The notes under the pieces: generated by a model
Seen by the model: only the letters and a program-made list of their open reading frames with translations
Told to the model about the DNA's origin: nothing
The model's database searches: none
Assembly (NCBI GenBank): GCA_963836185.1
Contig: CAWIIQ010000001.1
Span: 480,001 to 544,000, forward strand
Length of the DNA: 64,000 nucleotides
Direction: 5' to 3'
Source: Candidatus Krumholzibacteriia bacterium
GTDB taxonomy: Bacteria; Krumholzibacteriota; Krumholzibacteriia; Krumholzibacteriales; Krumholzibacteriaceae
Made by a program: the position numbers and the translations under genes
Shown here: piece by piece, positions 1-64,000 of the stretch
Layout of the letters: the number at the start of each line of letters is the position of its first letter
Position numbering within the stretch: position 1 is the first letter of the stretch

Positions 1-2
1 AG

Positions 3-2204
3 AGCAATCCCAGGCTGATCAACGTGATCATCTGGGGAAACACGGCCGACAGAGGAGACAATCCACAGATCTGGAACAATACCAGCTATCCTGTGATATC
101 ATTTTGTCTCATAGAAGGATGTGGAGGCAGCGGAGGAAGCTGGGACGGTACCTTTGGCCTGGACTCAGGCAACAATATTGACGAGGAACCGCTGTTTTTT
201 GATGGAATGAGCGGTGACCTGAGGCTGTTTCCCCACTCGCCGGCAGTCGATGCGGGTGCGACAGATTCAATCCCTGCGAATATCGAAAACGATCTCGGCG
301 GCAATCAGAGAATTGTAAACGATGTCGTTGATATCGGCGCGTACGAGTCGCAGGCCACCTGCCCGCCCGGATCTGTCCTTTACGTCGACGTCGACGCTTC
401 GGGCGAGAATTCAGGCGCTTCCTGGTCCGACGCTTTTACTGAGCTTCAGTTCGCACTCGACTGGGCGTGGATATGCCCTGGCGTGACGCAGATCTGGGTC
501 GCCGATGGATTCTATACGCCCGAAACAGACACCATCGTCACCGACCGGAGCGAGACATTCCAGCTTCTCGACGGGATCGCGGTCTACGGTGGATTCGCGG
601 GGACCGAGACCGACCTCTCCGAGCGGGACTGGGTGGTGAACCCTACCGTTCTGAGCGGCGATATAGGAGCTCCCGGCGACAGCACGGACAACTGTTATCA
701 CGTGGTCACAGCAAGCGGCACGGACGCGACAGCGGTTCTGGACGGCTTCACTATCACCGGGGGGAACGCCAACGCAAGTGTGACGGCCCTGGCGATGGTT
801 CAGAGCGAAACCTTCGAGAATGAAGAAATGGAAAGGGATGTGAAGCCAACCCTCTCTGGCACTTCCGTCTCGGGTTCCAGGATCATCACGGCGTGGATCG
901 ACACGCACGGGGGAGGAGTAAAAAATATCGGCGGCAGCCCCACACTGCGTAACCTCGTGATATCGAGAAATTACGCCTCGGACGGCGGGGGGATGTACAA
1001 CGACAGCGGCAGTCCGACACTCGTCAATGTCCGGTTCCTGAACAACACCGGGATCTGGGGCGGCGCCATTCACAACTGGGATGATGGTAATCCTTCGTTC
1101 GTCAACGTCGTCTTTGCCGAAAACTCGGCCGACTTCGGCGCGGGCCTATACAGTAACTGGAGCGATCCGAGCCTGATCAACGTGACCATGTCAGGCAACA
1201 CTGCCTACAGGGGCGGCGGGCTGTACAACAATTTCGGCAATCCGGTTCTTGTCAACACGATTCTCTGGGGCAATTCTGCTCAGGATGCCGGGGAGGAGAT
1301 ATACAACGCCTCGGCTGTGCCTGTTGTATCTTACTCCCTCATAGAAGGGTCCGGCGGAAGCCTGGCCTGGAATCCGTTGTTCGGCAGCGATTCCGGAAAC
1401 AACATCGACGCTGATCCTGTGTTTGTTGATGAGTTTGCCGGCGACCTGAGTCTGATGCCTGGCTCACCCGCTATCGATGCGGGCGACAACTCTTCGGTTC
1501 CATCAGGTGTTACCACGGATCTCGACAGCAATCCCAGGATCACGGGCGTAACAGTCGACATGGGGGCATACGAGTACCAGTCGGCGCTGGCCGGGGCGTT
1601 CCCTTCGCCGATTGTGTTCGAGGACCCGCCGATGAACGAGACGACCTGCGATACGATCTACTATACAAACGACGGTGGGGTCACATGCACGATCGAGGGA
1701 ATATACGGTTGTTCGACGGCACCTTTCAGTATTGACACTTCGATGACAGTTCATGCGCTCGCCCCGGGAGGTACTACCGCGGTCGTGGTATGCGTTCATC
1801 CGACTACTGCCGAGCCGGACTCTACCCAGCTTGTGATTGTCTCTGATGCGGTTAACAGCCCTACAGTCGTCGATGTCCTGCTCGACCTGGATCCGACTTC
1901 AGGCGAACAGGAAATAGTTCCGCAGCCGTTTCGAATCGTCTCCGTATCGCCGAATCCGTTCAATCCCTCGACTACTCTCTATTTCACACTTCCAGAGAAG
2001 ATGCGGGTCAAGGCTTCAGTATATTCGGTCACCGGTGCGAGGATCCGTGTGCTCTCAAACGGGAAACGTTTCAGTCCAGGATTGAACCGGCTGACATGGG
2101 ACGGCCGTACAGACAGGGGCTTTACAGCCGCTTCCGGTGTGTATTTTATACGGCTGGAGACTAAGTCCGGAACAGATGTGAAGCGTGCCGTGCTGTTGAG
2201 ATAG
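3..2204 (+). CDS. Secreted beta-helix / choice-of-anchor-Q-like surface protein with FlgD-Ig (T9SS-like) C-terminal domain; 5' partial
   Basis: Frame is open to the window edge (SNPRLINVIIWG). Contains GGG-x-YN/N-x-A beta-helix repeats, two 'SPAxDAG...R...VDxGAYE' modules, and the C-terminal PNPFNP...WDG...SGVYF...VLLR* domain. Confidence 0.85.
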   Translation, partial: SNPRLINVIIWGNTADRGDNPQIWNNTSYPVISFCLIEGCGGSGGSWDGTFGLDSGNNIDEEPLFFDGMSGDLRLFPHSPAVDAGATDSIPANIENDLGGNQRIVNDVVDIGAYESQATCPPGSVLYVDVDASGENSGASWSDAFTELQFALDWAWICPGVTQIWVADGFYTPETDTIVTDRSETFQLLDGIAVYGGFAGTETDLSERDWVVNPTVLSGDIGAPGDSTDNCYHVVTASGTDATAVLDGFTITGGNANASVTALAMVQSETFENEEMERDVKPTLSGTSVSGSRIITAWIDTHGGGVKNIGGSPTLRNLVISRNYASDGGGMYNDSGSPTLVNVRFLNNTGIWGGAIHNWDDGNPSFVNVVFAENSADFGAGLYSNWSDPSLINVTMSGNTAYRGGGLYNNFGNPVLVNTILWGNSAQDAGEEIYNASAVPVVSYSLIEGSGGSLAWNPLFGSDSGNNIDADPVFVDEFAGDLSLMPGSPAIDAGDNSSVPSGVTTDLDSNPRITGVTVDMGAYEYQSALAGAFPSPIVFEDPPMNETTCDTIYYTNDGGVTCTIEGIYGCSTAPFSIDTSMTVHALAPGGTTAVVVCVHPTTAEPDSTQLVIVSDAVNSPTVVDVLLDLDPTSGEQEIVPQPFRIVSVSPNPFNPSTTLYFTLPEKMRVKASVYSVTGARIRVLSNGKRFSPGLNRLTWDGRTDRGFTAASGVYFIRLETKSGTDVKRAVLLR

Positions 2205-2208
2205 AGTG

Positions 2209-2226
2209 ATGGTGCTTCTGAGGTAA
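2209..2226 (+). repeat. Degenerate echo of the upstream gene's 3' end (reads MVLLR*)
   Basis: atg gtg ctt ctg agg taa follows 4 nt after the gene end gcc gtg ctg ttg aga tag. Confidence 0.75.
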
Positions 2227-2244
2227 ATAGGGCATAATAGGCAC

Positions 2245-3385
2245 ATGTTTGCCTATCAGAAGACTAACCGGTATTTCGCACAGATCTCCGACGGGCTGGA
2301 GACCGTGGGCGTAAACGAACTTACATCCCTCGGAGCGACAGACGTCAAGCCGTCGTTCCGGGGGATCTACTTTTCCGCCAGCCCCGCCCTGTTGTACCGG
2401 GTCAACTATATGACACGGCTCGCAACGCGGGTGCTCGCGCCGCTGATCACATTCGACTGCCACAGCGACAAGTATCTCTACAAGACTGCAAATTCGATCG
2501 CCTGGAACGAGCTCTTCTCAGTGAGGCAGACCTTCGCCATAGACGCGAATGTCAGCGACAGCAATATCACGCACTCTCAGTACGCCGCGCAGAAGCTCAA
2601 GGACGCGATCGTAGACCAGTTCCGCGACGCGTGCGGGGAGCGGCCCAGCGTCAAGACGAGGGACCCCGATATCTGGCTGAACCTCTTTATCCGAAACAAC
2701 AAGGCGACGATCAGCATCGACACTTCGGGAGGTTCGCTGCACAGGCGCGGCTACCGGGTCGCCTCGGTCGAGGCGCCGATGCAGGAGACGGTCGCGGCTG
2801 CGATCATCAGGTACACAGGCTGGGATGGAGAGAAGCCTCTCTACGATCCGATGTGCGGGTCTGGGACGCTTCTCTGCGAGGCGGCTATGCATTACTGCCG
2901 GATACCGGCGGGGTATTTCCGAAGCGAGTTCGGGTTCATGAGACTTCCCGACTATAAGAAGGCGCTCTGGAAGAAGGTCAGGGAGGACTGTGACGCGCGG
3001 ATCAGGCCGCTGCCGCAGGGGCTGGTATCGGGGAGCGATATGTCGCGCGCAGATGCACATGCCGCGAGGCAGAACTGCGGCGAGCTGCCCGGAGGAGAGA
3101 ACATCTCCATCGGCATCAAGCCGTTCCAGGAGATCGAGTCGCTCGATGACACAATCATCGTCTGCAATCCGCCGTACGGTGTGCGGATGAAGGACAGGGG
3201 GGACCCGGGAAGGCTCCTCGGCGAGTTCAGCGAGTTTCTGATCGAGCGGTGCCGGGGAAGCCGTTGCCTACATATACTTCGGTAAAGAGAAGCAGATGGA
3301 TACGGTCAAGCTGCGCGCCGCCTGGAAGAAGCCGATGAAGAGCGGCGGGCTCGACGGATTCCTCGGGAAGTACAAGATCCGCTGA
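2245..3385 (+). CDS. rlmL: THUMP-domain class I SAM-dependent RNA methyltransferase (RlmL/YpsC-like); one frameshift near 3260
   Basis: Motifs SLHRRGYR, APMQET, DPMCGSGT and NPPYG. The C-terminus continues in another frame (VAYIYFG...KSGGLDGFLGKYKIR*) to TGA at 3385. Confidence 0.8.
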
Positions 3386-3447
3386 AACGGAGACTCCTTA
3401 AAAACCTGGGTAGATACCACTATATTAAAAAGATTGATTATTGCCTC

Positions 3448-3476
3448 TTGTATTATGGGCATATGTGCATTATAAT
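3448..3476 (+). promoter_or_regulatory. Sigma70-type promoter with an imperfect palindrome (candidate operator) upstream of the DUF134/Hdr cluster
   Basis: TTGTAT-17 nt-TATAAT; ATGGGCATATGTGCAT (3455-3470) lies between the two boxes. Confidence 0.55.
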
Positions 3477-3505
3477 GTCCGGAGTGATTTGACAGGGAGA
3501 TCCGG

Positions 3506-3968
3506 ATGCCGCGCCCGAAGAAGAACAAGATGGTCAGCAGCCCCCCTCTTTACAGCGGGTTCAAGCCTGTTGGGATACGGCGGGACATGCTCCAGGACAT
3601 CAACCTCGAGATCGATGAGTACGAGGCCATAAGGCTAAGTGATTACGAGGGTTTGGACCATGCAGACGCCGCTGCCGAGATGGAGATCTCAAGGTCGACA
3701 TTCTCGAGATTGATCGAAAAAGCGCGGAACAAGGTGGCCATCTTTCTCATCGAGGGCAGGATGCTCCAGATCGAAGGGGGCAAGATCCACTTCAGGGACA
3801 ATGTCCTGAAATGCCAGGGTTGTGGGCATATATTCAATATCGATATCGGTACCCGCTTCTCGAAATGTCCCGAATGCGGGTCCAGATCAGCTGTTTAACC
3901 TCGCCGGCAGGTTCGGCCACGGCCGCTGCTGCGCGGACGAAGAGAAGAAGGTCGAGCATGGCGAATAA
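3506..3968 (+). CDS. DUF134 family DNA-binding protein with C-terminal Zn ribbon; frameshift near 3885
   Basis: MPRPKK...EYEAIRLSDYEGL..AAAEMEISRSTFSR; CxxC...CxxC; the end continues in another frame as LFNLAGRFGHGRCC...*. Confidence 0.85.
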
Positions 3969-4134
3969 GGAGAGGCTCGGAAGGAACAAGGGCGGCGGAT
4001 TCGGCCCGGGCGGAAATTGCGTATGCGCCGGGTGCGGGGAGAAGGTTCCGCATCAGAAGGGCGTCAAGTGTACGACACTGAAGTGCCCGAAGTGCGGGAA
4101 GCCGATGGTCAGGGAGGAACTTCTCGGACGCTGA
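3958..4134 (+). CDS. Small Cys-rich Zn-ribbon protein (58 aa)
   Basis: MANKE...GPGGNCVCAGCGEKVPHQKGVKCTTLKCPKCG; overlaps the DUF134 stop region. Confidence 0.75.
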   Translation: MANKERLGRNKGGGFGPGGNCVCAGCGEKVPHQKGVKCTTLKCPKCGKPMVREELLGR

Positions 4135-4229
4135 TCCGGACATCATGTGAACTGGTAACAGAAGAGATTATTAATAAGGTAATCAGGTAATCGAAAGCTT
4201 CATTTTCTTTTTTTTGAAAGGTGGGTCCC

Positions 4230-4655
4230 GTGGAGAACAAGAAGATGACTATCGCGCTTTTCTCGGGAAGCATAGACAAGCTGACCGGAGCGTCCATTAT
4301 CCTTGGTGGCGCCGCCGCTGATGACATGGATGTAGAGGTATTCGTGCTGATGCAGGGCGCGAGGGCGTTCATGAAAGATGTCGCCGGCGATCCGGCAAAG
4401 CTGAACATGGCCGAGAACCCCGAGCTGAAGGAGGAGTTCCTCGCTTCCCTCGACAGGCTCAAGGTCACGCCCTGGATGGATTTCTTCAAGGAAGCGAAAG
4501 AGCTTGCCAACGTCAAGGTCTATGTCTGCGGACTCGCCGGCAAGATCTGGGGCGGAGAAGAGCTGAGCGATTTTGTCGATCTCGTCGATGATATCGTCGG
4601 TATAGGGGAATGCATCACTTCGATGCAGGAAGCCGATGTCCATCTGTTCATCTAG
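4230..4655 (+). CDS. DsrE/DsrF/DrsH-like (DsrE2-type) sulfur-carrier protein
   Basis: IALFSGSIDKL...GAAAxDMDVEVF...G, conserved YVC cysteine, C-terminal HLFI. GTG start follows an AAAGGT RBS; adjacent to tusA. Confidence 0.75.
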   Translation: MENKKMTIALFSGSIDKLTGASIILGGAAADDMDVEVFVLMQGARAFMKDVAGDPAKLNMAENPELKEEFLASLDRLKVTPWMDFFKEAKELANVKVYVCGLAGKIWGGEELSDFVDLVDDIVGIGECITSMQEADVHLFI

Positions 4656-4673
4656 CTTACAGGAGGAACTGAA

Positions 4674-4925
4674 ATGGAACAGGAAGAACTCAGGAACCTC
4701 AGTGTCGACAAGAGCGTAGACGCCAGGGCGACCGCATGCCCCGGGCCGCTTCTTGCCGCGAAGAAGGCTGTCAGGGAACTCGAGTCGGGCCAGCTGATGG
4801 AGGTCATGTCGGCCGATCCGGCCACCAAGAGGGATATCCCCAAGTGGGCCACGAAAAAAGGCCACGAGTACCTCGGTACTGTTGAGGAAGACGGATACTT
4901 CAGGATCTACATGAAGGTGAAATGA
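4674..4925 (+). CDS. tusA: Sulfurtransferase TusA family protein
   Basis: VDARATACPGPLLAAKK (CPxP motif), DP..KRDIPKW; 83 aa. Confidence 0.9.
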   Translation: MEQEELRNLSVDKSVDARATACPGPLLAAKKAVRELESGQLMEVMSADPATKRDIPKWATKKGHEYLGTVEEDGYFRIYMKVK

Positions 4926-5323
4926 GTAACGAAGGCAAAAAAGGGATCTCTATCCTCGTCTTTTCGACCGAGAAGATATCGGATCCCGCGATCGATCTCG
5001 CCGGGCTGCTCAAGCAGCACTACCCGCCGGAGGTCGATAATATAAGCGTTCCATGCTCGAGCGGCATCAAGCCGAAATGGATCATGCATGCCTTTGAGCG
5101 GGGATTCGACGGAGTCTTCATCGCCGCCGACGGAACCGACTGCCCCTACGGCGAGACTTGCGCAGAGAAGACGGCGGATGTCGTCGCCCGCACTCACGCA
5201 TTGATGAAAGAGAAGGGTATCGACCCGGCGAAGCTGAGGATGGCCGCGATCTGCTCGGTCTGCTCTCAGGCCTTCGTGAAACTGGTAAAGGATCTCGCCG
5301 ATTACCTGGATGGAGCATCATGA
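4922..5323 (+). CDS. mvhD: MvhD/FlpD-like iron-sulfur subunit with atypical Cys pattern
   Basis: IxVF...AIDLAG...YPP...VPCS...AFERGFDGVFI...DCPY...GIDPxxL; coupled to both neighbours by ATGA overlaps. Confidence 0.8.
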   Translation: MSNEGKKGISILVFSTEKISDPAIDLAGLLKQHYPPEVDNISVPCSSGIKPKWIMHAFERGFDGVFIAADGTDCPYGETCAEKTADVVARTHALMKEKGIDPAKLRMAAICSVCSQAFVKLVKDLADYLDGAS

Positions 5324-6621
5324 GTGCGCAGACCGGCAGGCTTGAATATGACGCAGTAGTCGTCGGCGGAGGGATTGCCGGGCAGGAATCTGCGCTGAAT
5401 CTGGCCGATTCGGGCCTGAAGGTGCTGCTCGTCGAGAAGGACCTCTCGATAGGCGGGAAGATGATCCACCTGAGCAAGGTCTTCCCGACGCTCGACTGCG
5501 GCGCCTGCATCACTACCCCGAAGGTCTCCGAGACGGCGAGGCATCCCAACATCACGATCGAGACGAACAGCGAGATAGGCGATATCGAAAGGCTCCCCGA
5601 CGGTTCCCTCAGGGGCGTCCTTACGAGACATCCTCGCTACATCATCGAGAAGGACTGCACCGGCTGCGGGGATTGTGAGAAAGTCTGCCCCGTAATTGTC
5701 GAAGACCAGTACCAGTACGGCATGGTAGGCAGGAAAGCGGTCTACGTCCCGTTCAGCATCGCGAACCCGAGGATCGTCGCTATCGATATCGAGAACTGCA
5801 TCCTCTGCGGAGCGTGCGAGAAGGCATGTCCGGCCGACGCAATCGATTTCACCCAGAAGGCCGAAAAGCGCGAAGTCATCGCGAAGACGGTTATAGTAGC
5901 GACGGGATTCAGGCTGTTCGACCCTTCCATCATCGAGAACTACGGGCTCGGCAGGTTCAAAAACGTCGTCACGTCGATGCAGATGGAGAGGCAGCTCGTC
6001 CCGACAAGGCCGTACAACAATGTCCTGAGGCCGAAGGACGGGAAGATGCCCGACAATATCGCTTATGTCCTCTGCACCGGGTCGCGCGATGTGACGCTGG
6101 GCAACCCGATATGCTCGCAGGTCTGCTGCATGTACTCGATGAAGCAGGGGCAGCTCCTGCTCGGCGCCCTGCCGATGGCCGACGTCACTATCTACTACAT
6201 CAATATCAGGGCGTTCGGAAAGGGATTCGAGGAGTTCTACCAGGGCACGAGAGATATGGGGGTCGAGTTCGTCAAGGGGAAGGTCGGCACGATCGCGGAG
6301 AAGGATGACGGCGACCTGATAGTGAGATACGAGGATATGCAGGATGGTGTGGTCAGGGAGGCCGAGCACGACATGGTCGTCCTTTCGGTCGGCATGCTGT
6401 CGAACCCCGAGGCGGGCATGCTCTTCAAGGGCGAGGCCCTCGAGCTCGACGAGTTCGGCTACGTCAGGCAGGTCGACAGGCTGAGCAATCCGGCCAGCAC
6501 CAATATTGAAGGCGTCTTCGTTGCCGGCACTGCCTGCGGGCCGATGGATATCCCCGATTCGATAGCTTCAGCGGGGGCCGCGTCGGCCGAGGCTCTGAGT
6601 TTTATAAAGAGGAAAGTATGA
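5320..6621 (+). CDS. hdrA: Heterodisulfide reductase subunit A-like flavoprotein (short form, lacks the N-terminal domain)
   Basis: VVVGGGIAG FAD motif, KVFPTLDCGAC, two CxxCxxCxxxCP, LCTGSRD...CSQVCC, GVFVAG..GPMDIPDS. Real start is the ATG at 5320. Confidence 0.9.
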   Translation: MSAQTGRLEYDAVVVGGGIAGQESALNLADSGLKVLLVEKDLSIGGKMIHLSKVFPTLDCGACITTPKVSETARHPNITIETNSEIGDIERLPDGSLRGVLTRHPRYIIEKDCTGCGDCEKVCPVIVEDQYQYGMVGRKAVYVPFSIANPRIVAIDIENCILCGACEKACPADAIDFTQKAEKREVIAKTVIVATGFRLFDPSIIENYGLGRFKNVVTSMQMERQLVPTRPYNNVLRPKDGKMPDNIAYVLCTGSRDVTLGNPICSQVCCMYSMKQGQLLLGALPMADVTIYYINIRAFGKGFEEFYQGTRDMGVEFVKGKVGTIAEKDDGDLIVRYEDMQDGVVREAEHDMVVLSVGMLSNPEAGMLFKGEALELDEFGYVRQVDRLSNPASTNIEGVFVAGTACGPMDIPDSIASAGAASAEALSFIKRKV

Positions 6622-8573
6622 ACAGCAGGATAGGCGTTTATATCTGCCAGTGTGGCTCCAATATCTCGGACTACGTCGACGTCGAGAAGGTCAAGGAAGC
6701 TGTCGAGCAGGAAGAGGGCGTTGTCCTGGCGAAGATCACGATGTTCGCCTGCGCCGACTCGACACAGCAGGAGATCGTCCAAGACATAGAGGAAGAGAAG
6801 CTCGACGGAATGGTCGTCGCTTCATGCTCGCCCAAGCTTCACCTCGGAACGTTCAGGAGCGTTGCCGAGAGGGCGGGCCTTAACAGGTACAATTACGTTC
6901 AGTCAAATATCAGGGAGCAGGCCTCATGGGCCCATTCCGACAAGCCGGCCGAGGCGACAGAGAAGGCCATAAGAAATGTAAAGGCGGCGATCGCCAGAAC
7001 GAGGCTTGCCGCGCCTCTGATTCCCCCGATGATCCCGTCGGAGAACACGGCGCTCGTCGTCGGGGCGGGTATAGCGGGGATGAGGGCGGCGATCGACCTG
7101 GCCGATACAGGCTCGAAGGTCTATCTCATCGAGAAGGATCATTTCGTCGGCGGAAGGACGGCGCAGTGGGGCGAGCTCTTCCCTACCGGCCAGACCGGGG
7201 CCGATGTGATAACGGACCTCTACCGCGAGGTGGGAAAGCGGGAGAACATCACACTTTATACGGGGTGCGAGGCCGTCTCGAAATCGGGGAGCATGGGGAA
7301 TTTCGCGGTTCAGCTGAGGATCGATCCGCGCGGCATCAGAGGCGGAGACAGTCTTCCCGGGTCCGCTGATTTCGAGACGAGGCTCGTGCGCGCGATAGCC
7401 GCATGCCCCGTAAGTGTTCCCGACATATTCGACTTCGGCCTCTCGGAGAGAAAAGCGCTCTACATCAATCCGGGCGGACTGCCAGGACTTCCCGTCGTGG
7501 ACCGCGAGGCGTGCACCGGGTGCGGCGAATGCGTGAAGATCTGCCCCGAGATCGATCTCGAGCAGAAGGATGAGCTCGTCGATATCAAGGCGGGATCGGT
7601 CATCATCGCTTCCGGGTTCGATCCGTACGAGCCGAAGCAGGGCGAGTTCGGATACGGGGAGATAGACAACGTTATTACGATGCAGCAGTTCAGGAGACTT
7701 ATCGAGACGTGCGGGAAGAAGCTCGTCTTCGGCGGAAAAAAGATACGCAGCATCGCATGGATCTTCTGTGTCGGCAGCCGGCAGACGGGAGAGCTCGAAG
7801 GGGAGAACAAGTACTGCGCGAGGTACTGCTGCACATCGGCGATACACTCGGCGGTCGTGGCGAAGAAGAGGTTCGCGGACATCCGGAACTATCACTTCAC
7901 CAGGGGCGTCAGGACATACGGCAAGTACGAGACTATATACGAGGAATCTGCATCGCTTGGCGACATCTACCTGCAGTCGACCGAGGACGATCCACCCGTC
8001 GTGAGCGTGGAGGATGGAACGACCCTGGTAAAGATCAACGACATTATGACCGAGGAGAAGGAACTCGAGGTCGCCCCCGACCTCGTCGTCCTCGTCACGG
8101 GGATGGTCCCGCGGGCCGGGAGCACGATCGGCTCGATAATGAAGGCGCCGGCCGGGCTGGACGGTTTCTTCAACGAGGTCCATCCGAAGCTCAAGCCGGT
8201 CGAGACGGTCATCGACGGGATCTTTCTGGCGGGCACGTCGCAGGGGCCGAAGAATATCACCGAGACGGCTATGTCGGCCCATTCAGCGGCGATCAAGACA
8301 CATACGCTTATCAGCAAGGGTGAGATAGAGCTCGAGCCGACGATGGCCCTGGTAGATCGGGGAGCCTGCGAGTGGTGCGGGAAATGCGCCGCCGCATGCC
8401 CCTTCGACGCGATAGACGAGGTGAAAGAGGGTGCGAAGAGCGTTGCGGCCGTCAACGAATCGGCATGCAAGGGATGCGGGATGTGCCTGCCGGTCTGCCC
8501 GGTGAACGCTGTCCAGCTCAAGGGATTCACGGACGCCGAGATAGAAGCGATGATCGACGCGATGGCGGAATGA
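6618..8573 (+). CDS. hdrA: Heterodisulfide reductase subunit A-like flavoprotein (651 aa)
   Basis: RIGVYICQCG N-domain, VVASCSPKLH, VVGAGIAG, CVGSR...CARYCC, HPKLKPVET, C-terminal 2x[4Fe-4S] ferredoxin. Confidence 0.9.
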   Translation: MNSRIGVYICQCGSNISDYVDVEKVKEAVEQEEGVVLAKITMFACADSTQQEIVQDIEEEKLDGMVVASCSPKLHLGTFRSVAERAGLNRYNYVQSNIREQASWAHSDKPAEATEKAIRNVKAAIARTRLAAPLIPPMIPSENTALVVGAGIAGMRAAIDLADTGSKVYLIEKDHFVGGRTAQWGELFPTGQTGADVITDLYREVGKRENITLYTGCEAVSKSGSMGNFAVQLRIDPRGIRGGDSLPGSADFETRLVRAIAACPVSVPDIFDFGLSERKALYINPGGLPGLPVVDREACTGCGECVKICPEIDLEQKDELVDIKAGSVIIASGFDPYEPKQGEFGYGEIDNVITMQQFRRLIETCGKKLVFGGKKIRSIAWIFCVGSRQTGELEGENKYCARYCCTSAIHSAVVAKKRFADIRNYHFTRGVRTYGKYETIYEESASLGDIYLQSTEDDPPVVSVEDGTTLVKINDIMTEEKELEVAPDLVVLVTGMVPRAGSTIGSIMKAPAGLDGFFNEVHPKLKPVETVIDGIFLAGTSQGPKNITETAMSAHSAAIKTHTLISKGEIELEPTMALVDRGACEWCGKCAAACPFDAIDEVKEGAKSVAAVNESACKGCGMCLPVCPVNAVQLKGFTDAEIEAMIDAMAE

Positions 8574-8590
8574 TACGAGGTTTCAAGGTG

Positions 8591-8867
8591 ATGAACGAAA
8601 AGAAACGTACAGTCGACCATATGAGAGAGCGGCGTGAGGTCCCCTCCGAAGCGAAGGAGCGGGTCAAGAGATTACAACGCGATAAAGAGGGCGATAAAGA
8701 AGGCCCTGGAGGGCGAGGAGCTGACGATACTCGAGATAGCGGAAAAGACGGGGATGGAGCCCGAAGATGTCACCTTCTACCTGATGACGATGAGGAAGTT
8801 CGGCGAGGTCGAGTTCGTCGATGACGATGATGTGGACGATTATTACAGCTACAGGATAAAGGAATGA
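8591..8867 (+). CDS. Small winged-helix protein within the Hdr cluster; frameshift near 8668
   Basis: Reconstructed MNEKKRTVDHMRERREVPSEAKERVK/DYNAIKRAIKKALEGEELTILEIAEKTGMEPEDVTFYLMTMRKFG...*. Confidence 0.7.
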
Positions 8868-8871
8868 CCGG

Positions 8872-10020
8872 ATGGCACGGATAAACCCGGGATTTGCCGG
8901 AGAGATAGAGAAGTTCGGAGCGGTGGATTTCACCGTCTGTTACAACTGCGGCAACTGCACCGCCGTATGCCCTCTCTCCGAGAACGACAATACATTCCCG
9001 CGCCGCCTGTTGAGATACACCGTCCTGGGACTCGAAGAGGATATTCACAAGTCGACCGATCCCTGGCTCTGCTACTACTGCGGCGACTGCAGCTCGACCT
9101 GTCCGCGCCAGGCAAATCCCGGCGAGATCATGATGTCGCTGAGGCGTTATCTCACGGCAAGCTACGACTGGACTGGGCTCTCGAAAAAGTTCTACACCTC
9201 TAAAGCCTGGGCGTTCGGCGCGATGGGCCTTATCTCGGCTGTCGTCATCCTTCTCTTTGCATTCTTCCTGCCCCTTACAGCCGATCCGGCGATACTAATC
9301 GGGCCGGACGGGGGAGTAAAGATAAACAGCTTCGTCAAGGGGATGGAGCCCGAGGTCTTCGTGCGCTGGATCGAGACGGGCGACTGGGTGATGGCGGGCA
9401 TCATCTCGTTCTTCCTGATATCGAATATATTCAATATGTACAGGAAGATAGTGATCAGGAGCGGCAGAAAGATCCCGCTGAAGCTCTACGTTACCGAGGC
9501 GTGGCAGCTCTTCTTCCACTTCGGTACGCAGTTCAGGTTCTCCAAATGCAGCGACAGGTCGTACTGGGTCCTGCACTGGCTGCTCATGTCGGGGTATACC
9601 CTGATGTTCACGATGATAGTCGTCTTCCTTCCCTGGTTCCAGACGGAGAGAATACACCCGATCTATCACCCGCAGAGATTCATCGGGTATTACGCGACAT
9701 TCGGGATCCTGCTCGCCATCATCGTCTGGTCGGTCAAGAGGCTGCGCAAGTCGGGAGAGATCCACAAGTATTCGCACAAGACCGACTGGGTCTTCCTCAT
9801 CATGCTTTTCCTCACGACCGTGACGGGGATTCTGGTACATTTTTTCAGGATCGGCGGGATGGCCCACGCCACCTACTACACCTACGTGATCCACCTGGCC
9901 GTCCTCGTTCCGATGCTGATGATCGAGGTGCCCTTTTCCAAGTGGTCGCACCTCGCATACCGCCCGCTGGCGATATATTTCACGAACCTCGTCAACGCCG
10001 CGAAAAAAAGTTCAAAGTAA
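8872..10020 (+). CDS. QmoC-like protein: HdrC-type 2x[4Fe-4S] domain fused to a membrane (cytochrome b-like) domain
   Basis: CYNCGNCTAVCP and WLCYYCGDCSSTCP, then about 6 TM helices carrying His residues and the motif PFSKWSHLAYRP. Confidence 0.85.
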   Translation: MARINPGFAGEIEKFGAVDFTVCYNCGNCTAVCPLSENDNTFPRRLLRYTVLGLEEDIHKSTDPWLCYYCGDCSSTCPRQANPGEIMMSLRRYLTASYDWTGLSKKFYTSKAWAFGAMGLISAVVILLFAFFLPLTADPAILIGPDGGVKINSFVKGMEPEVFVRWIETGDWVMAGIISFFLISNIFNMYRKIVIRSGRKIPLKLYVTEAWQLFFHFGTQFRFSKCSDRSYWVLHWLLMSGYTLMFTMIVVFLPWFQTERIHPIYHPQRFIGYYATFGILLAIIVWSVKRLRKSGEIHKYSHKTDWVFLIMLFLTTVTGILVHFFRIGGMAHATYYTYVIHLAVLVPMLMIEVPFSKWSHLAYRPLAIYFTNLVNAAKKSSK

Positions 10021-10102
10021 CAACCCCGGACATTTATGCTATCATGCCGCGTGCGATCGTATGTACGCGCGACAGCGCATGGCACCTGAGGCTGGAGTGA
10101 TT

Positions 10103-11227
10103 ATGAAAATAAATATCCTTAAAAGTATCATGATAATCGGGTTGTTTCTCGTCTCCGCTTCGGCCGCATGGGCCGGTCAGGAGGACCCGATAAGGGCCGG
10201 CGTCTATATGGGCGACGGAGCGAGCATGGCCTGCGTGCTAGAGACATTCGAGGCGCTCAGGATCGATCCCGGGATCGTGCCGTCGCTGATAAGCCCCACC
10301 GATATCTACACAGGTGGGCTCGATGAGATCGATGTCCTGCTCTTTCCAGGCGGCAGCGGGAGCAAGCAGAACCTCAGCATGGGGAGCGGCTCGCACGCGA
10401 GGGTCAGGGAGTTTGTTCTGGAGGAGGGAAAGGGCATAGTCGGGCTGTGCGCGGGCGGCTACCTCGTATCGTCCTCGAAGGATTATCCATGCCTGCACCT
10501 GGTCGGGGCGGAGACGATCGACAGGGAGCATGACAAGCGTGGCAGCGCGCTGGTCGAGGTCGAGTTCAACGAGAGGGGCCTTGCGATATTCCCCGAGATG
10601 AAGGATCACAGGTACGGGTACATCCAGTATCACGACGGGCCAGTCTTCGTTCCGCCCGAAGGTGGGTACGATGCCTGCATATCGCTCGCCGTCAACAGGA
10701 GCGACGTTCATCAGACCGGCCCTGAAGGGATGACAACGGGAAAAGCGTTCCTGCTCTGCGAGGAAGCGGGAGCGGGAAGGGTCTTTGCCAGCGCCGGCCA
10801 CCCCGAGTCGACTGTCGGGATGAGGTGGATGGTGCCGCGTATGGTCCGGTGGGTAGCGCGAAGGGAACTCGTCTCCTACCCGGCTAACGTCACGAGGCCG
10901 GGATTCGGGACGTCTGAGATCATGCACAGCGATGAGCTCGAGACGGAACTCTACTGGAAGATCTTCGACGACGATCCCGAGGTCAGGATGGGAGCGGTCA
11001 GGGAGCTGAGGGAGAAACGCTACCGTAACGGGTTCAGGTGGGCGGCCGGCATGATAAGGGACAAGTCGCCCGAAGTCAGGGTGTTCGCTGCCGAAGTACT
11101 GGTCGAAGCCGAATATACCGCCGCTATCAATAATCTCGAGGCCGTCATCGACGAGGAGACGGACAACGCGATGCGGATGCGCATGCAGAAGGCGCTGGCC
11201 GACCTGAAGGCGATGGTCGCGGACTGA
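10103..11227 (+). CDS. Secreted class I glutamine amidotransferase-like (BPL-N-like) protein with C-terminal HEAT repeats
   Basis: Signal peptide (ASAAWA), FPGGSG, nucleophile elbow GLCAGGY, GHPE, and HEAT-like DDDPEVR/DKSPEVR. Confidence 0.7.
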   Translation: MKINILKSIMIIGLFLVSASAAWAGQEDPIRAGVYMGDGASMACVLETFEALRIDPGIVPSLISPTDIYTGGLDEIDVLLFPGGSGSKQNLSMGSGSHARVREFVLEEGKGIVGLCAGGYLVSSSKDYPCLHLVGAETIDREHDKRGSALVEVEFNERGLAIFPEMKDHRYGYIQYHDGPVFVPPEGGYDACISLAVNRSDVHQTGPEGMTTGKAFLLCEEAGAGRVFASAGHPESTVGMRWMVPRMVRWVARRELVSYPANVTRPGFGTSEIMHSDELETELYWKIFDDDPEVRMGAVRELREKRYRNGFRWAAGMIRDKSPEVRVFAAEVLVEAEYTAAINNLEAVIDEETDNAMRMRMQKALADLKAMVAD

Positions 11228-11256
11228 CGCCGCCTCACCTTTCCATTACCCGGTCT

Positions 11257-12095
11257 GAAAAGATAACTCAGTCACTGGCCGGCAGGGTCGCTGTCTGTAA
11301 CCTCTTGCCGCTGGGTATATCCGAGCTCAAGAGAGCGAAGTTGCTGAAAACAGATCTGGATGAGATGATGTTCACAGGCACTTATCCGGTCCTTTATGAC
11401 AGGTCGATATCGCCCGTTGATTATTTCCCATCCTATGCTCAGACATATATCGAACGGGATGTGCGGGAAATAAAAAACATCGGGGACTTGTCGGTTTTCC
11501 AGCGCTTCGTCCGATTGTGTGCCGGCCGCACAGGTCAATTAATCAACTTTTCGAGCCTAGGCAACGAGCTTGGCATCAATTACAAAACGGTCCAGTCCTG
11601 GGTGTCAATACTTGAAGCGAGTTTCATCGTGTTCCTGCTTGCTCCGCATCATAGAAATTTCAACAAGCGAATAGTAAAGCAATCCAAGCTGTATTTTTAT
11701 GATACTGGACTGCTGTGTTCTCTTCTCGATATCAGCAGCGCGGTTCAGTTGGCGAATCATTACCTCAGAGGATACATCTTTGAATCATTTGTGATCTCAG
11801 AGTATATCAAGATGAGGCTGAATGGCGGCATGAGGCCAAATACGTATTTCTGGCGTGACAACGCCGGACATGAGATCGACCTGTTGCTTGAAGAAGGTCA
11901 GGATCTTTTCGCGGTGGAGATCAAGTCGGGGAGACGATCAACAGTGACTTCTTTCGAGGTCTTAAGTACTTCCAGAAGGCCTCTGGTATCAGTTCAGACA
12001 GTTCCTTTCTCGTACATGGCGGCTCGGCGAACCAGGATCGAAAATACGGCCGGGTTCTGGGTTGGAGGGATATCCGGGATATATTGCCGGAGTAA
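11257..12095 (+). pseudogene. 5'-truncated AAA_14/DUF4143 ATP-binding protein
   Basis: Begins mid-protein at EKITQSLAGR, with no Walker A or start codon. Contains YIERDVR, KLYFYDTGL and EIDL..AVEIKSG. Frameshift at a G-run near 11930; true stop TAA at 12095. Confidence 0.8.
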
Positions 12096-12361
12096 GATTG
12101 TCCTCAGCCTGTTGTGGCCATATCATCCTTTGAATATCAACTTGCCTGCGGGCACGTGAGCATTATCTTTAAGTATAGGTCCGCTGCTTCAATCCCCACC
12201 TGTGACGGATGTATGACGATTATCATCAGGATCACAACCCGCCGGGGGACAGACTCAAGACAGACTGCGAAAGCTGCATGAGCAATTATCTCTTTTTCAG
12301 GGGCTGTGCTATCATGGGTATCTGTAATGATCGATGTTTTTTATCGATAAGGAGGGGAATA

Positions 12362-15225
12362 ATGGAGTCACATGCCTCAGCGCGTTTGCGCATTCTGTAT
12401 CTCTGTATGTCTATCATCGCGACAATCATTTCTTGATGGGTATTGCTGTTCCGGCTTCGGCAGATTTCACGCTGACGATCTACGAGCAGACGGGCAGCAT
12501 CAACACCTACACATTCATCGCAGGACGATCATCAGTGTCTTTACGACGATATGGCAGGGTCTGCCCGGGCCCTCATCTCTCGGGATACATCGGGTACGAT
12601 TTCGGAACGGGCGGGTGCGAGTATTACGATATCTTCTTCTGCGACTCGGAGGGAGACGGCTCTGGATATCGGGCCGGGTAGATCCGCTGCCGTTCGACAT
12701 CTTCATTAAGCTCGAGTGCTGGGACATCAGCTGCCCTGACGGGGAACTTGTCAGCGTCTCCGACCTGGATCAGCGCGGGAAATAACATCGATGCCGTCGA
12801 CGCTCGAGATCGATGGAGAGATGTTTTACGGCTCAGTCCGTTGTCGGAGGAAGTCTACGGCCTCTGCGATGAGCCGTTGGAGCTGAAGAACTCGAACTTC
12901 GCTGATCGAGCGCGCTCGGGCCCCCCGACGCTGAGCATAACGAAGATGGGTTGCGGATCGACGGTGATCACGCTCGAGTATGGGTTCAGAACCTGGTATC
13001 GGCCATGTGAAATCGTAATTGACTATCCTCACTCGGGAACGACGTACTACATCGGCAGGCAGCACTACGATAGACGTAGCGCAGAACACGTGTGAGCAGC
13101 TCAGGTTCGACTGGAGCTTTACAAGGGCGATATCGCTTCTGTGTCAGATCGCCGATATCACCGGGAAGGTGGTACGAGTGGTATGAAGTGAGCGACTGCG
13201 GAGGCGGGTCCGGCTGGGATTATCGTATCAAGGCGACGTGCCTGGCGAATCCGGCCTGCTTCGACTTCAGCGACTATTTTATCGATGCTTGACGGCGCCA
13301 GCGGCTGCGAGATCGTGGTCAACTATCCTCACTCGGAGACGACGTTCTATATCGGCGGGCAGCACACGATCGATATAACACCGGACGGCTGTAACGGTGC
13401 GGTGAGCCTGGAGCTGTACAGGGGCATCACGCGTCTCTGCCATATCGCGGATATCGCGGGGACGTCGTACGACTGGTACGGGGTGAGCGACTGCGGAAGC
13501 GGACCGGGAGCGGACTATCGTATCAAGGCGACGTGCCTGTCGGATCCGGGCTGCTTCGACTTCAGCGAGTATTTCACTATGGCCGAAGGCGCTGGAGGCT
13601 GCGAGGTAGTCGTTAATTATCCGGACTCGAGCGCGACGTTCCTTGTCGGCGGGCAATACATGATCGACGTGATGCCGAACACATGTGACGGCCCGGTACG
13701 CCTGGAACTTTATAAGAGTGACCTGCTTCTTTGCCGGATCGCCGATATGAGCGGCAGGTGGTACAACTGGGACGGGGTGAGCGACTGCGGAAGCGGCCCG
13801 GGAGCGGACTATCGTATCAGGGCGACCTGCCTGTCGGATCCGGGCTGCTACGATTTCAGCGATTATTTTACCATTACAGTGCAGGATACCTCCGATACCT
13901 CCATGGAGCACGATCCCCTCGCCGCTATCGGCGATTCCTTCTTCGCCTGGGTCGGGAACGGCATAGGCTGGGTCACCGCGGAGGATGGCTACATCTTCGG
14001 AGATGTCCCCTACTGGTTTGACGCTCTGATCTCGCGAAAATCCTTCGATCCCGCGAACGGGCCCGTGATGATATTCAGGGTGTTCAATTCGATAGGAGCG
14101 TCAAACTTCATGGGCGGCTTCACATCCGTGCTGCCGCCGACCAACGACTTTCATTACAATAACATCGAGATAGGCGTCTATCTCCACTCTACGGGAACCA
14201 TCCGGCCGGCCTGGGATGTCAACAATGCCGGGTACTGGTCGACGACTCTAGCTGCCGGGTTCTATGACATAAAGATCGAGCTCGGTGATTCGGAGGGCAC
14301 GGTCATGCTGGCGATCGACGATGTTGCCGGCTGGTCCTCGCCCCTTTCAGATTTCTCGGCCCCGGTCTGGTCGTCGGTCGAACACAGAACGACAGGAGGG
14401 CCGTATCATATACAGATAAATCCATATAACGAAGGGAGCAGGGTCTACGACGTATGGGCCTCGGGGACCGGATCGGCGCCGCCGCCCCCGCCTCCGCCGG
14501 AAGCGGCTCCGCACATCATATTCGTCGAGGATGTCGGTAATGACGAGGGGCGCCAGGTGAGGATGAAGTGGGAGGCGTCAGCCCTGGACGGGCCCGGTAG
14601 TCCGGAGCCTGTCACAGGTTACGCGCTGTGGCGCAGGATCGATACGCTGCCTGCATGGATCGATGTCGCGGCCGCGGCCGTTCCCGGCCCCGTACCGATG
14701 TATCCTCCCGGCGACTGGGATTATCTCGGCACCGTTCCCGCGTGCTGCGAGGAGACGTACGCGACGATCCTTCCGACACTTGCGGATTCGAGCGCTTCGA
14801 GCGGCGTCTTCTGGTCGGTCTTCTTCGTGAGGGCGCTCACTGAGACGCCGGAGATATATTTCGACTCAGCACCCGACAGCGGATACTCGGTATGTGACAT
14901 CATTCCGCCGGATCCCGGGGAAGATCCGGACCCGCAGCCGGCAGAGCATGACGATTATCTCGGCCGAAATTATCCCAACCCGTTCAATCCTGTCACCGAG
15001 ATCAGGTTCGGGCTGAAAGAGCATGGGCATGTCCTTATCAGGATCTACGACACTGGCGGGAGACTCGTCAGGACACTCGTTAACGGTGAGATGCCTGCCG
15101 GCGACCATGCCGAGGAGTGGAACGGTACGGATGACTTCGGAAGGATGGCGGCAAGCGGCATCTACTTCTGCCGCCTCGAGGCAAGAGAGCTGTCTTGCAG
15201 TATCAAGATGGTGCTCCTGCGATAG
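12362..15225 (+). CDS. Large secreted protein with three Cys-rich ~98-aa repeats, an FN3-like module and a FlgD-Ig C-terminal domain; several frameshifts in 12430-13285
   Basis: RBS GGAGGGG plus ATG at 12362; signal peptide ...VPASA; fragments join into ORF 13285..15225, which ends NYPNPFNP...SGIYF...KMVLLR*. Confidence 0.7.
13006..13875 (+). repeat. Three tandem intragenic repeats (about 294-300 nt, 6 Cys each)
   Basis: Units start at 13006, 13306 and 13600: CEIVVNYP...LELY.G...LC.IAD...VSDCG.G...DYRI.ATCL..P.C.DFS.YF. Confidence 0.9.
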
Positions 15226-15320
15226 AGGCACTCACAGATATTCGCCTGAATGAGCCTCCCCGCAACAGATCACGGTTGCATATCGGCCATTTTCAGCTAT
15301 GCTGTTGTCAGGGGGTTATC

Positions 15321-16976
15321 ATGGAAAAGAGAGACCATCATGTCAGCGTAAGGATCGGATTGTTCATCCTCATAGCGGTCCTGATCATCGCTCTCCCGGT
15401 CTGTGGAACTTCCGCACAGACTGCTTTAAAGAAACAGGAAATAAAGGCTGTCTCATCGAAAGATGTCCGGCACGTAGTGCGGCAGGTCGAAGGATATATA
15501 GTCTGGAGCGATGAACTGTCCAGGGAGGGTGGATACGGATTCCGGACGGAGGACGGCACGGTGGACCGGGCCGGATCGAGAAGGCGGGTCGAATTTCGCG
15601 CGGTCCAGGGAGACAAGGCGGTCTCGCCGGCGGATCTGATCGAAGTCTATGCCGGTGAGCTTGAAGAGGCCGGAGCGGCCGTTCTTTTCCGGGACGATGA
15701 ACGGATAACGGTCAGCCTGGATACCGGCGGGCATGGATCCTGGATCGAAGTCGCCGCGACAGATAACGGTTACACCGTGACCATCATAGAGGATATTCCT
15801 GCTGCCGGTCTCTCCGCGCCTGTGACAGCAACGGGCACATTGAAGGATGTCAGTATAGCCTATCCCGTTCTGCATCCTGGAAGTGATATCACCGTTGCAG
15901 ACAGGCCAGTTGCCCGTCCGCCCATGGTCACATACCATGTCTCTGCCACAGCTGGGCCGGGGGGAGATGGAACGGAAGAGAACCCTCTCTCTTCGATCCA
16001 GGAGGCATTCGAGAGCGCGGAGGCACTCGGTGCGATGAAGGTGAGAGTTGTTCTCGCCTTTGGAGTATATGAGGGAGATCTGATAATAACGCGTTCTACC
16101 GACCTGATAGGCGACGAGAACATCCCGAAGATCCGGGGTACGATCGATGGGGCGGGTCTCGCGTTGACGATCGAGAATATCGAGATACGTGAGGCGCAGG
16201 GTGTGGGGGTCCGTCAGGACGGAGGAACGCTCGAGATGAATAACTGCCGGATCGTCAGTACGCAGCGCAGCGGCGCCGACAGGTCGAGCGGCAGGGGAGT
16301 CTTTCTCTCAGGAGGAGCGGCGGCACTGATCACACGCTGCGTTTTCCGGTCGAACGAAGGGCAGGCACTTCTCCTTACGGGCGAAGGGACCCGGGCGACC
16401 TGCAGCGATCTGCAGGCGACTTACAACCAGGTGCATCCGTCGTCGGCTGAATATGCCGCGGAAAACAACGACGTCAGCGGAACAGGGTGTGTCGAGGCGT
16501 CGGCTGGCGCGAAACTGCAGATGGAGGATTTCGATATCCTCGAAAATGAGTACATCGGCGTGCTCCTTCTCGATGGGTCCAGCGCGCACCTGCGTTACGG
16601 GAGGATCGACGGGACGGAGAGAGCGGATGATCAGGGTGGATTCAACCTTGTAGCTTTTCGCGAGTGCGCGATCGAACTGCAGCATTTCGTCACAAGCAAC
16701 TCGACCGCCGGCCTTCACATGTTCCATTCGACACTGCGGGTGATCGATATCGAACTGATCGGCAATTCGATCGGCATCTCGTTCCAGGAGCCGCCCGAGG
16801 GATATGACCTGGGCGCTTGCCTCTACGCATCCGAGAACAATATCTGGATGCAGGACAACGCGATCAATTTCGACGGGGTGGCCCTGTCCGTCCCCGATGC
16901 GGGTGATATAGCCGGCATCGATGGTGAAGACGGAGAGGAAGCAGGAGCCTGGTGCCCCGAGGTGCCCTGGGAATAG
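15321..16976 (+). CDS. Secreted right-handed parallel beta-helix (pectin-lyase-like) protein
   Basis: Signal peptide; YHVSA...GDGTEENPLSSIQEA...GVY motif followed by beta-helix repeats. Confidence 0.7.
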   Translation: MEKRDHHVSVRIGLFILIAVLIIALPVCGTSAQTALKKQEIKAVSSKDVRHVVRQVEGYIVWSDELSREGGYGFRTEDGTVDRAGSRRRVEFRAVQGDKAVSPADLIEVYAGELEEAGAAVLFRDDERITVSLDTGGHGSWIEVAATDNGYTVTIIEDIPAAGLSAPVTATGTLKDVSIAYPVLHPGSDITVADRPVARPPMVTYHVSATAGPGGDGTEENPLSSIQEAFESAEALGAMKVRVVLAFGVYEGDLIITRSTDLIGDENIPKIRGTIDGAGLALTIENIEIREAQGVGVRQDGGTLEMNNCRIVSTQRSGADRSSGRGVFLSGGAAALITRCVFRSNEGQALLLTGEGTRATCSDLQATYNQVHPSSAEYAAENNDVSGTGCVEASAGAKLQMEDFDILENEYIGVLLLDGSSAHLRYGRIDGTERADDQGGFNLVAFRECAIELQHFVTSNSTAGLHMFHSTLRVIDIELIGNSIGISFQEPPEGYDLGACLYASENNIWMQDNAINFDGVALSVPDAGDIAGIDGEDGEEAGAWCPEVPWE

Positions 16977-16984
16977 GCAGGCGC

Positions 16985-18640
16985 CTAAGGCCGCACGTGA
17001 TTGTTCGTGTACTTCGTGATCAGCTGGTCGCGAAGCTGCGAGTATATCCCGTGCATCTCTTCCATGCGATCCCATGTCAGCTCTGTGAGATATTTCTGAG
17101 CCTTCTTCGGGCTCTTCTCAAAGAGCGCCGCACCCTTCTCGTCTATCGCCGCGATCTCATCGAAATAACGGACCTCGACCGGGTCGCGGACCCCACGTAC
17201 GTCCTCGATCGCCGCCTGCCACTTGAGGTAGAGGAGGTTGTCGACAAAATCTACCGCCCAGCGGTGCGAGTCCTCCGAGTACATCTCCGGATCGTACGTG
17301 TTCCACGCCGGATGGATCTTCTTCACGCCGGCGTAGATGGGAACGTACGAACCGACGTGCTGGTTGTCTACGAAGTACCAGTAGATGCCGCCGACCGGGT
17401 CGGGGAGCCAGCCGCGGAGTTGGGCGACCATCCCGTAACCGCCCTTCGCGACGTTGCGCCGAAAGTCGATGTCGAGCAGGTGCCGCATGTCGGGAGTGGG
17501 GAAGGGTGTCGTCAGCGGGCTCTTCACGAATCCGCCCTCGCCGTCGGGGATGAGCCAGTCGTGGTCGGCCGTCATGTCGTATATCGTCCCCTCGAAGGTC
17601 GAGCGCTGGAATGCCATCACGTCCTGGACCGAGATAAGGGTGTCGGGCACAGCGGAGAAGGGGTAGATCGAGAGGGGCTCGACGTACTGGTGGTACGAGT
17701 CGTTCTTCTCGAACAGGCTCTCGAGTGTCCGGTCGGGCCATTCCTTCAGCGACGGGCAGAAGGTCGAGTAGAAGAGCCAGAAGCGGCTCGTCGCCCATTC
17801 GCGCGGTGTCGGTGTGTAAGCATCCTGCCATATGAACGGTGCGCCGCTGTCGGGGTCGTACCAGCCGTGGTCGATCGCGACCTGCATGTAGTTCTCTGAG
17901 GCCATGAACCACTCGGGCTGCGTCAGGTCGATCTCCCTGATGACCGACCAGTTGGGTATCATCGTGACGTGGTCGTCGGGAACGCGGCGGGCCGCCCAAA
18001 GCGCCCCGGGCTCGCCGCTGCCGGGCTCCCAGCCGGGGCCGATGCTGAAGAGCTCGAGTATCCAGGCCTCGTCGGGGTCGGCGATAGCGATCGTCTCCGA
18101 CGAGGGGCCGCAGGAGGGAAGGAAGCCGTACTCATCGACAAGCGATGTGATCAGCAGGACGGCATCGATGGCCGTCTCGCATCTCTGCAGGGCGAAGATC
18201 ATCGCCTGCTCTACCGTTATTATCTGCCCGCCCGTCTCGCGGTCGACGCCGAGCTCGCTGCGCTGGGCCTGAGTGCTCTCGCCGATCGCGAGTTGCTTCT
18301 CGTTCATGTGCGAGTATCCGGAGTGGAAGTATGCGAAAGTCTTCTCCACCTGCGGGATGTGGCCGATGACCTCCCATTCGCCGTGCGCGATCGCCGGGTC
18401 CTGCAGCCCCCAGTAGACGGGGGCGAGGCTCCCCTTCTTGAACTTCTGCGCCGGGACGTAGAAGAGGCGCGAGTCTTCGCAGGCATCGGTGTGCGATGTG
18501 ATGACCGAGCCGTCGACCGTCGCCTTCTTTCCAGCGACTACTATCGTGCAGGCGCCTGTCGGTACTGACTGGAGGGCGAGCAGTACGATCGCCGTGAACA
18601 GGCAGGTGAGTGATACTCGATTCATGGGAAATTTCATCAT
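16985..18640 (-). CDS. C69 family dipeptidase (Ntn hydrolase), secreted
   Basis: Signal peptide then CTIVVAGKKATVDGS (N-terminal nucleophile Cys); MNEKQLAIGEST, IADPDEAWILE, WAARRVPDD. Confidence 0.9.
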   Translation of the reverse strand: MMKFPMNRVSLTCLFTAIVLLALQSVPTGACTIVVAGKKATVDGSVITSHTDACEDSRLFYVPAQKFKKGSLAPVYWGLQDPAIAHGEWEVIGHIPQVEKTFAYFHSGYSHMNEKQLAIGESTQAQRSELGVDRETGGQIITVEQAMIFALQRCETAIDAVLLITSLVDEYGFLPSCGPSSETIAIADPDEAWILELFSIGPGWEPGSGEPGALWAARRVPDDHVTMIPNWSVIREIDLTQPEWFMASENYMQVAIDHGWYDPDSGAPFIWQDAYTPTPREWATSRFWLFYSTFCPSLKEWPDRTLESLFEKNDSYHQYVEPLSIYPFSAVPDTLISVQDVMAFQRSTFEGTIYDMTADHDWLIPDGEGGFVKSPLTTPFPTPDMRHLLDIDFRRNVAKGGYGMVAQLRGWLPDPVGGIYWYFVDNQHVGSYVPIYAGVKKIHPAWNTYDPEMYSEDSHRWAVDFVDNLLYLKWQAAIEDVRGVRDPVEVRYFDEIAAIDEKGAALFEKSPKKAQKYLTELTWDRMEEMHGIYSQLRDQLITKYTNNHVRP

Positions 18641-18742
18641 TTCATCCTTTATCGGGGTGCAGGGTCTGGATATCCGGACCGTCAGACTCTAACCTATCGG
18701 GAGCGTCGAGTTCAAAATATTTCGAGGAAAAGATACGAATGG

Positions 18743-21310
18743 TCACCTGATGATCACGAATTTCCCTATCGTTCGCTTGAACTGCCCGTCCGAGGGGTCG
18801 ACCGCGTATATGTATACTCCGCTCGTGACGTCCTGGCCGTTCCTTGATAGAAGGTCCCATCGCAGGGTGCCGTCTCCATTGCTTCCATCATGATAGAGCG
18901 ACTGGACGAGATCGCCCGAGACGGTGAATATCCTTACCGTACTCCGGCACCGGGGGAGATTTCTGAACTCGCACTTGAGCCCCGTTGGATCGGCGTTGTT
19001 CGGTTCAAGCCTCCACGGGTCCATGCTGTCCGAAGTGACGGGATTCGGCACGACGTAGATCTCTTTGCTTTCAAATCCGCCTGGTTCCTGCGCGTCCGAT
19101 CTCGCTTCGATGTACTGGAAGTTTGACATCGGCGAATCGTACAATCCCGGCTCCATCCGACCCTTCATCAGCTCCCGGTGGTCGAAGGCGACGACCGAGT
19201 AGAAGTAGGGCAGCCCGTTCTTGGCCATCCTGTCGAAGTACCTGTAATAGCTTCTGCCGCCCTCGAATCCCAGGCTGCGCCTGGCCATCGCCTCGAGGGT
19301 GTCGCACTCTTCCTCTTCCAGGCCGGGTGGGCAGGGTACCGTATCAAGGGGAGCGTACCTGACGCTGGCCTCGAACATGTCCAGATACTTCTGCCGGTCC
19401 CTGAGGTAGTTGAGCGGCTCGTATTCCCATCCCCCCTCCTCGAACGGCATCTTGAATGCATCGTTGGGCGGGACATCGTTGACGATGTCTCTGCTTTCGA
19501 GAAGGGTCCAGAGCTTCCTGGCAGGGCCACTCGCCTCCGATGTGCCGAAGGGCCTGTGCCAGTCGTCCGCACGGTATACCAGGTAACCCTCGAAATCCTG
19601 CAAAAGGGTGAACTGGTCAGGGATCACTTCGCTGAGATCATCCCACAACACAGAGACCAGTCCGTCTCCGGGAACAAGTCTCATGTTCGGGGGCACAGGA
19701 GCCGAGCTCACAACCCACGGGACATGGCTTTCCTTGCCGTCGACTCCCGTCATGTAGAACCGCAGGTCCGCATCCCACTTCTTGTAGCATCCTAAATACC
19801 CGAAAATCCATTGTTCCTCTCTGCAGTCAGCGTTGACGTAGCATGAGTCCTTTCCTGGAAGGTCGATCACCCATTCAGGATGGTTGCAGGGGTCGGGCCT
19901 CAACATCTCGATCGGTCCCCATACGACCCGTTCCCGACCATCGACCCCTGTCTCGGGGTTCCGGTCGGCGTCGGCATAGAGGCCCTGGTAAGCCGCTACC
20001 GCGGCTGCGGCATTCTTGATCAGGCCGGACATCTTCTCGCCCCCTACGAATGCCAACTTGAACTTGAACTCATCTCCCGGTTCCAGCTCGGGGACGACGA
20101 AGTATGAAAAAAGAAGCCTGTAATCACCAGGTGTCGCCGTGTCCTCGGGGCTGTTCCAGTCGCTCATCACCTGGTAGCGCTCGTAGTCGTTTGTAGGCTC
20201 TCCTCCGCTTTCAAAGGGGAGCAGCCCCCTGAAGTGCCTCACCTTTCTGGTGCCCACCTCGGCCAGTTTGCCCGGAGTGAAGCCGTAGTAGGCTGCCTGT
20301 GGATCTTCGACAAGCACAATGCCGAAATAGCCGTCCGTCAAACCGTTGTCGCCGTCATCGTCATAGACGTAGATGAGGTTTATCTTGACCGGGACCTCGT
20401 ACCCTCCTTTTCGCGCGCAGCCGACGCCCCTCCACGTTCCGAGCATGTCGTCGAGGTAGTAACTGTCGTACTGGCGGGGGCCGGCATCCAGGTCGGCGTA
20501 AAGGCCGACATAGACGTCCTGCAGATAGCTGTCTCCGATGTTCTTGATGACGTAGCTTACGGCGACGAAGTTTCCGAGGTAATCGCCCCCCCACTGGTAT
20601 GTCTCCTGCCTTACCATCAATCCCATCGGCTCGTGCTCGGGGTATATGGTGGAGGCGACTGCCTGGTCATCGGTATACCAGCAGGAGAACATCTGGTTTC
20701 CACTGGCGGCAAAATCCTCGTCGATCAGGCCGTCGCCGTCATCGTCCATGCCGTTGAGCCAGTCCTCGTCGATCAGGCCGTCGCCGTCGTCGTCGGGCCA
20801 GTTCGGGAACCGCATGCCTCCCGGGTCGCCTTCCGCCGCCCGGTAGATCACATCCCGGGGATCATTAGTGGGATAGAACTCGGTCTCCGGGTAACCCGTC
20901 GAGACTACAGGCTGGCCGTTCTTGAGCGCTCCGACCCATATCCCCGCGGCGTAGAGGAATTCTACGCCGGATCCCGCGGGGTACTGGGCGGATGGAGACT
21001 CTGACATCGGGTAGCGGCTGCCCGGCAGTGAGCCGAAGAACCCCCAGTTGGTGACGTTCATCTGGAGCTCTCCGATGTTGTGAACGTATGTCCCGTCAAG
21101 GTTGATAGTGCGGACCGGGCCGGTGTTCTTTGTCTCGGGCCAGGGGTCGCGGCGCTCAGCTTCCAGGCTGGTTGCGGGAAAGAGTATGATGACCGCAAGG
21201 CAGGCTGTGATAAGGAATCTTGACGCGGAGGCTGGCCTGACGCCTGTCCAGCGTCCGGGCATTTCGTTCTTACTACGGGCAGACATGCGAGACTCCATTG
21301 ACGGCGTCAT
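18743..21310 (-). CDS. Secreted surface protein with DxDxDG Ca-binding repeats and a T9SS/FlgD-like C-terminal domain
   Basis: Signal peptide; DDDGDGLIDED twice; C-terminal YVVPNP...RIFTVSGDLV...WDL...SGVYIY...GKFVIIR*. Confidence 0.8.
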   Translation of the reverse strand: MTPSMESRMSARSKNEMPGRWTGVRPASASRFLITACLAVIILFPATSLEAERRDPWPETKNTGPVRTINLDGTYVHNIGELQMNVTNWGFFGSLPGSRYPMSESPSAQYPAGSGVEFLYAAGIWVGALKNGQPVVSTGYPETEFYPTNDPRDVIYRAAEGDPGGMRFPNWPDDDGDGLIDEDWLNGMDDDGDGLIDEDFAASGNQMFSCWYTDDQAVASTIYPEHEPMGLMVRQETYQWGGDYLGNFVAVSYVIKNIGDSYLQDVYVGLYADLDAGPRQYDSYYLDDMLGTWRGVGCARKGGYEVPVKINLIYVYDDDGDNGLTDGYFGIVLVEDPQAAYYGFTPGKLAEVGTRKVRHFRGLLPFESGGEPTNDYERYQVMSDWNSPEDTATPGDYRLLFSYFVVPELEPGDEFKFKLAFVGGEKMSGLIKNAAAAVAAYQGLYADADRNPETGVDGRERVVWGPIEMLRPDPCNHPEWVIDLPGKDSCYVNADCREEQWIFGYLGCYKKWDADLRFYMTGVDGKESHVPWVVSSAPVPPNMRLVPGDGLVSVLWDDLSEVIPDQFTLLQDFEGYLVYRADDWHRPFGTSEASGPARKLWTLLESRDIVNDVPPNDAFKMPFEEGGWEYEPLNYLRDRQKYLDMFEASVRYAPLDTVPCPPGLEEEECDTLEAMARRSLGFEGGRSYYRYFDRMAKNGLPYFYSVVAFDHRELMKGRMEPGLYDSPMSNFQYIEARSDAQEPGGFESKEIYVVPNPVTSDSMDPWRLEPNNADPTGLKCEFRNLPRCRSTVRIFTVSGDLVQSLYHDGSNGDGTLRWDLLSRNGQDVTSGVYIYAVDPSDGQFKRTIGKFVIIR

Positions 21311-21511
21311 GGTGTAGTCTGTTGTAGTCGGGTTATCGCGGTCCGGCTGGATATAATATAGCAGATATTTCCAGGAAGGTAAATGTTGAACGGGTCGTCA
21401 ATGCCTTACCGAACGACTGTGTTCTGTCTGCTTGCGGAGCCTGGTTCTCTGTGATATAGGTAAGTAAGGGCATCAGGGACAACAGAAAATAATCAAAAAG
21501 GAACCTGCCGT

Positions 21512-23929
21512 ATGATCGGCAAAAAAGTCTCACATTACGAGATAACCGGGAAACTCGGCGAAGGCGGGATGGGCGTCGTATACGAGGCTTACGATACCGT
21601 TCTCAAACGCAAGGTCGCGCTGAAGTTTCTGCCGGCAGGTCTTACTTCCGACGATGAAACACGCAAGCGATTCGTTCGCGAGGCGCAGGCCGCCGCAGCC
21701 CTCAATCATCCCAATATCTGCACCGTCCACGAGATCGGCGAGGACGATGGGCATATCTTCATCGTTATGCCCTGCATCGAAGGGGCCGGCCTGGCGGGGA
21801 GGCTCAAGGAGGGGCCGCTGTCCGTTGATGACGCGCTCGACATAGCGATACAGGCCGGCAAGGGCCTTGCCAGGGCTCACAAGAGCGATATCGTACACCG
21901 CGACATAAAGCCGGGGAACATCCTGCTGACAGAAGACGGCCATGTGAAGATCGTAGACTTCGGCCTGGCGAAGCTCGGTTCGATGACGAAGATGACTGTG
22001 GTCGGCACGACGATGGGAACTGCAGGCTACATGTCACCCGAGCAGGCGAGGGGGGACGATGTCGACCACCGTTCCGATATCTGGGCGCTGGGCGTCGTGC
22101 TCTACGAGATGCTGACCGGCAGCATGCCGTTCCGCGGTGAAGTCGACGCGGCGGTGATCTACTCTATAATGAACGAGGAGCCCGAGCTCCTCGCTGAGGC
22201 CTGTCCCGGATGTCCCGCTGAGCTCCTCGAGATAATAAGCACCGCGCTGGCGAAGGAACCTGGCGAACGGTTCCAGTCGATAGGCGAGATGGTTAAGCGC
22301 TGGAAGCAGTACGCGGCGGCAGGAGTGTTCCGGCAGTAAAGAGACCGTCCGGCGCGTCATGGGAGACGTATCGACCGTCGCATACCCGCGAGTATCATCA
22401 CGATCGTGGTGATTGTCGCTGCCGTGTTAGGGTACTGGTTTCTCAAGCCGGGGCAGAGTATCGAGTCGATAGCGGTGCTTCCCATCATCGATCTGTCGGG
22501 AGAAAATGAGGCGGGTGGCTTTGCCGACCAGATGACCGGCGTTCTGATCAACGAACTCGGTCAGATCAAGTCTATCCGGTGGACCAGCCACCGGACTTCG
22601 ATGACATACAGGGACTCAGACAAGTCGACCGATGAGATAGCCGATGAACTGGGAGTGGATGCGGTAGTTGAAGGAGAACTTCTGACAGATGGCACACATA
22701 TGACTCTTTCGCTGCGGCTTGTCGAGACAGATCCTGAACGTCAGATCTGGAACGAGCAGTACAAGCGGACCCTGACGGCGAACTTCACTCTTTACAGCGA
22801 TATAGCGATGGATTTCGCGAAAAAGCTCGGTGCCATGATCAGTCCGGAGGCAGCAGCCGCGATGGCAGCCCGCCGTGATGTGGATCCTGAAGCAAATGAA
22901 GCATACGGAAGAGGGATCTACCTGCTCGGTACATTCATTAATGCCGGAGAGGGAACCGAAGAGAGAAAAAGAGCTGAGCAGGCACTCGAGTATTTCAGGA
23001 CATCGGTTGAGATCGACTCGACGTTTGCCAAGGGATGGGCAGGTCTGGCTGAGGCTTACATCAGGCTCTCCCACGCCAACACTCCATATCCCGGCGCGGT
23101 GGAAAATGCTCTCGAAGCTGTAAATCGGGCACTCGAACTGGACGATGCGCTGGGAGAGGCATATTTTACCAGGGCCCATATACTGTGGGAACATGTCTGG
23201 GATCAGGATGGCGCCAGGGATGATTTCCAGAAGGCTTTCGAGCTCAATCCATCGAATGCGTACGGGTATATGATCTACTCGTACTATCTGCAGGCCTGGA
23301 GAAGGTTCGACGAGTCCGCAGATGCCGCCGTGCAGTCCGTCAGGCTCGATCCGGCCTCATATATGCTCGGTATGGCCGCTCATCAACCGCTCTCCTTTGC
23401 CGGGAGAGTCGAAGCGGCCATATCCCAGCTAAGGAAGATCAGAGAGATGCATCCTGAGAAGATAGATGAGATAGAAGTTCTGGCGTGGACGCGAGCTGTC
23501 TATCGCTCAAACAGGCTTTGCGATGAGGCTATCGAGGTACATGAAAGGATATGGAATCTTCAGAAAGAAGAACTGAAAGACAGCAGTGAAGCTGTGATCG
23601 AGAGGGAAAGACTGGAATACCTATGGCAGCTTGGTATGTTTCATTCCGATGCCGGGGACATCGAGGAGGCGGAGCGTCTCTGGAACGAGGTCCTCAGTGT
23701 CGTGGATATCGATACTATTGAAAAAGAGAATCCATCAGCTGCAGCTCAATACTACATGCACCACGGCGATAACGACCTGATGTTCAGGATTCTGGAGAAG
23801 ATGTACGAAGAGAAGAGTATGTGGGTGACTCGAGTAACGTCTCTCCCTATTTACGATCGCCTCCGCGACGATCCGAGATATGAGGACCTCCAGAAAAGGC
23901 TGGGGTTGTACCCGTCCGCCGACCAGTAG
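21512..23929 (+). CDS. Ser/Thr protein kinase - TM - TolB-like N domain - TPR protein; two frameshifts at about 22295-22365
   Basis: [31 protein letters not shown]; then TM, SIAVLP and TPR repeats ending LRDDPRY. Confidence 0.85.
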
Positions 23930-23943
23930 CCCGGGATCCGGCT

Positions 23944-25365
23944 CTACCTGACCAGCTTGACACCCTTTCCGTCGACAAATCCCTTCGCTATCTCCCACGC
24001 CTTGTCCCTGGTCGTCACGTCCGGGTAGTCCGGCAGGCCGGTGATACCCTTCGCGGCGAACATCCGCGCGACTTCGAGGCGGACCTTGTGGGCTTCAACT
24101 GCCGACTCGCCGACTATCCGCAGGTATTCCTGCGGGGCGTGGAAGCCCATCCCGTTGTTCGAGGAGCAGTAGTCCCACCTGAACTGGGCGTGGCGGAGCA
24201 TCTGCCTGATGCCGTAAAGCTCATCGTCGGTCGCACCTGCCTGGACAGCTGCCGCGACGTCGAAGTGGGCCCTTACGAGCGCGTCCTCCGCTGCCATCCT
24301 CGCGTTGAAGCACCTCGTCTGGATCTCCTCGACGCGGCTCTTGACCTCTTCTTCTGTCCAGCGGTGGCAGACCGCGCAGCTGTTTGCGATGTTCAGCAGC
24401 GGGCTCTGAGCGTGGTGGTCGGAGTGCTTGACGCCGCCTTCGGCAACGTAAGGCATGTGGCAGTCGGCGCACGAGACGTTCCTGTATGCGTGGATACCCA
24501 TCGAGAACATCTCGTAGTCGGGGTGCTGCGACTTGATGATCGGCGTGCCAGATACGGGGTGGACCCAGTCGTGGAAAGCGTATTCGTCGTAGTACTCGAT
24601 CATGTCGTCGACCGTCTTCCCCTTTTCCCACGGGAAGGTCAGATAGGCCTTCTTTCCCTCCGCTTCATCATTGAGAAAGTAGTACTCGACGTGGCACTGC
24701 GCGCAGACGAGCGAACGCATCTCCTGGTGGGTCGCGTCGTCTATGTCCTGTCCCGCCGCGGCGAACGCCTCCCTCAGCGCGGGCCGGGTGATGATAAGGC
24801 CCATCGTCTCGGGATCGTGGCAGTCGCGGCAGCCGATAGGATTGACGATCTCGTCCTTGAGGTCATGGAAGTTCGAGGCGTAGAACTCCCTGATGCCCAT
24901 CTTCTCCATCATCCGTGGGACATCGGGGCTCTTGCAGGTCCAGCATGTCGCTTCGTTGAAAGGGGTCTTGATCCGTTTCGTGTTCGTAACATCGTCGATC
25001 GCGTGGTAATGGCCCCTGGCCTGGAGGTAATCCTTACTGAATCCGTACCCGGCAAAGAGGATCACCTGTAAGGGATCGTCCTCGAGGTAGTCGCGCGGGT
25101 ATGCCCCGCCGAATTTTGTCTCTGTATCGTCGATCTGAGTCCTCAGCCACGAATCGTACTCACTGGGGTAGTTCTCTCCCCACACGGCGTTGTCCGTCTC
25201 CCACTCGTCGAGCGGGACGACGGCTATCGCGGGGCGCTGCGCCTCCCAGCGGTGCTCCATTATAGAGAAGCCGAGGATGCCGAGAAGCACGACGACCACG
25301 GCGAGCAGTACGATGATAAGTGTCCCCGCCCAGAGGGGGAGTTTCGGGCTGGATTTGTCGCTCAT
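23944..25365 (-). CDS. nrfA: Ammonia-forming cytochrome c nitrite reductase, catalytic subunit
   Basis: CWTCK Lys-ligated heme motif plus CRDCH, CAQCHVEY, CADCH and CAVCH; also KSQHPDYE and GFHAP. Confidence 0.96.
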   Translation of the reverse strand: MSDKSSPKLPLWAGTLIIVLLAVVVVLLGILGFSIMEHRWEAQRPAIAVVPLDEWETDNAVWGENYPSEYDSWLRTQIDDTETKFGGAYPRDYLEDDPLQVILFAGYGFSKDYLQARGHYHAIDDVTNTKRIKTPFNEATCWTCKSPDVPRMMEKMGIREFYASNFHDLKDEIVNPIGCRDCHDPETMGLIITRPALREAFAAAGQDIDDATHQEMRSLVCAQCHVEYYFLNDEAEGKKAYLTFPWEKGKTVDDMIEYYDEYAFHDWVHPVSGTPIIKSQHPDYEMFSMGIHAYRNVSCADCHMPYVAEGGVKHSDHHAQSPLLNIANSCAVCHRWTEEEVKSRVEEIQTRCFNARMAAEDALVRAHFDVAAAVQAGATDDELYGIRQMLRHAQFRWDYCSSNNGMGFHAPQEYLRIVGESAVEAHKVRLEVARMFAAKGITGLPDYPDVTTRDKAWEIAKGFVDGKGVKLVR

Positions 25366-25928
25366 CGATTCGATCCCTTTCTTTTTCGGCTTATGCCGGC
25401 CGGGGGTAATTTCGGCCTCAGCACGGCATCGGACGACGACAGGCTCTTTACTTGTATATGTATATTCGTATGGCAGTCCCAGCAGGTCCGTTCCCCGGAC
25501 CCGGCGAGCCGGATCATCGAGAACGAGCTGCCGTGACAGCGCAGGCAGTTCTGCTGTATGACGGGGATGGCTTCATGCGAGAGCTCGATGACCTGCGGTT
25601 CGGCGCCTGCTGTGAAGATCGCAGAGTGCTTCATCCCGTCGGTTGCCTTGAAGCGGTTCATCGCGACGATATTCTGATGGGGGAGATGACAGTCTGTGCA
25701 TACGGCCGCCGTGCCGTGGCTGCCCCGCTGCCAGCTCGCGTAGGCGTCGGTCATCACGTGGCAGTTGGCGCAGGTCTCCGGTTCCTTGTTGAGGTACGAC
25801 ATCGCGCGTGAGGAGCGGATAAGCAGGGCAGCCATACCTATGGAGATTCCGGCCAGGGCGTAGATAGTCACCTGCATGCCTCGCGGCAGGCCTTCGAGCC
25901 TTAAGAGAGTTCTGATATAAGAGAGCAT
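25362..25928 (-). CDS. nrfH: Cytochrome c nitrite reductase small subunit (NapC/NirT-type tetraheme)
   Basis: N-terminal TM helix; CANCH, CTDCH, CLRCH and CWDCH; overlaps the nrfA start. Confidence 0.95.
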   Translation of the reverse strand: MLSYIRTLLRLEGLPRGMQVTIYALAGISIGMAALLIRSSRAMSYLNKEPETCANCHVMTDAYASWQRGSHGTAAVCTDCHLPHQNIVAMNRFKATDGMKHSAIFTAGAEPQVIELSHEAIPVIQQNCLRCHGSSFSMIRLAGSGERTCWDCHTNIHIQVKSLSSSDAVLRPKLPPAGISRKRKGSNR

Positions 25929-26003
25929 GATCTGAAGAGGATACTACATGGACAGTCTGACTGATTCAATGGGTAATTGAGTTGATGCTGGCACCTTTTT
26001 CGA

Positions 26004-26018
26004 TTATCTTATAGATAA
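26004..26018. promoter_or_regulatory. Palindrome, candidate operator between nrfH and the MarR gene
   Basis: TTATCT-TAT-AGATAA. Confidence 0.35.
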
Positions 26019-26059
26019 GCGGCACTTCCCGAAATAGAAACAATCCAGGCGGTGATGAA

Positions 26060-26563
26060 ATGAACCTGATCACGGAAATGGGAGCGTTCGCGTTCGCGAG
26101 CAGGCTGATGCGTCTCTCCGAGAGGCTCAAGTCAGAGGTCTCGACGGTCTACCATTCGTGCGGGATGGATTTCGACGATCACTGGTTCCTCGTTGGGTAC
26201 ATGCTGGCGGACCAGTCCAGCATGACGGTGGCCGACATGGCCTCGCAGCTCGGCGTCGCTCGGCCGCGGATCACCAGGATGATAGAGGAGATGGTCACAC
26301 ATGGGCTCGTCAGGCTGGAGAGCGATCCGGAGGAGCCGGGGCAGAAGTGTGTGTCGCTGACCGACGACGGGGAGGAGACGGTCACCGAGTTGAAGGCGAT
26401 CTGGCAGGCTGTCGGGGAAGCTACATCCGAGCTTATATCCGAATCACATCCGGAACTTCTCGAGGCGATAACAAAGATGGAGAAAGGCCTCGATGACAGG
26501 TCCCTTTTCAGCCGCGTCTCGTCCAGGATCAACAGCTGCGAGGACAAGTTCGGCGACGGGTAG
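26060..26563 (+). CDS. MarR family transcriptional regulator
   Basis: ASRLMRLSERL...MTVADMASQLGVARPRITRMI...LTDDG. Confidence 0.88.
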   Translation: MNLITEMGAFAFASRLMRLSERLKSEVSTVYHSCGMDFDDHWFLVGYMLADQSSMTVADMASQLGVARPRITRMIEEMVTHGLVRLESDPEEPGQKCVSLTDDGEETVTELKAIWQAVGEATSELISESHPELLEAITKMEKGLDDRSLFSRVSSRINSCEDKFGDG

Positions 26564-26673
26564 GGTTTCGGATTCATTCAACTTCAGTCCAGGTAACCGG
26601 TTACATTTTAGTGCTTGCAAGGGGGCGCCCTTGTGCCTATTGTCCCACCAGTTTGTGTCGAAACGGGAGGTAG

Positions 26674-27744
26674 ATGGGCCGGATCAGATTAGTCCTCGCG
26701 GATGGAACCCAGTTCAACGGTGAATCATTCGGCGCTCAAAAAGCCGTCAGCGGGGAAGTAGTTTTCAATACCGGGATGGTCGGCTACCCCGAAAGCCTCA
26801 CAGATCCTTCATACCGCGGACAGATTCTCGTAATGACATATCCACTCGTCGGTAACTACGGAGTTCCGGGCGATGAGGCCGCCGACGGCATGCGGAAGTA
26901 TTTCGAATCGGCGCGTATACAGGCGAGCGGGCTCGTTGTGGCCGAACATTCGACAGAGTACTCGCACTGGAACGCGGTGAAGTCACTTTCCGAATGGCTT
27001 TCGGAGGAGAGGATCCCCGGGATAAGCGGTATCGATACGCGAGCGCTTACCAGGCTCCTGCGGGAACGCGGGACCGTGCCGGGGAAGATCGTTCCGGCTG
27101 ATGATCCAGGTTCAGCTGACATCCCCTTCGACGATCCGAATACGCGAAACCTCGTCGCCGAGGTGAGCGTCGGCGAACCGGTCCTCTACAGGCGGGGGCC
27201 GCGCAGGGTGGTGCTCGTCGACTGCGGCACGAAGAACAATATCGTCCGCTCATTCCTCAAAAGAGATATCACTGTCCTCAGGGTGCCTTGGGATCATCCT
27301 TTCGATGAAGAGGAGGCGGACGGGTTCGTCCTCTCCAACGGCCCCGGTGATCCGAAGATGTGCGTCGAGACGATCGACCGCGCGAGGGAACTCCTCGGCG
27401 GCGATATCCCCGTGCTGGGGATCTGTCTCGGATCGCAGATCATGGCGCTGGCCGCGGGGGCCGATACATACAAGCTGAGGTACGGGCACAGAGGCCAGAA
27501 CCAGCCCTGCGTCGAGTCGGGCACGAGGCGGTGCCGCATCACCTCGCAGAACCACGGGTATGCCGTTGACACGCGCACGATCCCGCAGGACTGGCGGGAG
27601 TGGTTCATCAACAGCAACGACGGGACGAACGAGGGGCTGGTGCATATCTCGAAACCGTTCTTCGGCGTGCAGTTCCACCCCGAAGCGTCGCCGGGGCCGG
27701 ACGATACGGACTTTATCTTCGACATGTTCGTGAGGGCGCTATGA
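26674..27744 (+). CDS. carA: Carbamoyl-phosphate synthase small subunit
   Basis: GEVVFNTGMVGYPESLTDPSY, SNGPGDP, GICLG, SQNHGY, QFHPEASPGP. Confidence 0.97.
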   Translation: MGRIRLVLADGTQFNGESFGAQKAVSGEVVFNTGMVGYPESLTDPSYRGQILVMTYPLVGNYGVPGDEAADGMRKYFESARIQASGLVVAEHSTEYSHWNAVKSLSEWLSEERIPGISGIDTRALTRLLRERGTVPGKIVPADDPGSADIPFDDPNTRNLVAEVSVGEPVLYRRGPRRVVLVDCGTKNNIVRSFLKRDITVLRVPWDHPFDEEEADGFVLSNGPGDPKMCVETIDRARELLGGDIPVLGICLGSQIMALAAGADTYKLRYGHRGQNQPCVESGTRRCRITSQNHGYAVDTRTIPQDWREWFINSNDGTNEGLVHISKPFFGVQFHPEASPGPDDTDFIFDMFVRAL

Positions 27745-30700
27745 TCGCTGCACGGGAAAAGCAGGTTAAGACGGTCCTGATACTCGGTTCGGGCGCTATA
27801 CGTATCGGCCAGGCGGGCGAGTTCGACTACTCGGGCAGCCAGGCGATAAAGGCGCTGAAGGAGGAGGGCGTCAGGACGATCCTTATCAATCCGAACATCG
27901 CCACTATACAGACATCGGAGCAGCTAGCCGACGAGGTCTATTTTCTTCCCATCACGGCTGAGTTCGCCGAGAGAGTCATCGAGAAAGAAAGACCCGACGG
28001 AATCCTCCTCGGATTCGGGGGGCAGACGGCCCTCAACGTAGGTGTCGAGCTCGCCGGTAACGGGGCCCTCGAGCGCCACGGCGTGCGTGTGCTGGGGACG
28101 CCGGTCGAGGCGATACTCAACACCGAGGACAGGGAACTGTTCACCGGCAAGCTGAACGAGATAGGCCTGAAGACTCCTTACGGGAAGGCTGTATCGAGTG
28201 TCGATGAGGCGGTCGCGGCGGCCCGTGAGGTCGGCTATCCGGTGATGTGCCGGATCGCGTACGCGCTCGGCGGCCTCGGATCGGGGATCGCCCGCGACGA
28301 GAAAGACCTGATCCGCCTGGTGACCAAGGCCCTGTCGCACACCGACCAGGTCCTGGTAGAGGAATACCTCAAGGGGTGGAAAGAGATCGAGTACGAGGTC
28401 GTGCGCGATGAGGACGACAACTGCATCGTCGTCTGCACGATGGAGAACATCGATCCGATGGGGATCCACACCGGGGAGAGCATCGTCGTAGCCCCGATGC
28501 AGACTCTCAGCGCCCGGGAATATTTCAATCTGCGCAAGATAGCGATTGAAACGATAAGGCACCTCGGGATCGTCGGCGAGTGCAACATACAGTATGCCCT
28601 CGACCCTCACTCGGAGGATTATCGCATAATAGAGGTCAACGCGAGGTTGAGCCGCAGTTCCGCTCTAGCGTCGAAGGCTACCGGCTACCCGCTCGCCGCT
28701 ATCGCGGCGAAGCTAGCGCTGGGGCGCAGCCTGACAGAGCTTGAGAACGCCGTGACGAGAAGCACATCGGCATGCTTCGAACCGGCTCTTGACTATATAG
28801 TCCTGAAATATCCCCGCTGGGACCTGCAGAAGTTCAAGAACGTAAGCGAGTCGCTCGGCTCCGAGATGAAATCGGTCGGCGAGGTAATGGCGATGGGGAG
28901 GAGTTTCGAGGAGGTCCTGCAGAAGGCGATCCGGATGCTCGATGTGGGAGTGGCGGGACTGAATGGATTCAGGGATTATTTCGACGATATTGACGGCGAA
29001 CTCGAGAAACCGACCGACAAGAGGCTCTTCGCGATCGCCGAGGCGATGCGTCGGGGCCGCTCCGTCGACGAGATCGCCGGCCTGACCGGTGTTAACAGGT
29101 GGTTCCTTCACAAGATCCGGAACATCGTGGATGTGGAGCGCGAGTTTTCCGGCGTCGTCATCGATGATATGGATGAGGAACTGCTCCGCCGGGCGAAGAA
29201 AAAGGGCTTTTCCGATCTCCAGATAGCCGGACTGACCGGATGCTCCGGGGCCGAAGTGCGGGAGAAGAGAAAGAGTCTCTCGATTGAGCCGGTGATCAAA
29301 CAGATTGATACGCTCGCCGCCGAGTACCCGGCGCAGACGAATTACCTATACCTCACATATAACGGCACGGATGACGACATCGAGCTCACGTCGAAAAACA
29401 GCGTGGCAGTGATCGGCGGAGGGCCGTACAGGATCGGATCGTCTGTCGAGTTCGACTGGTGCTGCGTCAACTCGATCCTCACCCTGGCCGATCTCGGCTA
29501 CAGCACGGTCATGATCAACTGCAATCCCGAGACGGTCAGCACCGATTACGATATATGCGACAGGCTCTATTTCGAGGAGCTCACGCTTGAGCGGGTCCTC
29601 GACATCTGCGAGAAGGAATCGCCCGCCGGCGTGATCGTTTCGATGGGAGGGCAGATCCCCAACAACATGGCTGCGGCCCTGTCTGAAGCGGGAGTGGCTG
29701 TTCGCGGCACCTCGCCCGGGGACATCAACCGGGCAGAGAACAGGCATGTCTTCTCGCGCCTGCTCGACGAGCTCGGGATCGTACAGCCTCCGTGGAAGGA
29801 GCTCACCAGCCTCGAAGAGGTCGAGGAGTTCGCGGACAGGATCGGGTACCCGGTGCTGATCCGGCCGAGCTTCGTTCTCAGCGGCGCCGCTATGAGTGTC
29901 GCGCTCAACAGGGACGAGCTGGCCGACTATCTCGAGAAGGCTTCGGACCTGGGCAGGGACCATCCCGTCGTCATCACAAAATTCATGACGGGGGCGAAAG
30001 AGATCGATATAGACGCCGTCGGGATGGATGGCGAGCTTTACTGTTATGCGATATCGGAGCATGTCGAGAATGCCGGCGTTCACTCGGGGGACGCAACCCT
30101 CGTGCTGCCGCCGCAGAGGACCTACCTCGAGACGATGAGAAAGATCAAGACGATCGCCCGCAAGATCGCCCGGGCCCTGAATATCACAGGCCCGTTCAAC
30201 ATACAGTTCCTCGCCGTGAACAACGACGTCAGCGTGATCGAATGCAATCTGCGCGCTTCGAGGTCGTTCCCCTTCGTATCTAAGGTCTTCAGGATGAACT
30301 TTATCGACCTGGCGACGAGGATCATCATGGGCGAGAAGTTGCCCGGTATCGACAGGTCGTCGTTCGACCTCGACTACGTCGGAGTGAAGGCCCCGCAGTT
30401 TTCGTTCACAAGGCTGAAAGGCTCCGACCCCGTCACTGATGTCGAGATGACATCGACCGGTGAGGTCGCCTGCCTCGGCGACGATTTCAACGAAGCCTTC
30501 CTCAAGAGCCTCCTGTCGGTGGGATTCAGGATACCGGAGAGATCGGTGCTCGTGTCGGCAGGGCCTATCGACACCAAGGCGTACATGCTCGGAAGCGTCA
30601 AGGTCTTCGCCGATGCAGGCCTGAAGCTGTACGCGACCCGCGGTACGGCCGAGTTCCTCGATAAAAACGGGATCGAGGCGGAGATCCTGCGCTGGCCCCT

Positions 30701-30941
30701 GTCGAAGAAGAAGCCGGGAGCGATCGAGTATATCGCCGCGGGGGAAATCGATCTCGTCATCAACATCCCCAAGAACAATGAGCGCGACGAACTGGACAAC
30801 GATTATCTCATCAGGCGCGCCGCGGTCGATTTCGACGTGCCGCTTATCACAAACCGCCAGCTTGCGAAACGGTTCGCCGAAGCCCTGAGCAGCGGAGCCG
30901 CGTCCAGGCTGAAGGCGAAGAGCTGGAAAGAGTATGTCTGA
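27741..30941 (+). CDS. carB: Carbamoyl-phosphate synthase large subunit
   Basis: [18 protein letters not shown], two ATP-grasp halves, C-terminal MGS domain. Start ATG at 27741 overlaps the carA stop. Confidence 0.97.
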   Translation: [1066 protein letters not shown]

Positions 30942-30951
30942 GGGTCGTCTG

Positions 30952-32370
30952 TCAGGCTTGCTTGAAATCCTCCTTGCGCAGGCCGTAACGCTTCATCTTG
31001 TCGAACAGGCCTCTCGGGTGTATGCCAGCCATCTTCGCCGCCTCTCCCACTCGCCCATGACTCGCTTTCAGAACTCTCTCGAAGTATGTGCGTTCGAGGT
31101 TCTCCATGACGAGCCGCTTGAGTTCTGGCAGCGGCCTGTCAAGCCATTCGTCCTCGAAGTTCTGTATCAGGCTTTCGAGTGACGATTCCGAAGCCTGCCC
31201 GGCCGCGATGACCTGAGGCAGGTCGGCAGGGACGATCTCGTTCCCGTGACATAGAATCACGGCCCTCTCGAGTACATTGATCAGTTCCCTCACATTTCCA
31301 GGCCATCCGTAACTACTCAGCGCATTAAGGACCTCTTTGGAGATGCCCGTGATGTCTTTTTTCATCCTTACGCTGAGAATGTCGATGTAGTGGGCCGCCA
31401 GGGCAGGGATATCCTCTTTTCTGTTCCTCAATGGCGGCACGGTAAGCGTGATTACGCTGAGCCTGTAGTAGAGATCCTTGCGGAACAGCCCCGTCCTGAT
31501 CTCATTTTCGATGTCACGGTTGGTTGCCGCTATGACTCTGGTGTCTACCCACATCGATTTTTCACTGCCCACCGGGCGTACCTCAAAATCCTGGAGAACG
31601 CGCAGCATCTTTGCCTGGAGGTGGATAGGAAGTTCCCCGATCTCATCGAGGAAGATCGTTCCCCCGTGAGCCATTTCGAACGCTCCGCGTCTCGAGCGCA
31701 CCGCCCCGGTGAAGGCTCCTTCCTCGTGTCCGAACAGTTCGCTTTCAAGCAGCTGCTCCGGGAGGGAGGTGCAGTTTACCGCGACAAACGGTCCGGCCGA
31801 ACGGGGCCCGTGTGAGTGGATGAACCTGGCGAGATGCTCCTTTCCTACGCCAGTTTCTCCCAGGGCCAGTATCGGGGCGCTGCTCGGGACGATCTTCAAG
31901 ACCAGGTCCATGAAGATCTGCATCTGGGGTGAGTTGGAAACGAATTCCGCGATCCTGGGATAAGTCGTCTGGTACTTGCCGGAAAGGGGTTTTTCTGTAA
32001 GCTGACGGCGCGATTCGATCGTTGTCTCTATAGCCTCGAGCATGGTCTTCAGCGGCAGACTCGAGTACAGGACCACATCGGCGCCCTGCGCGACCAGGTT
32101 TGCGTTCTCTTCCTGGGATCTGCTGTCATGGAGAATGATCGTCGTGGGATTTTCGGGCAGATCGTTCAGCATCGCAATCGATGATTCTATCGGATTCGGC
32201 ATCAGCGAGGAGCTGATTATCACTATATCGCCATTGGTACGTATCGCTTTCTGGAACGGATTCTTCAGGTGCCAGAAGCTTTCAACGGTCAAGTCATGCC
32301 CCGACAGGTGCTTCCGTATCTTCTTGTCGAGCTCTTCGGTCTTGACGGCGATTACTACTCTCAGCAGCAT
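30952..32370 (-). CDS. Sigma54-dependent transcriptional activator with degenerate receiver-like N-domain
   Basis: GETGVGKE, ESELFGHEEGAFTGA, FLDEIGE, WPGNVREL, C-terminal Fis-type HTH. Confidence 0.93.
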   Translation of the reverse strand: MLLRVVIAVKTEELDKKIRKHLSGHDLTVESFWHLKNPFQKAIRTNGDIVIISSSLMPNPIESSIAMLNDLPENPTTIILHDSRSQEENANLVAQGADVVLYSSLPLKTMLEAIETTIESRRQLTEKPLSGKYQTTYPRIAEFVSNSPQMQIFMDLVLKIVPSSAPILALGETGVGKEHLARFIHSHGPRSAGPFVAVNCTSLPEQLLESELFGHEEGAFTGAVRSRRGAFEMAHGGTIFLDEIGELPIHLQAKMLRVLQDFEVRPVGSEKSMWVDTRVIAATNRDIENEIRTGLFRKDLYYRLSVITLTVPPLRNRKEDIPALAAHYIDILSVRMKKDITGISKEVLNALSSYGWPGNVRELINVLERAVILCHGNEIVPADLPQVIAAGQASESSLESLIQNFEDEWLDRPLPELKRLVMENLERTYFERVLKASHGRVGEAAKMAGIHPRGLFDKMKRYGLRKEDFKQA

Positions 32371-32486
32371 TTCAGCTCCTTTCCATGAAATAATCAGTAT
32401 ATATATACCTGTTATCCAGGCCGGCCAATTACATCGTAATATCCTGTATTATACGTCCTTATATGCAATAAATCGTATTCATAAGC

Positions 32487-32505
32487 CATATCAGATTCTG
32501 ATATG
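32487..32505. promoter_or_regulatory. Perfect 9-bp palindrome, candidate upstream activator (enhancer) site
   Basis: CATATCAGA-T-TCTGATATG, about 150 nt upstream of the sigma54 promoter in an AT-rich intergenic region. Confidence 0.5.
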
Positions 32506-32656
32506 AAGATTAAGGAATGAATAACGGTAACATTATACATGAAAATAGAATTAAAAGGTATAAATATACAGATAATTGAGAATCACCCGGGCGGTTGATT
32601 TTGCATAACATCTTATCAATCAATAAGATAACGAGATGATACGTTTTCTTGGAAAA

Positions 32657-32671
32657 TGGCTTGTAATATGC
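32657..32671 (+). promoter_or_regulatory. Sigma54 (-24/-12) promoter
   Basis: TGGC-TTGTAATAT-GC gives GG-N10-GC spacing; divergent from a sigma54 activator gene. Confidence 0.65.
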
Positions 32672-32765
32672 GTATACCCCGAATCGATCGTACAATCCGC
32701 AAGATGGACCCGCGTTTCATATGCGGCGAGGCATTCAGAACGGAAAGGAACAGAGATAGACGGTT

Positions 32766-32984
32766 ATGGATAGCTTATCAAGAAGGCCTGATGATTCCGA
32801 TGATCTCGATTTCGGGGATGACTGGTCTGATGATGATTTCATCGATCCAGACGACATTCCACTGCTTCCCACCAAGGAACAGCGCGAACTGGACGAATAT
32901 CTCGAGAGAAAAGAGAAAAAGCGCAAGCTTAAGAAAAGGCGCAAGGAGAAACATGACAGACATCGCGATGGCTGGGATGACTGA
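32766..32984 (+). CDS. Small bipolar protein (Asp-rich N-half, Lys/Arg-rich C-half), 72 aa
   Basis: First ORF after the sigma54 promoter; 14 Asp in the first 30 residues, then RKEKKRKLKKRRKEK. RBS is weak. Confidence 0.55.
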   Translation: MDSLSRRPDDSDDLDFGDDWSDDDFIDPDDIPLLPTKEQRELDEYLERKEKKRKLKKRRKEKHDRHRDGWDD

Positions 32985-33051
32985 AGCAACGGATGTCCGG
33001 GATTCAGTCTCTGAGCCTCTTTCGTACATCGTGAAAGGAAATATCGATCCG

Positions 33052-33450
33052 ATGAAAAACGATGAAACCTGGTTCGGGCAGGGCCGGGAGGCCCCGGCCG
33101 ATGTCTGGGGCCTCGCGTCCAGCATAGACATCTACGGATGTGATCCGGATGCTATCAGGGACGCTGACCTGATAAGGAGATTTACCGCCGAGTTGTGTGA
33201 TCTCATCGAGATGAAGCGGTTCGGCGAGACACAGGTAGTCCACTTTGGTGAGGATGAGAAGGTCGCGGGGTACTCGATGGTCCAGCTGATAGAGACGTCG
33301 CTGATCTCAGCTCATTTCGCCAACCAGTCGAATGCCGTATATCTCGACGTGTTCAGCTGTAAATCCTACGACCCCGATACGGTGCGGGAGTTCGCGCGTA
33401 AATATTTCGGCGGGCAGCATACCATCATGAATGTCAACTACAGGCGCTAG
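33052..33450 (+). CDS. speD: S-adenosylmethionine decarboxylase-like pyruvoyl proenzyme
   Basis: IDIYGCD...L...IEMKR...HFG...GYSMVQLIETSLISAHF...YLDVFSCK. ATG at 33052 follows an AAAGGA RBS. Confidence 0.8.
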   Translation: MKNDETWFGQGREAPADVWGLASSIDIYGCDPDAIRDADLIRRFTAELCDLIEMKRFGETQVVHFGEDEKVAGYSMVQLIETSLISAHFANQSNAVYLDVFSCKSYDPDTVREFARKYFGGQHTIMNVNYRR

Positions 33451-33453
33451 GAA

Positions 33454-34419
33454 ATGAATATACGCACGAGCTGCGATCTCGAAGAAGCCGGCAGGGTCTG
33501 GCGTGAACTCTGGCCTGCCGAGGATGTCTTCGATTGCTGGGAAGTACGTGAATGCTTCCAGAAGAGCTTCGGCCGCCCGATTCATTTTATTATTGCAGAG
33601 TCAAACGGCAGACCCGCCGGTTTCATCGGACTCAGCTGGATAGATGAGGAGGGTTACTACGGACAGTTCCCCGGTGAGACATGGAGGGGCAGGACATGGT
33701 TCGAGCAGAACCGGATCCCAGCCAGCTCCGACATCGTGAGAATGATGCTCTGGGACGCCGCGCCCGGCGACACGAAGCTTCGCTATCTCGTCGCCGATTC
33801 CGGCGGGCTGCTTCCAGGAAGCACAGTCGATGAGACCGGATATATTTTCCGTCCGCCGCAGTACGGTTACGATTTCGAAAGATACTGGAATGCGTATTCC
33901 GGCAAATCGCGGAAGAAGATCGGTCGGGAGATCGAAGCTCTGGGAGACCTCACATACTCGTATGACAGAGTTGATTCAGGGGACATCGAGTGGATGTTCG
34001 ATACGAACAAGGCGAATTTCGGGGCCGATTCATACTTCGAAGATCCACGGTTTCTCGATGGTTTTGAGTCACTGATCTCGCTTTTATCAGAAAAAGGCAT
34101 GCTGCGTGTCTCAAAGGTAAGTCTGAAGGGCAGGCGAGCCGCCGTTGACGTAGGAGCAGTATGCGGGGGACGGTATACAGTGCTGGCGGGGGCCACCGAC
34201 CCGGAACTGCGAGGGGTCGCGAAAGCGATCAACCTTTTTCATATTAAATGGGGATGCCGGTTGCGGGTCGATCAGATCGACTTTCTTTGCGGGGATTTTG
34301 GATGGAAGAGACGCTTTCACCTCGAGCCGCGTCCCTTATTCCTGTCGACAAAGGCCGTTTCCGGGGCAGCAGTCGTGACTTCGGAAAAGAGAAAGGTCGA
34401 AAGTGTCATCGCATGTTGA
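33454..34419 (+). CDS. GNAT-superfamily (CelD/BcsL-, Fem-like) acyltransferase
   Basis: YSGKSRKKIGREI helix; C-terminal GVAKAINL.H..W......IDFLCGDFGWKRRFHL. Confidence 0.7.
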   Translation: MNIRTSCDLEEAGRVWRELWPAEDVFDCWEVRECFQKSFGRPIHFIIAESNGRPAGFIGLSWIDEEGYYGQFPGETWRGRTWFEQNRIPASSDIVRMMLWDAAPGDTKLRYLVADSGGLLPGSTVDETGYIFRPPQYGYDFERYWNAYSGKSRKKIGREIEALGDLTYSYDRVDSGDIEWMFDTNKANFGADSYFEDPRFLDGFESLISLLSEKGMLRVSKVSLKGRRAAVDVGAVCGGRYTVLAGATDPELRGVAKAINLFHIKWGCRLRVDQIDFLCGDFGWKRRFHLEPRPLFLSTKAVSGAAVVTSEKRKVESVIAC

Positions 34420-35674
34420 TCCGGTGATCGTAGTCGGGACTACAGCTGACTATGTCGAGAGGATCGGCGAGAGGATGCCGGAGAGAACCATATTTCTTTC
34501 CGACCTCGATATATATGCGGATTCGTTACGTTCCATGCCCGCGAGAGTATACCAGGTCTTCTCATCGCTCCGCGATCCGGACGAGTCATTCTCCAGACTG
34601 CGGAGATTCATGGATGATAAGGGGCTCAGCCCCGGAGGCGTAGCGTGCTTTGACTGCGAATCTCTTCTTCTCGCCGCCGATATCGCGCGGAGATTATCTC
34701 TGCCTTTTCCCACATGGGAAGCCGTGATGAACACTCGCGACAAGCTCATCTCGAGGAGGCTGTGGCACGAGAATGGGATCAAGTGCCCCAGGGCAATAAC
34801 GGCGCGTGACGAGGATGACGTGAGAGCTTTCATAGAGATAATGGACCGTGCCGTTGTCCTGAAACCGGCCACGCTCAGCGGAAGCGAGCTGACTTTCGTA
34901 TGTGAAAGGCCCGAAGACGCAGTCGAAGCGTTTCGTGTGATAAGAGACGGTCTTCGCCGGAGAGTGACCGACAAGACACTCAACAGGGACCGCATAGTCG
35001 ACGAGAACATTGTCTTATGTGAGGAATATATAGATGGGCACGAATACAGCTGCGATTTTATCAGTGACAAACATGAGACAAAGATCATAAGGACGGCCCG
35101 AAAGTATCTGATGGAAGAGGGACCCGCCGGAACAGCGCAGGCGTATGAAGTGCCGGGGATGTCGCGTGAAAAAGCGGACGCGATCGATCTCGCCGGACGT
35201 GTATCAAGAGCCGCCAGGGTGCTGGGGCTGGAGCGCTGCCAGGGGATGGCTGATTTCATCATGAGGGCTGGAGCGCCGTATTTTCTGGAGATAACACCGA
35301 GGCCCGGGGGCGATTGCCTGCCGCAGATAATAGAGCATAGCTGCGGCATGGATATGCTCGGGACACATATCGATTTCTCGGCAGGAAGAAAACCGCGGAT
35401 AGTTCCTGAGAAAGACTGGAAACATACCGTTGGACTCAGGATCCACGCGAAGAGGCGGGGGCGCCTGTCGGCGATCCGTCTCTGGGCCGACCGAGTCCGG
35501 CAGGAGATCCTGGAGACAGGATGGTACAGGGAACCGGGAGACAGGATCGGATTGCCGCCTGAAGACTACAGGACATGGGTCATAGGCCATGTGATCTTCA
35601 GGCCGCTTCAAGGAGTGGCCGTATCCGATCAGATCGAGGATCTGATGGAAGCGGTCGAGATCAGGATAGAGTAA
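34403..35674 (+). CDS. ATP-grasp ligase (L-amino acid ligase-like)
   Basis: RDKL..R, VVLKP..LSGS, LCEEYIDGHEYSCD, FLEITPRPGGD. Confidence 0.85.
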   Translation: MSSHVDPVIVVGTTADYVERIGERMPERTIFLSDLDIYADSLRSMPARVYQVFSSLRDPDESFSRLRRFMDDKGLSPGGVACFDCESLLLAADIARRLSLPFPTWEAVMNTRDKLISRRLWHENGIKCPRAITARDEDDVRAFIEIMDRAVVLKPATLSGSELTFVCERPEDAVEAFRVIRDGLRRRVTDKTLNRDRIVDENIVLCEEYIDGHEYSCDFISDKHETKIIRTARKYLMEEGPAGTAQAYEVPGMSREKADAIDLAGRVSRAARVLGLERCQGMADFIMRAGAPYFLEITPRPGGDCLPQIIEHSCGMDMLGTHIDFSAGRKPRIVPEKDWKHTVGLRIHAKRRGRLSAIRLWADRVRQEILETGWYREPGDRIGLPPEDYRTWVIGHVIFRPLQGVAVSDQIEDLMEAVEIRIE

Positions 35675-35686
35675 GGGTATTCAGCG

Positions 35687-37015
35687 ATGGCGGAAGAAAA
35701 GAATATGCTCGAACGGGCGCGGCTGATCTTGAGGCAGGATGTCCCGCCGATGGATCAGGGGCGTATGGAAAGATTCGTGGGGTCGTGCGTTTCACAGGCG
35801 GATCTCTTTCTGGATCTGCGGGAAAAACACGGAGCGCCTCTTTACATCGTCGATCGCGGCGGACTGGTAAACGAGTTCGAAAGAATGCGGGAAGCGTTCA
35901 AAGTACTTCCGGGCGAGGTCGAAATATTCTATGCCCTGAAAAGCAACAGTATGCCCGAGATCTCGGATATCCTCGCCGGCGCCGGCGCCGGCCTCGATGT
36001 TTCGAGCGGAAAGGAACTGAGACTCGCGATAGAAGCGGGAGCGCGGTCGATAATATTCAGCGGACCGGGCAAGACGGATGACGAACTGGCCCTGGTGATC
36101 GATCATGCGGATCGTGTCACGCTGATGATAGACAGTTTCGGTGAGTTCGACCGGCTTGACCGGCTCACGCGGGAAAAAAGGAAAACGGTCAATGCAGGCG
36201 TACGGCTCACCGTGAATCCGACCGGTCTCTGGCGCAAGTTCGGGATCCCGCTCAAGGAGCTGGCCCGGTTTTTTGCCGGGGTTGACAGAAGCCCGTTCAT
36301 CCAGTTCGAGGGATTGCAGTTTCATACGAGCTGGAACCTTACCCCTGAAGCGCATATATCATTTATCGGTGAACTGGGCGCGGCTCTGAAATCCCTGCCC
36401 GATATGATCTCGAGGGAGATCAGCTTCATCGATCTTGGAGGGGGGTTCTGGCCCGAGCACGGCGAGTGGCTTCGCGCCGGCGGCACAGAACCCGGCAGGT
36501 TGCGTAACCTCCTGATGCCGGAAAGGCCCGACACCTCGTCCAGATACATCCTGGAGAGCGCGGATATCAGTGAGTTTGCCGTAGGGATCGCGTCAGCGCT
36601 GGATAAGTCGCTTCCATCGTCGATTAACTGCCGATTCTTCATCGAACCGGGGCGCTGGCTCTGCCATCAGAACATGCACATCCTTCTGACAGTCGTAGAT
36701 GTGAAGGCATCCGACATCGTGATAACAGATGCGGGCACTAATGCCATAGGGTGGGAAAGGTTCGAACACGACTATTTCCCCGTGATCAACCTGTCCGACC
36801 CGGATATCCGCGAGCATCCATGTCATGTCTTCGGATCGCTGTGCACTCCCCATGACGTATGGGGTTATTCGTATTTCGGCAGGGGGATCAGCAGGGGCGA
36901 TGTGCTTCTTATACCCTCGCAGGGAGCCTATACGTACAGCCTCAGGCAGGAATTCATCAAGCCTCTCCCCGCTAAAGTCGTCGTGCAGGGCCCGCTCGAT
37001 CTTCGCTGGTTGTGA
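35687..37015 (+). CDS. PLP-dependent group IV (diaminopimelate/ornithine-type) decarboxylase
   Basis: FYALKSN (PLP Lys), DVSSG.EL, FSGPGK, DLGGG, EPGR, GSLCTPHD, GAYT. Confidence 0.88.
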   Translation: MAEEKNMLERARLILRQDVPPMDQGRMERFVGSCVSQADLFLDLREKHGAPLYIVDRGGLVNEFERMREAFKVLPGEVEIFYALKSNSMPEISDILAGAGAGLDVSSGKELRLAIEAGARSIIFSGPGKTDDELALVIDHADRVTLMIDSFGEFDRLDRLTREKRKTVNAGVRLTVNPTGLWRKFGIPLKELARFFAGVDRSPFIQFEGLQFHTSWNLTPEAHISFIGELGAALKSLPDMISREISFIDLGGGFWPEHGEWLRAGGTEPGRLRNLLMPERPDTSSRYILESADISEFAVGIASALDKSLPSSINCRFFIEPGRWLCHQNMHILLTVVDVKASDIVITDAGTNAIGWERFEHDYFPVINLSDPDIREHPCHVFGSLCTPHDVWGYSYFGRGISRGDVLLIPSQGAYTYSLRQEFIKPLPAKVVVQGPLDLRWL

Positions 37016-37078
37016 TAAATAGCGGTGCAGGACCCGCTCAGTGACGACCGGTATTTCGTTCAGGGCCCGCACGACTTT
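36981..37078 (+). repeat. Gene 3'-end segment plus two degenerate downstream echoes
   Basis: Gene: tcgtgcagggcccgctcgatctt (36981). Copies: gtgcaggacccgctc (37025, 14/15) and tcgttcagggcccgcacgacttt (37056, 19/23). Confidence 0.8.
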
Positions 37079-37160
37079 GACACGACAACTTTGAATATAC
37101 AGGCGCCCCTCAGTGTATGTAGAATGAATCCAATCTCGTACACACACAAAGGAGGGCGCC

Positions 37161-38033
37161 ATGTTATTTTTTATAGGAGCTGCGGTCCTGTTCTTCTTCC
37201 TGATAGGCATCAGGATAGTCAGGCCCACTCACAGGGGGCTCGTCGAGAGGCTCGGAAAGTACAACCGCTTCGCTCAGCCGGGATTCCACTGGGTATTTCC
37301 CCTGATCGAGCGGATGATCAGGATCAACGTCACCGAACAGATGGTCGACGCCCAGCCGCAGGAGATCATCACAAACGACAACCTCAACGCGCGAGTCGAC
37401 GCCCAGGTATACTTCAAGGTCAAGAATGACGAAGAGAGCGTGAAGAGCTCGCAGTACAACGTCAACGACTACCAGTACCAGATAGTCAACCTCGCTCGCA
37501 CGACGCTTCGTAACATCATCGGTACGCTGACCCTCAAGTCGGCGAACAGCGAGCGCGACAAGATCAACGGCGAGCTGCTCACAACGCTTGCCAACGAGAC
37601 GAAGAACTGGGGTATGGAGATAGTCAGGACCGAGCTCAAGGAGATCGATCCTCCGAAGGATGTACAGGAGACGATGAACAAGGTCGTCAAGGCGGAGAAC
37701 GAGAAGATCGCAGCGCTTGATTACGCCAACGCGGTGGAGCGCCAGGCGGACGGAACGAAGCGCTCCGAGATCAAGAAGGCCGAGGGCATCAGGCAGGCAC
37801 GGATCCTCGCGGCCGAAGGAGAGGCCGAAGCGATCAGGCTCGTCAACGAGGCAGCGAACAAGTATTTCATCGGAAACGCGCAGATCCTAAGGAAGCTCGA
37901 GACGGTGGAGAACGCGCTGAAGAACAACGCGAAGATAGTCGTCCCTGCTGACTCGGAGCTGGTCAACGTCATCGGCGAGCTCGGCGGCGTCGTGCCGGTC
38001 GGAAGGAAGGGTGGCGCGGAGACGGAGGCGTAG
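37161..38033 (+). CDS. SPFH/band-7 (stomatin-like) membrane protein
   Basis: N-terminal TM helix; GLVERLGKY, QEIITNDN, TTLRNIIG; coiled-coil AEGEAEAI. Confidence 0.93.
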   Translation: MLFFIGAAVLFFFLIGIRIVRPTHRGLVERLGKYNRFAQPGFHWVFPLIERMIRINVTEQMVDAQPQEIITNDNLNARVDAQVYFKVKNDEESVKSSQYNVNDYQYQIVNLARTTLRNIIGTLTLKSANSERDKINGELLTTLANETKNWGMEIVRTELKEIDPPKDVQETMNKVVKAENEKIAALDYANAVERQADGTKRSEIKKAEGIRQARILAAEGEAEAIRLVNEAANKYFIGNAQILRKLETVENALKNNAKIVVPADSELVNVIGELGGVVPVGRKGGAETEA

Positions 38034-38065
38034 GCGGCATTCCGCTGAAAAGAGACATCTATGAT

Positions 38066-38093
38066 AACGGGGGCGTTTTTCGCCCCCGTTTTT
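38066..38093 (+). terminator. Rho-independent terminator
   Basis: AACGGGGGCG-TTTTT-CGCCCCCGTT followed by TTT. Confidence 0.85.
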
Positions 38094-38178
38094 CATCTAC
38101 CCCGAGATATCCTCCGAATAACGTTGCAATCCGTTCAGACTGTGCTAAAAATATAGTACGTTCAGAAAGGATTGAAAC

Positions 38179-38679
38179 ATGATGACGGAAGAACACAATC
38201 ATTTCATCGAGACATGGGGCTCGATGGGGGTGCTCTGGGGGATCAACAGATCGATGGCGAGGATTCACGCATTCATCATGCTCTGCGAGGAGCCGGTCGA
38301 CCTCGAGACCGTATCCGAGGAGCTCAACATCAGCCGCGGCAACGCGAGCATGTCGCTAAAGGAGCTGAGGAACTGGGGAGTGATACACCGCGTCCATATC
38401 TCGGGCGACCGTCGCGACTTCTATATCGCCGAGCCTGACATCTGGAAGATGCTCTTCAGTATCGCGCGGGTCCGCAAGGAACGCGAATTCGATCCGGCCC
38501 TCGAGGCGCTTCGCGGCCTGCTATCCAACGCGGGGCTGGCGAAGGGGAGCGGAGTCTATACACGGATGAACGATCTGGAGAAATCGTGCAGCAAGTTTGA
38601 CAGGATCCTGATGAAGGCCCTTGGCAATGAGAAAAGGAGCAGGGTGATGCTCGACCTGCTTGCTGTCTACAAGGACTGA
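38179..38679 (+). CDS. GbsR/MarR family transcriptional regulator
   Basis: FIETWGSMGVLWGINRSMARIHA...LNISRGNASMSLKELRNWG...GDRRDFY. A TTCA-N8-TGAA box lies just upstream. Confidence 0.88.
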   Translation: MMTEEHNHFIETWGSMGVLWGINRSMARIHAFIMLCEEPVDLETVSEELNISRGNASMSLKELRNWGVIHRVHISGDRRDFYIAEPDIWKMLFSIARVRKEREFDPALEALRGLLSNAGLAKGSGVYTRMNDLEKSCSKFDRILMKALGNEKRSRVMLDLLAVYKD

Positions 38680-38707
38680 GAATCACCCTGCCGCCCCACC
38701 GTATCTA

Positions 38708-40076
38708 TTATTTTACGGTCCTTTCCGAGATGTCCACGCGGCCGCTGTCATAGTGCCCGCGCAGAATCGTCGGTACCCCGTCATCGCCGACGACCACTTC
38801 GAGCCTGAAGAAGTCGAGCTCATCGAAACAGAACATCGTTTCTGAGATCGCGTACATCCTGAACTTCGGGCGCTCCTCGCGCTGGTAGTACAGCTGACCG
38901 TCCTCGAACAGGATATTGCGGGGCCCGTACTTCCCGGCATAGCTCTTCATCGTCTTTTCGTCGATCTTGAAAGGTTCGCGGATCGCTTCGTAGCGTTCGA
39001 GCGCCCAGCCGAGACTTTCCTTCAGTTCGGGGATCTCCGCTTCTTCGTATAGCTTCTTGAGAGCTTCGTACTTCGCTACTTCGAGCGCGTCCTGCTGCGG
39101 AACCTGGATGTGAGGCTCGATTCCGGTGCCTTCCCAGTTGGTCATCGTTATCGGATTGACCGCGCGTCCGAAGGGAACACCGAGCTTGACGCCGAGGTCG
39201 GGGAATACCACAGTCGTGGTCGGGTGCGCCCCTCCGCCGGTCGTCTCGCCGATTATCGTGGCCCGTTCGAGGTTCTTCATGTTGTAGGTGAATTCCTCCG
39301 CGCCGGAGAAGGTCCTCCTGGCGGTGAGAATGTAGAGCGGTTTGTCGGCGAGGCTGGGCCCCTCGATATGCGACTGGGTCCAGAACTGCTTTATCGTGTC
39401 GGCCTCGCGGATGTAGAAGTTGTTGAGATGGGTAGCCTCCTCGAAGAAGTAGCTCGAGATGAGCTGGACCATCGTCGGGCTGCCGCCGCCGTTCTCGCGC
39501 AGGTCGATGATCACCGCGTAGCAGTTGGCGAGGAAGTTCATCGCCGCTACCGCCGTCGCGCCGCCGTATTTGGCGTTCGGCGAAGCCGTTGAACTTGAGG
39601 TACCCGATGTTGTTTTCGAGCCGCTCGACCCTTTCGAATCCGAAATTCGAATATGCCGCACGCGCGATGCGCATCTCCCTGTCATCGTCGGTCGGCTCAT
39701 CCTGCCTGGCGATGCGGATATCTTCCTCGGTGGCGGGGAAGACCCACAGGTGCCGGTCATGGCTGATCTCCTCCATGTCCTCGGTCAATCTCCTGGTGAA
39801 GACGTCGAGATCGTCGAGGTCATCGTATTTGCCCTTCTTGAGGTTTTTGGACAGGGTCTTGCCCATCTTTTCGGCCGTCTCGGCGAAGATGTACGTCTTG
39901 TCGAGGTGGAACCGGACGCTGTCGATGATCGCGGCCTTCGTGTCCTTGTCGAGTTCCGCGGCATCGGCGCCGGAGGGAAGGAACACGAGGAATGTCGCGG
40001 CGAGCAGCACTGCCGCCAGCACGATTATTATGAGCGCCATTTTTAAAGTATTGTGATCACCGGTCTCTGTTTTCAT
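38708..40076 (-). CDS. S41 family (IRBP-like) peptidase, secreted; frameshift near 39580
   Basis: Signal peptide; DRHL, NIGYLKFNGF / IIDLRENGGG, TFSGAEEF, GETTGGGAHP, WEGTGIEP. Confidence 0.88.
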
Positions 40077-40552
40077 CTCCTGTTCCTTTCTCCGATACGT
40101 TCACTGAGACTTCTTTCGTCGAAGGCGTCTTCGATGCCGGCGAGTCCGCTGAGAAAGTCGACTCCCGTCTCATCGACGACACCGGTAGTGACATCGCTGA
40201 CATCTTTCCACAGCGGCTCGAGCGCCGTTACCGTCTCCCTGCCTTTTGCTGTAAGGGAGATCAGGCGCCGCCTTCCGTCATCCGCGTCCCTTTCGTAAGT
40301 AATAAGGCCCTTGCTGTGCATCCCCGCGACCATCTGGCTGACAGCCGGGCGGGAGACCCCGAGTTTATCCGCCATCTCCGAGGCGGTGATCCCGTCCCTC
40401 TGAGAGAGCATCCACGCGGCGAGAAACCAGGAGTCGTTAAAATCGATCCCCCGGTCGCGGTAGACCTTCGACGCCTCGACCTTGAGGCGCTCGGCAAGCC
40501 TCTTCATCCGGCTCGCCAGTGCGAAGATCCCGAGTTCTCTCAGTGTGTCCAT
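40073..40552 (-). CDS. MarR family transcriptional regulator (paralogous to 26060..26563)
   Basis: ALASRMKRLAERL...ASEMADKLGVSRPAVSQ...DGRRRLISLT. Confidence 0.9.
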   Translation of the reverse strand: MDTLRELGIFALASRMKRLAERLKVEASKVYRDRGIDFNDSWFLAAWMLSQRDGITASEMADKLGVSRPAVSQMVAGMHSKGLITYERDADDGRRRLISLTAKGRETVTALEPLWKDVSDVTTGVVDETGVDFLSGLAGIEDAFDERSLSERIGERNRR

Positions 40553-40577
40553 CGAAATGACCTCTTCCGGCTATTTA

Positions 40578-40591
40578 GTTAAGCCCTTAAC
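40578..40591. promoter_or_regulatory. Candidate MarR operator
   Basis: GTTAAG-CC-CTTAAC palindrome 25 nt upstream of the MarR start codon. Confidence 0.45.
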
Positions 40592-40665
40592 CATCTCTGT
40601 ATTAATATACGCCTGATGGGTCTCCGTGTTCCAGAAAAAATCATTAGATGATGGTATATATGCAG

Positions 40666-40782
40666 TTACATGAGCCTGGAGGTGCCGTTGTCAGATCGTT
40701 CTGAAGGTACGGTGGTCACATCAGTTGATAGTGTGGCGATCACATCAGTTGATGGTGCGGTGGTCACATCAGCCTGAAGGTA
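40666..40782 (-). repeat. Four degenerate 24-25-nt tandem echoes of the lipoprotein gene's 3' end
   Basis: Units start (plus strand) at 40666, 40691, 40716 and 40740; gene copy at 40764. Each unit ends in a stop codon on the minus strand. Confidence 0.85.
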
Positions 40783-41303
40783 TAGGCGATCTCCCTGAAC
40801 TGGTCGTGGAACTGGTTGAACTGTGCGCCCCTGGTGACCCCGCGGAAGATATAGATAGCCGATCCCCTCTTCTGCATGTACTCGAGTCTCGCCTCGTAGC
40901 GCGGCTCGGTATCGATGACGTACAGGATGTACATCGTCTTCTGCCCGCCAACCTTGATCTCGCCGCTGTCCTCGTACTGGTAGTAGGCTTTTCCCTCGGG
41001 GAGCCTCTTCTTGTAGCTGTCGAAGAACTTCTCCAGGTCCGGGTCGCTCTGCATCCGCATTATAATCACCTCGAACGCGGTGCCCCTGATCTCGGGGTCC
41101 GCGCCCTCCTCAAGCGGCGCGTGAGCCGCGACGACCCTGCCGCCGCCCGGATCTTCCTCCACGGTCCAGTCTGCCGGGAAGGTGATGTGGAAGCCGTTCA
41201 CCTTGTCGCAGTAGACACCGGGATCGCCGGGGCACCTCGAACAGGAGAGCAGCGCCGCCGATGCAGCGAGAATACAGGTAAGAACGATGCAAGAGAGTTT
41301 CAT
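40764..41303 (-). CDS. Putative lipoprotein, PsbP-like fold
   Basis: Lipobox LLSC; GFHITFPADW; C-terminal F..IA.TFRL. Confidence 0.7.
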   Translation of the reverse strand: MKLSCIVLTCILAASAALLSCSRCPGDPGVYCDKVNGFHITFPADWTVEEDPGGGRVVAAHAPLEEGADPEIRGTAFEVIIMRMQSDPDLEKFFDSYKKRLPEGKAYYQYEDSGEIKVGGQKTMYILYVIDTEPRYEARLEYMQKRGSAIYIFRGVTRGAQFNQFHDQFREIAYTFRLM

Positions 41304-41471
41304 ACTCCGGACCTCCTGCGTGGATGATTACGTCATGGATATATCCTCATGTAGCCCGCCGGTCCGGTCAGTGTCAATCATCATTATCCGGCCCCGGTCT
41401 GTAATTGATTTACTCCTTTCCCTGTGATATAATCCCGGCGGCTCATCCCACATTAAAAAGGAGGGTGTCTC

Positions 41472-43894
41472 ATGGGCAACCGCATTATCCTTGCGGCGGC
41501 GCTTGGCGTTTTCGTCATTGCATCGGCAAGCGTATCCGTGCGTGCCGACTGGCCGGAGAATGGTCTATTGGTCTGCAATGAACTCAACACACAATCGAAT
41601 CCCCTTGCCATACCTGACGGTATGGGAGGTGTGATCGTGGTCTGGAGAGATTATCAGACAGGTGATGATATTTATGCCCAGCGGTTCAACGTGAGTGGAA
41701 CCCCGCTCTGGGACGCGCGTGGCGTCCCCTTGTGCACGGAAGCATCCAGTCAAACTATAGCCTATGCACAGATATGTTCAGATGGCTGTGGTGGTGTGAT
41801 CGTAGCGTGGGGGGACGGCAGGAATGGCGACTGGGATATCTACGCTCAGAGGATCGGCCACGACGGGACCGCACGCTGGACCGTCAACGGGGTTCAGATA
41901 TGCACCCTGGTTTCCAATCAACAGTATCCTCAGGCAGTACCTGATGGAGCGGGCGGCGCTTTGATCGTCTGGGAGGACTGGCGAAACAGCAATCTGGACG
42001 TCTATGCGCAGCGGATCGATGCCGGCGGGATAGTATGGTGGACCCACAACGGAGTCGCTCTCTGCACCGCGGTCAGTAACCAGACATGGATCAGAGCGGC
42101 ATCGGATGGAAGCGGGGGGATGATCTGCGCATGGATGGACTCACGCGCAGGTAATTACGATGTCTATTCACAGAGGGTCGACGGGAGCGGGAACGTCCAG
42201 TGGACAACCGACGGAATGCCTGTCGCCACTCTCACGACAGTTGACGGGAATCCCTGCATCATTGCCGACGGATCCGGAGGCGCGTTCATAACATGGATGG
42301 ACGGGAGGCCCGGGACGGACGGTATTTACGGGCAGAGGATCGATTCATCCGGTAGTCCGCAATGGACCGTAAACGGGGTATCGGTATGCAGCGCCGCAAG
42401 CAGTCAAGTCTACTCCTATCAGGACCTCGATGGAGAGGGGGGGATGGTCGTAACCTGGCTCGATTACAGAAACGGTATATATGATGTCTATGCCCAGCGC
42501 ATGAACGGTTCAGGAGTTGCTCTCTGGACGGTGGACGGGGTTCTTCTCGAGTCGCGTCCGCAAAACATGTACGACCCCAGGATCGTGTCCGACAAAGATG
42601 GAGGAGCGATCGTGACCTGGACGGAGAATGAAAACATATACGCTCAGAGGGTCGATGGAGCGGGAACGGTCCAGTGGCAGATGGAGGGGCTCCTTGTCTG
42701 CGGCGCCCCGGCCTACCAGGATGATTGCAGGATAGTGACGAACGAAGCCGGCGGAGCATATATCGTATGGCACGACTACCGGTCGGGAGATTACGACGTC
42801 TATGTGAGCAACGTAGAGCCTGATGGATCTCTTTATAGTGCGCCCCCCTCGATATCTTCGGCGAATGATGTGCCGGCCGACCAGGGCGGCTATGTCTATC
42901 TGTCATGGGACGCCAGCCGGGATGAGCGCTTCCGGGGCGATCTTGTGACTCACTATTCCATATGGAGGGCGATCGATCCCGCCGCCGCCCTTCTGGCTGC
43001 CGGCAGCGGAAGGCAGATTCTTGAGGCGGGCGCCGGCAATGCTTCCGTCATCCCCCTGGCTGCCGATATTCCCATCGGCGCTGTAAAGATGGAGATTCTC
43101 GACGGCGCGCCATGGTACTGGGAACTTGTTACCACACAGGAACTCTACTACCAGGACACGTACGGGCTGTCCGTATCGACACTCTGCGATTCCGTAGGCT
43201 TGGAAGAATGCTGGCACTACTTCCAGGTCGTGGCGCAGACTGCCGATCCGATGGTCTACTGGGCCTCGCAGCCGGACAGCGGGTACTCGGTAGACAACCT
43301 GGCCCCCTGCCCGCCCCTGGCGCTTGCCGGCGAGCAGAGTTTCACGCCGGAGGGGCTGGAGCTGACCTGGGCGCCGAACACGGAGCCGGACCTCGACTGC
43401 TACAACGTATACCGCGGCATCGGCCCCTCGTTCGACCCATCGCCCGGCAATCTGCTGGCCGAGGCATGCGACACACTTCTTTTCGACGGCGGCTGGTCGT
43501 GGGACTCGGATTTCTGCTACAAGGTCGCCGCGGTCGACGTACACGGGAACGAGAGCGGTTTCGCTCTGCTGTGCGCAGAGCAGGTCACAGGCGACGACCC
43601 GATGCCGCTGCCGGAGGCGACTTTCCTCGCGCAGAACTATCCCAATCCGTTCAATCCCGCGACGACGATTGCGTTCGGGCTTAAAAGAGTCCGGGTCTGT
43701 GTCACTCCGGATATATGACGCGGCCGGACGACTCGTAACTACTCTTGTCGATGAATCAAGACCCGCAGGCAGATATACCACTGAGTGGAAAGGCAAAAGA
43801 AGCTGATGGATCATCCGCCGCGAGCGGCGTCTACTTCTACAGGCTTATATCGAAGGAGTTCGAGGAGACCAGGAAGATGATCCTGCTGAGGTGA
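41472..43894 (+). CDS. Secreted 8-repeat beta-propeller-like protein with FN3-like modules and FlgD-Ig C-terminal domain; two frameshifts at A-runs (about 43685 and 43797)
   Basis: Eight DGxGGxxxxWxDxR...DIYAQR...W repeats; QNYPNPFNP; reconstructed end SGVYFYRL...RKMILLR* (TGA at 43894). Confidence 0.85.
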
Positions 43895-43955
43895 TAAGTA
43901 AAGATGATCCTGCTGAAGGGATGATTTTGTTGAAGCGATGATCCTGCGCATGTAG
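43874..43955 (+). repeat. Gene end (KMILLR*) followed by three degenerate echoes
   Basis: aagatgatcctgctgaggtga, then aagatgatcctgctgaagg (43901), atgattttgttgaagc (43921) and atgatcctgcgcatgtag (43938). Confidence 0.85.
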
Positions 43956-44084
43956 ATCTAGGGTTACGGCCGGATCCATATTGTCTGGTACTGTATATGC
44001 CGCATGCACATCTGAGCCGGTGGCGGATACTGCGAAGACCTGCTGCCATGACAGGATTTTTACGCACGATGGGACTGCCGTTTC

Positions 44085-44118
44085 AAAAAAAGCCACTCCC
44101 GGCGCCGGGAGTGGCTTT
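44085..44118 (-). terminator. Rho-independent terminator (possibly bidirectional)
   Basis: AAAGCCACTCCCGG-CG-CCGGGAGTGGCTTT with an A7 tract on the left. Confidence 0.85.
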
Positions 44119-44173
44119 CGTATTTCCTGACGCAAACAGGATATTTGCGAATTGCGCTGGTCAAGGCTCCAGT

Positions 44174-45194
44174 CTACTTTTCGAGCTGCTTCTTCATATA
44201 CTTCTCGACCTCTTTCTCGATCGAGCCGGGCATCTTCATGTTCTTCATGAAGGCGGTCGTGCCCGCATCCTCGAAGTAGACCTTCATGCGGTACATCGTG
44301 TCGACCATCGCAACCCTTATAACACCCATCTCATCCTGGTAGACGACGATCTCGAGCGGGTATGCGCCGGCGTGCGAGAGGCCGGGGCACGCGAAATCCT
44401 TGCGCTGCTCGTTCTGGCCGTTCTTGACTATCTGGTAAGACTTGGTGTCCATCGGCGAACCGGAGAGGCCCACTATAAATACGTTATGAGCCGGTACGTG
44501 GACCTGGTAGACGAGCTGAAGGCCCCAGTGTCTTTGTCTTCTCCTTGAAGCCGAGGCCGATGTCCAGACCGACCGCTGAGACCGAGCCCTTCTTGACGAC
44601 GTACTTCTGGTTGACGAGCTTCTTGAAATCGCCGCCGGCGACGACGCCCATCGTCTTGCCGATCTTTCCCTCGGTACGGAACTCGCCGTACTGGGCGCTG
44701 CTCGGTGTGCCTTTTACGGCAGACTGGATCATGGCGCTGAGCTCCGCGAGATGCTTCGCGGAGACATCCATGTATTTCTTGTCTTCCATCAGGACCGTGC
44801 GTGTCAGAGGGATGGGATTTACGACCGAGACGTGCGTCCCTTCCTCGTCCTGAAATATGTTGATGCGGTCGAGAGCCGCGTATGGGCCGGTCTCGACATT
44901 GGCGCCGACGATGATGTCGGCGAAATTCGGCTGGTAGACCACTATCACGCGGGACATGAAATCGCAGTTGTTCGGATCCTTCGAGTCTGTCGTTCCTGCG
45001 ACTATCCAGCCGGAATTTATCGCGGCATCATTGATCGCGGCCGAGATCTCATCTATCGAGCCTTCAGCCTGCCGGACGACGTACTGGAAGACGCCGTATG
45101 TCTCTCCGTCTATCGCGTTTGCCGGAAGAGCCAGCGATACCAGGACGGCAAGCATGATGACTGAAATACTGATGCCTGATTTATAAATCTTCAT
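44174..45194 (-). CDS. Secreted hypothetical protein (two DUF302-like halves); frameshifts at about 44480-44540
   Basis: Signal peptide (ALPANA). ORFs 44484..45194 and 44174..44473 are contiguous fragments; motif CPGLSHAGAYPLEIVV. The fold call is tentative. Confidence 0.6.
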
Positions 45195-45215
45195 CGATCG
45201 TCTCCTTGTTCACGG

Positions 45216-46509
45216 CTAGAAAGCAAAGCCTATTCCGAATTCCCACTGGTCCATTTCCAGTTCTATCATCTGCTGGCCCGGTACCTCAAGAGGATTCGGT
45301 CCGGATACCGAGTTGCTGAACGCGCGGGTCACGACAAATGAGAGCTCCTTGTCCATGCCGACGTCCTTGCTGATACCGAACGAAAGATGCTGCTCGACGA
45401 CCCCGGGAGCGAGGATGTTAAACATCACTTCACTCTCAGGTATCGGCTGACCGCCGTAAGAGTAACCGCCCCTGAACATCCAGCCGCCGTTTGTCATGTA
45501 CCAGGCGCCCGTCTTGAATATCATCATGTCCTCCCACCCGAACCCGGCGCCGCTGTCGTTGCCGAGCTGCGCTTCCTGGAGATTGGGGAGGATGGGATTG
45601 GCGATAGACTTAACCTGGCTGTACAGTGATCTGCTGGACATCGAACGCCAGGCCCATGCCGGGGAATCCGAACGCGACGCCGGCGGTCCAGTTCGCCGGG
45701 ATGTCGAATCCGCCCTGCTCGGCGAAGAGGCCGGCGTAGTCATCGAATTTGTCCATGTAAGTCTTGGTGACTGGTATGAGGCGCCGAATGAGAGGTACCC
45801 GAGCCATTCGCCGAGGTATCCGACCTTCACGCCGTATCCGACCGCGCTGCTGCTCGCCGTTATTTGTGAGGTTGTCCGGATCTGACGAAAAGCCCATCTC
45901 ACCGAAAGCCTGCAGTCCTTTTGCCTCGAAGCTCTGCCATGCGAAGATCGGGGTGATGCCGATCCCGTGGCTGTTGGCGATGAGCACGGAGAATGTAGGG
46001 GCGACGAAGAGCTGCATGAGGTTGACGCCTGTCGGCGTCGTCTGGCCGAACATCCCGCCCGGATCGAAGGTCGCCGTGGGATAATCGGTGTTCATCCCGC
46101 CGTTGCCGTAGACTGCCAGGCCGAGGGCCATCGTCTCTTCATCATTCAGAAGCCAGTTCGCCGAGATCGTCGGTACGTAGAAGACAGGCGAATCGCTCTC
46201 GTATGTCCCGGGAGCGAGGCCGAATGTCCCGGGGTCCATCGAGGGATCGCCCGTTACAGTGTACCTGCGGCTCGGATTGAAGATCGACAGCGACAGGTCG
46301 TACTGCTTGCCGACGAATGCCATGCCGCCCGGGTTTGTGGCCGCTGCCATCGGGCCGAGGTAGAGCGCCGCGCCGGCTCCTGCGAGCGCCTTGTACTTCA
46401 CGCCGTAACCATGTGAGAAATAGCCGTTTGTGGCGGTTGCCGGGGCCGCGAGGGCGCCGAGCAGGAATACCGCGATGAGCTGCCCTGAGGATTGACATCG
46501 AGACTTCAT
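45216..46509 (-). CDS. OmpP1/FadL family outer-membrane transporter; frameshifts at about 45630-45860
   Basis: Signal peptide then ATNGYFSHGYG...AGAG, NPGGMA, GNGGMNTDY, GFGWED; terminal aromatic ...GFAF*. Confidence 0.85.
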
Positions 46510-46847
46510 GAGGAATACCCCCCTGTAAAATGAAAGATCTCTATCAGGTAAAAGATCTGCATCGAATGAAATGACGGTATCAGATGCCTGGAGCCATATC
46601 AAACGAATGCCTGACAATATATATCGGAATAATAGTACCGGAATGATTATAAATCAACCGATTTGTACACATGGAATCAGGAGAATTGATTGGCAAATGA
46701 TGGGCGATAGGAGCATATTTATAGCAGGTAAGCAGAGGTCCTTTAAAGACAACTCAATCCCCACCGACCCCACCGGGTTTTTCTTTCCGGTGCGCTCGCC
46801 TGTGCGGCGGTCAGCCGGATACACATCTTATTGCAGGGGGTAAAGCG

Positions 46848-48892
46848 ATGCGCTCTCTTATTTCCACTCACTATCATCCTGGTCCTGGTACTCGTCCTGC
46901 CTGCGGATTCACGGGCAAGGGAGGATGGACATCTGGTAACAGACGGTAGTCGGGACAACCTCGGGATAATGGTGTTAGACGGCTCCGGGGTCCATGACAT
47001 CGGGAGCTTCTTCTCCATACTGGAAACTGGGGGATCTTCGGGTCGTATCCCGGCTCGAGCATTCCCATTGCGGATTATCCTTCGGCCATGTGGCCGGCGA
47101 GCAGCGGCGTCGAGCATCTATTTATCGAGGGGATATGGATCGGCGCGAGAAAGGGAGGCTGGCCGAAGGTATCGACATCGGCTTTCGAGAGGGAGTTCAT
47201 GCCGACCGACGACCCGGTCGATATCATATACGACTCGTACGAGGGAGCCCCGGGGGGGATAAGGCTTCCGTCACCAGGCGCAGATGACGACGGCGACGGG
47301 ATGATCGATGAGGACTGGCTCGACGGACACGATAATGACGGGGACGGCCTTATCGACGAGGACTTCGCCGCCATTTCGCCGCAGATGTTCAGTTCGTGGT
47401 TTGCCGACAACATGCCGGGCATCACCGAGATCTATCCTGAACATGATCCCCTGGACATAGTGTTGAGGATGGAGACCTACCAGTGGGACGACGATGATTT
47501 CGACGATTTCGTCGGTGTGAAGTTGACCATGACCAATGTCGGCGAAGAGGTCCTCGAGGATATCTACTTCGGGATGTTCACCGATGCAGATGTCGGGCGA
47601 AGGAGCGACGGGGAATACTACAAGGACGACGCCTGCGCGTACTGGAGGGGGATGAGAGAGTCGGGGGACGGTGAGGTATATGTCGATATCGGTTATGCGT
47701 TCGACGCTGATGGAGACGGTGGAAGTACAACGAGTTATTACGGAACGATGATACTGGGCTGTTCGGTCGATCCGGAGTGGTCGACCGTGAAGGGCCGGGC
47801 AGAATGGACTGACATTCCGTGCTTTCACCGGAGGAGACCAGCCGTATGAGAACGGCGGCGATCCGACGAACGACTTTCAGCGCTACGAAATCATGTCGAA
47901 GGCCGGTTGGGACGCCGTTGCCCCGGATGGGATCGATGTCCGTTATCTCTGCAGTACCGGGCCGTATACCGAGCTTCAGCCCGGTGGTTCGATCACATTC
48001 CACATCGCGCATGTCTGCGGCTTCGGCCTCGAGGGGCTTCTCGACAATGCCGCTAAGTGCAAGCGCCTGTTCGACGGGATAACATTCGACTATAACGGCG
48101 AAGAGACCCAGGTTCACTGGACGCTCGACGAGCCTGCTCTCGCCGGTGTGCTCGACATCAAGCCCGGCACATGCAAGAACCCGTTCAACATCAAGAACTT
48201 CGAGTTTGCACATGAGCGGGAACCCGAACAAGGGCGGCAAGATGCCGGTCGCGATCCTCGGCGGCGAAGGATTCGACGTGACAGAGATCGATATATCCAC
48301 GATACAGGCTCAACGGAGTGGCGCCTCTCTGCAAGGGTCAGTCGTTCTGTGATGTCGCCGGGCCGGGAGAGAATGAGGGGCCGTGTCAGTGCGGGGAGGA
48401 AGGACCGGACGGATACACCGACCTTCTGCTGAAGTTCAGCAACCAGGAGATCGCCGCGACGAGGCTGATCCTGTCGATACCTCAGCCGGGCGAGAAATGG
48501 ACACTGGCGATGACAGGTGAGTTCAATGACGGGACGGAGTTCCAGATGACAGACTGCGTCACCTTCGTCGGCGAGCCGCCGAAGTTCGATAAGCCGGACA
48601 GGCCGATGCTCACAGGGGAGACGAGGCTGATGAGCGCGTCTCCCAACCCGTTCAATCCGGCGACGACGATAGCGTTCGAGCTCGCCGCGCCGGGGCAGGT
48701 GTCGATCACTGTCTACGATGTCAGCGGACGGATGATCCGAAGTCTCGTCGACGGGCACCTGCCTGCAGGGATGCACGAAGTGACATGGAACGGCCGTGAC
48801 CGCAGCGGCGCCACCGTGGCGAGCGGAGTCTACTTCTACAGGCTCATGGCCGGCGAGGTCTGGAGACCCGTAAGATGGTACTATTGCGCTGA
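46848..48892 (+). CDS. Secreted protein, paralogue of the 18743..21310 N-terminal region, with FlgD-Ig C-terminal domain; multiple frameshifts
   Basis: Fragments VLDGSGVHDIG...WPASSGVEHLF...DDDGDGMIDEDWLDG...; LDIKPGTC.NP; SPNPFNP...SGVYFYRL...RKMVLLR* (TGA at 48892). Confidence 0.75.
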
Positions 48893-48907
48893 TTGCAGGC
48901 ACAGACC

Positions 48908-48951
48908 TTGACAATGAGGACCTCCTGTATTACAATGTAATACAGGAGGTC
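48908..48951 (+). promoter_or_regulatory. Toxin-antitoxin promoter with perfect 16-bp inverted-repeat operator
   Basis: TTGACA-17-TACAAT; GACCTCCTGTATTACA-A-TGTAATACAGGAGGTC overlaps the -10 box and the AGGAGG RBS. Confidence 0.85.
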
Positions 48952-48956
48952 TTGTC

Positions 48957-49175
48957 GTGAAAAAGCCGATCACAGTACGCCTGCCGGACGATCTGCGTGA
49001 AGAGCTTCAGGATATGGCCAGCCTGGAAAACATTCCGGTCAGTGACATTGTCCGTGAATCGATACGCAAATATATATCGGTCCACAGGTTCAGGCGTCTG
49101 AGGAACAAGGTTCTGCCTTTTGCCGAGGCCCAGGGGCTACTTACCGATGAAGATATCTTCGAGGAACTGGGATGA
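48957..49175 (+). CDS. Ribbon-helix-helix (CopG-like) antitoxin
   Basis: KPITVRLPDDLREEL...VSDIVRESIR; ATGA overlap with the PIN gene. Confidence 0.85.
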   Translation: MKKPITVRLPDDLREELQDMASLENIPVSDIVRESIRKYISVHRFRRLRNKVLPFAEAQGLLTDEDIFEELG

Positions 49176-49573
49176 GGCTTGTTCTCGATTCAAATGTCAT
49201 CATAGCCGCGTTCGCAACTCGCGGGCTCTGCCAGGCACTGTTCGAGTACTGTCTCGAAAACCACGACGTGATCCTCTGTGAAGAGATTCTCGGCGAAGTG
49301 AGGGCAGCGTTGCTGGGTAAAATAAAGGTGCCGGAGGAAGTAGTCGGCCAGATAGAGAGTTACCTGCGAAACAGCGCGGAACTGGTCAGGCCAGCCGCAG
49401 TTGATATTCCAGATCTCAAAGACAGGTCCGATCTGCCGATCCTTGGAGCGGCAGTTTCATCGGGAGCGGATTATCTGGTCACTGGTGATGGAGAGTTGCA
49501 GGCGCTCAGGAAGGTCGCTGATACGGCGATAGTATCTCCACGGACGTTATGGGAGAAGATGAAGAGTGGATGA
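49172..49573 (+). CDS. PIN-domain toxin (VapC-like)
   Basis: MRLVLDSNV...E...D.SD..IL..A....ADYLVTGD. Confidence 0.9.
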   Translation: MRLVLDSNVIIAAFATRGLCQALFEYCLENHDVILCEEILGEVRAALLGKIKVPEEVVGQIESYLRNSAELVRPAAVDIPDLKDRSDLPILGAAVSSGADYLVTGDGELQALRKVADTAIVSPRTLWEKMKSG

Positions 49574-49577
49574 AGCT

Positions 49578-52500
49578 CTAGGAGCTTCTCAGTTTTTCCA
49601 GCCTGCGCCTCGCGTCATCGACCTCGATGATTCCTGTCGTCGGCGTGCTTCATGATATCGAGATACCGCTCGTAGTTCCTGGCGGCGAGATCGTACTGCC
49701 CCTCTTCCTCGTATAGAACGGCAACACGGTAAAGATAAACAGGTACGAGCATGCGTCGGTCGGCGTCCGACGGGTCGATTGTCAGCATCCGCTCGTATTC
49801 CTCGATCGCGCTCTTGTTGTCTCCGAGGGCGAGCATGGGCCCTGGCGACCACGTCCTGATGAAAGGCATGTTGTAAAAACCCATCTCGGTGTATGTCAGG
49901 GTAGGGGTGTACATCGTGTCTTTCGCTTCCATGAACGCGATCGCTTCGGCAGGGTTACCTTCGGCGAGGAGCACCTCCGCCTCGAAAAGTGTCGGCATGC
50001 GGCGGATAACGCTCGATGCCGCCAGCGTCTTCCTCAAATACCGGAGAGGAGACCAGGGCATGCATGTCTTCCAGAGCGGTCCTGGCTCCAGCGAGATCTC
50101 CCTTCTCGATGGCGTTTAATCCCTTGTAGGTGGTTATTGTCACCTCACCTGAAAGAGGGATCTCCAGATCCAGTTCTCGGCTGTTTCAACGAAATCATCG
50201 ATAGCCTCTAGTGATTCATCGAATCTATCCTCTTCATAAAGATGCTGGACCGTGAACATCTTCATAAAGAATCTGTCTCATGGGATGCGTAGATTTTAGA
50301 AGGTATTCTTGAGCTTCGCCTCCTGTTTTCTCGCTTCCCGGAATCTTCCCTGCATGCGCTTGTATCCCGCGCTGTATATCATACCAACGGCCCGCATCCC
50401 GGGAGACCAGGCTGACTCTATGCCGGTTTCGATCCAGTAGTCGGCTTTGTCCAGGTCTCCCTCCATCGCGTACAGATAGGATACGCATAGCCTCGATGTA
50501 TAGAACTCGGGACTGATCTCGATAGCTTTTCAGATAGCTGGCTTTCGCTTCATCTATTCTGCCCATCCTGTAGAGGCAGTCACCCTTCGAATCCCAGGGA
50601 TTGGCGTCGCCCGGTTTCAGGTATGTGTAGCGCTCGAAATACTCGAGGGCCTTGTCGTATTCGTTGATATCCAGGTGGATATATCCAAGCATGTTCAAAG
50701 CGTCCACATAGAGGGGGTCGAGCTCAAGGACCCTTTCCAGCAACCTGATTGCTTCTTCATACTTTCCCTGGGATCTCTTCCAGACAGCAAGGGTGAGGTA
50801 TGCCCGCTTTTCCTTGGGATAATTGCTGGCTATCTCTCTCGAAGATCGTGATCGCTTTCTCCAGGTCGTGTTCGATCCGCTTGGCGTAAAATCCTTCTAT
50901 ACTCAGACGGTCCTTTTCGGATGCACGGTCCGAAGGCTCAGGGCCTTTATTATCAGGCTGTCGGCGGTCGCATGATCGAGCAGACGGGACTTGGTTATAC
51001 CGAGGTACAGATACGCCGAAGCGAAGGTCGAGTCTATCTCGATAGCTCTTTCGAATTTCAGTGCCGCGTCACGGAAGTAGAACCTGTCATAGAGATCTAT
51101 TCCGGAAAGGTAGTAGTTATATGCCTCCATCGAGTGTGTCGTTATCTCTGTAATCGGCCCGCTCTGCTCGGGGATCCGCAGCCTCGATACATCCCTTGTG
51201 ATATCGCTGCTCAGATCGTCGATCTGGCTCTTGAGGATGCTTTCGACGCCGTCGCCCTCCGTGTTGGCCGTATGGAGGAGTTTCTTCGATCTGACATCCA
51301 TCACCTTCGCCTCGATAGCGAAGGAGTTGCCGGCCCTGATATAACTGCCGACGATGACCACATCGATACCGTCGAGCTCGCACAGCTCGAATCCGAGCTC
51401 CTTGTCGATAATTTCGGTCTTCTCTCTGCCGGTCTGCTGGAGAAGGTCCTGCATCCGTTCCCACGTCATCACCTGGAGCCGCCGGGACTGCTCGAGGCTC
51501 GTTATCAGGAGATTCGGGATCGCCGCGGAGAGGTAATCGAACGATTCGTCTCCGGTTCGGTTCTCGAATGTGATAACGGCGACCGGCCTCTGGCCGGCAA
51601 CGAGCTCCGAACCGAAGAAGAGAGGCTTTATCACGAATATCGCTATCAGGAGCGCCGCGATGACGGCAACGGCTATGCCTGCGGTCCGGAGACGGTGCGG
51701 TTTTTTCGGTTTTTCCGTCGCGGGGCAGGGCTGGCATTCACCTGTGAAACGGAACTGTCCGTCTTTGTCCCCTCGATAGTCTTTCTTCTGCAGCGCCCGC
51801 AGGTCGGAGATCATCCCGTCGGCGTGCTGGTATCTCTCGCCCGGGATCCTTGCTCAACGCCTTCAGCGTGATCCGCTCGAGTTCCATCGGCACGCCGGTG
51901 CGGACCGAGGTCGGGGCAGGAGGTTCGTCGTTGAGGATCGAATAGATCACGGCCTGTTCGTACTCACCGGCGAAGGGCTGGCAGCCCGTGATCATCTCGT
52001 AGAGGACCGCGCCTGCCGACCAGATGTCGCTGCGCCCGTCGACGTCCTTTCCCTGTGCCTGCTCGGGCGACATGTAGGCGACGGTGCCGGGGGCGGCGCC
52101 CTCGCGGGTCAGGCGGGTCCGGTCGGAGAGCTTTGCCAGGCCGAAATCCATGATCTTCGCCGTGCCGTTGCTCTTGATCATGATGTTGGCCGACTTGATG
52201 TCGCGGTGGACGATCTTCTGCTGGTGGGCCTGGTCGAGCCCTTTCAGTGATCTGGATCATCAGTTCGATCGAGTCTTCGATAGGCAGCGGGCCGCCGGCT
52301 ATCCGGTCGGAGAGGTTCTCGCCGTCGATATATTCCATCGCGATGAAGGGGCCCTCGTCGGAGTCCTCGATCTCGTAGATCGTCGATATGTTGGCGTGAT
52401 TGAGCGATGCGGCGGCCTGCGCCTCGTTGATGAAGCGTTTGTGCTCCTCTTCGGGGAGCGCCATCCGGCGGGAGAGGAACTTCAGCGCGACCTTGCGGCC

Positions 52501-52593
52501 CAGCTTCGTGTCCTCGGCGAGATACACGACTCCCATCCCGCCCTCACCGAGCTTCTCGAGGATCGTGTAGTGAGATATCGTTTTGCCTATCAT
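49578..52593 (-). CDS. Ser/Thr protein kinase - TM - TolB-like - TPR protein; many frameshifts
   Basis: [33 protein letters not shown]; [12 protein letters not shown]; TPR fragments; reconstructed end [15 protein letters not shown]. Confidence 0.8.
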
Positions 52594-52719
52594 TGTCAAT
52601 CGAGTCCCCTGCCTGACCCGGGCTCGTGACTGTTACCGCTTGATATGATGATATATCACATGGCGGCGGCGGATATACATAAAAAACGATCAGGTTATTT
52701 GTTCAGTTACAGGCCGGTT

Positions 52720-55125
52720 TCATCTGAGCAGAGCCATCTTCCTCGTGATGATCGTTCCCGCAGCTTCGAGACGATAGAAGTAGATACCCGACGCTACAGC
52801 CGATCCATCCCTGTCCGTACCGTTCCAGAAGGCGTCGTGGGAACCGGCCGTCTTCTGCTCATCCACGAGTATGTGCACGAGCCTTCCCGCGACATCGTAG
52901 ACGGCCAGCCTGACGAAGCAGTCTCCCGGAAGTTCGTACCTGATCGTAGTGCTCGGATTGAACGGATTGGGATAGTTCTGCGCGAGGCGAACGTGGTCGA
53001 CAGGAGGTATCTCCGTGCCGGTAGTGGTCAACTCGAGTTCTACCGGGATTTCAACCTGGTACGGCGAGCCGCATACGTCCTCGAACTCGACATCTAGCGT
53101 CACGGTGAAGGGGCCACCGGGGTAGGCGGACATGTCGAGCGTATATGTGTCTCCATTGCCGAATTCCGTGATGTCGAGCGGGATGAGGCCGTAATCCGCA
53201 GTGGAGTCAGGGAGGGTGAGCCATCCCGGTCCGTATTTCATCGTCGCGGAGACGTTGTAGGCGATACGGATGCCGGTGTTCTTCAGGCCCGCTTCGATCT
53301 CCCAGAGCGGGTCGCTCCACGAGACCTCGTTGTATCCAGCTTCGACGAGTACAGGCTGTCCACAGAACCTGTTGGGAACGCGGGCGATGTTCGATCCGTA
53401 GCTGACGTAGCAGCGTCTGTCCTGGAGCATCAGCGCTATGGAGTCTGGAGATCCCAGAGCGATGTAGACGTCGAAGTAGAGGCTGTCCAGCTCATCGGAA
53501 GAGTCGAGTTCCCCGAACTCACTGAGTGTCGCCCAGGTAGCGGCGTTCTGAAGCTCGAACCTTCCGCGGGAGTTGTCGGGAGCGAACGGATAGAGGTCCG
53601 GAGCCGGCTCGAACAGTTCCGATGGAACATCGCCGTTGTTATGCACCTCGACCCAGTACCGTTTGAAATCGGCCGTGCCGTGGGTGACGGTCTCAGTGTG
53701 GAATATTCTGATGTCGAGCTGCGGGACCCCGAGGTCGCATTCAGGCATCACTCGTCCACGGATGCAGAGGTCGCCTATGTTGTTGTCTCCCTGGTCCTGG
53801 GCTTCCCAGGTAGTGCCGGAGTTGCTGGCCCACGACCTGTTCGTCTCCATCGGTCCGAAATGATCGTGCGGCAGGCAGCCTTGCCAGCCGGGCGTGTTGA
53901 AACTTACGGCTATGAAGATCGGGTCGCTGCAGACGACATCTATCGATTCGGGGAGGTCTATGCTGTAGAATCCCGATTCCTGAAGCGAACCGTTGTACGG
54001 GCCGCCGAGGATGTTCTGCGGATTGCCGCCGGAGAAATCGTCGTAGATCGTTATCGAGTAATTGCAGGGCTCTGAAGTCGTCCAGATATCCACCGCGTAC
54101 AGAAAACCGCTCCAGTCGGGGATATGCTCGATCATTCCCCAGTCGGTATAGTCCGCCCACCCCGAGTACCAGTTATAACCGTATTCGTCGAGGTAGTAGA
54201 TCTTCTCACGATCGTCATGGAACCTGTAGCGGGATATGACGGCGGAGTAGGAGCCGATCTTGGCGTCTCCGTATTTTATGTAGAAGTAGCCCGCGTCTCC
54301 CCACGATGTTCCCCACGAGTTCTTCACGATCCATGCGCCCTCGCCTCCGCAAAGTGTGTCGTTCCAGCCTACGATCAGGACGCTGTGGTTCGGGTCCTCC
54401 GTCCCGGAATAAGTGAGACAGGTGTCCGTATCGTACTCGTTGAACTCGGCCCAGCTGCTGTACATCGAGGTGATCACCGGGCCGTAAGTCATCACGGCGT
54501 TCTTAATTGCTTCTTCGTCAAGAGCAGTCACCGGCGGATCGCCTGTTATGGACCGGAATTCCCGCGCGTTGACCTGCAGGTACGGAGTCGCGTCAAAGCA
54601 GCCTGCCATGTTGGGGCAGGAGCCGGGGTATACGTCTGTGCTCTCATTGACCGCTCCGAGAAGTGAGAGGTAATTCGCGGCGATCCAGGCGTTTCCGCCG
54701 ACATTGCAGTTGTACCCATACAAGTCGTAGAAACGGTTGTCGGCGCAGGAGACGACGTTGTACTCCGAATAGTCGCGGGTCAGTACCTGCTGGATGTGCA
54801 GGGCAGATTCAAGACAGCCGATAGTTGCGAATGCCCAGCAGGTGCCGTACGGATTCTGGTTCTTTACAGAAGTGACGTCGCCGCTTGTCCGCCAGTCCCA
54901 TGCCAGGGGAGCCTGAGGCATCGACATCAGCTTTTCCGGAGTGGCGTGCAGGTGATGCATGTACATCGGCGGCGGTATGAATCCGCCCTTCCCGATGTCG
55001 GCCGGGGCCGGCCTTTCCGGTCCGGTCCTCTGTTGTCCGGTATCCTGTGACGCGTAGAGAAAAGTCGCGGCCGCAGCGAGCAGGATCACTCCAGCAACGA
55101 TTGTGAAACCTTTGCGAGTCTTCAT
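52720..55125 (-). CDS. Papain-family (C1A) cysteine protease with lectin-like and FlgD-Ig C-terminal domains
   Basis: WDWR...VKNQNPYGTCWAF, NHSVLIVGW, KNSWG; QNYPNPFNP...RKMALLR*. Confidence 0.92.
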   Translation of the reverse strand: MKTRKGFTIVAGVILLAAAATFLYASQDTGQQRTGPERPAPADIGKGGFIPPPMYMHHLHATPEKLMSMPQAPLAWDWRTSGDVTSVKNQNPYGTCWAFATIGCLESALHIQQVLTRDYSEYNVVSCADNRFYDLYGYNCNVGGNAWIAANYLSLLGAVNESTDVYPGSCPNMAGCFDATPYLQVNAREFRSITGDPPVTALDEEAIKNAVMTYGPVITSMYSSWAEFNEYDTDTCLTYSGTEDPNHSVLIVGWNDTLCGGEGAWIVKNSWGTSWGDAGYFYIKYGDAKIGSYSAVISRYRFHDDREKIYYLDEYGYNWYSGWADYTDWGMIEHIPDWSGFLYAVDIWTTSEPCNYSITIYDDFSGGNPQNILGGPYNGSLQESGFYSIDLPESIDVVCSDPIFIAVSFNTPGWQGCLPHDHFGPMETNRSWASNSGTTWEAQDQGDNNIGDLCIRGRVMPECDLGVPQLDIRIFHTETVTHGTADFKRYWVEVHNNGDVPSELFEPAPDLYPFAPDNSRGRFELQNAATWATLSEFGELDSSDELDSLYFDVYIALGSPDSIALMLQDRRCYVSYGSNIARVPNRFCGQPVLVEAGYNEVSWSDPLWEIEAGLKNTGIRIAYNVSATMKYGPGWLTLPDSTADYGLIPLDITEFGNGDTYTLDMSAYPGGPFTVTLDVEFEDVCGSPYQVEIPVELELTTTGTEIPPVDHVRLAQNYPNPFNPSTTIRYELPGDCFVRLAVYDVAGRLVHILVDEQKTAGSHDAFWNGTDRDGSAVASGIYFYRLEAAGTIITRKMALLR

Positions 55126-55285
55126 TGATTCGTTCCTTTGTTTTTGCCATGCGGCGGCGAGGCCCGCAGGCCCAGGTCGCTTTAAATGTTGTGCTGTTAC
55201 TTATTCGTTCCCTCGTTTAATATTATATCCATGATTCGGTGGTGGAGCAGGGGGGATTCGAAAAAATCCGTATAGAAAGGAACAT

Positions 55286-56932
55286 ATGATGTATAGAACG
55301 ATGACTTTGATCCTTGCTGCTCTGCTTGTCTCTTCGCTCGCATGCTCCGAGCGGGAGTTCGGTGTTGCCGATGGCGCTCCGCGCGAGGTGTCGAAACTCG
55401 AGATGCAGTCTATCGTGGAGTACCTCTCGAGCGACCTTCTCGAGGGGCGTGCTCCGGGGACCAGGGGAGGAGAACTCGCAGAGGAGTATATCCGCAGTCT
55501 CCTGAAATCTTACGATATAGAGCCGTACCAGGGTGAGTACTTCCAGGAGTTCGCTCTGTCCGGCTTTATCACTACGGATCTTGTTGTCGAGGCCAACGGG
55601 GTGACGCTCGCTTTCCGTGACGACGTGGTCGGGAGCTTCACCAGGGTAGATCCCGAATTCGACATCAGCGGTCCGGCCGTATTCGTCGGCTTCGGAATAA
55701 GTACCGGCACATGGTCGTGGGACGATTACAAGGACGTCGATGTGACGGGGAAGATCGTGATCTGCCGTGTAAACGAACCTGGACAGAACGATCCGACCCT
55801 CTTCGAGGGAAACAACCTCACATATTACGGCCGGTGGACGTACAAGATCGAGGAGGCCGCCCGCAGGGGAGCGAAAGCGATACTTCTCGTTCACACGGAC
55901 CAGTCGGCCGGGTACGGATGGCATGTCGTGCGCAACTCGTGGGGAGGCGAAGAGCTTTACCTGGAGTCGGAGATCGATGACGATCTCATCTTCCGCGGAT
56001 GGATTCGCGAGGAGAAACTCGACGACATGCTCCTGCCGACGGGAATATCGCTCGCCGACCTGCTCGCCGCATCGGAGAGCCGTGATTTCATCCCTGTCGA
56101 CCTCAAGTTTGATATCGATATCTCGGGAAAGGGCGAATCGCGCAGCATCGATACGAGAAATGTCGTCGGGTACATCCCTGGAAGCGATCCGGCTCTGCGA
56201 GGCAGGGCGATCCTGCTCAGCGCCCATATCGACCACCTCGGGATGAGCGATACGGGGCAGGCAGAGGACAGGATCTACAACGGCGCTATCGACAACGGAT
56301 CGGCGGTGACCGCGATGATGCTGACGGCAAAACTGCTCAGGGAGCGCCACAAGCGCCTTAGATACTCCGTAATCATCCTCGCCTGCCAGGCGGAGGAGGC
56401 GGGCCTTCTCGGTTCGCTGTATTTCGCGAACACGATCGACCCAGCGGCGATCGTCTGCAACATCAACTACGAGTCATCGCCGGTATGGGGACCGGCCACC
56501 AGCCTGATGGGAGTGGGGTCGAAGTTCTCGACGATGGAGGAGCTCCTCACCGGAGTGGCCGACAGGATGGGGCTCGGATACTCCGAGTTTTCGATGTCGG
56601 ACCGGGGATTCTTTTACCGGTCCGACCAGTTCAGTTTCGCGCGCAAAGGTATCCCGTCGATATGGATATCCGCGGGGCAGGATTTCGAGAGCGGGACGAA
56701 CCACCTCTACGAGTTCTTCGTCGGCGACTACCACACCGTCGACGACGAGTACGATCCCCAATGGGAGCTGGAGAGCCTTCGCCAGACGATCGAGGCGGCT
56801 GTACTTCTTGCGAACCGGATCAATATCGATACGCCGGAGATCATGTGGAAGGGTAAGCTGACTTTCCCCGTGGACGCAGACGCGAGGGCGATAGAGATGG
56901 TTCCCGCAGAAGGAGATCAGGATGGCTCTTAA
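55286..56932 (+). CDS. M28 family metallopeptidase with PA domain, lipoprotein
   Basis: Lipobox SLAC; LSSDLLEGR, SAHIDHLG, GAIDNGS, AEEAGLLGS, RSDQFSF, YHTVDD. Confidence 0.92.
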   Translation: MMYRTMTLILAALLVSSLACSEREFGVADGAPREVSKLEMQSIVEYLSSDLLEGRAPGTRGGELAEEYIRSLLKSYDIEPYQGEYFQEFALSGFITTDLVVEANGVTLAFRDDVVGSFTRVDPEFDISGPAVFVGFGISTGTWSWDDYKDVDVTGKIVICRVNEPGQNDPTLFEGNNLTYYGRWTYKIEEAARRGAKAILLVHTDQSAGYGWHVVRNSWGGEELYLESEIDDDLIFRGWIREEKLDDMLLPTGISLADLLAASESRDFIPVDLKFDIDISGKGESRSIDTRNVVGYIPGSDPALRGRAILLSAHIDHLGMSDTGQAEDRIYNGAIDNGSAVTAMMLTAKLLRERHKRLRYSVIILACQAEEAGLLGSLYFANTIDPAAIVCNINYESSPVWGPATSLMGVGSKFSTMEELLTGVADRMGLGYSEFSMSDRGFFYRSDQFSFARKGIPSIWISAGQDFESGTNHLYEFFVGDYHTVDDEYDPQWELESLRQTIEAAVLLANRINIDTPEIMWKGKLTFPVDADARAIEMVPAEGDQDGS

Positions 56933-57620
56933 GACTATCGGGATGTTCGCCGGGATGAGCTGGGCCTCGTCTGTGGAGTACTACAGGATAATCAACCGGA
57001 CCGTCCAGGAGCGGATGGGGGGCAGCAATTCGGCGAAGATCATCATGAACAGCGTGAACTTCGCCGAGATGATCAGGCTTCGGGAGACCGGAGGCTGGGA
57101 AGCGGTGGGCGACGAGGTCGTCGATATCGCGATGCATGTCCAGGCAGCCGGCGCGGATTTCTTCATACTCGCGGTGAACACCGTTCATATCGTCGCCGAT
57201 CGCGTGGAAGCGGCGCTCGACATACCCCTCCTTCACATAGCCGACGCTACCGCCGGAGCGATAAAGGCCGCCGGGATGAATAAGGTCGGGCTGCTCGGGA
57301 CGAGGTACACGATGTGCGAGGATTTCTACCGCGTCAGGCTCGCTGAGAAACACGGCATCGATGTCGTCATCCCCGGTGAGGAGGATGTCGAGAGGATCCA
57401 CAGGATCATCCTCGATGAGCTCGTCATCGAGAAGTTCCTCGATGAGTCGAGAGACGCCTGTCTTGAAATGATCGACAGGCTCATAGCCGAAGGCGCCGAG
57501 GGGATCATCCTCGGGTGCACCGAGCTGCCGCTGCTTATCGAGGCGGAGCAGATCTCCGTGCCCTCATTCGATACGATGACGATACATGCCGTCGCCGCGG
57601 CCGAAAGATCGATGGAGTGA
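56922..57620 (+). CDS. Aspartate/glutamate racemase family protein (RacX/YgeA-like)
   Basis: IGMFAGMSWASS..YY, xNTxH, GLLGT..TM, ILGCTELP. Confidence 0.9.
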   Translation: MALKTIGMFAGMSWASSVEYYRIINRTVQERMGGSNSAKIIMNSVNFAEMIRLRETGGWEAVGDEVVDIAMHVQAAGADFFILAVNTVHIVADRVEAALDIPLLHIADATAGAIKAAGMNKVGLLGTRYTMCEDFYRVRLAEKHGIDVVIPGEEDVERIHRIILDELVIEKFLDESRDACLEMIDRLIAEGAEGIILGCTELPLLIEAEQISVPSFDTMTIHAVAAAERSME

Positions 57621-57629
57621 CCGGCCCGG

Positions 57630-59646
57630 TCACTTCTCCTTCGCGAACCTGTTGATCGAGTGGATCACCAGCGCCGGTGACTTTGCCCTCTGCGTCCTTG
57701 TCGAACGACATCTTGTTCTTCCCGAACTCATCTATCCAGATCCCTTCCTTGTCGGTCCGCTCGATGCCGATATCGGCCTTTTCCATCGGGTCGTTGACCA
57801 CCAGTCCGCCGTTTCTGTAGAAAACGGTGAAATCGGCGTTGACCTGGACGAGCCTGTATTTTCCGAGGTAAGGCCTGAACTCCTCAGGCACGTCATCCGT
57901 CGATCTCCTCATGATCGGCATTTTTCGTGCATCGGGACGAGCTGGACAAGGCGCATCTCATCCGCTGTTCCGGATTCTCCCATGTCGAACTCGAAATGGA
58001 TCCTGTGGCCTATCATGCTCTTCCATTTGCCGTCTTCGCCGGGGTCCTGCAGCGGGAAGACCGCGGTGCCCGGTATCTCGACTGCGAGCGAGCCGTCACG
58101 TACAATTGCCGTTACGACATTACCGTTACTGGTATTTCTGTATTTGCCGAGGTATGGAGCGTAACGCGCCATCCGCCGCTGCCGCGTCACCTGTCTCCTC
58201 ATCCCCGCGTACCCGGTGATCGAGTACCTTCAGTTCCCTCGGCCCGAACGAGATCGTCGACGATACCCAGTCGCTTATTCGGAGATGCCCCGAGTCGACA
58301 AAGTCTATCTCGAAGGCTGTGCAGTCGACGGGGACCCAGCCTGCCTCGCCCATGTAGATCTCGTTCCAGGCATGCTGGCCGAATTTGCCTCCCGAGACGT
58401 ACATGCATCCCCAGACTACCCGTGCGGGGATGCCGACGGACCGGCAGAAGGAGGCGAGCAGGAGTGAATGACCGCCGCATTCCCCCGCCTTTATGTCATA
58501 GACCTTCCTCGGCAGCCCGCCGCCGGGGATCGCGTAATCGATATTTTCGGCGACCCAGAGGCTGAGCCGTTTTGCCGCTTCCCATGAATCCTCGGCTCCC
58601 TCGGTGAGCTCGATTGCTTTCTTCGTGAGGACAGGATCATCGGCAACTACGTGATTGTTACTTTTGAGGTATTCAGCGATCGGATCGTCATCTTCGAAGC
58701 GGGGAGGGAAGGGGGGAGCGCCCGCTCCATCGTATCTCGGATGCTCGATCTCGAAGACGCCGTCGATGATATTTTCCGTCACCGTTCCTTCGAACTTCTG
58801 CCCCGGGACGTTCAGGCTCTCGGGAGTGGGCCGCGCTCCGCTAGGCTCCAGTATGGCCTGGACCTTCATATAGGTGATTCCGTGGTAGTCAGTGATATTT
58901 ACCCCTGCGTCGGCCATGATGTTGCCGTCGAGCGAGGCGACCTCTATTTTCTTCTTTATCGATTTGTCGGCAAGAAATGAGTAACGGTCCTGCATAGCCT
59001 GTGTCTTGAGGATCATTCCCGTTTCCGTATCGATCCAGAAGGTCGTTTTCAAACCGGAGTCATTGTCGAACCTGTCGAGGACCATGGCGTCGTACTTGTT
59101 CCCGGCCAGTTTCAGCTTCTCAGTATCCGCTTTTGTATAAGTCACACTGTGGACCTCGGAATCCCTGACTTCGTAGTTGTTGAAAGACTTCTCTGAGAGG
59201 CCATCGTCTACAAAAGCTTTTTTCAGGTGCGGGAAAAAGAGTGTGTTCTCGAGGATGGTCCCTTCCGGCAGGAATGTGACACCGGTGTCGTCATCGAGCA
59301 TCGAGTTGAAACGGGCCGAATCTCCGTCGACATGTACCGCTCCGCCGTAGTGTTGGCCGCCCTGTTTGATGTCGCTGTCATGATAGACGAAGTTCCCTGT
59401 TACAGGATCGATATGGTATGTGAATCTCATCTTCGAATCGAAGGTGCTTCCCAGGGCGGAGAGCTTCATGGTAAATGACTGTTCGAGCAGGATCAGCTTT
59501 GCGCCGTCCTTTTCGATCTCCGAGGTCTGTACTCTCGAGTACCCGCAGACCACCCCGGCGATCTCGACGCCATAGTAGTATTCCTCAGCCCGCGCCGGCG
59601 CTGCCGTGACGAGTATCAGGATAAGCAGAGTGATGACCTGTTTCAT
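57630..59646 (-). CDS. Secreted transglutaminase-like domain protein; frameshifts in 57660-58170
   Basis: Signal peptide; catalytic triad GECGGH...HAWNEIY...WVPVD; two C-terminal PYLGKY repeats; stop at 57630. Confidence 0.82.
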
Positions 59647-59717
59647 GATTTTCCCCTCCCGTGAACGAATGAGTGATTGATGATGCTTGCATGTATACTA
59701 CATCGGTAACTTAAGGA

Positions 59718-60335
59718 TTATTCAGATTCCTTCTCCGGGCCTGCGAGGATCTCGATGACCCCGTTTTCTGTCAGCAACTCGACGAGGTCTCTTATTTCGG
59801 GCTTATAGGACTCATCGATACCGGCCTTGTCCATTATCGAGGCGGTGCTCATCATCGCCGCGTTTGGAAAAGGGAGGTGGAAGAGGAACGATCCCTGGGC
59901 GTTCGTAAGGCTTATCTTCCTCTCCTTCCTGTCCCGGCCCACACCGGTCCAGACGGTCACCGAACTTATGCGGTTCCCGCCCCTTGCCGTAGTGAACATC
60001 GCGCCGGAGTTTTTCATCTCTCGTATGACCGTTCCCGTCTCTTCCCCGGGGCCGTCCCCGGCGATTTCCTCGAGGTCTATTTCCATAGATATTTTTGACT
60101 GGGAGAGGGTGTAACGATAGTATGGCCTCTTCTTCTCGTAGACCTCCTCCTTCGAGAGGATGCCGAGCGATTCCATCGCCTCGAGGAAGTCCTGAGCGGT
60201 GCGGATATGAAGGCCGAGCCTCGATGCCGCCTCCGAGGCGGAGATGTCGCGATACTTGGCGAGCAGGTCGAACATATCCCGGGCATAGTCCTTCGAGATG
60301 TATGTGCCGAGTTTTGCCGCTGTCGCAAAATCCAT
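59718..60335 (-). CDS. Winged-helix (ArsR-like) transcriptional regulator
   Basis: ISASEAASRLGLHIRTAQDFLEAM..LGIL...RPYYRY. Confidence 0.72.
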   Translation of the reverse strand: MDFATAAKLGTYISKDYARDMFDLLAKYRDISASEAASRLGLHIRTAQDFLEAMESLGILSKEEVYEKKRPYYRYTLSQSKISMEIDLEEIAGDGPGEETGTVIREMKNSGAMFTTARGGNRISSVTVWTGVGRDRKERKISLTNAQGSFLFHLPFPNAAMMSTASIMDKAGIDESYKPEIRDLVELLTENGVIEILAGPEKESE

Positions 60336-60356
60336 GATCAAGCCGTGCTTTCCTGT

Positions 60357-61223
60357 CTATGACATGATGCCGATTTTTACGGAGTTAAGCCTGTCGATGA
60401 TACGGACCGTCATGTCCCTTCTGTACAGGTCGAGAAAATCGATATACACGCCGGCCAGCGACTCGCAGAGCTGATTGAAAGAGAGGTCGTCGCGGTAGAG
60501 ATAGTAGTCTTCCTTCGATATATTGACGGTGACGTTTCCCTCCGAGTCGAAGCAGACCCATGTGTCTTTCGAGATGTTCCGCGAGACGTTCCAGAGATGG
60601 AAGTACTCCTTGCCCATCCTTACCGGGACGAGATAGACCTTCTCCGGTTCGATATAGGGAAGGGAGATCATATGCCTGCCGCAGAATCTCGCAAACCCGA
60701 GGATCTCTCCCCAGTCGTAATCGGCCTTGCCCGATGGATAGGGCCGTTCGGTGAAGCCGTCGCCCAGCTCATCGACCGGCGCTGCGGCGAGCTCGAGGAT
60801 GTCGCGCCCGCGCCACTTCGCCCTGCGCGTGACCATCATGTAGATCAGCACCCCAATGCATGGAAGTGTCAGGACCTTGAAGAAATTGAATATCGTCCTG
60901 TCCCTGAATCCAAAGACGCTGTCGGGCGCACTGGCCAGAGCCAGCGTCGCTATGAGAAGGTATACGAAAGATGCGATGTATGACAGCGCTCCCGATCTTC
61001 GCTGGGCTGCGAGAGCGAAGCCGGTGAATCCGGTGAATATGATCGTGGCGGTGAACGCAACGCCGCGCCTTCCGAAGATGACAGCGGCAAGAGCTATCAC
61101 CACAAGTGACACAAAGGCCGGCAGCAGACCTGTGAGCGAATAGTCGGGTTTGAGCTTCTTTTCCTGGGGCATACCTTTCACCTCGCTGAATACTGGTTTC
61201 GCGCTCTCGAACCGTATTGTCAT
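60357..61223 (-). CDS. Hypothetical membrane protein (about 4 TM helices plus a soluble C-domain)
   Basis: 288-aa ORF with hydrophobic segments; the start may be the later ATG (MPQEKK). Confidence 0.7.
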   Translation of the reverse strand: MTIRFESAKPVFSEVKGMPQEKKLKPDYSLTGLLPAFVSLVVIALAAVIFGRRGVAFTATIIFTGFTGFALAAQRRSGALSYIASFVYLLIATLALASAPDSVFGFRDRTIFNFFKVLTLPCIGVLIYMMVTRRAKWRGRDILELAAAPVDELGDGFTERPYPSGKADYDWGEILGFARFCGRHMISLPYIEPEKVYLVPVRMGKEYFHLWNVSRNISKDTWVCFDSEGNVTVNISKEDYYLYRDDLSFNQLCESLAGVYIDFLDLYRRDMTVRIIDRLNSVKIGIMS

Positions 61224-61496
61224 GTCGATTCCTTTTCTGTGAAGTGCTCCTGATTACGTTGTTGTTAATGCTGTTGCATACTTCAAACAAAGTGAAGTAT
61301 ACAGATATTGAATTATGTTGTCAAGGGGGTAGCATCTTTTTGTCCCGCATAACGGCTGATATGTCAGGTGTTCGTCTGAAGCCATATCCCGTTGAAGAAA
61401 GGGGATATACGTGGTATAATGCGACCCGGCTAGAATCATGAAAAAATATATCCGGCATCGCTTCGAGGGGCAGTCTTGTCCCGGAAGGAGAGATTT

Positions 61497-62099
61497 ATGC
61501 GAAGAGATAGAGTAGGCCGCACCGCGGCCAGCCTGATCGTGCTGTCGCTTGTCCTGGCAGCGGCGCTCCTGCAGCCGCCAGGGCAGGCCGCGGCAGAAGA
61601 GGAGAAGGCTCCGGGGAATGTTGCTGAGAGTTCTTCATACAGTCTCAGCCGGGCCGTCTTCGGTTCAGCCGGCCGGCAGTCTTCAGGGGCGGCTTACTCG
61701 ATAAACGGCACACTCGGGCAGCCGCATCCGGTCGGGTCCGTCTCCGGTACGAACTACGGGATGTTCGCCGGATTCTGGAGCTGGATCGATCCTGTCGCTA
61801 CAGGCACGGACGATATGCCTCTCGCGTTCAGACTCTCCCAGAACTATCCAAACCCGTTCAATCCAGTTACGACAATAGACTATTCGATATCAGAGAAGGT
61901 TCCGGTCGACCTGGTGATATTCGATGTGTCCGGCCGCAGGGTTCGGACGCTTGTCAGGGAGAAGCAGCTTCCGGGCGGTTACTCGGTCGTCTGGGACGGC
62001 CGCAATGACGGAGGCAGCCCCGTTGCGTCAGGAATCTATTTCTATCGGCTGGCCGCCGGCAGAAACAGCGGTGTAAAAAAGATGGTCATCCTGAGATAG
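61497..62099 (+). CDS. Small secreted protein with FlgD-Ig C-terminal domain
   Basis: RBS AAGGAG plus ATG at 61497; signal peptide; short S/G-rich domain (GTLGQP...AGFW); QNYPNPFNP...KKMVILR*. Confidence 0.88.
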   Translation: MRRDRVGRTAASLIVLSLVLAAALLQPPGQAAAEEEKAPGNVAESSSYSLSRAVFGSAGRQSSGAAYSINGTLGQPHPVGSVSGTNYGMFAGFWSWIDPVATGTDDMPLAFRLSQNYPNPFNPVTTIDYSISEKVPVDLVIFDVSGRRVRTLVREKQLPGGYSVVWDGRNDGGSPVASGIYFYRLAAGRNSGVKKMVILR

Positions 62100-62112
62100 G
62101 GAGGAAAGAGCG

Positions 62113-64000
62113 ATGAGTAAAACTATCAAGGTTCTGGCGCTGATGACCGGGATGATTGTTCTCACCGTCTCGGTGAGCGCGCAGATACCCGGGCGCATCA
62201 ATTACCAGGGACTTGTCGTGGACAAAGAGACGGGCGAAAGCCTCGAGGGGCCGGTGGTCCTGACTTTCAGGCTGTTCAAGCTGGATGATTGCGACACCGG
62301 CACCCAGTCAGATGCGTTTTGGTCCGAGATACATACCTCGGTCGATCTGGACAACGGGATATTCAGCGTCATGCTCGGAAGTGTGACGGCCTTTCCCGAC
62401 AGCCTTAAATTCGACGAGGAGTATTGTCTCGGCATCGAACTGGATGGAGAGGAACTGCTGCCGCGGCAGCCTCTCTCATCGGTCGCCTATGCGATGAATT
62501 CTCTTCGGGCAGATACGGCGCTGACGGTCCTCGAGTATCCCTCTCACAACCACAACGATCTGTACTACACCGAAGCGGAACTCAACACCGCCGGGACGCT
62601 GAACGATCCTGCGAACCCGGTTGACTGGACGAACCTGAAGAACGTTCCGGCTGATTTTGCCGACGGGATAGATAATACATCCGCGGGGGGATTCCTCGAG
62701 GTCCTCGCTGGAGAGGGGCTTTCGGAAGAGGTGCTTGGGGACACCAAGGTCCTCTCCGTCACGCCCGGCGGGATCCAGGAGACGATGCTCGCAGACAGCG
62801 CGGTCACCGGGGACAAGATCCGCAGCAACTCGATCACTTCCTCGCAGATCGCCTCCGGTGCGGTCACCGCAAGCGAGATAGCTTCCGGGACTATCACCTC
62901 CGCGCAGATAGCGGCGAGCACGATCACGGCAGCCGAGATCTCCGGCAATACGATAACCGCGGCTCAGATCTCTCCTGCCGCGATCACCGCCAACGAGATA
63001 TCCGGCAACACCCTTACGGCCGATCAGCTGGCGACGGCCGCGGTCGACAGCGATGAGCTTGCCGACAGTTCTGTCACGACTGAAAAGATAGCCCCGGATG
63101 CCGTGACGGGAGCCGAGATTGCGGACAATGCGGTGACCACTTCGGAAATAGCCGACGGCACGGTCATGTTCGGTGATATCGGGCAGAACGGAGCCTCGGC
63201 AGGCCAGGTGATGATGTGGAACGGCTCGGCCTGGGTGCCTGACGACGACAGCGAAGGCGGAGTCGGGGACATCACTTCCGTTACGGCAGGCGCCGGATTG
63301 AGCGGCGGCGGGGACACCCTTGATGTGACGCTTGCCGTCGATTTTGCCGGTACAGGTACCGTCGATTCAGTGGCTAGAAGCGACCACGGCCACGATCTGA
63401 CTTATGTGAACGAAGGACAGATCGATGCGGTCAGCGGCGCGATGATCGTAGACGGGACGATCGGTTTCGAGGATATCGCTCAGAACGGAGCATTGGCCGG
63501 CCAGGTGATGAAGTGGGACGGTCTGGCCTGGGCCGCGGCGGATGATTCTGTCGGTGCCGGTGGATCCGGCAGCGGGGGATGGGCCGACGACGGGTCCGTT
63601 GTCAGGCTCGAGGCCGGCATCGATTCCGTGGGGATCGGGACGGCAATGCCGACGGAGAAACTCGATGTAGTCGGAAACATGCGCGTGAGTGGAACGGCTG
63701 TGACCGGACCGGGGCATAACATCCACCCCGGCGGTAACGGCATCAATATTACCGGGGAGAATCACGAGGCGGATGGCGACAATGTCATAATAGGCGGAGG
63801 TTCGGAGAACCAGGCGCATGGCGATCATACGACGGTCGCGGGCGGCTGGCAGAATACTGCCGATAGCGACTTCGCGACAGTCGGAGGAGGGACATTGAAC
63901 AGGGCCCTCGGAATGTATTCGGTCGTATCCGGTGGCGGAGGAGAATACTCCCACGAGGAAAACAGGGCGGAAGGCAATTACTGCGTGATCGGGGGAGGGA
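62113..64000 (+). CDS. Secreted phage-tail-fibre/adhesin-like repetitive protein; 3' partial; absent from the ORF track
   Basis: Read manually: MSKTIKVLALMTGMIVLTVSVSA-QIPGRINYQG...NGIFSVMLG...PRQPLSSVAYA...HNHNDLYYTE..., decapeptide repeats, GQVMxWxGxAW twice, VGIGT..P.EKLDVVG, then GG..N.A repeats. Open to the window end. Confidence 0.85.
   Translation, partial: MSKTIKVLALMTGMIVLTVSVSAQIPGRINYQGLVVDKETGESLEGPVVLTFRLFKLDDCDTGTQSDAFWSEIHTSVDLDNGIFSVMLGSVTAFPDSLKFDEEYCLGIELDGEELLPRQPLSSVAYAMNSLRADTALTVLEYPSHNHNDLYYTEAELNTAGTLNDPANPVDWTNLKNVPADFADGIDNTSAGGFLEVLAGEGLSEEVLGDTKVLSVTPGGIQETMLADSAVTGDKIRSNSITSSQIASGAVTASEIASGTITSAQIAASTITAAEISGNTITAAQISPAAITANEISGNTLTADQLATAAVDSDELADSSVTTEKIAPDAVTGAEIADNAVTTSEIADGTVMFGDIGQNGASAGQVMMWNGSAWVPDDDSEGGVGDITSVTAGAGLSGGGDTLDVTLAVDFAGTGTVDSVARSDHGHDLTYVNEGQIDAVSGAMIVDGTIGFEDIAQNGALAGQVMKWDGLAWAAADDSVGAGGSGSGGWADDGSVVRLEAGIDSVGIGTAMPTEKLDVVGNMRVSGTAVTGPGHNIHPGGNGINITGENHEADGDNVIIGGGSENQAHGDHTTVAGGWQNTADSDFATVGGGTLNRALGMYSVVSGGGGEYSHEENRAEGNYCVIGGG
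62758..63180 (+). repeat. About 14 tandem 30-nt (10-aa) coding repeats
   Basis: LADSAVTGDK IRSNSITSSQ IASGAVTASE IASGTITSAQ IAASTITAAE ISGNTITAAQ ... IADNAVTTSE IADGTVMFGD. Confidence 0.88.

Follow-up and report, generated by a model that had tools for sequence, protein, structure and literature searches.

Gene-end echoes in a Krumholzibacteriia genome: probable passive scars of short duplications and of a displaced paralogue

Introduction

Integrative elements of the e14/icdC type enter the 3′ end of a protein gene, and the displaced end remains at attR. One of the loci described below resembles them in having a gene-tail direct repeat around a 14.8-kb block, but the genes called in that block include no recognised integrase and no recognised phage or ICE cargo, and the other three loci are without an inserted block. 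Vibrio T6SS effector–immunity arrays and rhs loci, as described in the accessible part of PMC5361080, offer a second parallel: the 3′ end of a displaced gene stays on behind the gene that replaced it, and locus content varies among relatives, as at 2209 here. The case at 2209 differs from what that part describes in that the remnant is a 23-nt stub among FlgD-domain surface-protein genes, that immunity genes, which could select for its retention, are absent and that conservation lies at the 3′ end instead of the 5′ end. In the Staphylococcus lpl cluster, according to the available sections of PMC2568036, the 3′ part of a gene likewise moves as a unit with the gene that follows and the DNA between them, as the gene body is swapped; there, however, crossing over takes place within a conserved central region and yields whole genes again, whereas the joint at 2209 left a non-coding stub.

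A further class of known events comprises tandem duplication by microhomology or slippage, together with minisatellites (VNTRs), in which a single-copy segment gives rise to short head-to-tail copies that are later re-expanded and decay (PMC13167724 and PMC8639346, in the text available). Such duplications are reported across bacteria and are depleted from coding regions (PMC13167724, same portion). The repeats found here are also depleted from coding DNA, have no special position in non-coding DNA and have similar unit periods (24 at 40666, 17 at 43901). They differ in that the microhomology arms are unreadable at these decayed junctions, and from minisatellites in that copy-number variation rests on one relative's contig and one further genome (G004). 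No description of a named 'gene-end echo' feature was found in the literature searched, which lay mostly outside subscription journals.

The window, a 64,000-nt stretch of DNA from a Candidatus Krumholzibacteriia bacterium, had previously been read from its letters alone. This sequence-only reading held that the last codons of four genes recur just behind their stop codons, as scars of recombination targeted at gene 3′ ends. Echoes are indeed present at 2209, 37025, 40666 and 43901, and the gene labels were borne out (FlgD_ig and PLP decarboxylase), the third gene being a PsbP-like protein.

Results

Similarity of the echoes to the adjacent genes

Each echo was compared with the gene that it follows by taking the highest-scoring match to the final 36 nt of that gene, and the downstream DNA was dinucleotide-shuffled 2000 times to give the reference. 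The real score was matched by 0 of 2000 shuffles at each of the gene ends 37015, 40764 and 43894, whereas at gene end 2204 it was equalled by 11.5% of shuffles (p 0.115), and the echo at 2209 is therefore not a significant copy of the adjacent gene. The proposal that every echo copies its own gene end accordingly holds at 37025, 40666 and 43901 and fails at 2209. An Rfam scan of the window gave no matches.

Frequency and position controls

The position-control set consisted of 1484 genes with a free 3′ gap. Echoes with a score of at least 22 were found in six of these at the stop, compared with 2–11 at 20 other offsets, and an excess at stop codons over background was not borne out in either the offset or the intergenic control. 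The sequence-only reading had staked its case on echoes being more frequent at gene ends than in controls; with position-matched controls the rates were 4.0 per 1000 at stops and 3.8 per 1000 in intergenic-only DNA, and as the two are the same, a process aimed at gene 3′ ends is unsupported. Both rates exceeded that of other-gene permutations (about 1.2 per 1000), and the decisive control for telling background duplication from a targeted system is other offsets, not other genes.

An unanchored scan of the genome returned 142 repeats. The 20 with a non-triplet period were intergenic (13), straddling a boundary (4) or coding (3), in a genome of which 83.6% is coding; scarcity of non-triplet duplications in coding DNA is what selection predicts. 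The histogram of repeat junctions had no peak at the stop, with numbers small enough for a weak stop preference to be missed, and in controls on the start-codon side echoes were not in excess at the start codon. When intergenic DNA was compared with all called genes, the matches fell on 3′ ends (6), 5′ ends (19) and gene interiors (350), these being mostly chance-level or uncalled genes, and 3′ stubs were not dominant among them.

A protein-level scan, which had no offset control, gave a strong echo in 7 of 2626 genes and 0.8 in permutations (range 0–3, six runs), a result that counts against the duplication-scar reading. Several of these echoes begin no more than 2 nt from the stop; an anchored search favours such starts, and they may be real.

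Locus 40666

The PsbP-like gene (40764..41303, minus strand; a lipoprotein in the earlier labelling) ends TFRLM* and is followed on the same strand by four decayed 24–25-nt tandem units at 40666..40763, namely u1 (40740–40763), u2 (40716–40739), u3 (40691–40715) and the distal u4 (40666–40690), which has TAA at its end. Tandem Repeats Finder recovered part of this array (40716–40772, period 24), and a MarR-family regulator gene (40073..40552, minus strand) lies downstream of it. The stop codon of the PsbP-like gene is TAA in G001 and G004, as in u4, and TGA in G005 and G006. Directly behind the stop in G004, a decayed sequence matches u4 together with its flank (15 of 17 alignment columns), and in one X2 contig (depth 2.5) the gene end is joined to a single u4-like unit, u1–u3 being absent; any copy-number difference is one between relatives, not same-species strains. 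A counterpart of the distal unit in relatives, with their stop codon kept, fits stepwise duplication, and from these comparisons the units appear to be time-ordered, with the oldest outermost. A frameshifting indel is common to u1 and u2, and 0 of 14 inspected relative matches end like u1, u2 or u3; both observations argue against the units being ends of replaced alleles. The TAA/TGA polarity is also compatible with allele replacement, since G005 and G006 use TGA.

Locus 43901

The FlgD-domain surface-protein gene at 41472..43894 (plus strand) ends KMILLR*. Behind it, on the same strand, lie three decayed tail copies at 43901..43955 (43901–43918, 43921–43935 and 43938–43955), with a tail-copy spacing of 27, 17 and 17 nt; Tandem Repeats Finder reported 43903–43947 with period 17. 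Both this array and that at 40666 are decayed 17–27-nt tandem arrays. Compared with its closest paralogue, the gene has two 1-nt insertions, near 43680 and 43800, and because it is frameshifted it was left out of the set of 89 intact tails. Copies e2 and e3 match none of these 89 beyond 9–11 nt, which again argues against an origin as former alleles. One X3 contig extends 17 nt beyond the stop at 43894 and is too short as a bridge. In a tail profile scan, a tail-like match scoring at least 10 lay downstream of two of the 89 intact tails and of 12 of the 2679 other genes; the second of the two FlgD tail matches is borderline.

Locus 37025

The PLP-dependent decarboxylase gene (35687..37015, plus strand) is followed by a direct 15-nt copy (14 of 15) of codons 6–10 before its stop (37025..37039, plus strand), which G003 has too, and by a second copy of the same near-palindromic segment (37058..37075, plus strand), readable as direct or inverted. 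The copies are spaced, and the head-to-tail arrangement is less clear here than at 40666 and 43901. The second copy is predicted to pair with the decarboxylase gene end (fold 36977–37081), and the predicted fold of gene end plus echo reaches −52.8 kcal/mol in G000 and −57 in G003 (z −4.5 and −4.2 in the two species). The echo is kept in both at a decarboxylase protein identity of 74%, and in their two-sequence consensus fold only 3 of 27 pairs are changed on both sides. Retention and strong predicted folding in both species may reflect selection, and count against a purely passive scar at this locus.

Locus 2209

The 3′ part of an FlgD-domain surface-protein gene (24..2204, plus strand; start upstream of the window) ends KRAVLLR* and has no close orthologue in five same-genus genomes. 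The orphan tail behind it (2208..2230, plus strand) consists of 23 nt, MVLLR* plus 4 nt of 3′ flank, and is identical (23/23) to the end of a paralogue 14.8 kb upstream (G000:C1:467414-467436); the genome contains exactly two copies of this 23-mer. At this locus only, the remnant fits another gene's end better than that of the adjacent gene, and for this one echo the earlier suggestion of a former terminus of a different paralogue stands. Likewise at 2209 only, the perfect 23-nt gene-tail direct repeat borders the 14.8-kb block on both sides, and the genes called in the block encode FlgD-domain surface proteins.

The right-hand neighbour of the stub, a THUMP/RlmL-type methyltransferase gene (2245..3285, plus strand), is conserved. 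A 47-bp stub at the corresponding place in G006 is 95.7% identical to the same paralogue, and the distance from stub end to THUMP start is 19 nt there and 18 nt in G000. The interval before the THUMP gene holds different FlgD-domain genes among relatives; G004 has a different gene, and the G003 contig ends there. As judged from these sequence comparisons, the echo is likely to be the stranded tail of a displaced FlgD-domain paralogue. A search of 2100–2300 revealed neither a promoter nor a terminator consensus.

Synonymous and non-synonymous changes

Differences between echoes and genes had been described as mainly synonymous and taken as the mark of other alleles. Substitutions were counted in seven hand-chosen ungapped units at 37025, 40666 and 43901, with u1 and u2 of 40666 excluded for their indel. 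The count was 10 synonymous versus 11 non-synonymous, so that any bias is modest, the majority claimed is absent (10/21) and its reading as a trace of other alleles is unsupported. The share agrees with a duplication after which the gene drifted silently, for which 0.37–0.46 is expected (p about 0.5 at 0.45). It exceeds the 0.23–0.30 expected under pure neutral decay (p 0.03 at 0.26), with windows picked by eye and units that are non-independent; this excess counts against the duplication-scar reading.

Discussion

The four echoes are probably passive scars of two ordinary processes, stop-straddling short duplication at 37025, 40666 and 43901 and the stranding of a displaced paralogue's tail at 2209. 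At the first three loci, a short head-to-tail duplication across the stop codon is likely. A slippage or microhomology event of 15–27 nt would take in the last codons and, because the gene stays intact, would be tolerated, while the same event inside a gene would be purged, as the observed coding depletion suggests. The spare copy would then decay as the gene end drifts silently, and renewed duplication of the unit would give an array with the oldest copy outermost, as the polarity at 40666 implies. At 2209, a replacement or insertion with its right-hand joint just inside the old gene's tail would have left 23 nt, perhaps retained through overlap with the promoter region of the next gene. That several cases fall in the window is attributed to its place in the chromosome stretch richest in FlgD-domain genes and synteny breaks. 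The view of echoes as recombination or duplication scars, not function-bearing genes, is supported, and a single mechanism behind all four is not. No new system is needed; background duplication on which selection acts as a filter, with an orphan gene tail now and then, can account for gene-end echoes, which as found matter little.

It is unlikely that repeated allele replacement left all four behind as former gene ends. In such replacement, incoming DNA would recombine homologously upstream and join illegitimately inside the old tail (homology-facilitated illegitimate recombination). The stub at 2209 fits this directly, a ComEC-family competence gene is present (the same profile matches 10 of 14 control genomes), and orphan 3′ stubs recur in relatives, as a 20-codon piece of the PsbP-like gene in G001 and as tails in G006 and G002. 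The available part of PMC5361080 proposes such a route for stacked orphan 3′ ends. The endings and shared indel at 40666, the unmatched e2 and e3 and the equally numerous non-synonymous changes speak against it, and such events are orders of magnitude rarer than homologous recombination in the portion of PMC3240628 consulted.

Next, and improbable, is the idea that the conserved KMxLLR* tail, common to about 90 FlgD-domain surface-protein genes, is a docking site for surface-protein gene blocks, with the 14.8-kb block as one insertion and stacked tails as a log of competence-borne allele replacements. If true, it would explain integrase-free block swapping of surface genes in uncultured bacteria with large secreted-protein families.

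That the echoes as a group are maintained by selection, whether for RNA structure, for promoter sequence or as reserve stop signals, is very unlikely. The predicted fold at 37025 and the nearly equal distance of the 2209 stub from the THUMP start in two genomes favour it, but a near-palindrome copied in direct orientation will pair with the original even without selection, few consensus pairs changed on both sides, 2209, 40666 and 43901 fold no better than shuffles, and the region at 2100–2300 lacks a promoter or terminator consensus. Selection would also account for retention, not for origin.

More doubtful still is a dedicated site-specific system that would move cassettes in and out of gene 3′ ends, duplicating the target each time. 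The perfect repeat around the 14.8-kb block resembles an attL/attR pair, but the four loci have no sequence in common, the genes called in the block are those of surface proteins, and neither a reverse transcriptase (PF00078) nor Ku was found in the genome, which is 92.5% complete; the former would be required by a diversity-generating retroelement or retron. Doubled tails are, moreover, rare (4 of 208 genomes, one by chance). Assembly artefacts are the least likely source: surface-protein genes of the assembly have many frameshifts and no sequencing run contained even one fifth of the stretch's words, but separate assemblies share the 37025 echoes (G003), the 2209 stub (G006) and the u4 match (G004), and the echo copies are diverged, not identical.

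The doubled tails in other genomes include an exact fresh duplication of an FlgD-type tail in G132 and, in G025, a second tail spelled like another paralogue, the latter in keeping with allele replacement. Across GTDB genomes and JGI metagenomes the doubled-tail pattern was found at 27 loci, only three with FlgD-type tails: one echo (L106), a stack (L123) and a likely chance match (L108). The loci outside FlgD-type genes are mostly ordinary tandem repeats.

Material and methods

Genes were called in the source genome (3.5 Mb in 6 contigs, completeness 92.5%) using a simple in-frame hexamer model, which gave 3081 genes with approximate calls and start sites. The significance of echoes, short copies of a gene's last codons just 3' of its stop, was assessed with 2000 dinucleotide shuffles. 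In a first anchored scan, the last 30 nt of 2629 genes were compared with the next 150 nt; in a second, a 24-nt query was compared with a 45-nt target for the 1484 genes whose 3' gap was free. An unanchored scan covered repeats with periods of 12–40, and its stricter threshold yielded 142 repeats.

Results and discussion

Echoes were found at all four loci reported by the sequence-only reading (2209, 37025, 40666 and 43901), and their sharing with relatives was observed; they are real, heterogeneous scars. Resemblance to the adjacent gene's own end held for the genes ending at 37015, 40764 (minus strand) and 43894, where shuffles never equalled the match, and failed at 2204, where it was equalled in 11.5% of shuffles. 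Tandem Repeats Finder called arrays at 40716–40772 and 43903–43947, and 0 Rfam families were matched in the window.

The proposal that echoes recur specifically at gene ends was not borne out, stops showing no enrichment over other offsets or intergenic positions. In the 30/150-nt scan, 16 genes scored at least 24, compared with 9.3 when other genes' downstream DNA was used and 18 when the query was moved 60–90 nt inside the gene. In the 24/45-nt scan, scores of at least 22 were obtained for 6 of the 1484 genes at the stop, for 2–11 at 20 other offsets and for 1.7 in permutations, and the rate per 1000 was 4.0 at stops versus 3.8 at purely intergenic positions. Among the unanchored repeats, 20 had non-triplet periods (13 intergenic, 4 across a boundary and 3 coding, in a genome that is 83.6% coding), and the junction histogram around 1371 stops had no peak, the counts being small enough for a weak preference still to be possible; the looser threshold gave 4 repeats that started in a gene with the junction near the stop. 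At the protein level, strong echoes were seen in 7 of 2626 genes against 0.8 in permutations, a comparison without an offset control. These counts therefore put the number of true echoes in the genome at some six to ten, about as expected from background local duplication. Likely further gene-end echoes lie beyond the window at C2:321277(-), C1:266777(+), C1:1759580(+), C1:224232(+) and C1:1010293(-) of the source genome, with periods of about 21–28 nt, several beginning at most 2 nt from the stop.

Nor did the copies differ mainly at synonymous positions, as had been claimed: 10 synonymous and 11 non-synonymous differences were counted in 7 ungapped units of loci 37025, 40666 and 43901, with windows picked by eye, units u1 and u2 of 40666 dropped for an indel and shared changes counted more than once. 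The observed synonymous share of 0.48 was above the 0.23–0.30 expected from pure neutral decay (p 0.03 at 0.26) and fitted the 0.37–0.46 expected if decay is accompanied by silent drift of the gene itself (p 0.49 at 0.45).

The view of echoes as former gene ends is likely to be correct for 2209, as the tail of a paralogue that once preceded the THUMP gene; at 37025, 40666 and 43901 we infer slippage-type duplications. The 2209 echo with 4 nt of flank forms a 23-mer with exactly two genomic copies, here and at the end of a paralogue (C1:467414–467436), which establishes the paralogue origin of the tail. The 4 silent differences from the last 5 codons of the adjacent gene are just differences between paralogues. 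The related genome G006 lacked the large surface-protein gene cluster at the THUMP slot and had a stub of 47 bp, 95.7% identical to the same paralogue, which stopped 19 nt short of the THUMP start, compared with 18 nt in the source genome; in G004 the slot was filled by a different FlgD-domain gene. Because of the 23-mer match, the G006 stub and the G004 slot content, the 2209 stub probably represents the tail of THUMP's former upstream neighbour. Retention for a promoter role would be a guess; a consensus scan of 2100–2300 found neither a promoter nor a terminator consensus. The two 23-mers are perfect direct repeats, each a gene tail, and bound 14.8 kb of giant surface-protein genes (C1:467414–482230), which may have entered in one crossover or may reflect a duplicate gene overwritten later. 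Orphan 3' stubs of 15–27 codons with a stop and the gene body gone were also seen in G001 (contig C52), G006 (C47) and G002 (C204).

At 40666, four units of 24–25 nt (u1, nearest the stop, to u4) followed the stop of the PsbP-like gene, with 76% column identity over five aligned units and an indel common to u1 and u2. In G001 the gene was reduced to its last 20 codons with a TAA stop, directly before the same MarR gene, and the end of this remnant aligned with u4 and its flank. The G004 gene likewise ended in TAA and had a decayed match to u4 and flank 3 nt after the stop (15/17 columns). In one X2 contig (depth 2.5, from a likeness setting whose joints often stem from other organisms), the gene end was joined to a single u4-like unit. 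In the simplest history we infer, an old duplication would date from a time when the gene still ended in TAA; the gene would then have switched silently to TGA, and later duplications would have carried TGA. Allele replacement is a possible source of the units because G005 and G006 use TGA at this gene, although ends like u1–u3 occurred in 0 of 14 relative matches inspected.

The gene ending at 43894 carries two frameshifts relative to its closest paralogue; it was missing from the slot in G004, and in G005 the slot held another family member without echoes. The first copy (e1, 43901–43918) differed from the gene end by one base, and e2 (43921–43935) and e3 (43938–43955) had no match beyond 9–11 nt to the 89 intact FlgD-type tails of the source genome that end in a KMxLLR*-like motif. 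Doubled tails were rare: among the 208 genomes of the class, a strict pattern that misses decayed echoes picked out 4, namely the source genome (locus 43901), G132, where the tail is duplicated exactly, G025, whose second tail resembles that of a paralogue, and G037, where the match is due to chance. Within the order, a strict pattern gave 2 real doubled tails among 1441 single-motif matches in 52 genomes. Collection-wide scans with strict patterns, which likewise missed decayed echoes, returned 27 loci, 3 with FlgD-type tails, of which 1 was stacked like 43901; this locus, on an unrelated metagenome contig, has a FlgD-type tail and then at least four decayed copies.

The 37025 copies correspond to codons 6–10 before the stop, which itself lies outside the copied segment; the second can be read as direct or inverted because the segment is nearly palindromic. 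Both were also present in G003 (protein identity 74%), and a recognisable copy was absent at the other 7 loci inspected. A strong fold-back was predicted in both genomes (z -4.49 in the source genome and -4.22 in G003). Selection may act on this predicted fold, although only 3 of 27 pairs of the two-species consensus change on both sides. Synteny with G001, G004, G005 and G006 breaks at position 37091, just 3' of these echoes. The block at 30942–37090 (lying between carB and the SPFH gene, with GNAT, ATP-grasp and decarboxylase genes) was absent from the slot in G001 and G004, and G003 has at least 33676–37090 of it.

Neither a reverse transcriptase nor Ku was found in the source genome (92.5% complete); a ComEC-family gene was found, as in most control genomes. 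Microhomology-mediated duplications have been reported across bacteria, where most are neutral and coding regions are depleted of them (PMC13167724), and their mechanism has been described in yeast (PMC8639346). Homology-facilitated illegitimate recombination was put forward for strings of orphan 3' ends (PMC5361080), and its anatomy and rarity (PMC3240628) and tandem paralogue turnover (PMC2568036) have been described. A literature search found no paper in which gene-end echoes are a named feature.

On contig C1, 33 of 58 FlgD-type C-terminal domains fall within 200–600 kb, the region containing the window (C1:480001–544000). Frameshifts were seen in many FlgD-domain genes (window 43680 and 43800; C1 near 479650, 338759 and 528911; C3 near 368337) and reflect either assembly error or real decay. 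A 294-bp tandem repeat (13022–13868, 2.9 copies) overlaps the start of the FlgD-type gene ending at 15225. A perfect palindrome of 30 nt containing runs of A and of T at 44089–44118 was also found at C1:314601–314683 and C1:272712–272778 and in G001, G002 and G003; in this genus it recurs 3' of FlgD-type tails and where synteny breaks, and could be a terminator of a mobile or REP-like kind.

What the first reader, a model, noticed from the sequence alone, without database searches (positions are those of the whole stretch)
2190..2226. Orphan MVLLR* terminus behind a FlgD-CTD gene, differing only synonymously
The gene ends gtg ctg ttg aga tag (VLLR*). Four nt later comes atg gtg ctt ctg agg taa (MVLLR*). 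All four differences in the last five codons preserve the amino acid or the stop. The orphan also matches the KMVLLR* ends of the paralogues at 15225 and 48892 better than the resident AVLLR*. Inference: it is the relic tail of a different CTD gene that once occupied this site, implying swapping of surface-protein genes at the conserved CTD end.
Basis: partly seen in the sequence, partly recalled or inferred. Interest (0 to 1): 0.7.

Follow-up and report, generated by a model that had tools for sequence, protein, structure and literature searches.

The report
Fossil tail of a replaced gene
The 19 bases after this secreted-protein gene match the end of a giant secreted-protein gene that still stands at this spot in related genomes, so they are most likely a scar left when two other genes took its place, a sign that these surface-protein gene arrays turn over by ordinary imprecise recombination rather than by a dedicated swapping machine.

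Summary
Observation confirmed and far beyond chance; an independent metagenome contig bridges the junction. The orphan MVLLR* (window 2208-2226) is not a copy of the resident gene's end or of the two paralogues named. With its spacer it matches (33/36 nt) the end of an A-type giant T9SS-CTD gene that directly precedes the rlmL-like gene in two congeneric genomes. In the sister genome the array reads [A1 stub]-promoter-[A2]-rlmL; here it reads A1-same promoter-[B+C]-orphan-rlmL. So B+C likely replaced A2, leaving its tail and decayed first codons. Another genus pair (G066/G017) repeats the pattern. Relic tails vary in length (19, ~32, ~45, ~50, ~66, ~106, ~130 nt), some follow pure deletions, and no integrase or IS end lies at this joint, so no fixed swap site is shown. 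Side finding: an IS110-family element sits at CTD stop codons (41 of 50 end-motif matches examined), with a remnant at window 43970; this scan noted such elements before on other DNA.

The parts
24..2204 (+). C-terminal ORF of gene C (resident). Choice-of-anchor-Q/beta-helix-type protein with a T9SS type-A CTD ending KRAVLLR*. Its N-terminal part lies upstream of the window (C1:477929 on), split by an apparent assembly frameshift. It starts 10 nt after gene B (C1:467683-477918, 3411 aa).
   Evidence: (TIGR04183 28.1 bits, cut-off 23; NF041518 75.5 bits)
2205..2207 (+). 3-nt joint between gene C's stop and the relic; no IS end or integrase site recognised
   Evidence: sequence
2208..2226 (+). 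Orphan tail (G + MVLLR*): inferred last 19 nt of the displaced A-type giant CTD gene (A2)
2208..2230 (+). 23-nt stretch identical to the end plus first 4 downstream bases of gene A at C1:467414-467436 (29/33 when extended). It is the only other exact copy in the genome.
2227..2244 (+). Spacer native to the A-type gene/rlmL-like junction in congeners. It carries a conserved CAT-R-M-T hexamer 6-7 nt before the ATG, a possible -10 or ribosome-binding signal (inference; the consensus scan found no promoter).
2245..3385 (+). THUMP-domain RlmL-like methyltransferase gene, the conserved right-hand anchor of the array; frameshifted near 3250-3285 in this assembly
43901..43955 (+). Second site in the window: three degenerate CTD-tail copies stacked behind the CTD stop at 43894
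43970..43988 (+). Remnant of one end of the CTD-stop-targeting IS110-family element, just after the stacked tails

Best explanation
The 19 bases match the end of an A-type giant secreted-protein gene that precedes the rlmL-like gene in related genomes, and are likely the leftover tail of such a gene (A2), whose body was probably replaced here by the foreign pair B+C through illegitimate, short-homology recombination. Shown: the match, the synteny in congeners, the shared promoter block in front of A2 (G002) and B (G000), and variable relic lengths. Inferred: the ancestor of G000 and G002 had CTD1-A1-promoter-A2-spacer-rlmL; B+C entered at A2's first codons and A2's body was lost in the same or a later event, with the right joint falling between C's stop and A2's Lys-Met codons. 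Weakly inferred: the tail survives because the last ~37 nt before the rlmL-like ATG carry its expression signals. The tail itself is predicted to have no protein function.
For: (1) In G002 and G003 an intact A-type giant gene ends directly at this spacer; orphan plus spacer match at 33/36 nt in each. L101 is the same sequence as G003 and is counted once. (2) An 8-kb rpoBC tree makes G000 sister to (G002, G001) at 100% support, with G003 basal in the genus. (3) G002's ~66-nt stub matches G000 gene A's tail 64/66 (CTD1 60, G002's own giant 60). It is followed by the same terminator/promoter block that precedes B here (87% over 46 nt; 0 of 500 shuffles reach the score in each of three segments up to about +345). 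In G002 that block leads into an intact A-type start; here that start codon is lost. (4) B resembles genes of other genera (74% nt to G015 over 393 nt) and is only about 48% aa to G002's giant, against 59-74% for A. No DNA match above about 76% to the bodies of B or C was listed among 43 family genomes. (5) Replicate: G066 has CTD gene Y, 2 nt, then a ~32-nt ENRKMILLR* orphan. In congener G017 an intact ENRKMILLR* gene precedes the homologous flank (score 87, 0 of 1000 shuffles; three control flanks 15-19). (6) Deletions at this array leave tail stubs with no incoming gene: G006 ~45 nt and G002 ~66 nt. Further stubs are ~50 nt (G000 C2:7331), ~130 nt (C1:335611) and ~106 nt (G066:8097-8202).
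Against: G002's A2 is on two contigs (C332 start, C254 end) with about 1.5 kb unassembled, so its continuity is inferred from collinearity with A. Gene A's first 14 downstream bases match the rlmL spacer 10/14, the best of 105 tails (next 9/14), which suits a duplication of A's own end; G002's A1 stub lacks this. The RBS-region likeness is partly family-wide: the control against this genome's own A start scored 26 versus 32. The promoter scan found no sigma-70 site, and G066's orphan faces a convergent gene, so retention for expression cannot be general. No donor carrying B+C with its native 3' flank was found, so the microhomology at the joint is not shown. G001, the other sister, gave no match to the rlmL-like protein or to the array's left end in the searches made.
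Confidence: 0.65

Rival explanations
1. The 14.8-kb block (terminator, promoter, B, C) was inserted at the end of gene A and duplicated 23-33 bp of it, as an att-like or target-duplicating event; the orphan is A's own displaced end.
For: A perfect 23-nt direct repeat, unique in the genome, flanks the block, and 4 of those bases lie past the stop. G003, basal in the genus, has a single A gene before rlmL. G066 has a 30/32-nt repeat around a 4.4-kb block.
Against: A-type and CTD1 tails are nearly identical even between distant homologues (A vs G003 30/30 and A vs CTD1 29/30 in the last 30 nt), so the repeat needs no recent duplication. The promoter block is shared with sister G002, where it drives an A-type gene. 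The G066 repeat belongs to a four-copy local subfamily. Four other divergent orphans (L065, L079, L082, L092) had no partner in the upstream DNA fetched (3.8 to about 39 kb).
Confidence: 0.17
2. A dedicated enzyme acts at CTD ends (the IS110-family element that targets CTD stop codons, or a site-specific recombinase) and swapped the genes.
For: An IS110-family transposase (NF033542, 259 bits) sits exactly at CTD1's stop in this same array in G003. Its end motif lies at an HMM-confirmed CTD stop in 41 of 50 matches examined (21 of 23 exact ones; 50 of 52 matches examined; reversed control 0). A remnant lies at window 43970, next to stacked tails.
Against: That element inserts inside the stop codon, whereas this joint is 3 nt after one stop and 19 nt before another. 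No IS end lies at the joint and no copy was found in G000. IS1111/IS110 elements are reported to add no target duplication (PMC11187229, passages read). The four tyrosine recombinases found are all >600 kb away, and Pfam showed none in B or C. Relic lengths are not fixed.
Confidence: 0.08
3. Local tandem duplication of the resident gene's own tail, followed by drift.
For: Such 18-22-bp duplications exist: 4 of 17 CTD-following hits in GTDB (L064, L069, L073, L076) and one non-CTD case in G000.
Against: The orphan is 11/19 identical to the resident tail but 19/19 to gene A, and it is continuous with the spacer found behind A-type genes in congeners.
Confidence: 0.02
4. A functional five-codon leader ORF (MVLLR*), coupled to gene C, that regulates the rlmL-like gene.
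For: It has an ATG 4 nt after a stop and its own stop 18 nt before the next ATG (sequence).
Against: In G002 and G003 the same bases are simply the end of a long gene; in G004 and L102 they are absent. No RNA run is listed, so expression is untested.
Confidence: 0.03

Closest known systems
rhs C-terminal displacement (Jackson et al. 2009, PMC2935791; passages read)
   Same: Gene ends of earlier occupants lie downstream of the current gene as direct repeats of varying length.
   Different: In rhs the conserved core is upstream and variable tips are displaced and kept as a reservoir. Here the conserved end is what is left, it is 19-130 nt long, and the gene bodies are exchanged.
Sequential displacement in Vibrio T6SS effector-immunity arrays by proposed homology-facilitated illegitimate recombination (Kirchberger et al. 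2017, PMC5361080; passages read)
   Same: A new module displaces the old gene at a fixed array position with no integrase; 3' remnants are pushed downstream.
   Different: There the retained immunity genes are selected for. Here the relic is a few codons, and no kilobase homologous anchor is shown (B is 63-67% nt to A-type genes in the matching patches).
Allelic exchange and domain shuffling of T9SS cargo genes in Porphyromonas gingivalis (PMC5266723; passages read)
   Same: CTD-bearing surface proteins vary between strains by recombination.
   Different: The passages read describe homologous exchange and domain modules, not orphan CTD tails.
Integrative elements that target 3' gene ends and leave attL/attR repeats (recalled from memory; no paper read)
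   Same: A short direct repeat of a gene's 3' end flanks a foreign block.
   Different: No integrase in or near the block, no fixed crossover point, and the block was not found elsewhere.
IS1111/IS110 RNA-guided insertion sequences (PMC11187229, passages read; PMC11208160, search listing only)
   Same: A member of this family targets CTD stop codons in this bacterial family and sits in this array in G003.
   Different: It inserts within the stop codon without leaving a second tail; no trace at the 2204/2208 joint.

Membership tests
T9SS type-A CTD cargo genes (genes A, B, C) | C-terminal TIGR04183 sorting domain | tested here: met
   C 28.1, A 36.0, B 30.8 bits; cut-off 23
T9SS type-A CTD cargo genes (genes A, B, C) | T9SS machinery in the genome | tested here: inconclusive
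   Only two components searched: SprA_N at the cut-off (E 2.9e-6) and PorV (E 1.4e-16)
T9SS type-A CTD cargo genes (genes A, B, C) | Secretion and CTD cleavage shown | not testable with these tools
   Uncultured organism; no proteomics
Displacement arrays (rhs / T6SS effector-immunity) | Relic 3' ends of former occupants behind the current gene, of varying length | tested here: met
Displacement arrays (rhs / T6SS effector-immunity) | Conserved 5' core as homologous anchor, with a variable C-terminal tip exchanged | tested here: not met
   The conserved part is the C-terminus; B shares only 63-67% nt patches with A-type genes
Displacement arrays (rhs / T6SS effector-immunity) | Relics are toxin tips or immunity genes with retained function | tested here: not met
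   The relic is five codons; Pfam/NCBIfam show no toxin or immunity domains
Site-specific integrative element at a 3' gene end | Direct repeat of the target's 3' end at both borders | tested here: inconclusive
   A 23-nt repeat is present but is explicable by near-identical paralogue tails
Site-specific integrative element at a 3' gene end | Integrase in or beside the block | tested here: not met
   (PF00589 only; serine recombinases not searched genome-wide)
Site-specific integrative element at a 3' gene end | Fixed crossover position across events | tested here: not met
   Relic lengths 19, ~32, ~45, ~50, ~66, ~106, ~130 nt
CTD-stop-targeting IS110/IS1111 element as cause of this joint | IS ends or transposase at the joint, insertion within the stop codon | tested here: not met
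   met at other CTD genes
CTD-stop-targeting IS110/IS1111 element as cause of this joint | Guide RNA pairing with the target | not tested
   Only a short Leu-Arg-stop-like stretch noticed by eye in the 3' non-coding end

The most novel reading that the evidence does not exclude
The ~100 near-identical CTD gene ends act as a genome-wide family of recombination sites. RNA-guided IS110-family elements, small palindrome-linked tail modules and short-homology joins all converge on them to swap whole surface-protein genes and secretion tags, making a cassette-like cargo-exchange system without an integron. The orphan is one of its scars.
Probability: 0.15. Interest if true: 0.8.

Novelty: new variant of a known kind. 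Interest (0 to 1): 0.42.

Why it matters
The relics are readable fossils of which secreted-protein gene stood at a site, and they show that giant (10-kb) T9SS cargo genes in an uncultured lineage are gained and lost as units at fixed array positions. They give a cheap sequence marker for mapping such turnover. The mechanism best supported is ordinary, so the finding alone is of moderate interest. It would matter much more if the several elements that converge on CTD ends prove to drive the exchange. I found no paper on orphan CTD tails in the full-text searches; most subscription papers are not searched.

Tried and rejected
Longer-gap stacked tails (20-80 nt): 0 in 52 order genomes. Stacked tails in viral contigs: 0. 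Class-wide strict pattern: only 5 matches in 4 of 208 genomes (G000 twice, G066, one local duplication in G130, one chance hit in G025), with 2 reversed-control matches, so adjacent orphans are rare, not systematic. GTDB scan (AAG-ATG tails only): 30 of 47 hits do not follow a CTD and 3 of the 17 that do look like chance. Upstream-partner search was negative for L065, L079, L082 and L092; L089 could not be tested because the wrong contig was fetched. Composition did not separate B+C from A: GC3 0.64-0.66 versus 0.63, with CTD1 and housekeeping genes at 0.78-0.80. No sigma-70 promoter or terminator was found at 2000-2500. No RNA holder was listed. Contigs laid on the A-B junction did not bridge it informatively. 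My first reading (insertion with a 23-bp duplication) was demoted after the tree and the promoter-block comparison. L101 was first counted as independent and then merged with G003. Two of four metagenome hits (L103, L104) are from unrelated loci. The primary HFIR paper (PMC122324) was not held, so HFIR is cited through PMC5361080. No supplements were read.

Full report
Observation. The resident gene (C) ends VLLR* at 2204; an ATG at 2209 starts MVLLR*, ending at 2226. The four base differences in the last five codons are all silent. The genome has 105 canonical CTD ends among 130 HMM hits. The orphan is the best-scoring tail outside a CTD gene in 7.0 million positions (27.5 bits; 1.8e-4 expected genome-wide with gene A left out). 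Among 3,139 long ORFs only this site and one non-CTD local repeat re-use their last codons within 60 nt. The assembly has many frameshifts, but a 301-bp contig from run X2 spans the junction with 5 differences and no gaps.

Setting. The window is G000:C1:480001-544000. Upstream lies a tandem array: CTD1 (1382 aa, M6 peptidase), A (about 3,900 codons with frameshifts; LVIVD, FG-GAP and LamG domains), B (3411 aa; FG-GAP, LamG, Ig) and C, then the orphan and a THUMP RlmL-like methyltransferase gene. A, B and C pass the TIGR04183 cut-off, and the genome has SprA-like and PorV matches. The orphan plus 4 following bases (23 nt) occurs exactly once more in the genome, at the end of gene A, 14.8 kb upstream.

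Relatives. The rlmL-like gene was found in 4 of 6 congeners. G002 and G003 have an intact A-type giant gene directly before it, whose tail and spacer match the orphan and spacer at 33/36 nt; locus L101 equals G003 and is counted once. G004 has CTD1 and a different gene D with a different spacer. G006 has lost the array and keeps the first codons of CTD1 fused to a ~45-nt A-type tail. Metagenome locus L102 has yet another CTD gene followed by short ORFs that I did not annotate. The site is therefore a turnover hotspot between fixed anchors.

Whose tail is it? An rpoBC tree places G000 sister to (G002, G001) at 100% and G003 basal. G002 reads: RNA-binding gene, a ~66-nt tail stub, a terminator/promoter block, an A-type giant, spacer, rlmL. 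The stub matches G000's gene A tail 64/66, better than CTD1 or G002's own giant at 60/66. The block after it is homologous to the A-to-B spacer of G000 through the ribosome-binding site into the first codons, where G000 has lost that start codon. B's body resembles genes of other genera (74% nt to G015) and has no close match in 43 family genomes. The simplest history is A1-promoter-A2-spacer-rlmL in the common ancestor, with B+C replacing A2 in G000 and leaving both its decayed start and its 19-nt tail. Caveats: G002's giant lies on two contigs, and A's first downstream bases resemble the rlmL spacer (10/14), which favours the rival reading that B+C inserted at A's end and duplicated it.

Replicate. 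In G066, another genus, CTD gene Y is followed after 2 nt by a ~32-nt ENRKMILLR* orphan. In its congener G017 an intact ENRKMILLR* gene precedes the homologous flank. G066 has a second, ~106-nt stub in the same array.

How general, and how made. Adjacent orphans are rare: 5 pattern matches in 4 of 208 class genomes and none at longer spacing in 52. In GTDB, 17 of 47 hits follow a confirmed CTD. The second copy reads as a CTD tail in 14 of those 17, versus 11 of 30 elsewhere (Fisher p 0.005). The 17 comprise 4 local duplications, 5 divergent orphans, 5 palindrome-linked cases and 3 likely chance hits. Relic lengths range from 19 to ~130 nt, and two at this array follow plain deletions. No tyrosine recombinase lies within 600 kb. 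I conclude illegitimate, short-homology recombination in one or two steps. An in-register crossover between tails would leave no orphan, so such swaps, if they occur, are invisible to this test. Retention of the tail for rlmL-like expression is a weak inference from a conserved hexamer; the promoter scan was negative.

Dedicated machinery nearby. An IS110-family element sits exactly at CTD1's stop in G003. Its end motif occurs 52 times in 30 of 208 genomes (reversed control 0), and 41 of the 50 examined are at CTD stop codons. G000 has no copy, only an end remnant at window 43970-43988 behind three stacked tails. This shows that CTD ends are targeted, but the element's insertion point does not explain the 2204/2208 joint. 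Earlier notes of this scan describe such elements on other DNA; they are AI notes, not support.

Comparison and verdict. It works like rhs and Vibrio T6SS displacement arrays (PMC2935791, PMC5361080; passages read) in leaving relic ends, but with reversed polarity and no function for the relic, so it is not a member. It fails the integrase and fixed-site tests for integrative elements. The taxon name Krumholzibacteriota came from an earlier AI note and was not tested. Verdict: a real, well-supported scar of whole-gene replacement in a T9SS cargo array; new variant of a known kind; interest 0.42.

Noticed in passing
L167:93-1535 (G003:C31); loci L228-L277; window 43970-43988: IS110-family element with sub-terminal inverted repeats and a long 3' non-coding end, inserted inside CTD stop codons and supplying a new TGA. 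41 of 50 end-motif matches examined lie at CTD stops; several are internally deleted mini-copies (27-233 bp). 22 of 42 family genomes have the motif.
   Followed up: partly
window 43894-43988: Three degenerate CTD-tail copies at about 17-nt period behind a CTD stop, followed by an IS end remnant. The four congeners that hold this site have other genes there. Origin unexplained; not checked against reads.
   Followed up: partly
L112, L115, L119, L121, L059 (G208); L124 (G209); L106 (G210); L107 (G211): In Marinimicrobia/Fidelibacterota records (L107's record is unclassified), CTD genes end in a replacement tail plus a short palindrome whose end supplies the ATG of a different orphan tail (7 of 30 palindrome loci examined, plus L059). 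L119 shares only the last ~29 nt with L112/L115, suggesting tail-only replacement. The likeness to CGTC-type REPs is recalled, not tested.
   Followed up: partly
G000 C1+1219707, C1-115137, C2+271192, C3-435382; L025:15605; L102:876: A conserved ~85-nt linker-plus-hairpin element starts exactly at the stop codon of unrelated CTD genes; L102 holds only the hairpin part.
   Followed up: partly
G000 C2:~7283-7331 and C1:~335480-335611: Two more orphan CTD 3' ends (~50 nt behind what looks like a mechanosensitive-channel gene, label recalled; ~130 nt) with no close partner in the genome.
   Followed up: partly
G000 C1+1261342 and C1-1369138: Two CTD genes share 472 identical bases up to their stop, a recent duplication or conversion.
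   Followed up: no
window 3250-3385, 43680-43894, 48860-48911 and genes A and C upstream: Many single frameshifts in otherwise intact genes, probably assembly indels; not checked against raw reads.
   Followed up: no
L135:2098-4574 (G066:C79): The block between gene X and gene Y holds a 332-aa gene with no Pfam or NCBIfam hit and what look by eye like an ECF sigma factor and anti-sigma gene.
   Followed up: no

What the first reader, a model, noticed from the sequence alone, without database searches (positions are those of the whole stretch)
40666..40782. Four stacked alternative C-termini behind a lipoprotein gene
On the minus strand the gene ends YTFRLM*(tga). It is followed by 24-25-nt units reading ..HHQLM*(tga), ..HYQLM*(tga), ..RTFRTI*(tga) and ..GTSRLM*(taa). 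Every unit keeps a terminal stop, and the distal ones show synonymous swaps (agg>aga, ctg>ctc, tga>taa). The array is regular but has no unique spacers, so it is not a CRISPR. This is the clearest example of the echo pattern.
Basis: seen in the sequence. Interest (0 to 1): 0.7.

Follow-up and report, generated by a model that had tools for sequence, protein, structure and literature searches.

The report
Decayed tandem copies of gene end
The four short copies behind this bacterial lipoprotein gene are real and vary in number between close strains, but they are likely ordinary copying-slip leftovers that survive because the first copy still ends the protein correctly, not a set of interchangeable protein tails.

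Summary
The array is real: four head-to-tail 24/24/25/25-nt units (40666-40763) follow the stop of a 179-aa PsbP/DcrB-fold lipoprotein gene, and it is the top-scoring gene-end echo of 2,746 gene ends in this genome. It is a 98-nt lineage-specific insertion: three loci with the same gene end and marR promoter region have one copy only. One low-depth contig from a near-identical strain lacks unit 2. 'Alternative C-termini' is not supported. HHQLM and HYQLM are read only by anchoring on the stop. The exact-repeat deletions give FRLM unchanged, FRTI, a frameshift or a truncation. All 25 homologues with an intact end keep AYTF. No reverse transcriptase was found in the genome and no recombinase nearby. 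Synonymous swaps are what drift of the live copy predicts. The operator rival also fails: a separate conserved palindrome is the likely MarR site. Best reading: a degenerate slippage minisatellite (0.7). One loose end: in the other strain unit 3 reads FRPI, the end of homologue P0019, so capture of foreign alleles is not excluded (0.15). The scan reached the same ordinary verdict on another genome (e1-7011263).

The parts
40764..41303 (-). Gene for a 179-aa predicted lipoprotein, PsbP/Mog1/DcrB-like fold; its last 19-26 nt are the template of the array
   Evidence: ORF; Pfam PsbP E 7e-4, below the curated cut-off; model pLDDT 86.8; Foldseek top hit cyanobacterial PsbP 2xb3, E 6.9e-9, and DcrB 6e8a, E 1e-5. 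Lipoprotein status is inferred from the N-terminal hydrophobic helix and a Cys at 21 conserved in at least 90% of rows.
40740..40763 (-). U1, 24 nt; last 9 nt identical to the gene end, middle matches the post-array spacer (12 of 14); stop in frame with the gene
40716..40739 (-). U2, 24 nt; 20 of 24 identical to U1; missing in a near-identical strain
   Evidence: (one contig, depth 2.9)
40691..40715 (-). U3, 25 nt; shares a 9-nt exact repeat with the gene end; reads TFRTI* here and TFRPI* with the one substitution seen in run X2
40666..40690 (-). U4, 25 nt; distal copy joined to the ancestral spacer; last 19 nt are 18 of 19 identical to the gene end of relative L018 (the live end: 16 of 19)
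40606..40633 (-). Conserved promoter-like block upstream of marR, outside the array (ECF-type look is recalled, not tested)
   Evidence: conserved blocks in 4 of 4 aligned loci; coordinates
40578..40591 (.). Palindrome GTTAAG-N2-CTTAAC, likely the MarR operator; unrelated to the units
   Evidence: present in window, L014/L026, L017, L018; single occurrence in the genome at 1 mismatch or fewer
40073..40552 (-). marR-family regulator gene, followed by an S41 peptidase gene
   Evidence: Pfam MarR_2 E 5e-14; Peptidase_S41 E 3.5e-21

Best explanation
The array is a lineage-specific, decayed tandem repeat of the gene's last 19-26 bases, likely made by replication slippage and likely without function. 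A duplication that includes the stop codon leaves the protein unchanged, so it would escape selection (inferred). The distal copy U4 stayed joined to the old spacer (shown by alignment). Further slips or unequal exchanges would then add copies, some of them hybrids of gene end and adjacent spacer (U1, U2; inferred). The extra copies gather point changes and indels and gain or lose whole units (one unit differs between strains; shown on one contig), while the live end changes only at silent sites (inferred).
For: (1) A 98-nt insertion against 3 of 3 loci that share the gene end and marR promoter (L014, L017, L018). No echo was seen by eye behind the gene in any of the other close orthologues (L002-L005, L019). 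(2) Whole-unit variation: run X2 lacks 24 nt at 40716, which can be placed between the 14-nt identical ends of U1 and U2. (3) Enough time: 4-fold sites differ at 43-54% between this gene and six close relatives (about 0.8 changes per site corrected), against 0.23-0.42 for unit versus gene end. (4) Differences include non-synonymous changes and a 1-nt gap. In the array 5 of 11 independent substitutions are silent (my hand count), P=0.43 under duplication plus silent drift of the live copy. In the genome-wide tally it is 5 of 10, P=0.24-0.40. (5) Echoes are sporadic: 10 of 3,100 gene ends against 5.0 in controls, 6 against 1.3 at short range. The rate at 3' ends (9 of 1,017) does not differ from purely intergenic windows (4 of 738), P=0.58. 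(6) Other echoes in this genome are also absent from relatives. (7) No RT in the genome. The nearest of 4 tyrosine recombinases is about 570 kb away. No RT, recombinase or cas hit in 52 window proteins. No RNA structure (z -0.07) and no Rfam hit.
Against: U4 should be the oldest copy, yet its last 19 nt carry only 1-2 changes from the relatives' end (Poisson P 0.02-0.24 for 4-6 expected). The X2 form of U3 spells TFRPI*, the exact end of homologue P0019. At C1:266777 the echo keeps the relatives' Lys codon (5 of 6) while the live end has Arg. A model with changes in the echo only is mildly rejected by the silent-change excess (P 0.04-0.09), so the explanation needs live-copy drift. 3' ends show a borderline excess over 5' ends (9 of 1,017 vs 2 of 956, P=0.07). 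The six bases between copies match the upstream coding bases poorly in U1, U3 and U4. The strain variant rests on one contig of depth 2.9. No intermediate with one or two echoes was found.
Confidence: 0.7

Rival explanations
1. Scars of repeated allele replacement. Incoming DNA from relatives recombined homologously inside the gene and joined illegitimately just past its stop (homology-facilitated illegitimate recombination). Each event would leave a displaced gene end that had evolved as coding sequence elsewhere.
For: U4 matches relative L018 better than the live end does (18 vs 16 of 19). U3 in strain X2 equals the FRPI end of P0019, which sits in a different subclade from this gene. Silent differences exceed an echo-only model. 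The neighbouring genes turn over among relatives. The mechanism exists (PMC3240628, abstract seen).
Against: Four independent events landing at a 24-25-nt period are unlikely. Serial displacement predicts most decay distally, but U4 is least decayed. The gene and marR are about equally diverged from L018 (4-fold sites 25 of 50 vs 18 of 42), so there is no sign of a foreign gene body. The whole-unit deletion in X2 is slippage-like. The process was very rare in E. coli conjugation (3e-10 per recipient, same abstract).
Confidence: 0.15
2. Leftover attachment-site copies from small elements or cassettes that inserted into the gene end, brought a replacement end, and were lost.
For: The marR-S41 module is present behind the gene end in some relatives and absent in others (G004-G006), so the end is a junction of gain or loss. 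Such systems were noted in other genomes (e1-3015998, e1-1557272; unchecked notes).
Against: The units abut with no cargo or hairpin between them. There is no copy of the gene end at the far side of the module or elsewhere in the window: 2 matches at up to 3 mismatches, both in the array. No integrase nearby.
Confidence: 0.05
3. Regulatory role: operator or activator sites for marR, or selected back-up stop codons.
For: The array lies upstream of the marR promoter. U1 and U2 contain a near-palindrome, and their stops are in frame with the gene's TGA.
Against: Relatives with the same promoter lack the array. The conserved palindrome at 40578-40591 is a better operator, and no unit-like sequence occurs near 11 other marR homologue loci. 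One in-frame unit is lost in X2. U3 and U4 are out of frame.
Confidence: 0.05
4. A functional reservoir of alternative C-termini, switched in by recombination.
For: A 9-nt exact repeat between the gene end and U3 would allow a deletion giving FRTI with the conserved F kept. I, L and T occur naturally at the last residue of homologues.
Against: Only one clean alternative is reachable, it changes two residues, it would be irreversible, and it differs between strains (Thr vs Pro). U1 and U2 are frameshifted, and U4 has lost the conserved F, which lies in a short terminal strand in the model. No recombinase or RT. Not conserved in any relative examined. No joint fusing the gene to a unit was listed in the seven runs laid, but only one contig covers the array.
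Confidence: 0.03

Closest known systems
Bacterial intergenic minisatellites / VNTRs (variable segments of PMC2884548; passages read)
   Same: Head-to-tail units of 20 nt or more, intergenic, varying by whole units between close strains, absent in relatives.
   Different: More decayed (U1-U2 83%, other pairs lower; below that paper's 90% cut-off), mosaic, and seeded on a gene's stop codon.
Integrative elements that enter a gene's 3' end and restore it (displaced-end att sites; recalled, and named in earlier scan notes)
   Same: A spare copy of the gene end downstream, differing at silent sites.
   Different: No element, integrase or hairpin between the copies; four copies at a 24-25-nt period.
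Shufflons and other recombinational C-terminal switches (e.g. R64 pilV/Rci; recalled)
   Same: Only the idea of alternative ends behind one gene.
   Different: No inverted sites, no recombinase, units of 8 codons or fewer, mostly unreachable in frame.
Beggiatoaceae intergenic TAACTGA direct repeats (PMC4679880; abstract and outline seen)
   Same: Intergenic direct repeats that contain stop codons.
   Different: Those are one heptamer at 169 sites per genome, next to start codons; this unit is locus-specific and derives from its own gene end.

Membership tests
Minisatellite / VNTR | Head-to-tail direct units of regular length | tested here: met
   24, 24, 25, 25 nt, no gaps between units
Minisatellite / VNTR | Whole-unit copy-number variation between close strains | tested here: met
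   24-nt deletion in run X2; one contig, depth 2.9, bridging on both sides
Minisatellite / VNTR | Units at least 90% identical (strict database criterion in PMC2884548) | tested here: not met
   Best pair 20 of 24; filed as a degenerate array, not a strict-database minisatellite
Shufflon / invertible C-terminal switch | Inverted recombination sites and a linked site-specific recombinase | tested here: not met
   No inverted pair within the array; nearest tyrosine recombinase about 570 kb away; none in 52 window proteins. Serine recombinases were not searched genome-wide.
Diversity-generating retroelement | Reverse transcriptase and adenine-specific template/variable repeat pair | tested here: not met
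   No PF00078 match in G000, 92.5% complete; differences are not confined to A
CRISPR array | Conserved repeats separated by unique spacers, cas genes | tested here: not met
   No spacers, no Rfam hit, no cas family among 52 window proteins
Gene-end-integrating element or hairpin mini-element | Cargo or hairpin between the live and the displaced gene end | tested here: not met
   Units abut; fold z -0.07; no far-side copy
MarR operator array | Palindromic sites conserved with the marR promoter | tested here: not met
   Array absent from 3 of 3 loci with the same promoter; a different palindrome is conserved
MarR operator array | Protein binding | not testable with these tools
   Needs a binding assay
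Homology-facilitated illegitimate recombination scar | Unit matches a foreign allele's end and downstream bases | tested here: inconclusive

The most novel reading that the evidence does not exclude
The stack is a fossil record of repeated allele replacement: each incoming version of the gene displaced the previous end, so the units are ends of different natural alleles (U4 like L018, U3 like P0019) and gene-end echoes in this lineage mark transformation events rather than slippage.
Probability: 0.15. Interest if true: 0.45.

Novelty: new member of a known kind. Interest (0 to 1): 0.13.

Why it matters
If the best reading holds it matters little. It is a strain-typing marker and a clear example of why duplications that span a stop codon survive and can be mistaken for coding cassettes. 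If the allele-replacement reading held, such stacks would give a countable signature of one-ended illegitimate recombination in an uncultured lineage.

Tried and rejected
Genome-wide echo system: rejected, echoes are rare and not enriched over intergenic background; 81 genes with KMILLR-type ends mostly lack echoes by eye. One apparent echo (C1:222991-224232) was dropped from the silent-change tally because relatives show it is a Gly-Cys repeat inside the coding frame, broken by a frameshift in this assembly. That changed the tally from 7 of 12 to 5 of 10; the remaining six loci (five other than this one) were not all checked in relatives, and about one is expected to be chance. An ancient echo shared by the whole clade (gene end versus the next 30 nt) was significant only in the window (p 0.017), not in 7 relatives (p 0.16-1.0). 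RNA structure, Rfam family, and sigma-70 promoter or terminator inside the array: none. Dispersed copies of the unit: 3 other two-mismatch hits in the genome against 2 in the control; 2 single hits in viral contigs, with no repeats around them. No RNA holder listed, which says nothing on expression. Six of the seven runs laid do not cover the array. Five paper searches listed no paper devoted to stop-spanning tandem duplications in bacteria; I saw listings and abstract starts only, so this is not proof of absence. The DNA of the closest homologues (P0002-P0005) and of P0019 could not be obtained.

Full report
Observation. The minus-strand ORF 41303..40764 encodes 179 aa ending AYTFRLM*. Four units follow without gaps: U1 40740-40763, U2 40716-40739, U3 40691-40715, U4 40666-40690. 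The similarity to the gene end is far above chance: score 46 against a shuffle mean of 23.5, 0 of 2,000 shuffles reaching it, and first of 2,746 gene ends scored. The units are decayed: 17-20 of 26 columns match the gene end, and U1 and U2 have a 1-nt gap.

Setting. The window is G000:C1:480001-544000; three of four named relatives from the genome collection are titled Candidatus Krumholzibacteriota. The protein has a PsbP/DcrB-like fold. Downstream lie a marR gene and an S41 peptidase gene. Of 27 homologues, 25 have an intact end; all 25 keep AYTF, and 15 end FRLM (P0024 with a foreign tail and truncated P0026 left out).

Comparison with relatives. Three loci keep the same gene end, spacer and marR start (L014, L017, L018). 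Against them the window has a 98-nt insertion and nothing else of size. Orthologues with other downstream neighbours (L002-L005, L019) show no echo by eye. U4 is joined to the ancestral spacer, and its last 19 nt are 18 of 19 identical to the L018 gene end, whereas the live end is 16 of 19. So U4 keeps the ancestral Tyr-codon base and the TAA stop, and the live gene carries the derived states. The middle of U1 and U2 resembles the post-array spacer (12 of 14 with the window's, 10 of 12 with L018's) about as well as the gene end, so these two look like hybrids rather than pure copies of coding sequence. Four-fold sites differ at 43-54% from six close relatives, which leaves enough time for the decay seen.

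Population evidence. In run X2 one contig (depth 2.9) spans 40624-40838 with a 24-nt deletion at 40716 and one substitution at 40699. This confirms the array outside this assembly and shows whole-unit variation. It is a single low-depth contig; the other six runs laid do not cover the array.

Can the units serve as C-termini? Deleting between exact repeats gives FRLM (three ways), FRTI (via U3), a 195-aa frameshift or a 172-aa truncation. HHQLM and HYQLM would be made only by read-through of the TGA. No RT was found in the genome, the four tyrosine recombinases are about 570 kb or more away, and 52 window proteins show no RT, recombinase or cas family. Silent changes are 5 of 11 in the array (hand count) and 5 of 10 in the genome-wide tally after dropping one false echo. 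That is more than an echo-only model expects (P 0.04-0.10) but fits duplication plus silent drift of the live copy (P 0.24-0.43).

Is it an operator array? No unit-like sequence occurs at 11 other marR homologue loci or in L017 and L018. A different palindrome at 40578-40591 is conserved in all four syntenic loci and unique in the genome.

Is there a genome-wide system? Echoes occur at 10 of 3,100 gene ends against 5.0 in controls. At 3' ends the rate is 9 of 1,017, in intergenic windows 4 of 738 (P=0.58) and at 5' ends 2 of 956 (P=0.07). Gene calls come from my own hexamer model on an assembly with frameshifts, so the counts are approximate. Three other echoes were checked in relatives and are specific to this lineage: window 43869-43956 against its one syntenic orthologue, C2:321277 against four and C1:266777 against six.

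Mechanism. Shown: the insertion, its derivation from the gene end, its decay, one whole-unit variant, and the absence of a linked enzyme among the families searched. Inferred: slippage or unequal exchange as the cause, and neutrality because the first copy keeps the stop. Results against this reading: U4 is less decayed than expected (P 0.02-0.24); the X2 form of U3 reads TFRPI*, the end of homologue P0019, which is not a close sister of this gene; and at C1:266777 the echo keeps the relatives' codon. These keep allele capture by one-ended illegitimate recombination open at about 0.15. P0019's DNA would decide it and was not available.

Literature seen. PMC2884548: passages on minisatellites. 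PMC3240628 and PMC4679880: abstract and outline. Five searches were seen as listings only. Shufflon, att-site and ECF-promoter features are recalled. I stated the slippage reading before consulting earlier findings; e1-7011263 later agreed for another genome and is not counted as evidence.

Verdict. A real but ordinary degenerate minisatellite seeded on a stop codon. New member of a known kind, interest 0.13.

Noticed in passing
window 43869-43956 (+): A second stack: the end of a FlgD-type gene (KMILLR*) is followed by three decayed echoes. The syntenic orthologue in G005 has none.
   Followed up: partly
L047 (G000:C2, gene end at 321277, minus strand): Two 22-nt echoes of the gene end, then a further tandem repeat; absent in four related loci.
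   Followed up: partly
L048 (G000:C1:266777, plus strand): One 23-nt echo that keeps the Lys codon found in 5 of 6 relatives, while the live end has Arg.
   Followed up: partly
L014:1497-1560: G001 has lost the lipoprotein gene at this locus except its last 20 codons (90% identical), still joined to the marR promoter.
   Followed up: partly
window 38708-40076 (-): The S41 peptidase gene is split over two frames; the FlgD-type gene at 41472-43894 and several others in the window are too. Likely assembly indels; not checked with reads.
   Followed up: no
window 40578-40633: Conserved palindrome (likely MarR operator) and a conserved promoter-like block upstream of marR.
   Followed up: partly
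window 44085-44120: A short inverted-repeat element that recurs near other FlgD-type gene ends in this genome and in relatives (both orientations match).
   Followed up: no
P0024: A homologue whose last third is unrelated sequence carrying PF22422; possibly a chimeric contig.
   Followed up: no
window 13022-13868: A 294-nt tandem repeat, 2.9 copies, at the start of a FlgD-type gene.
   Followed up: no
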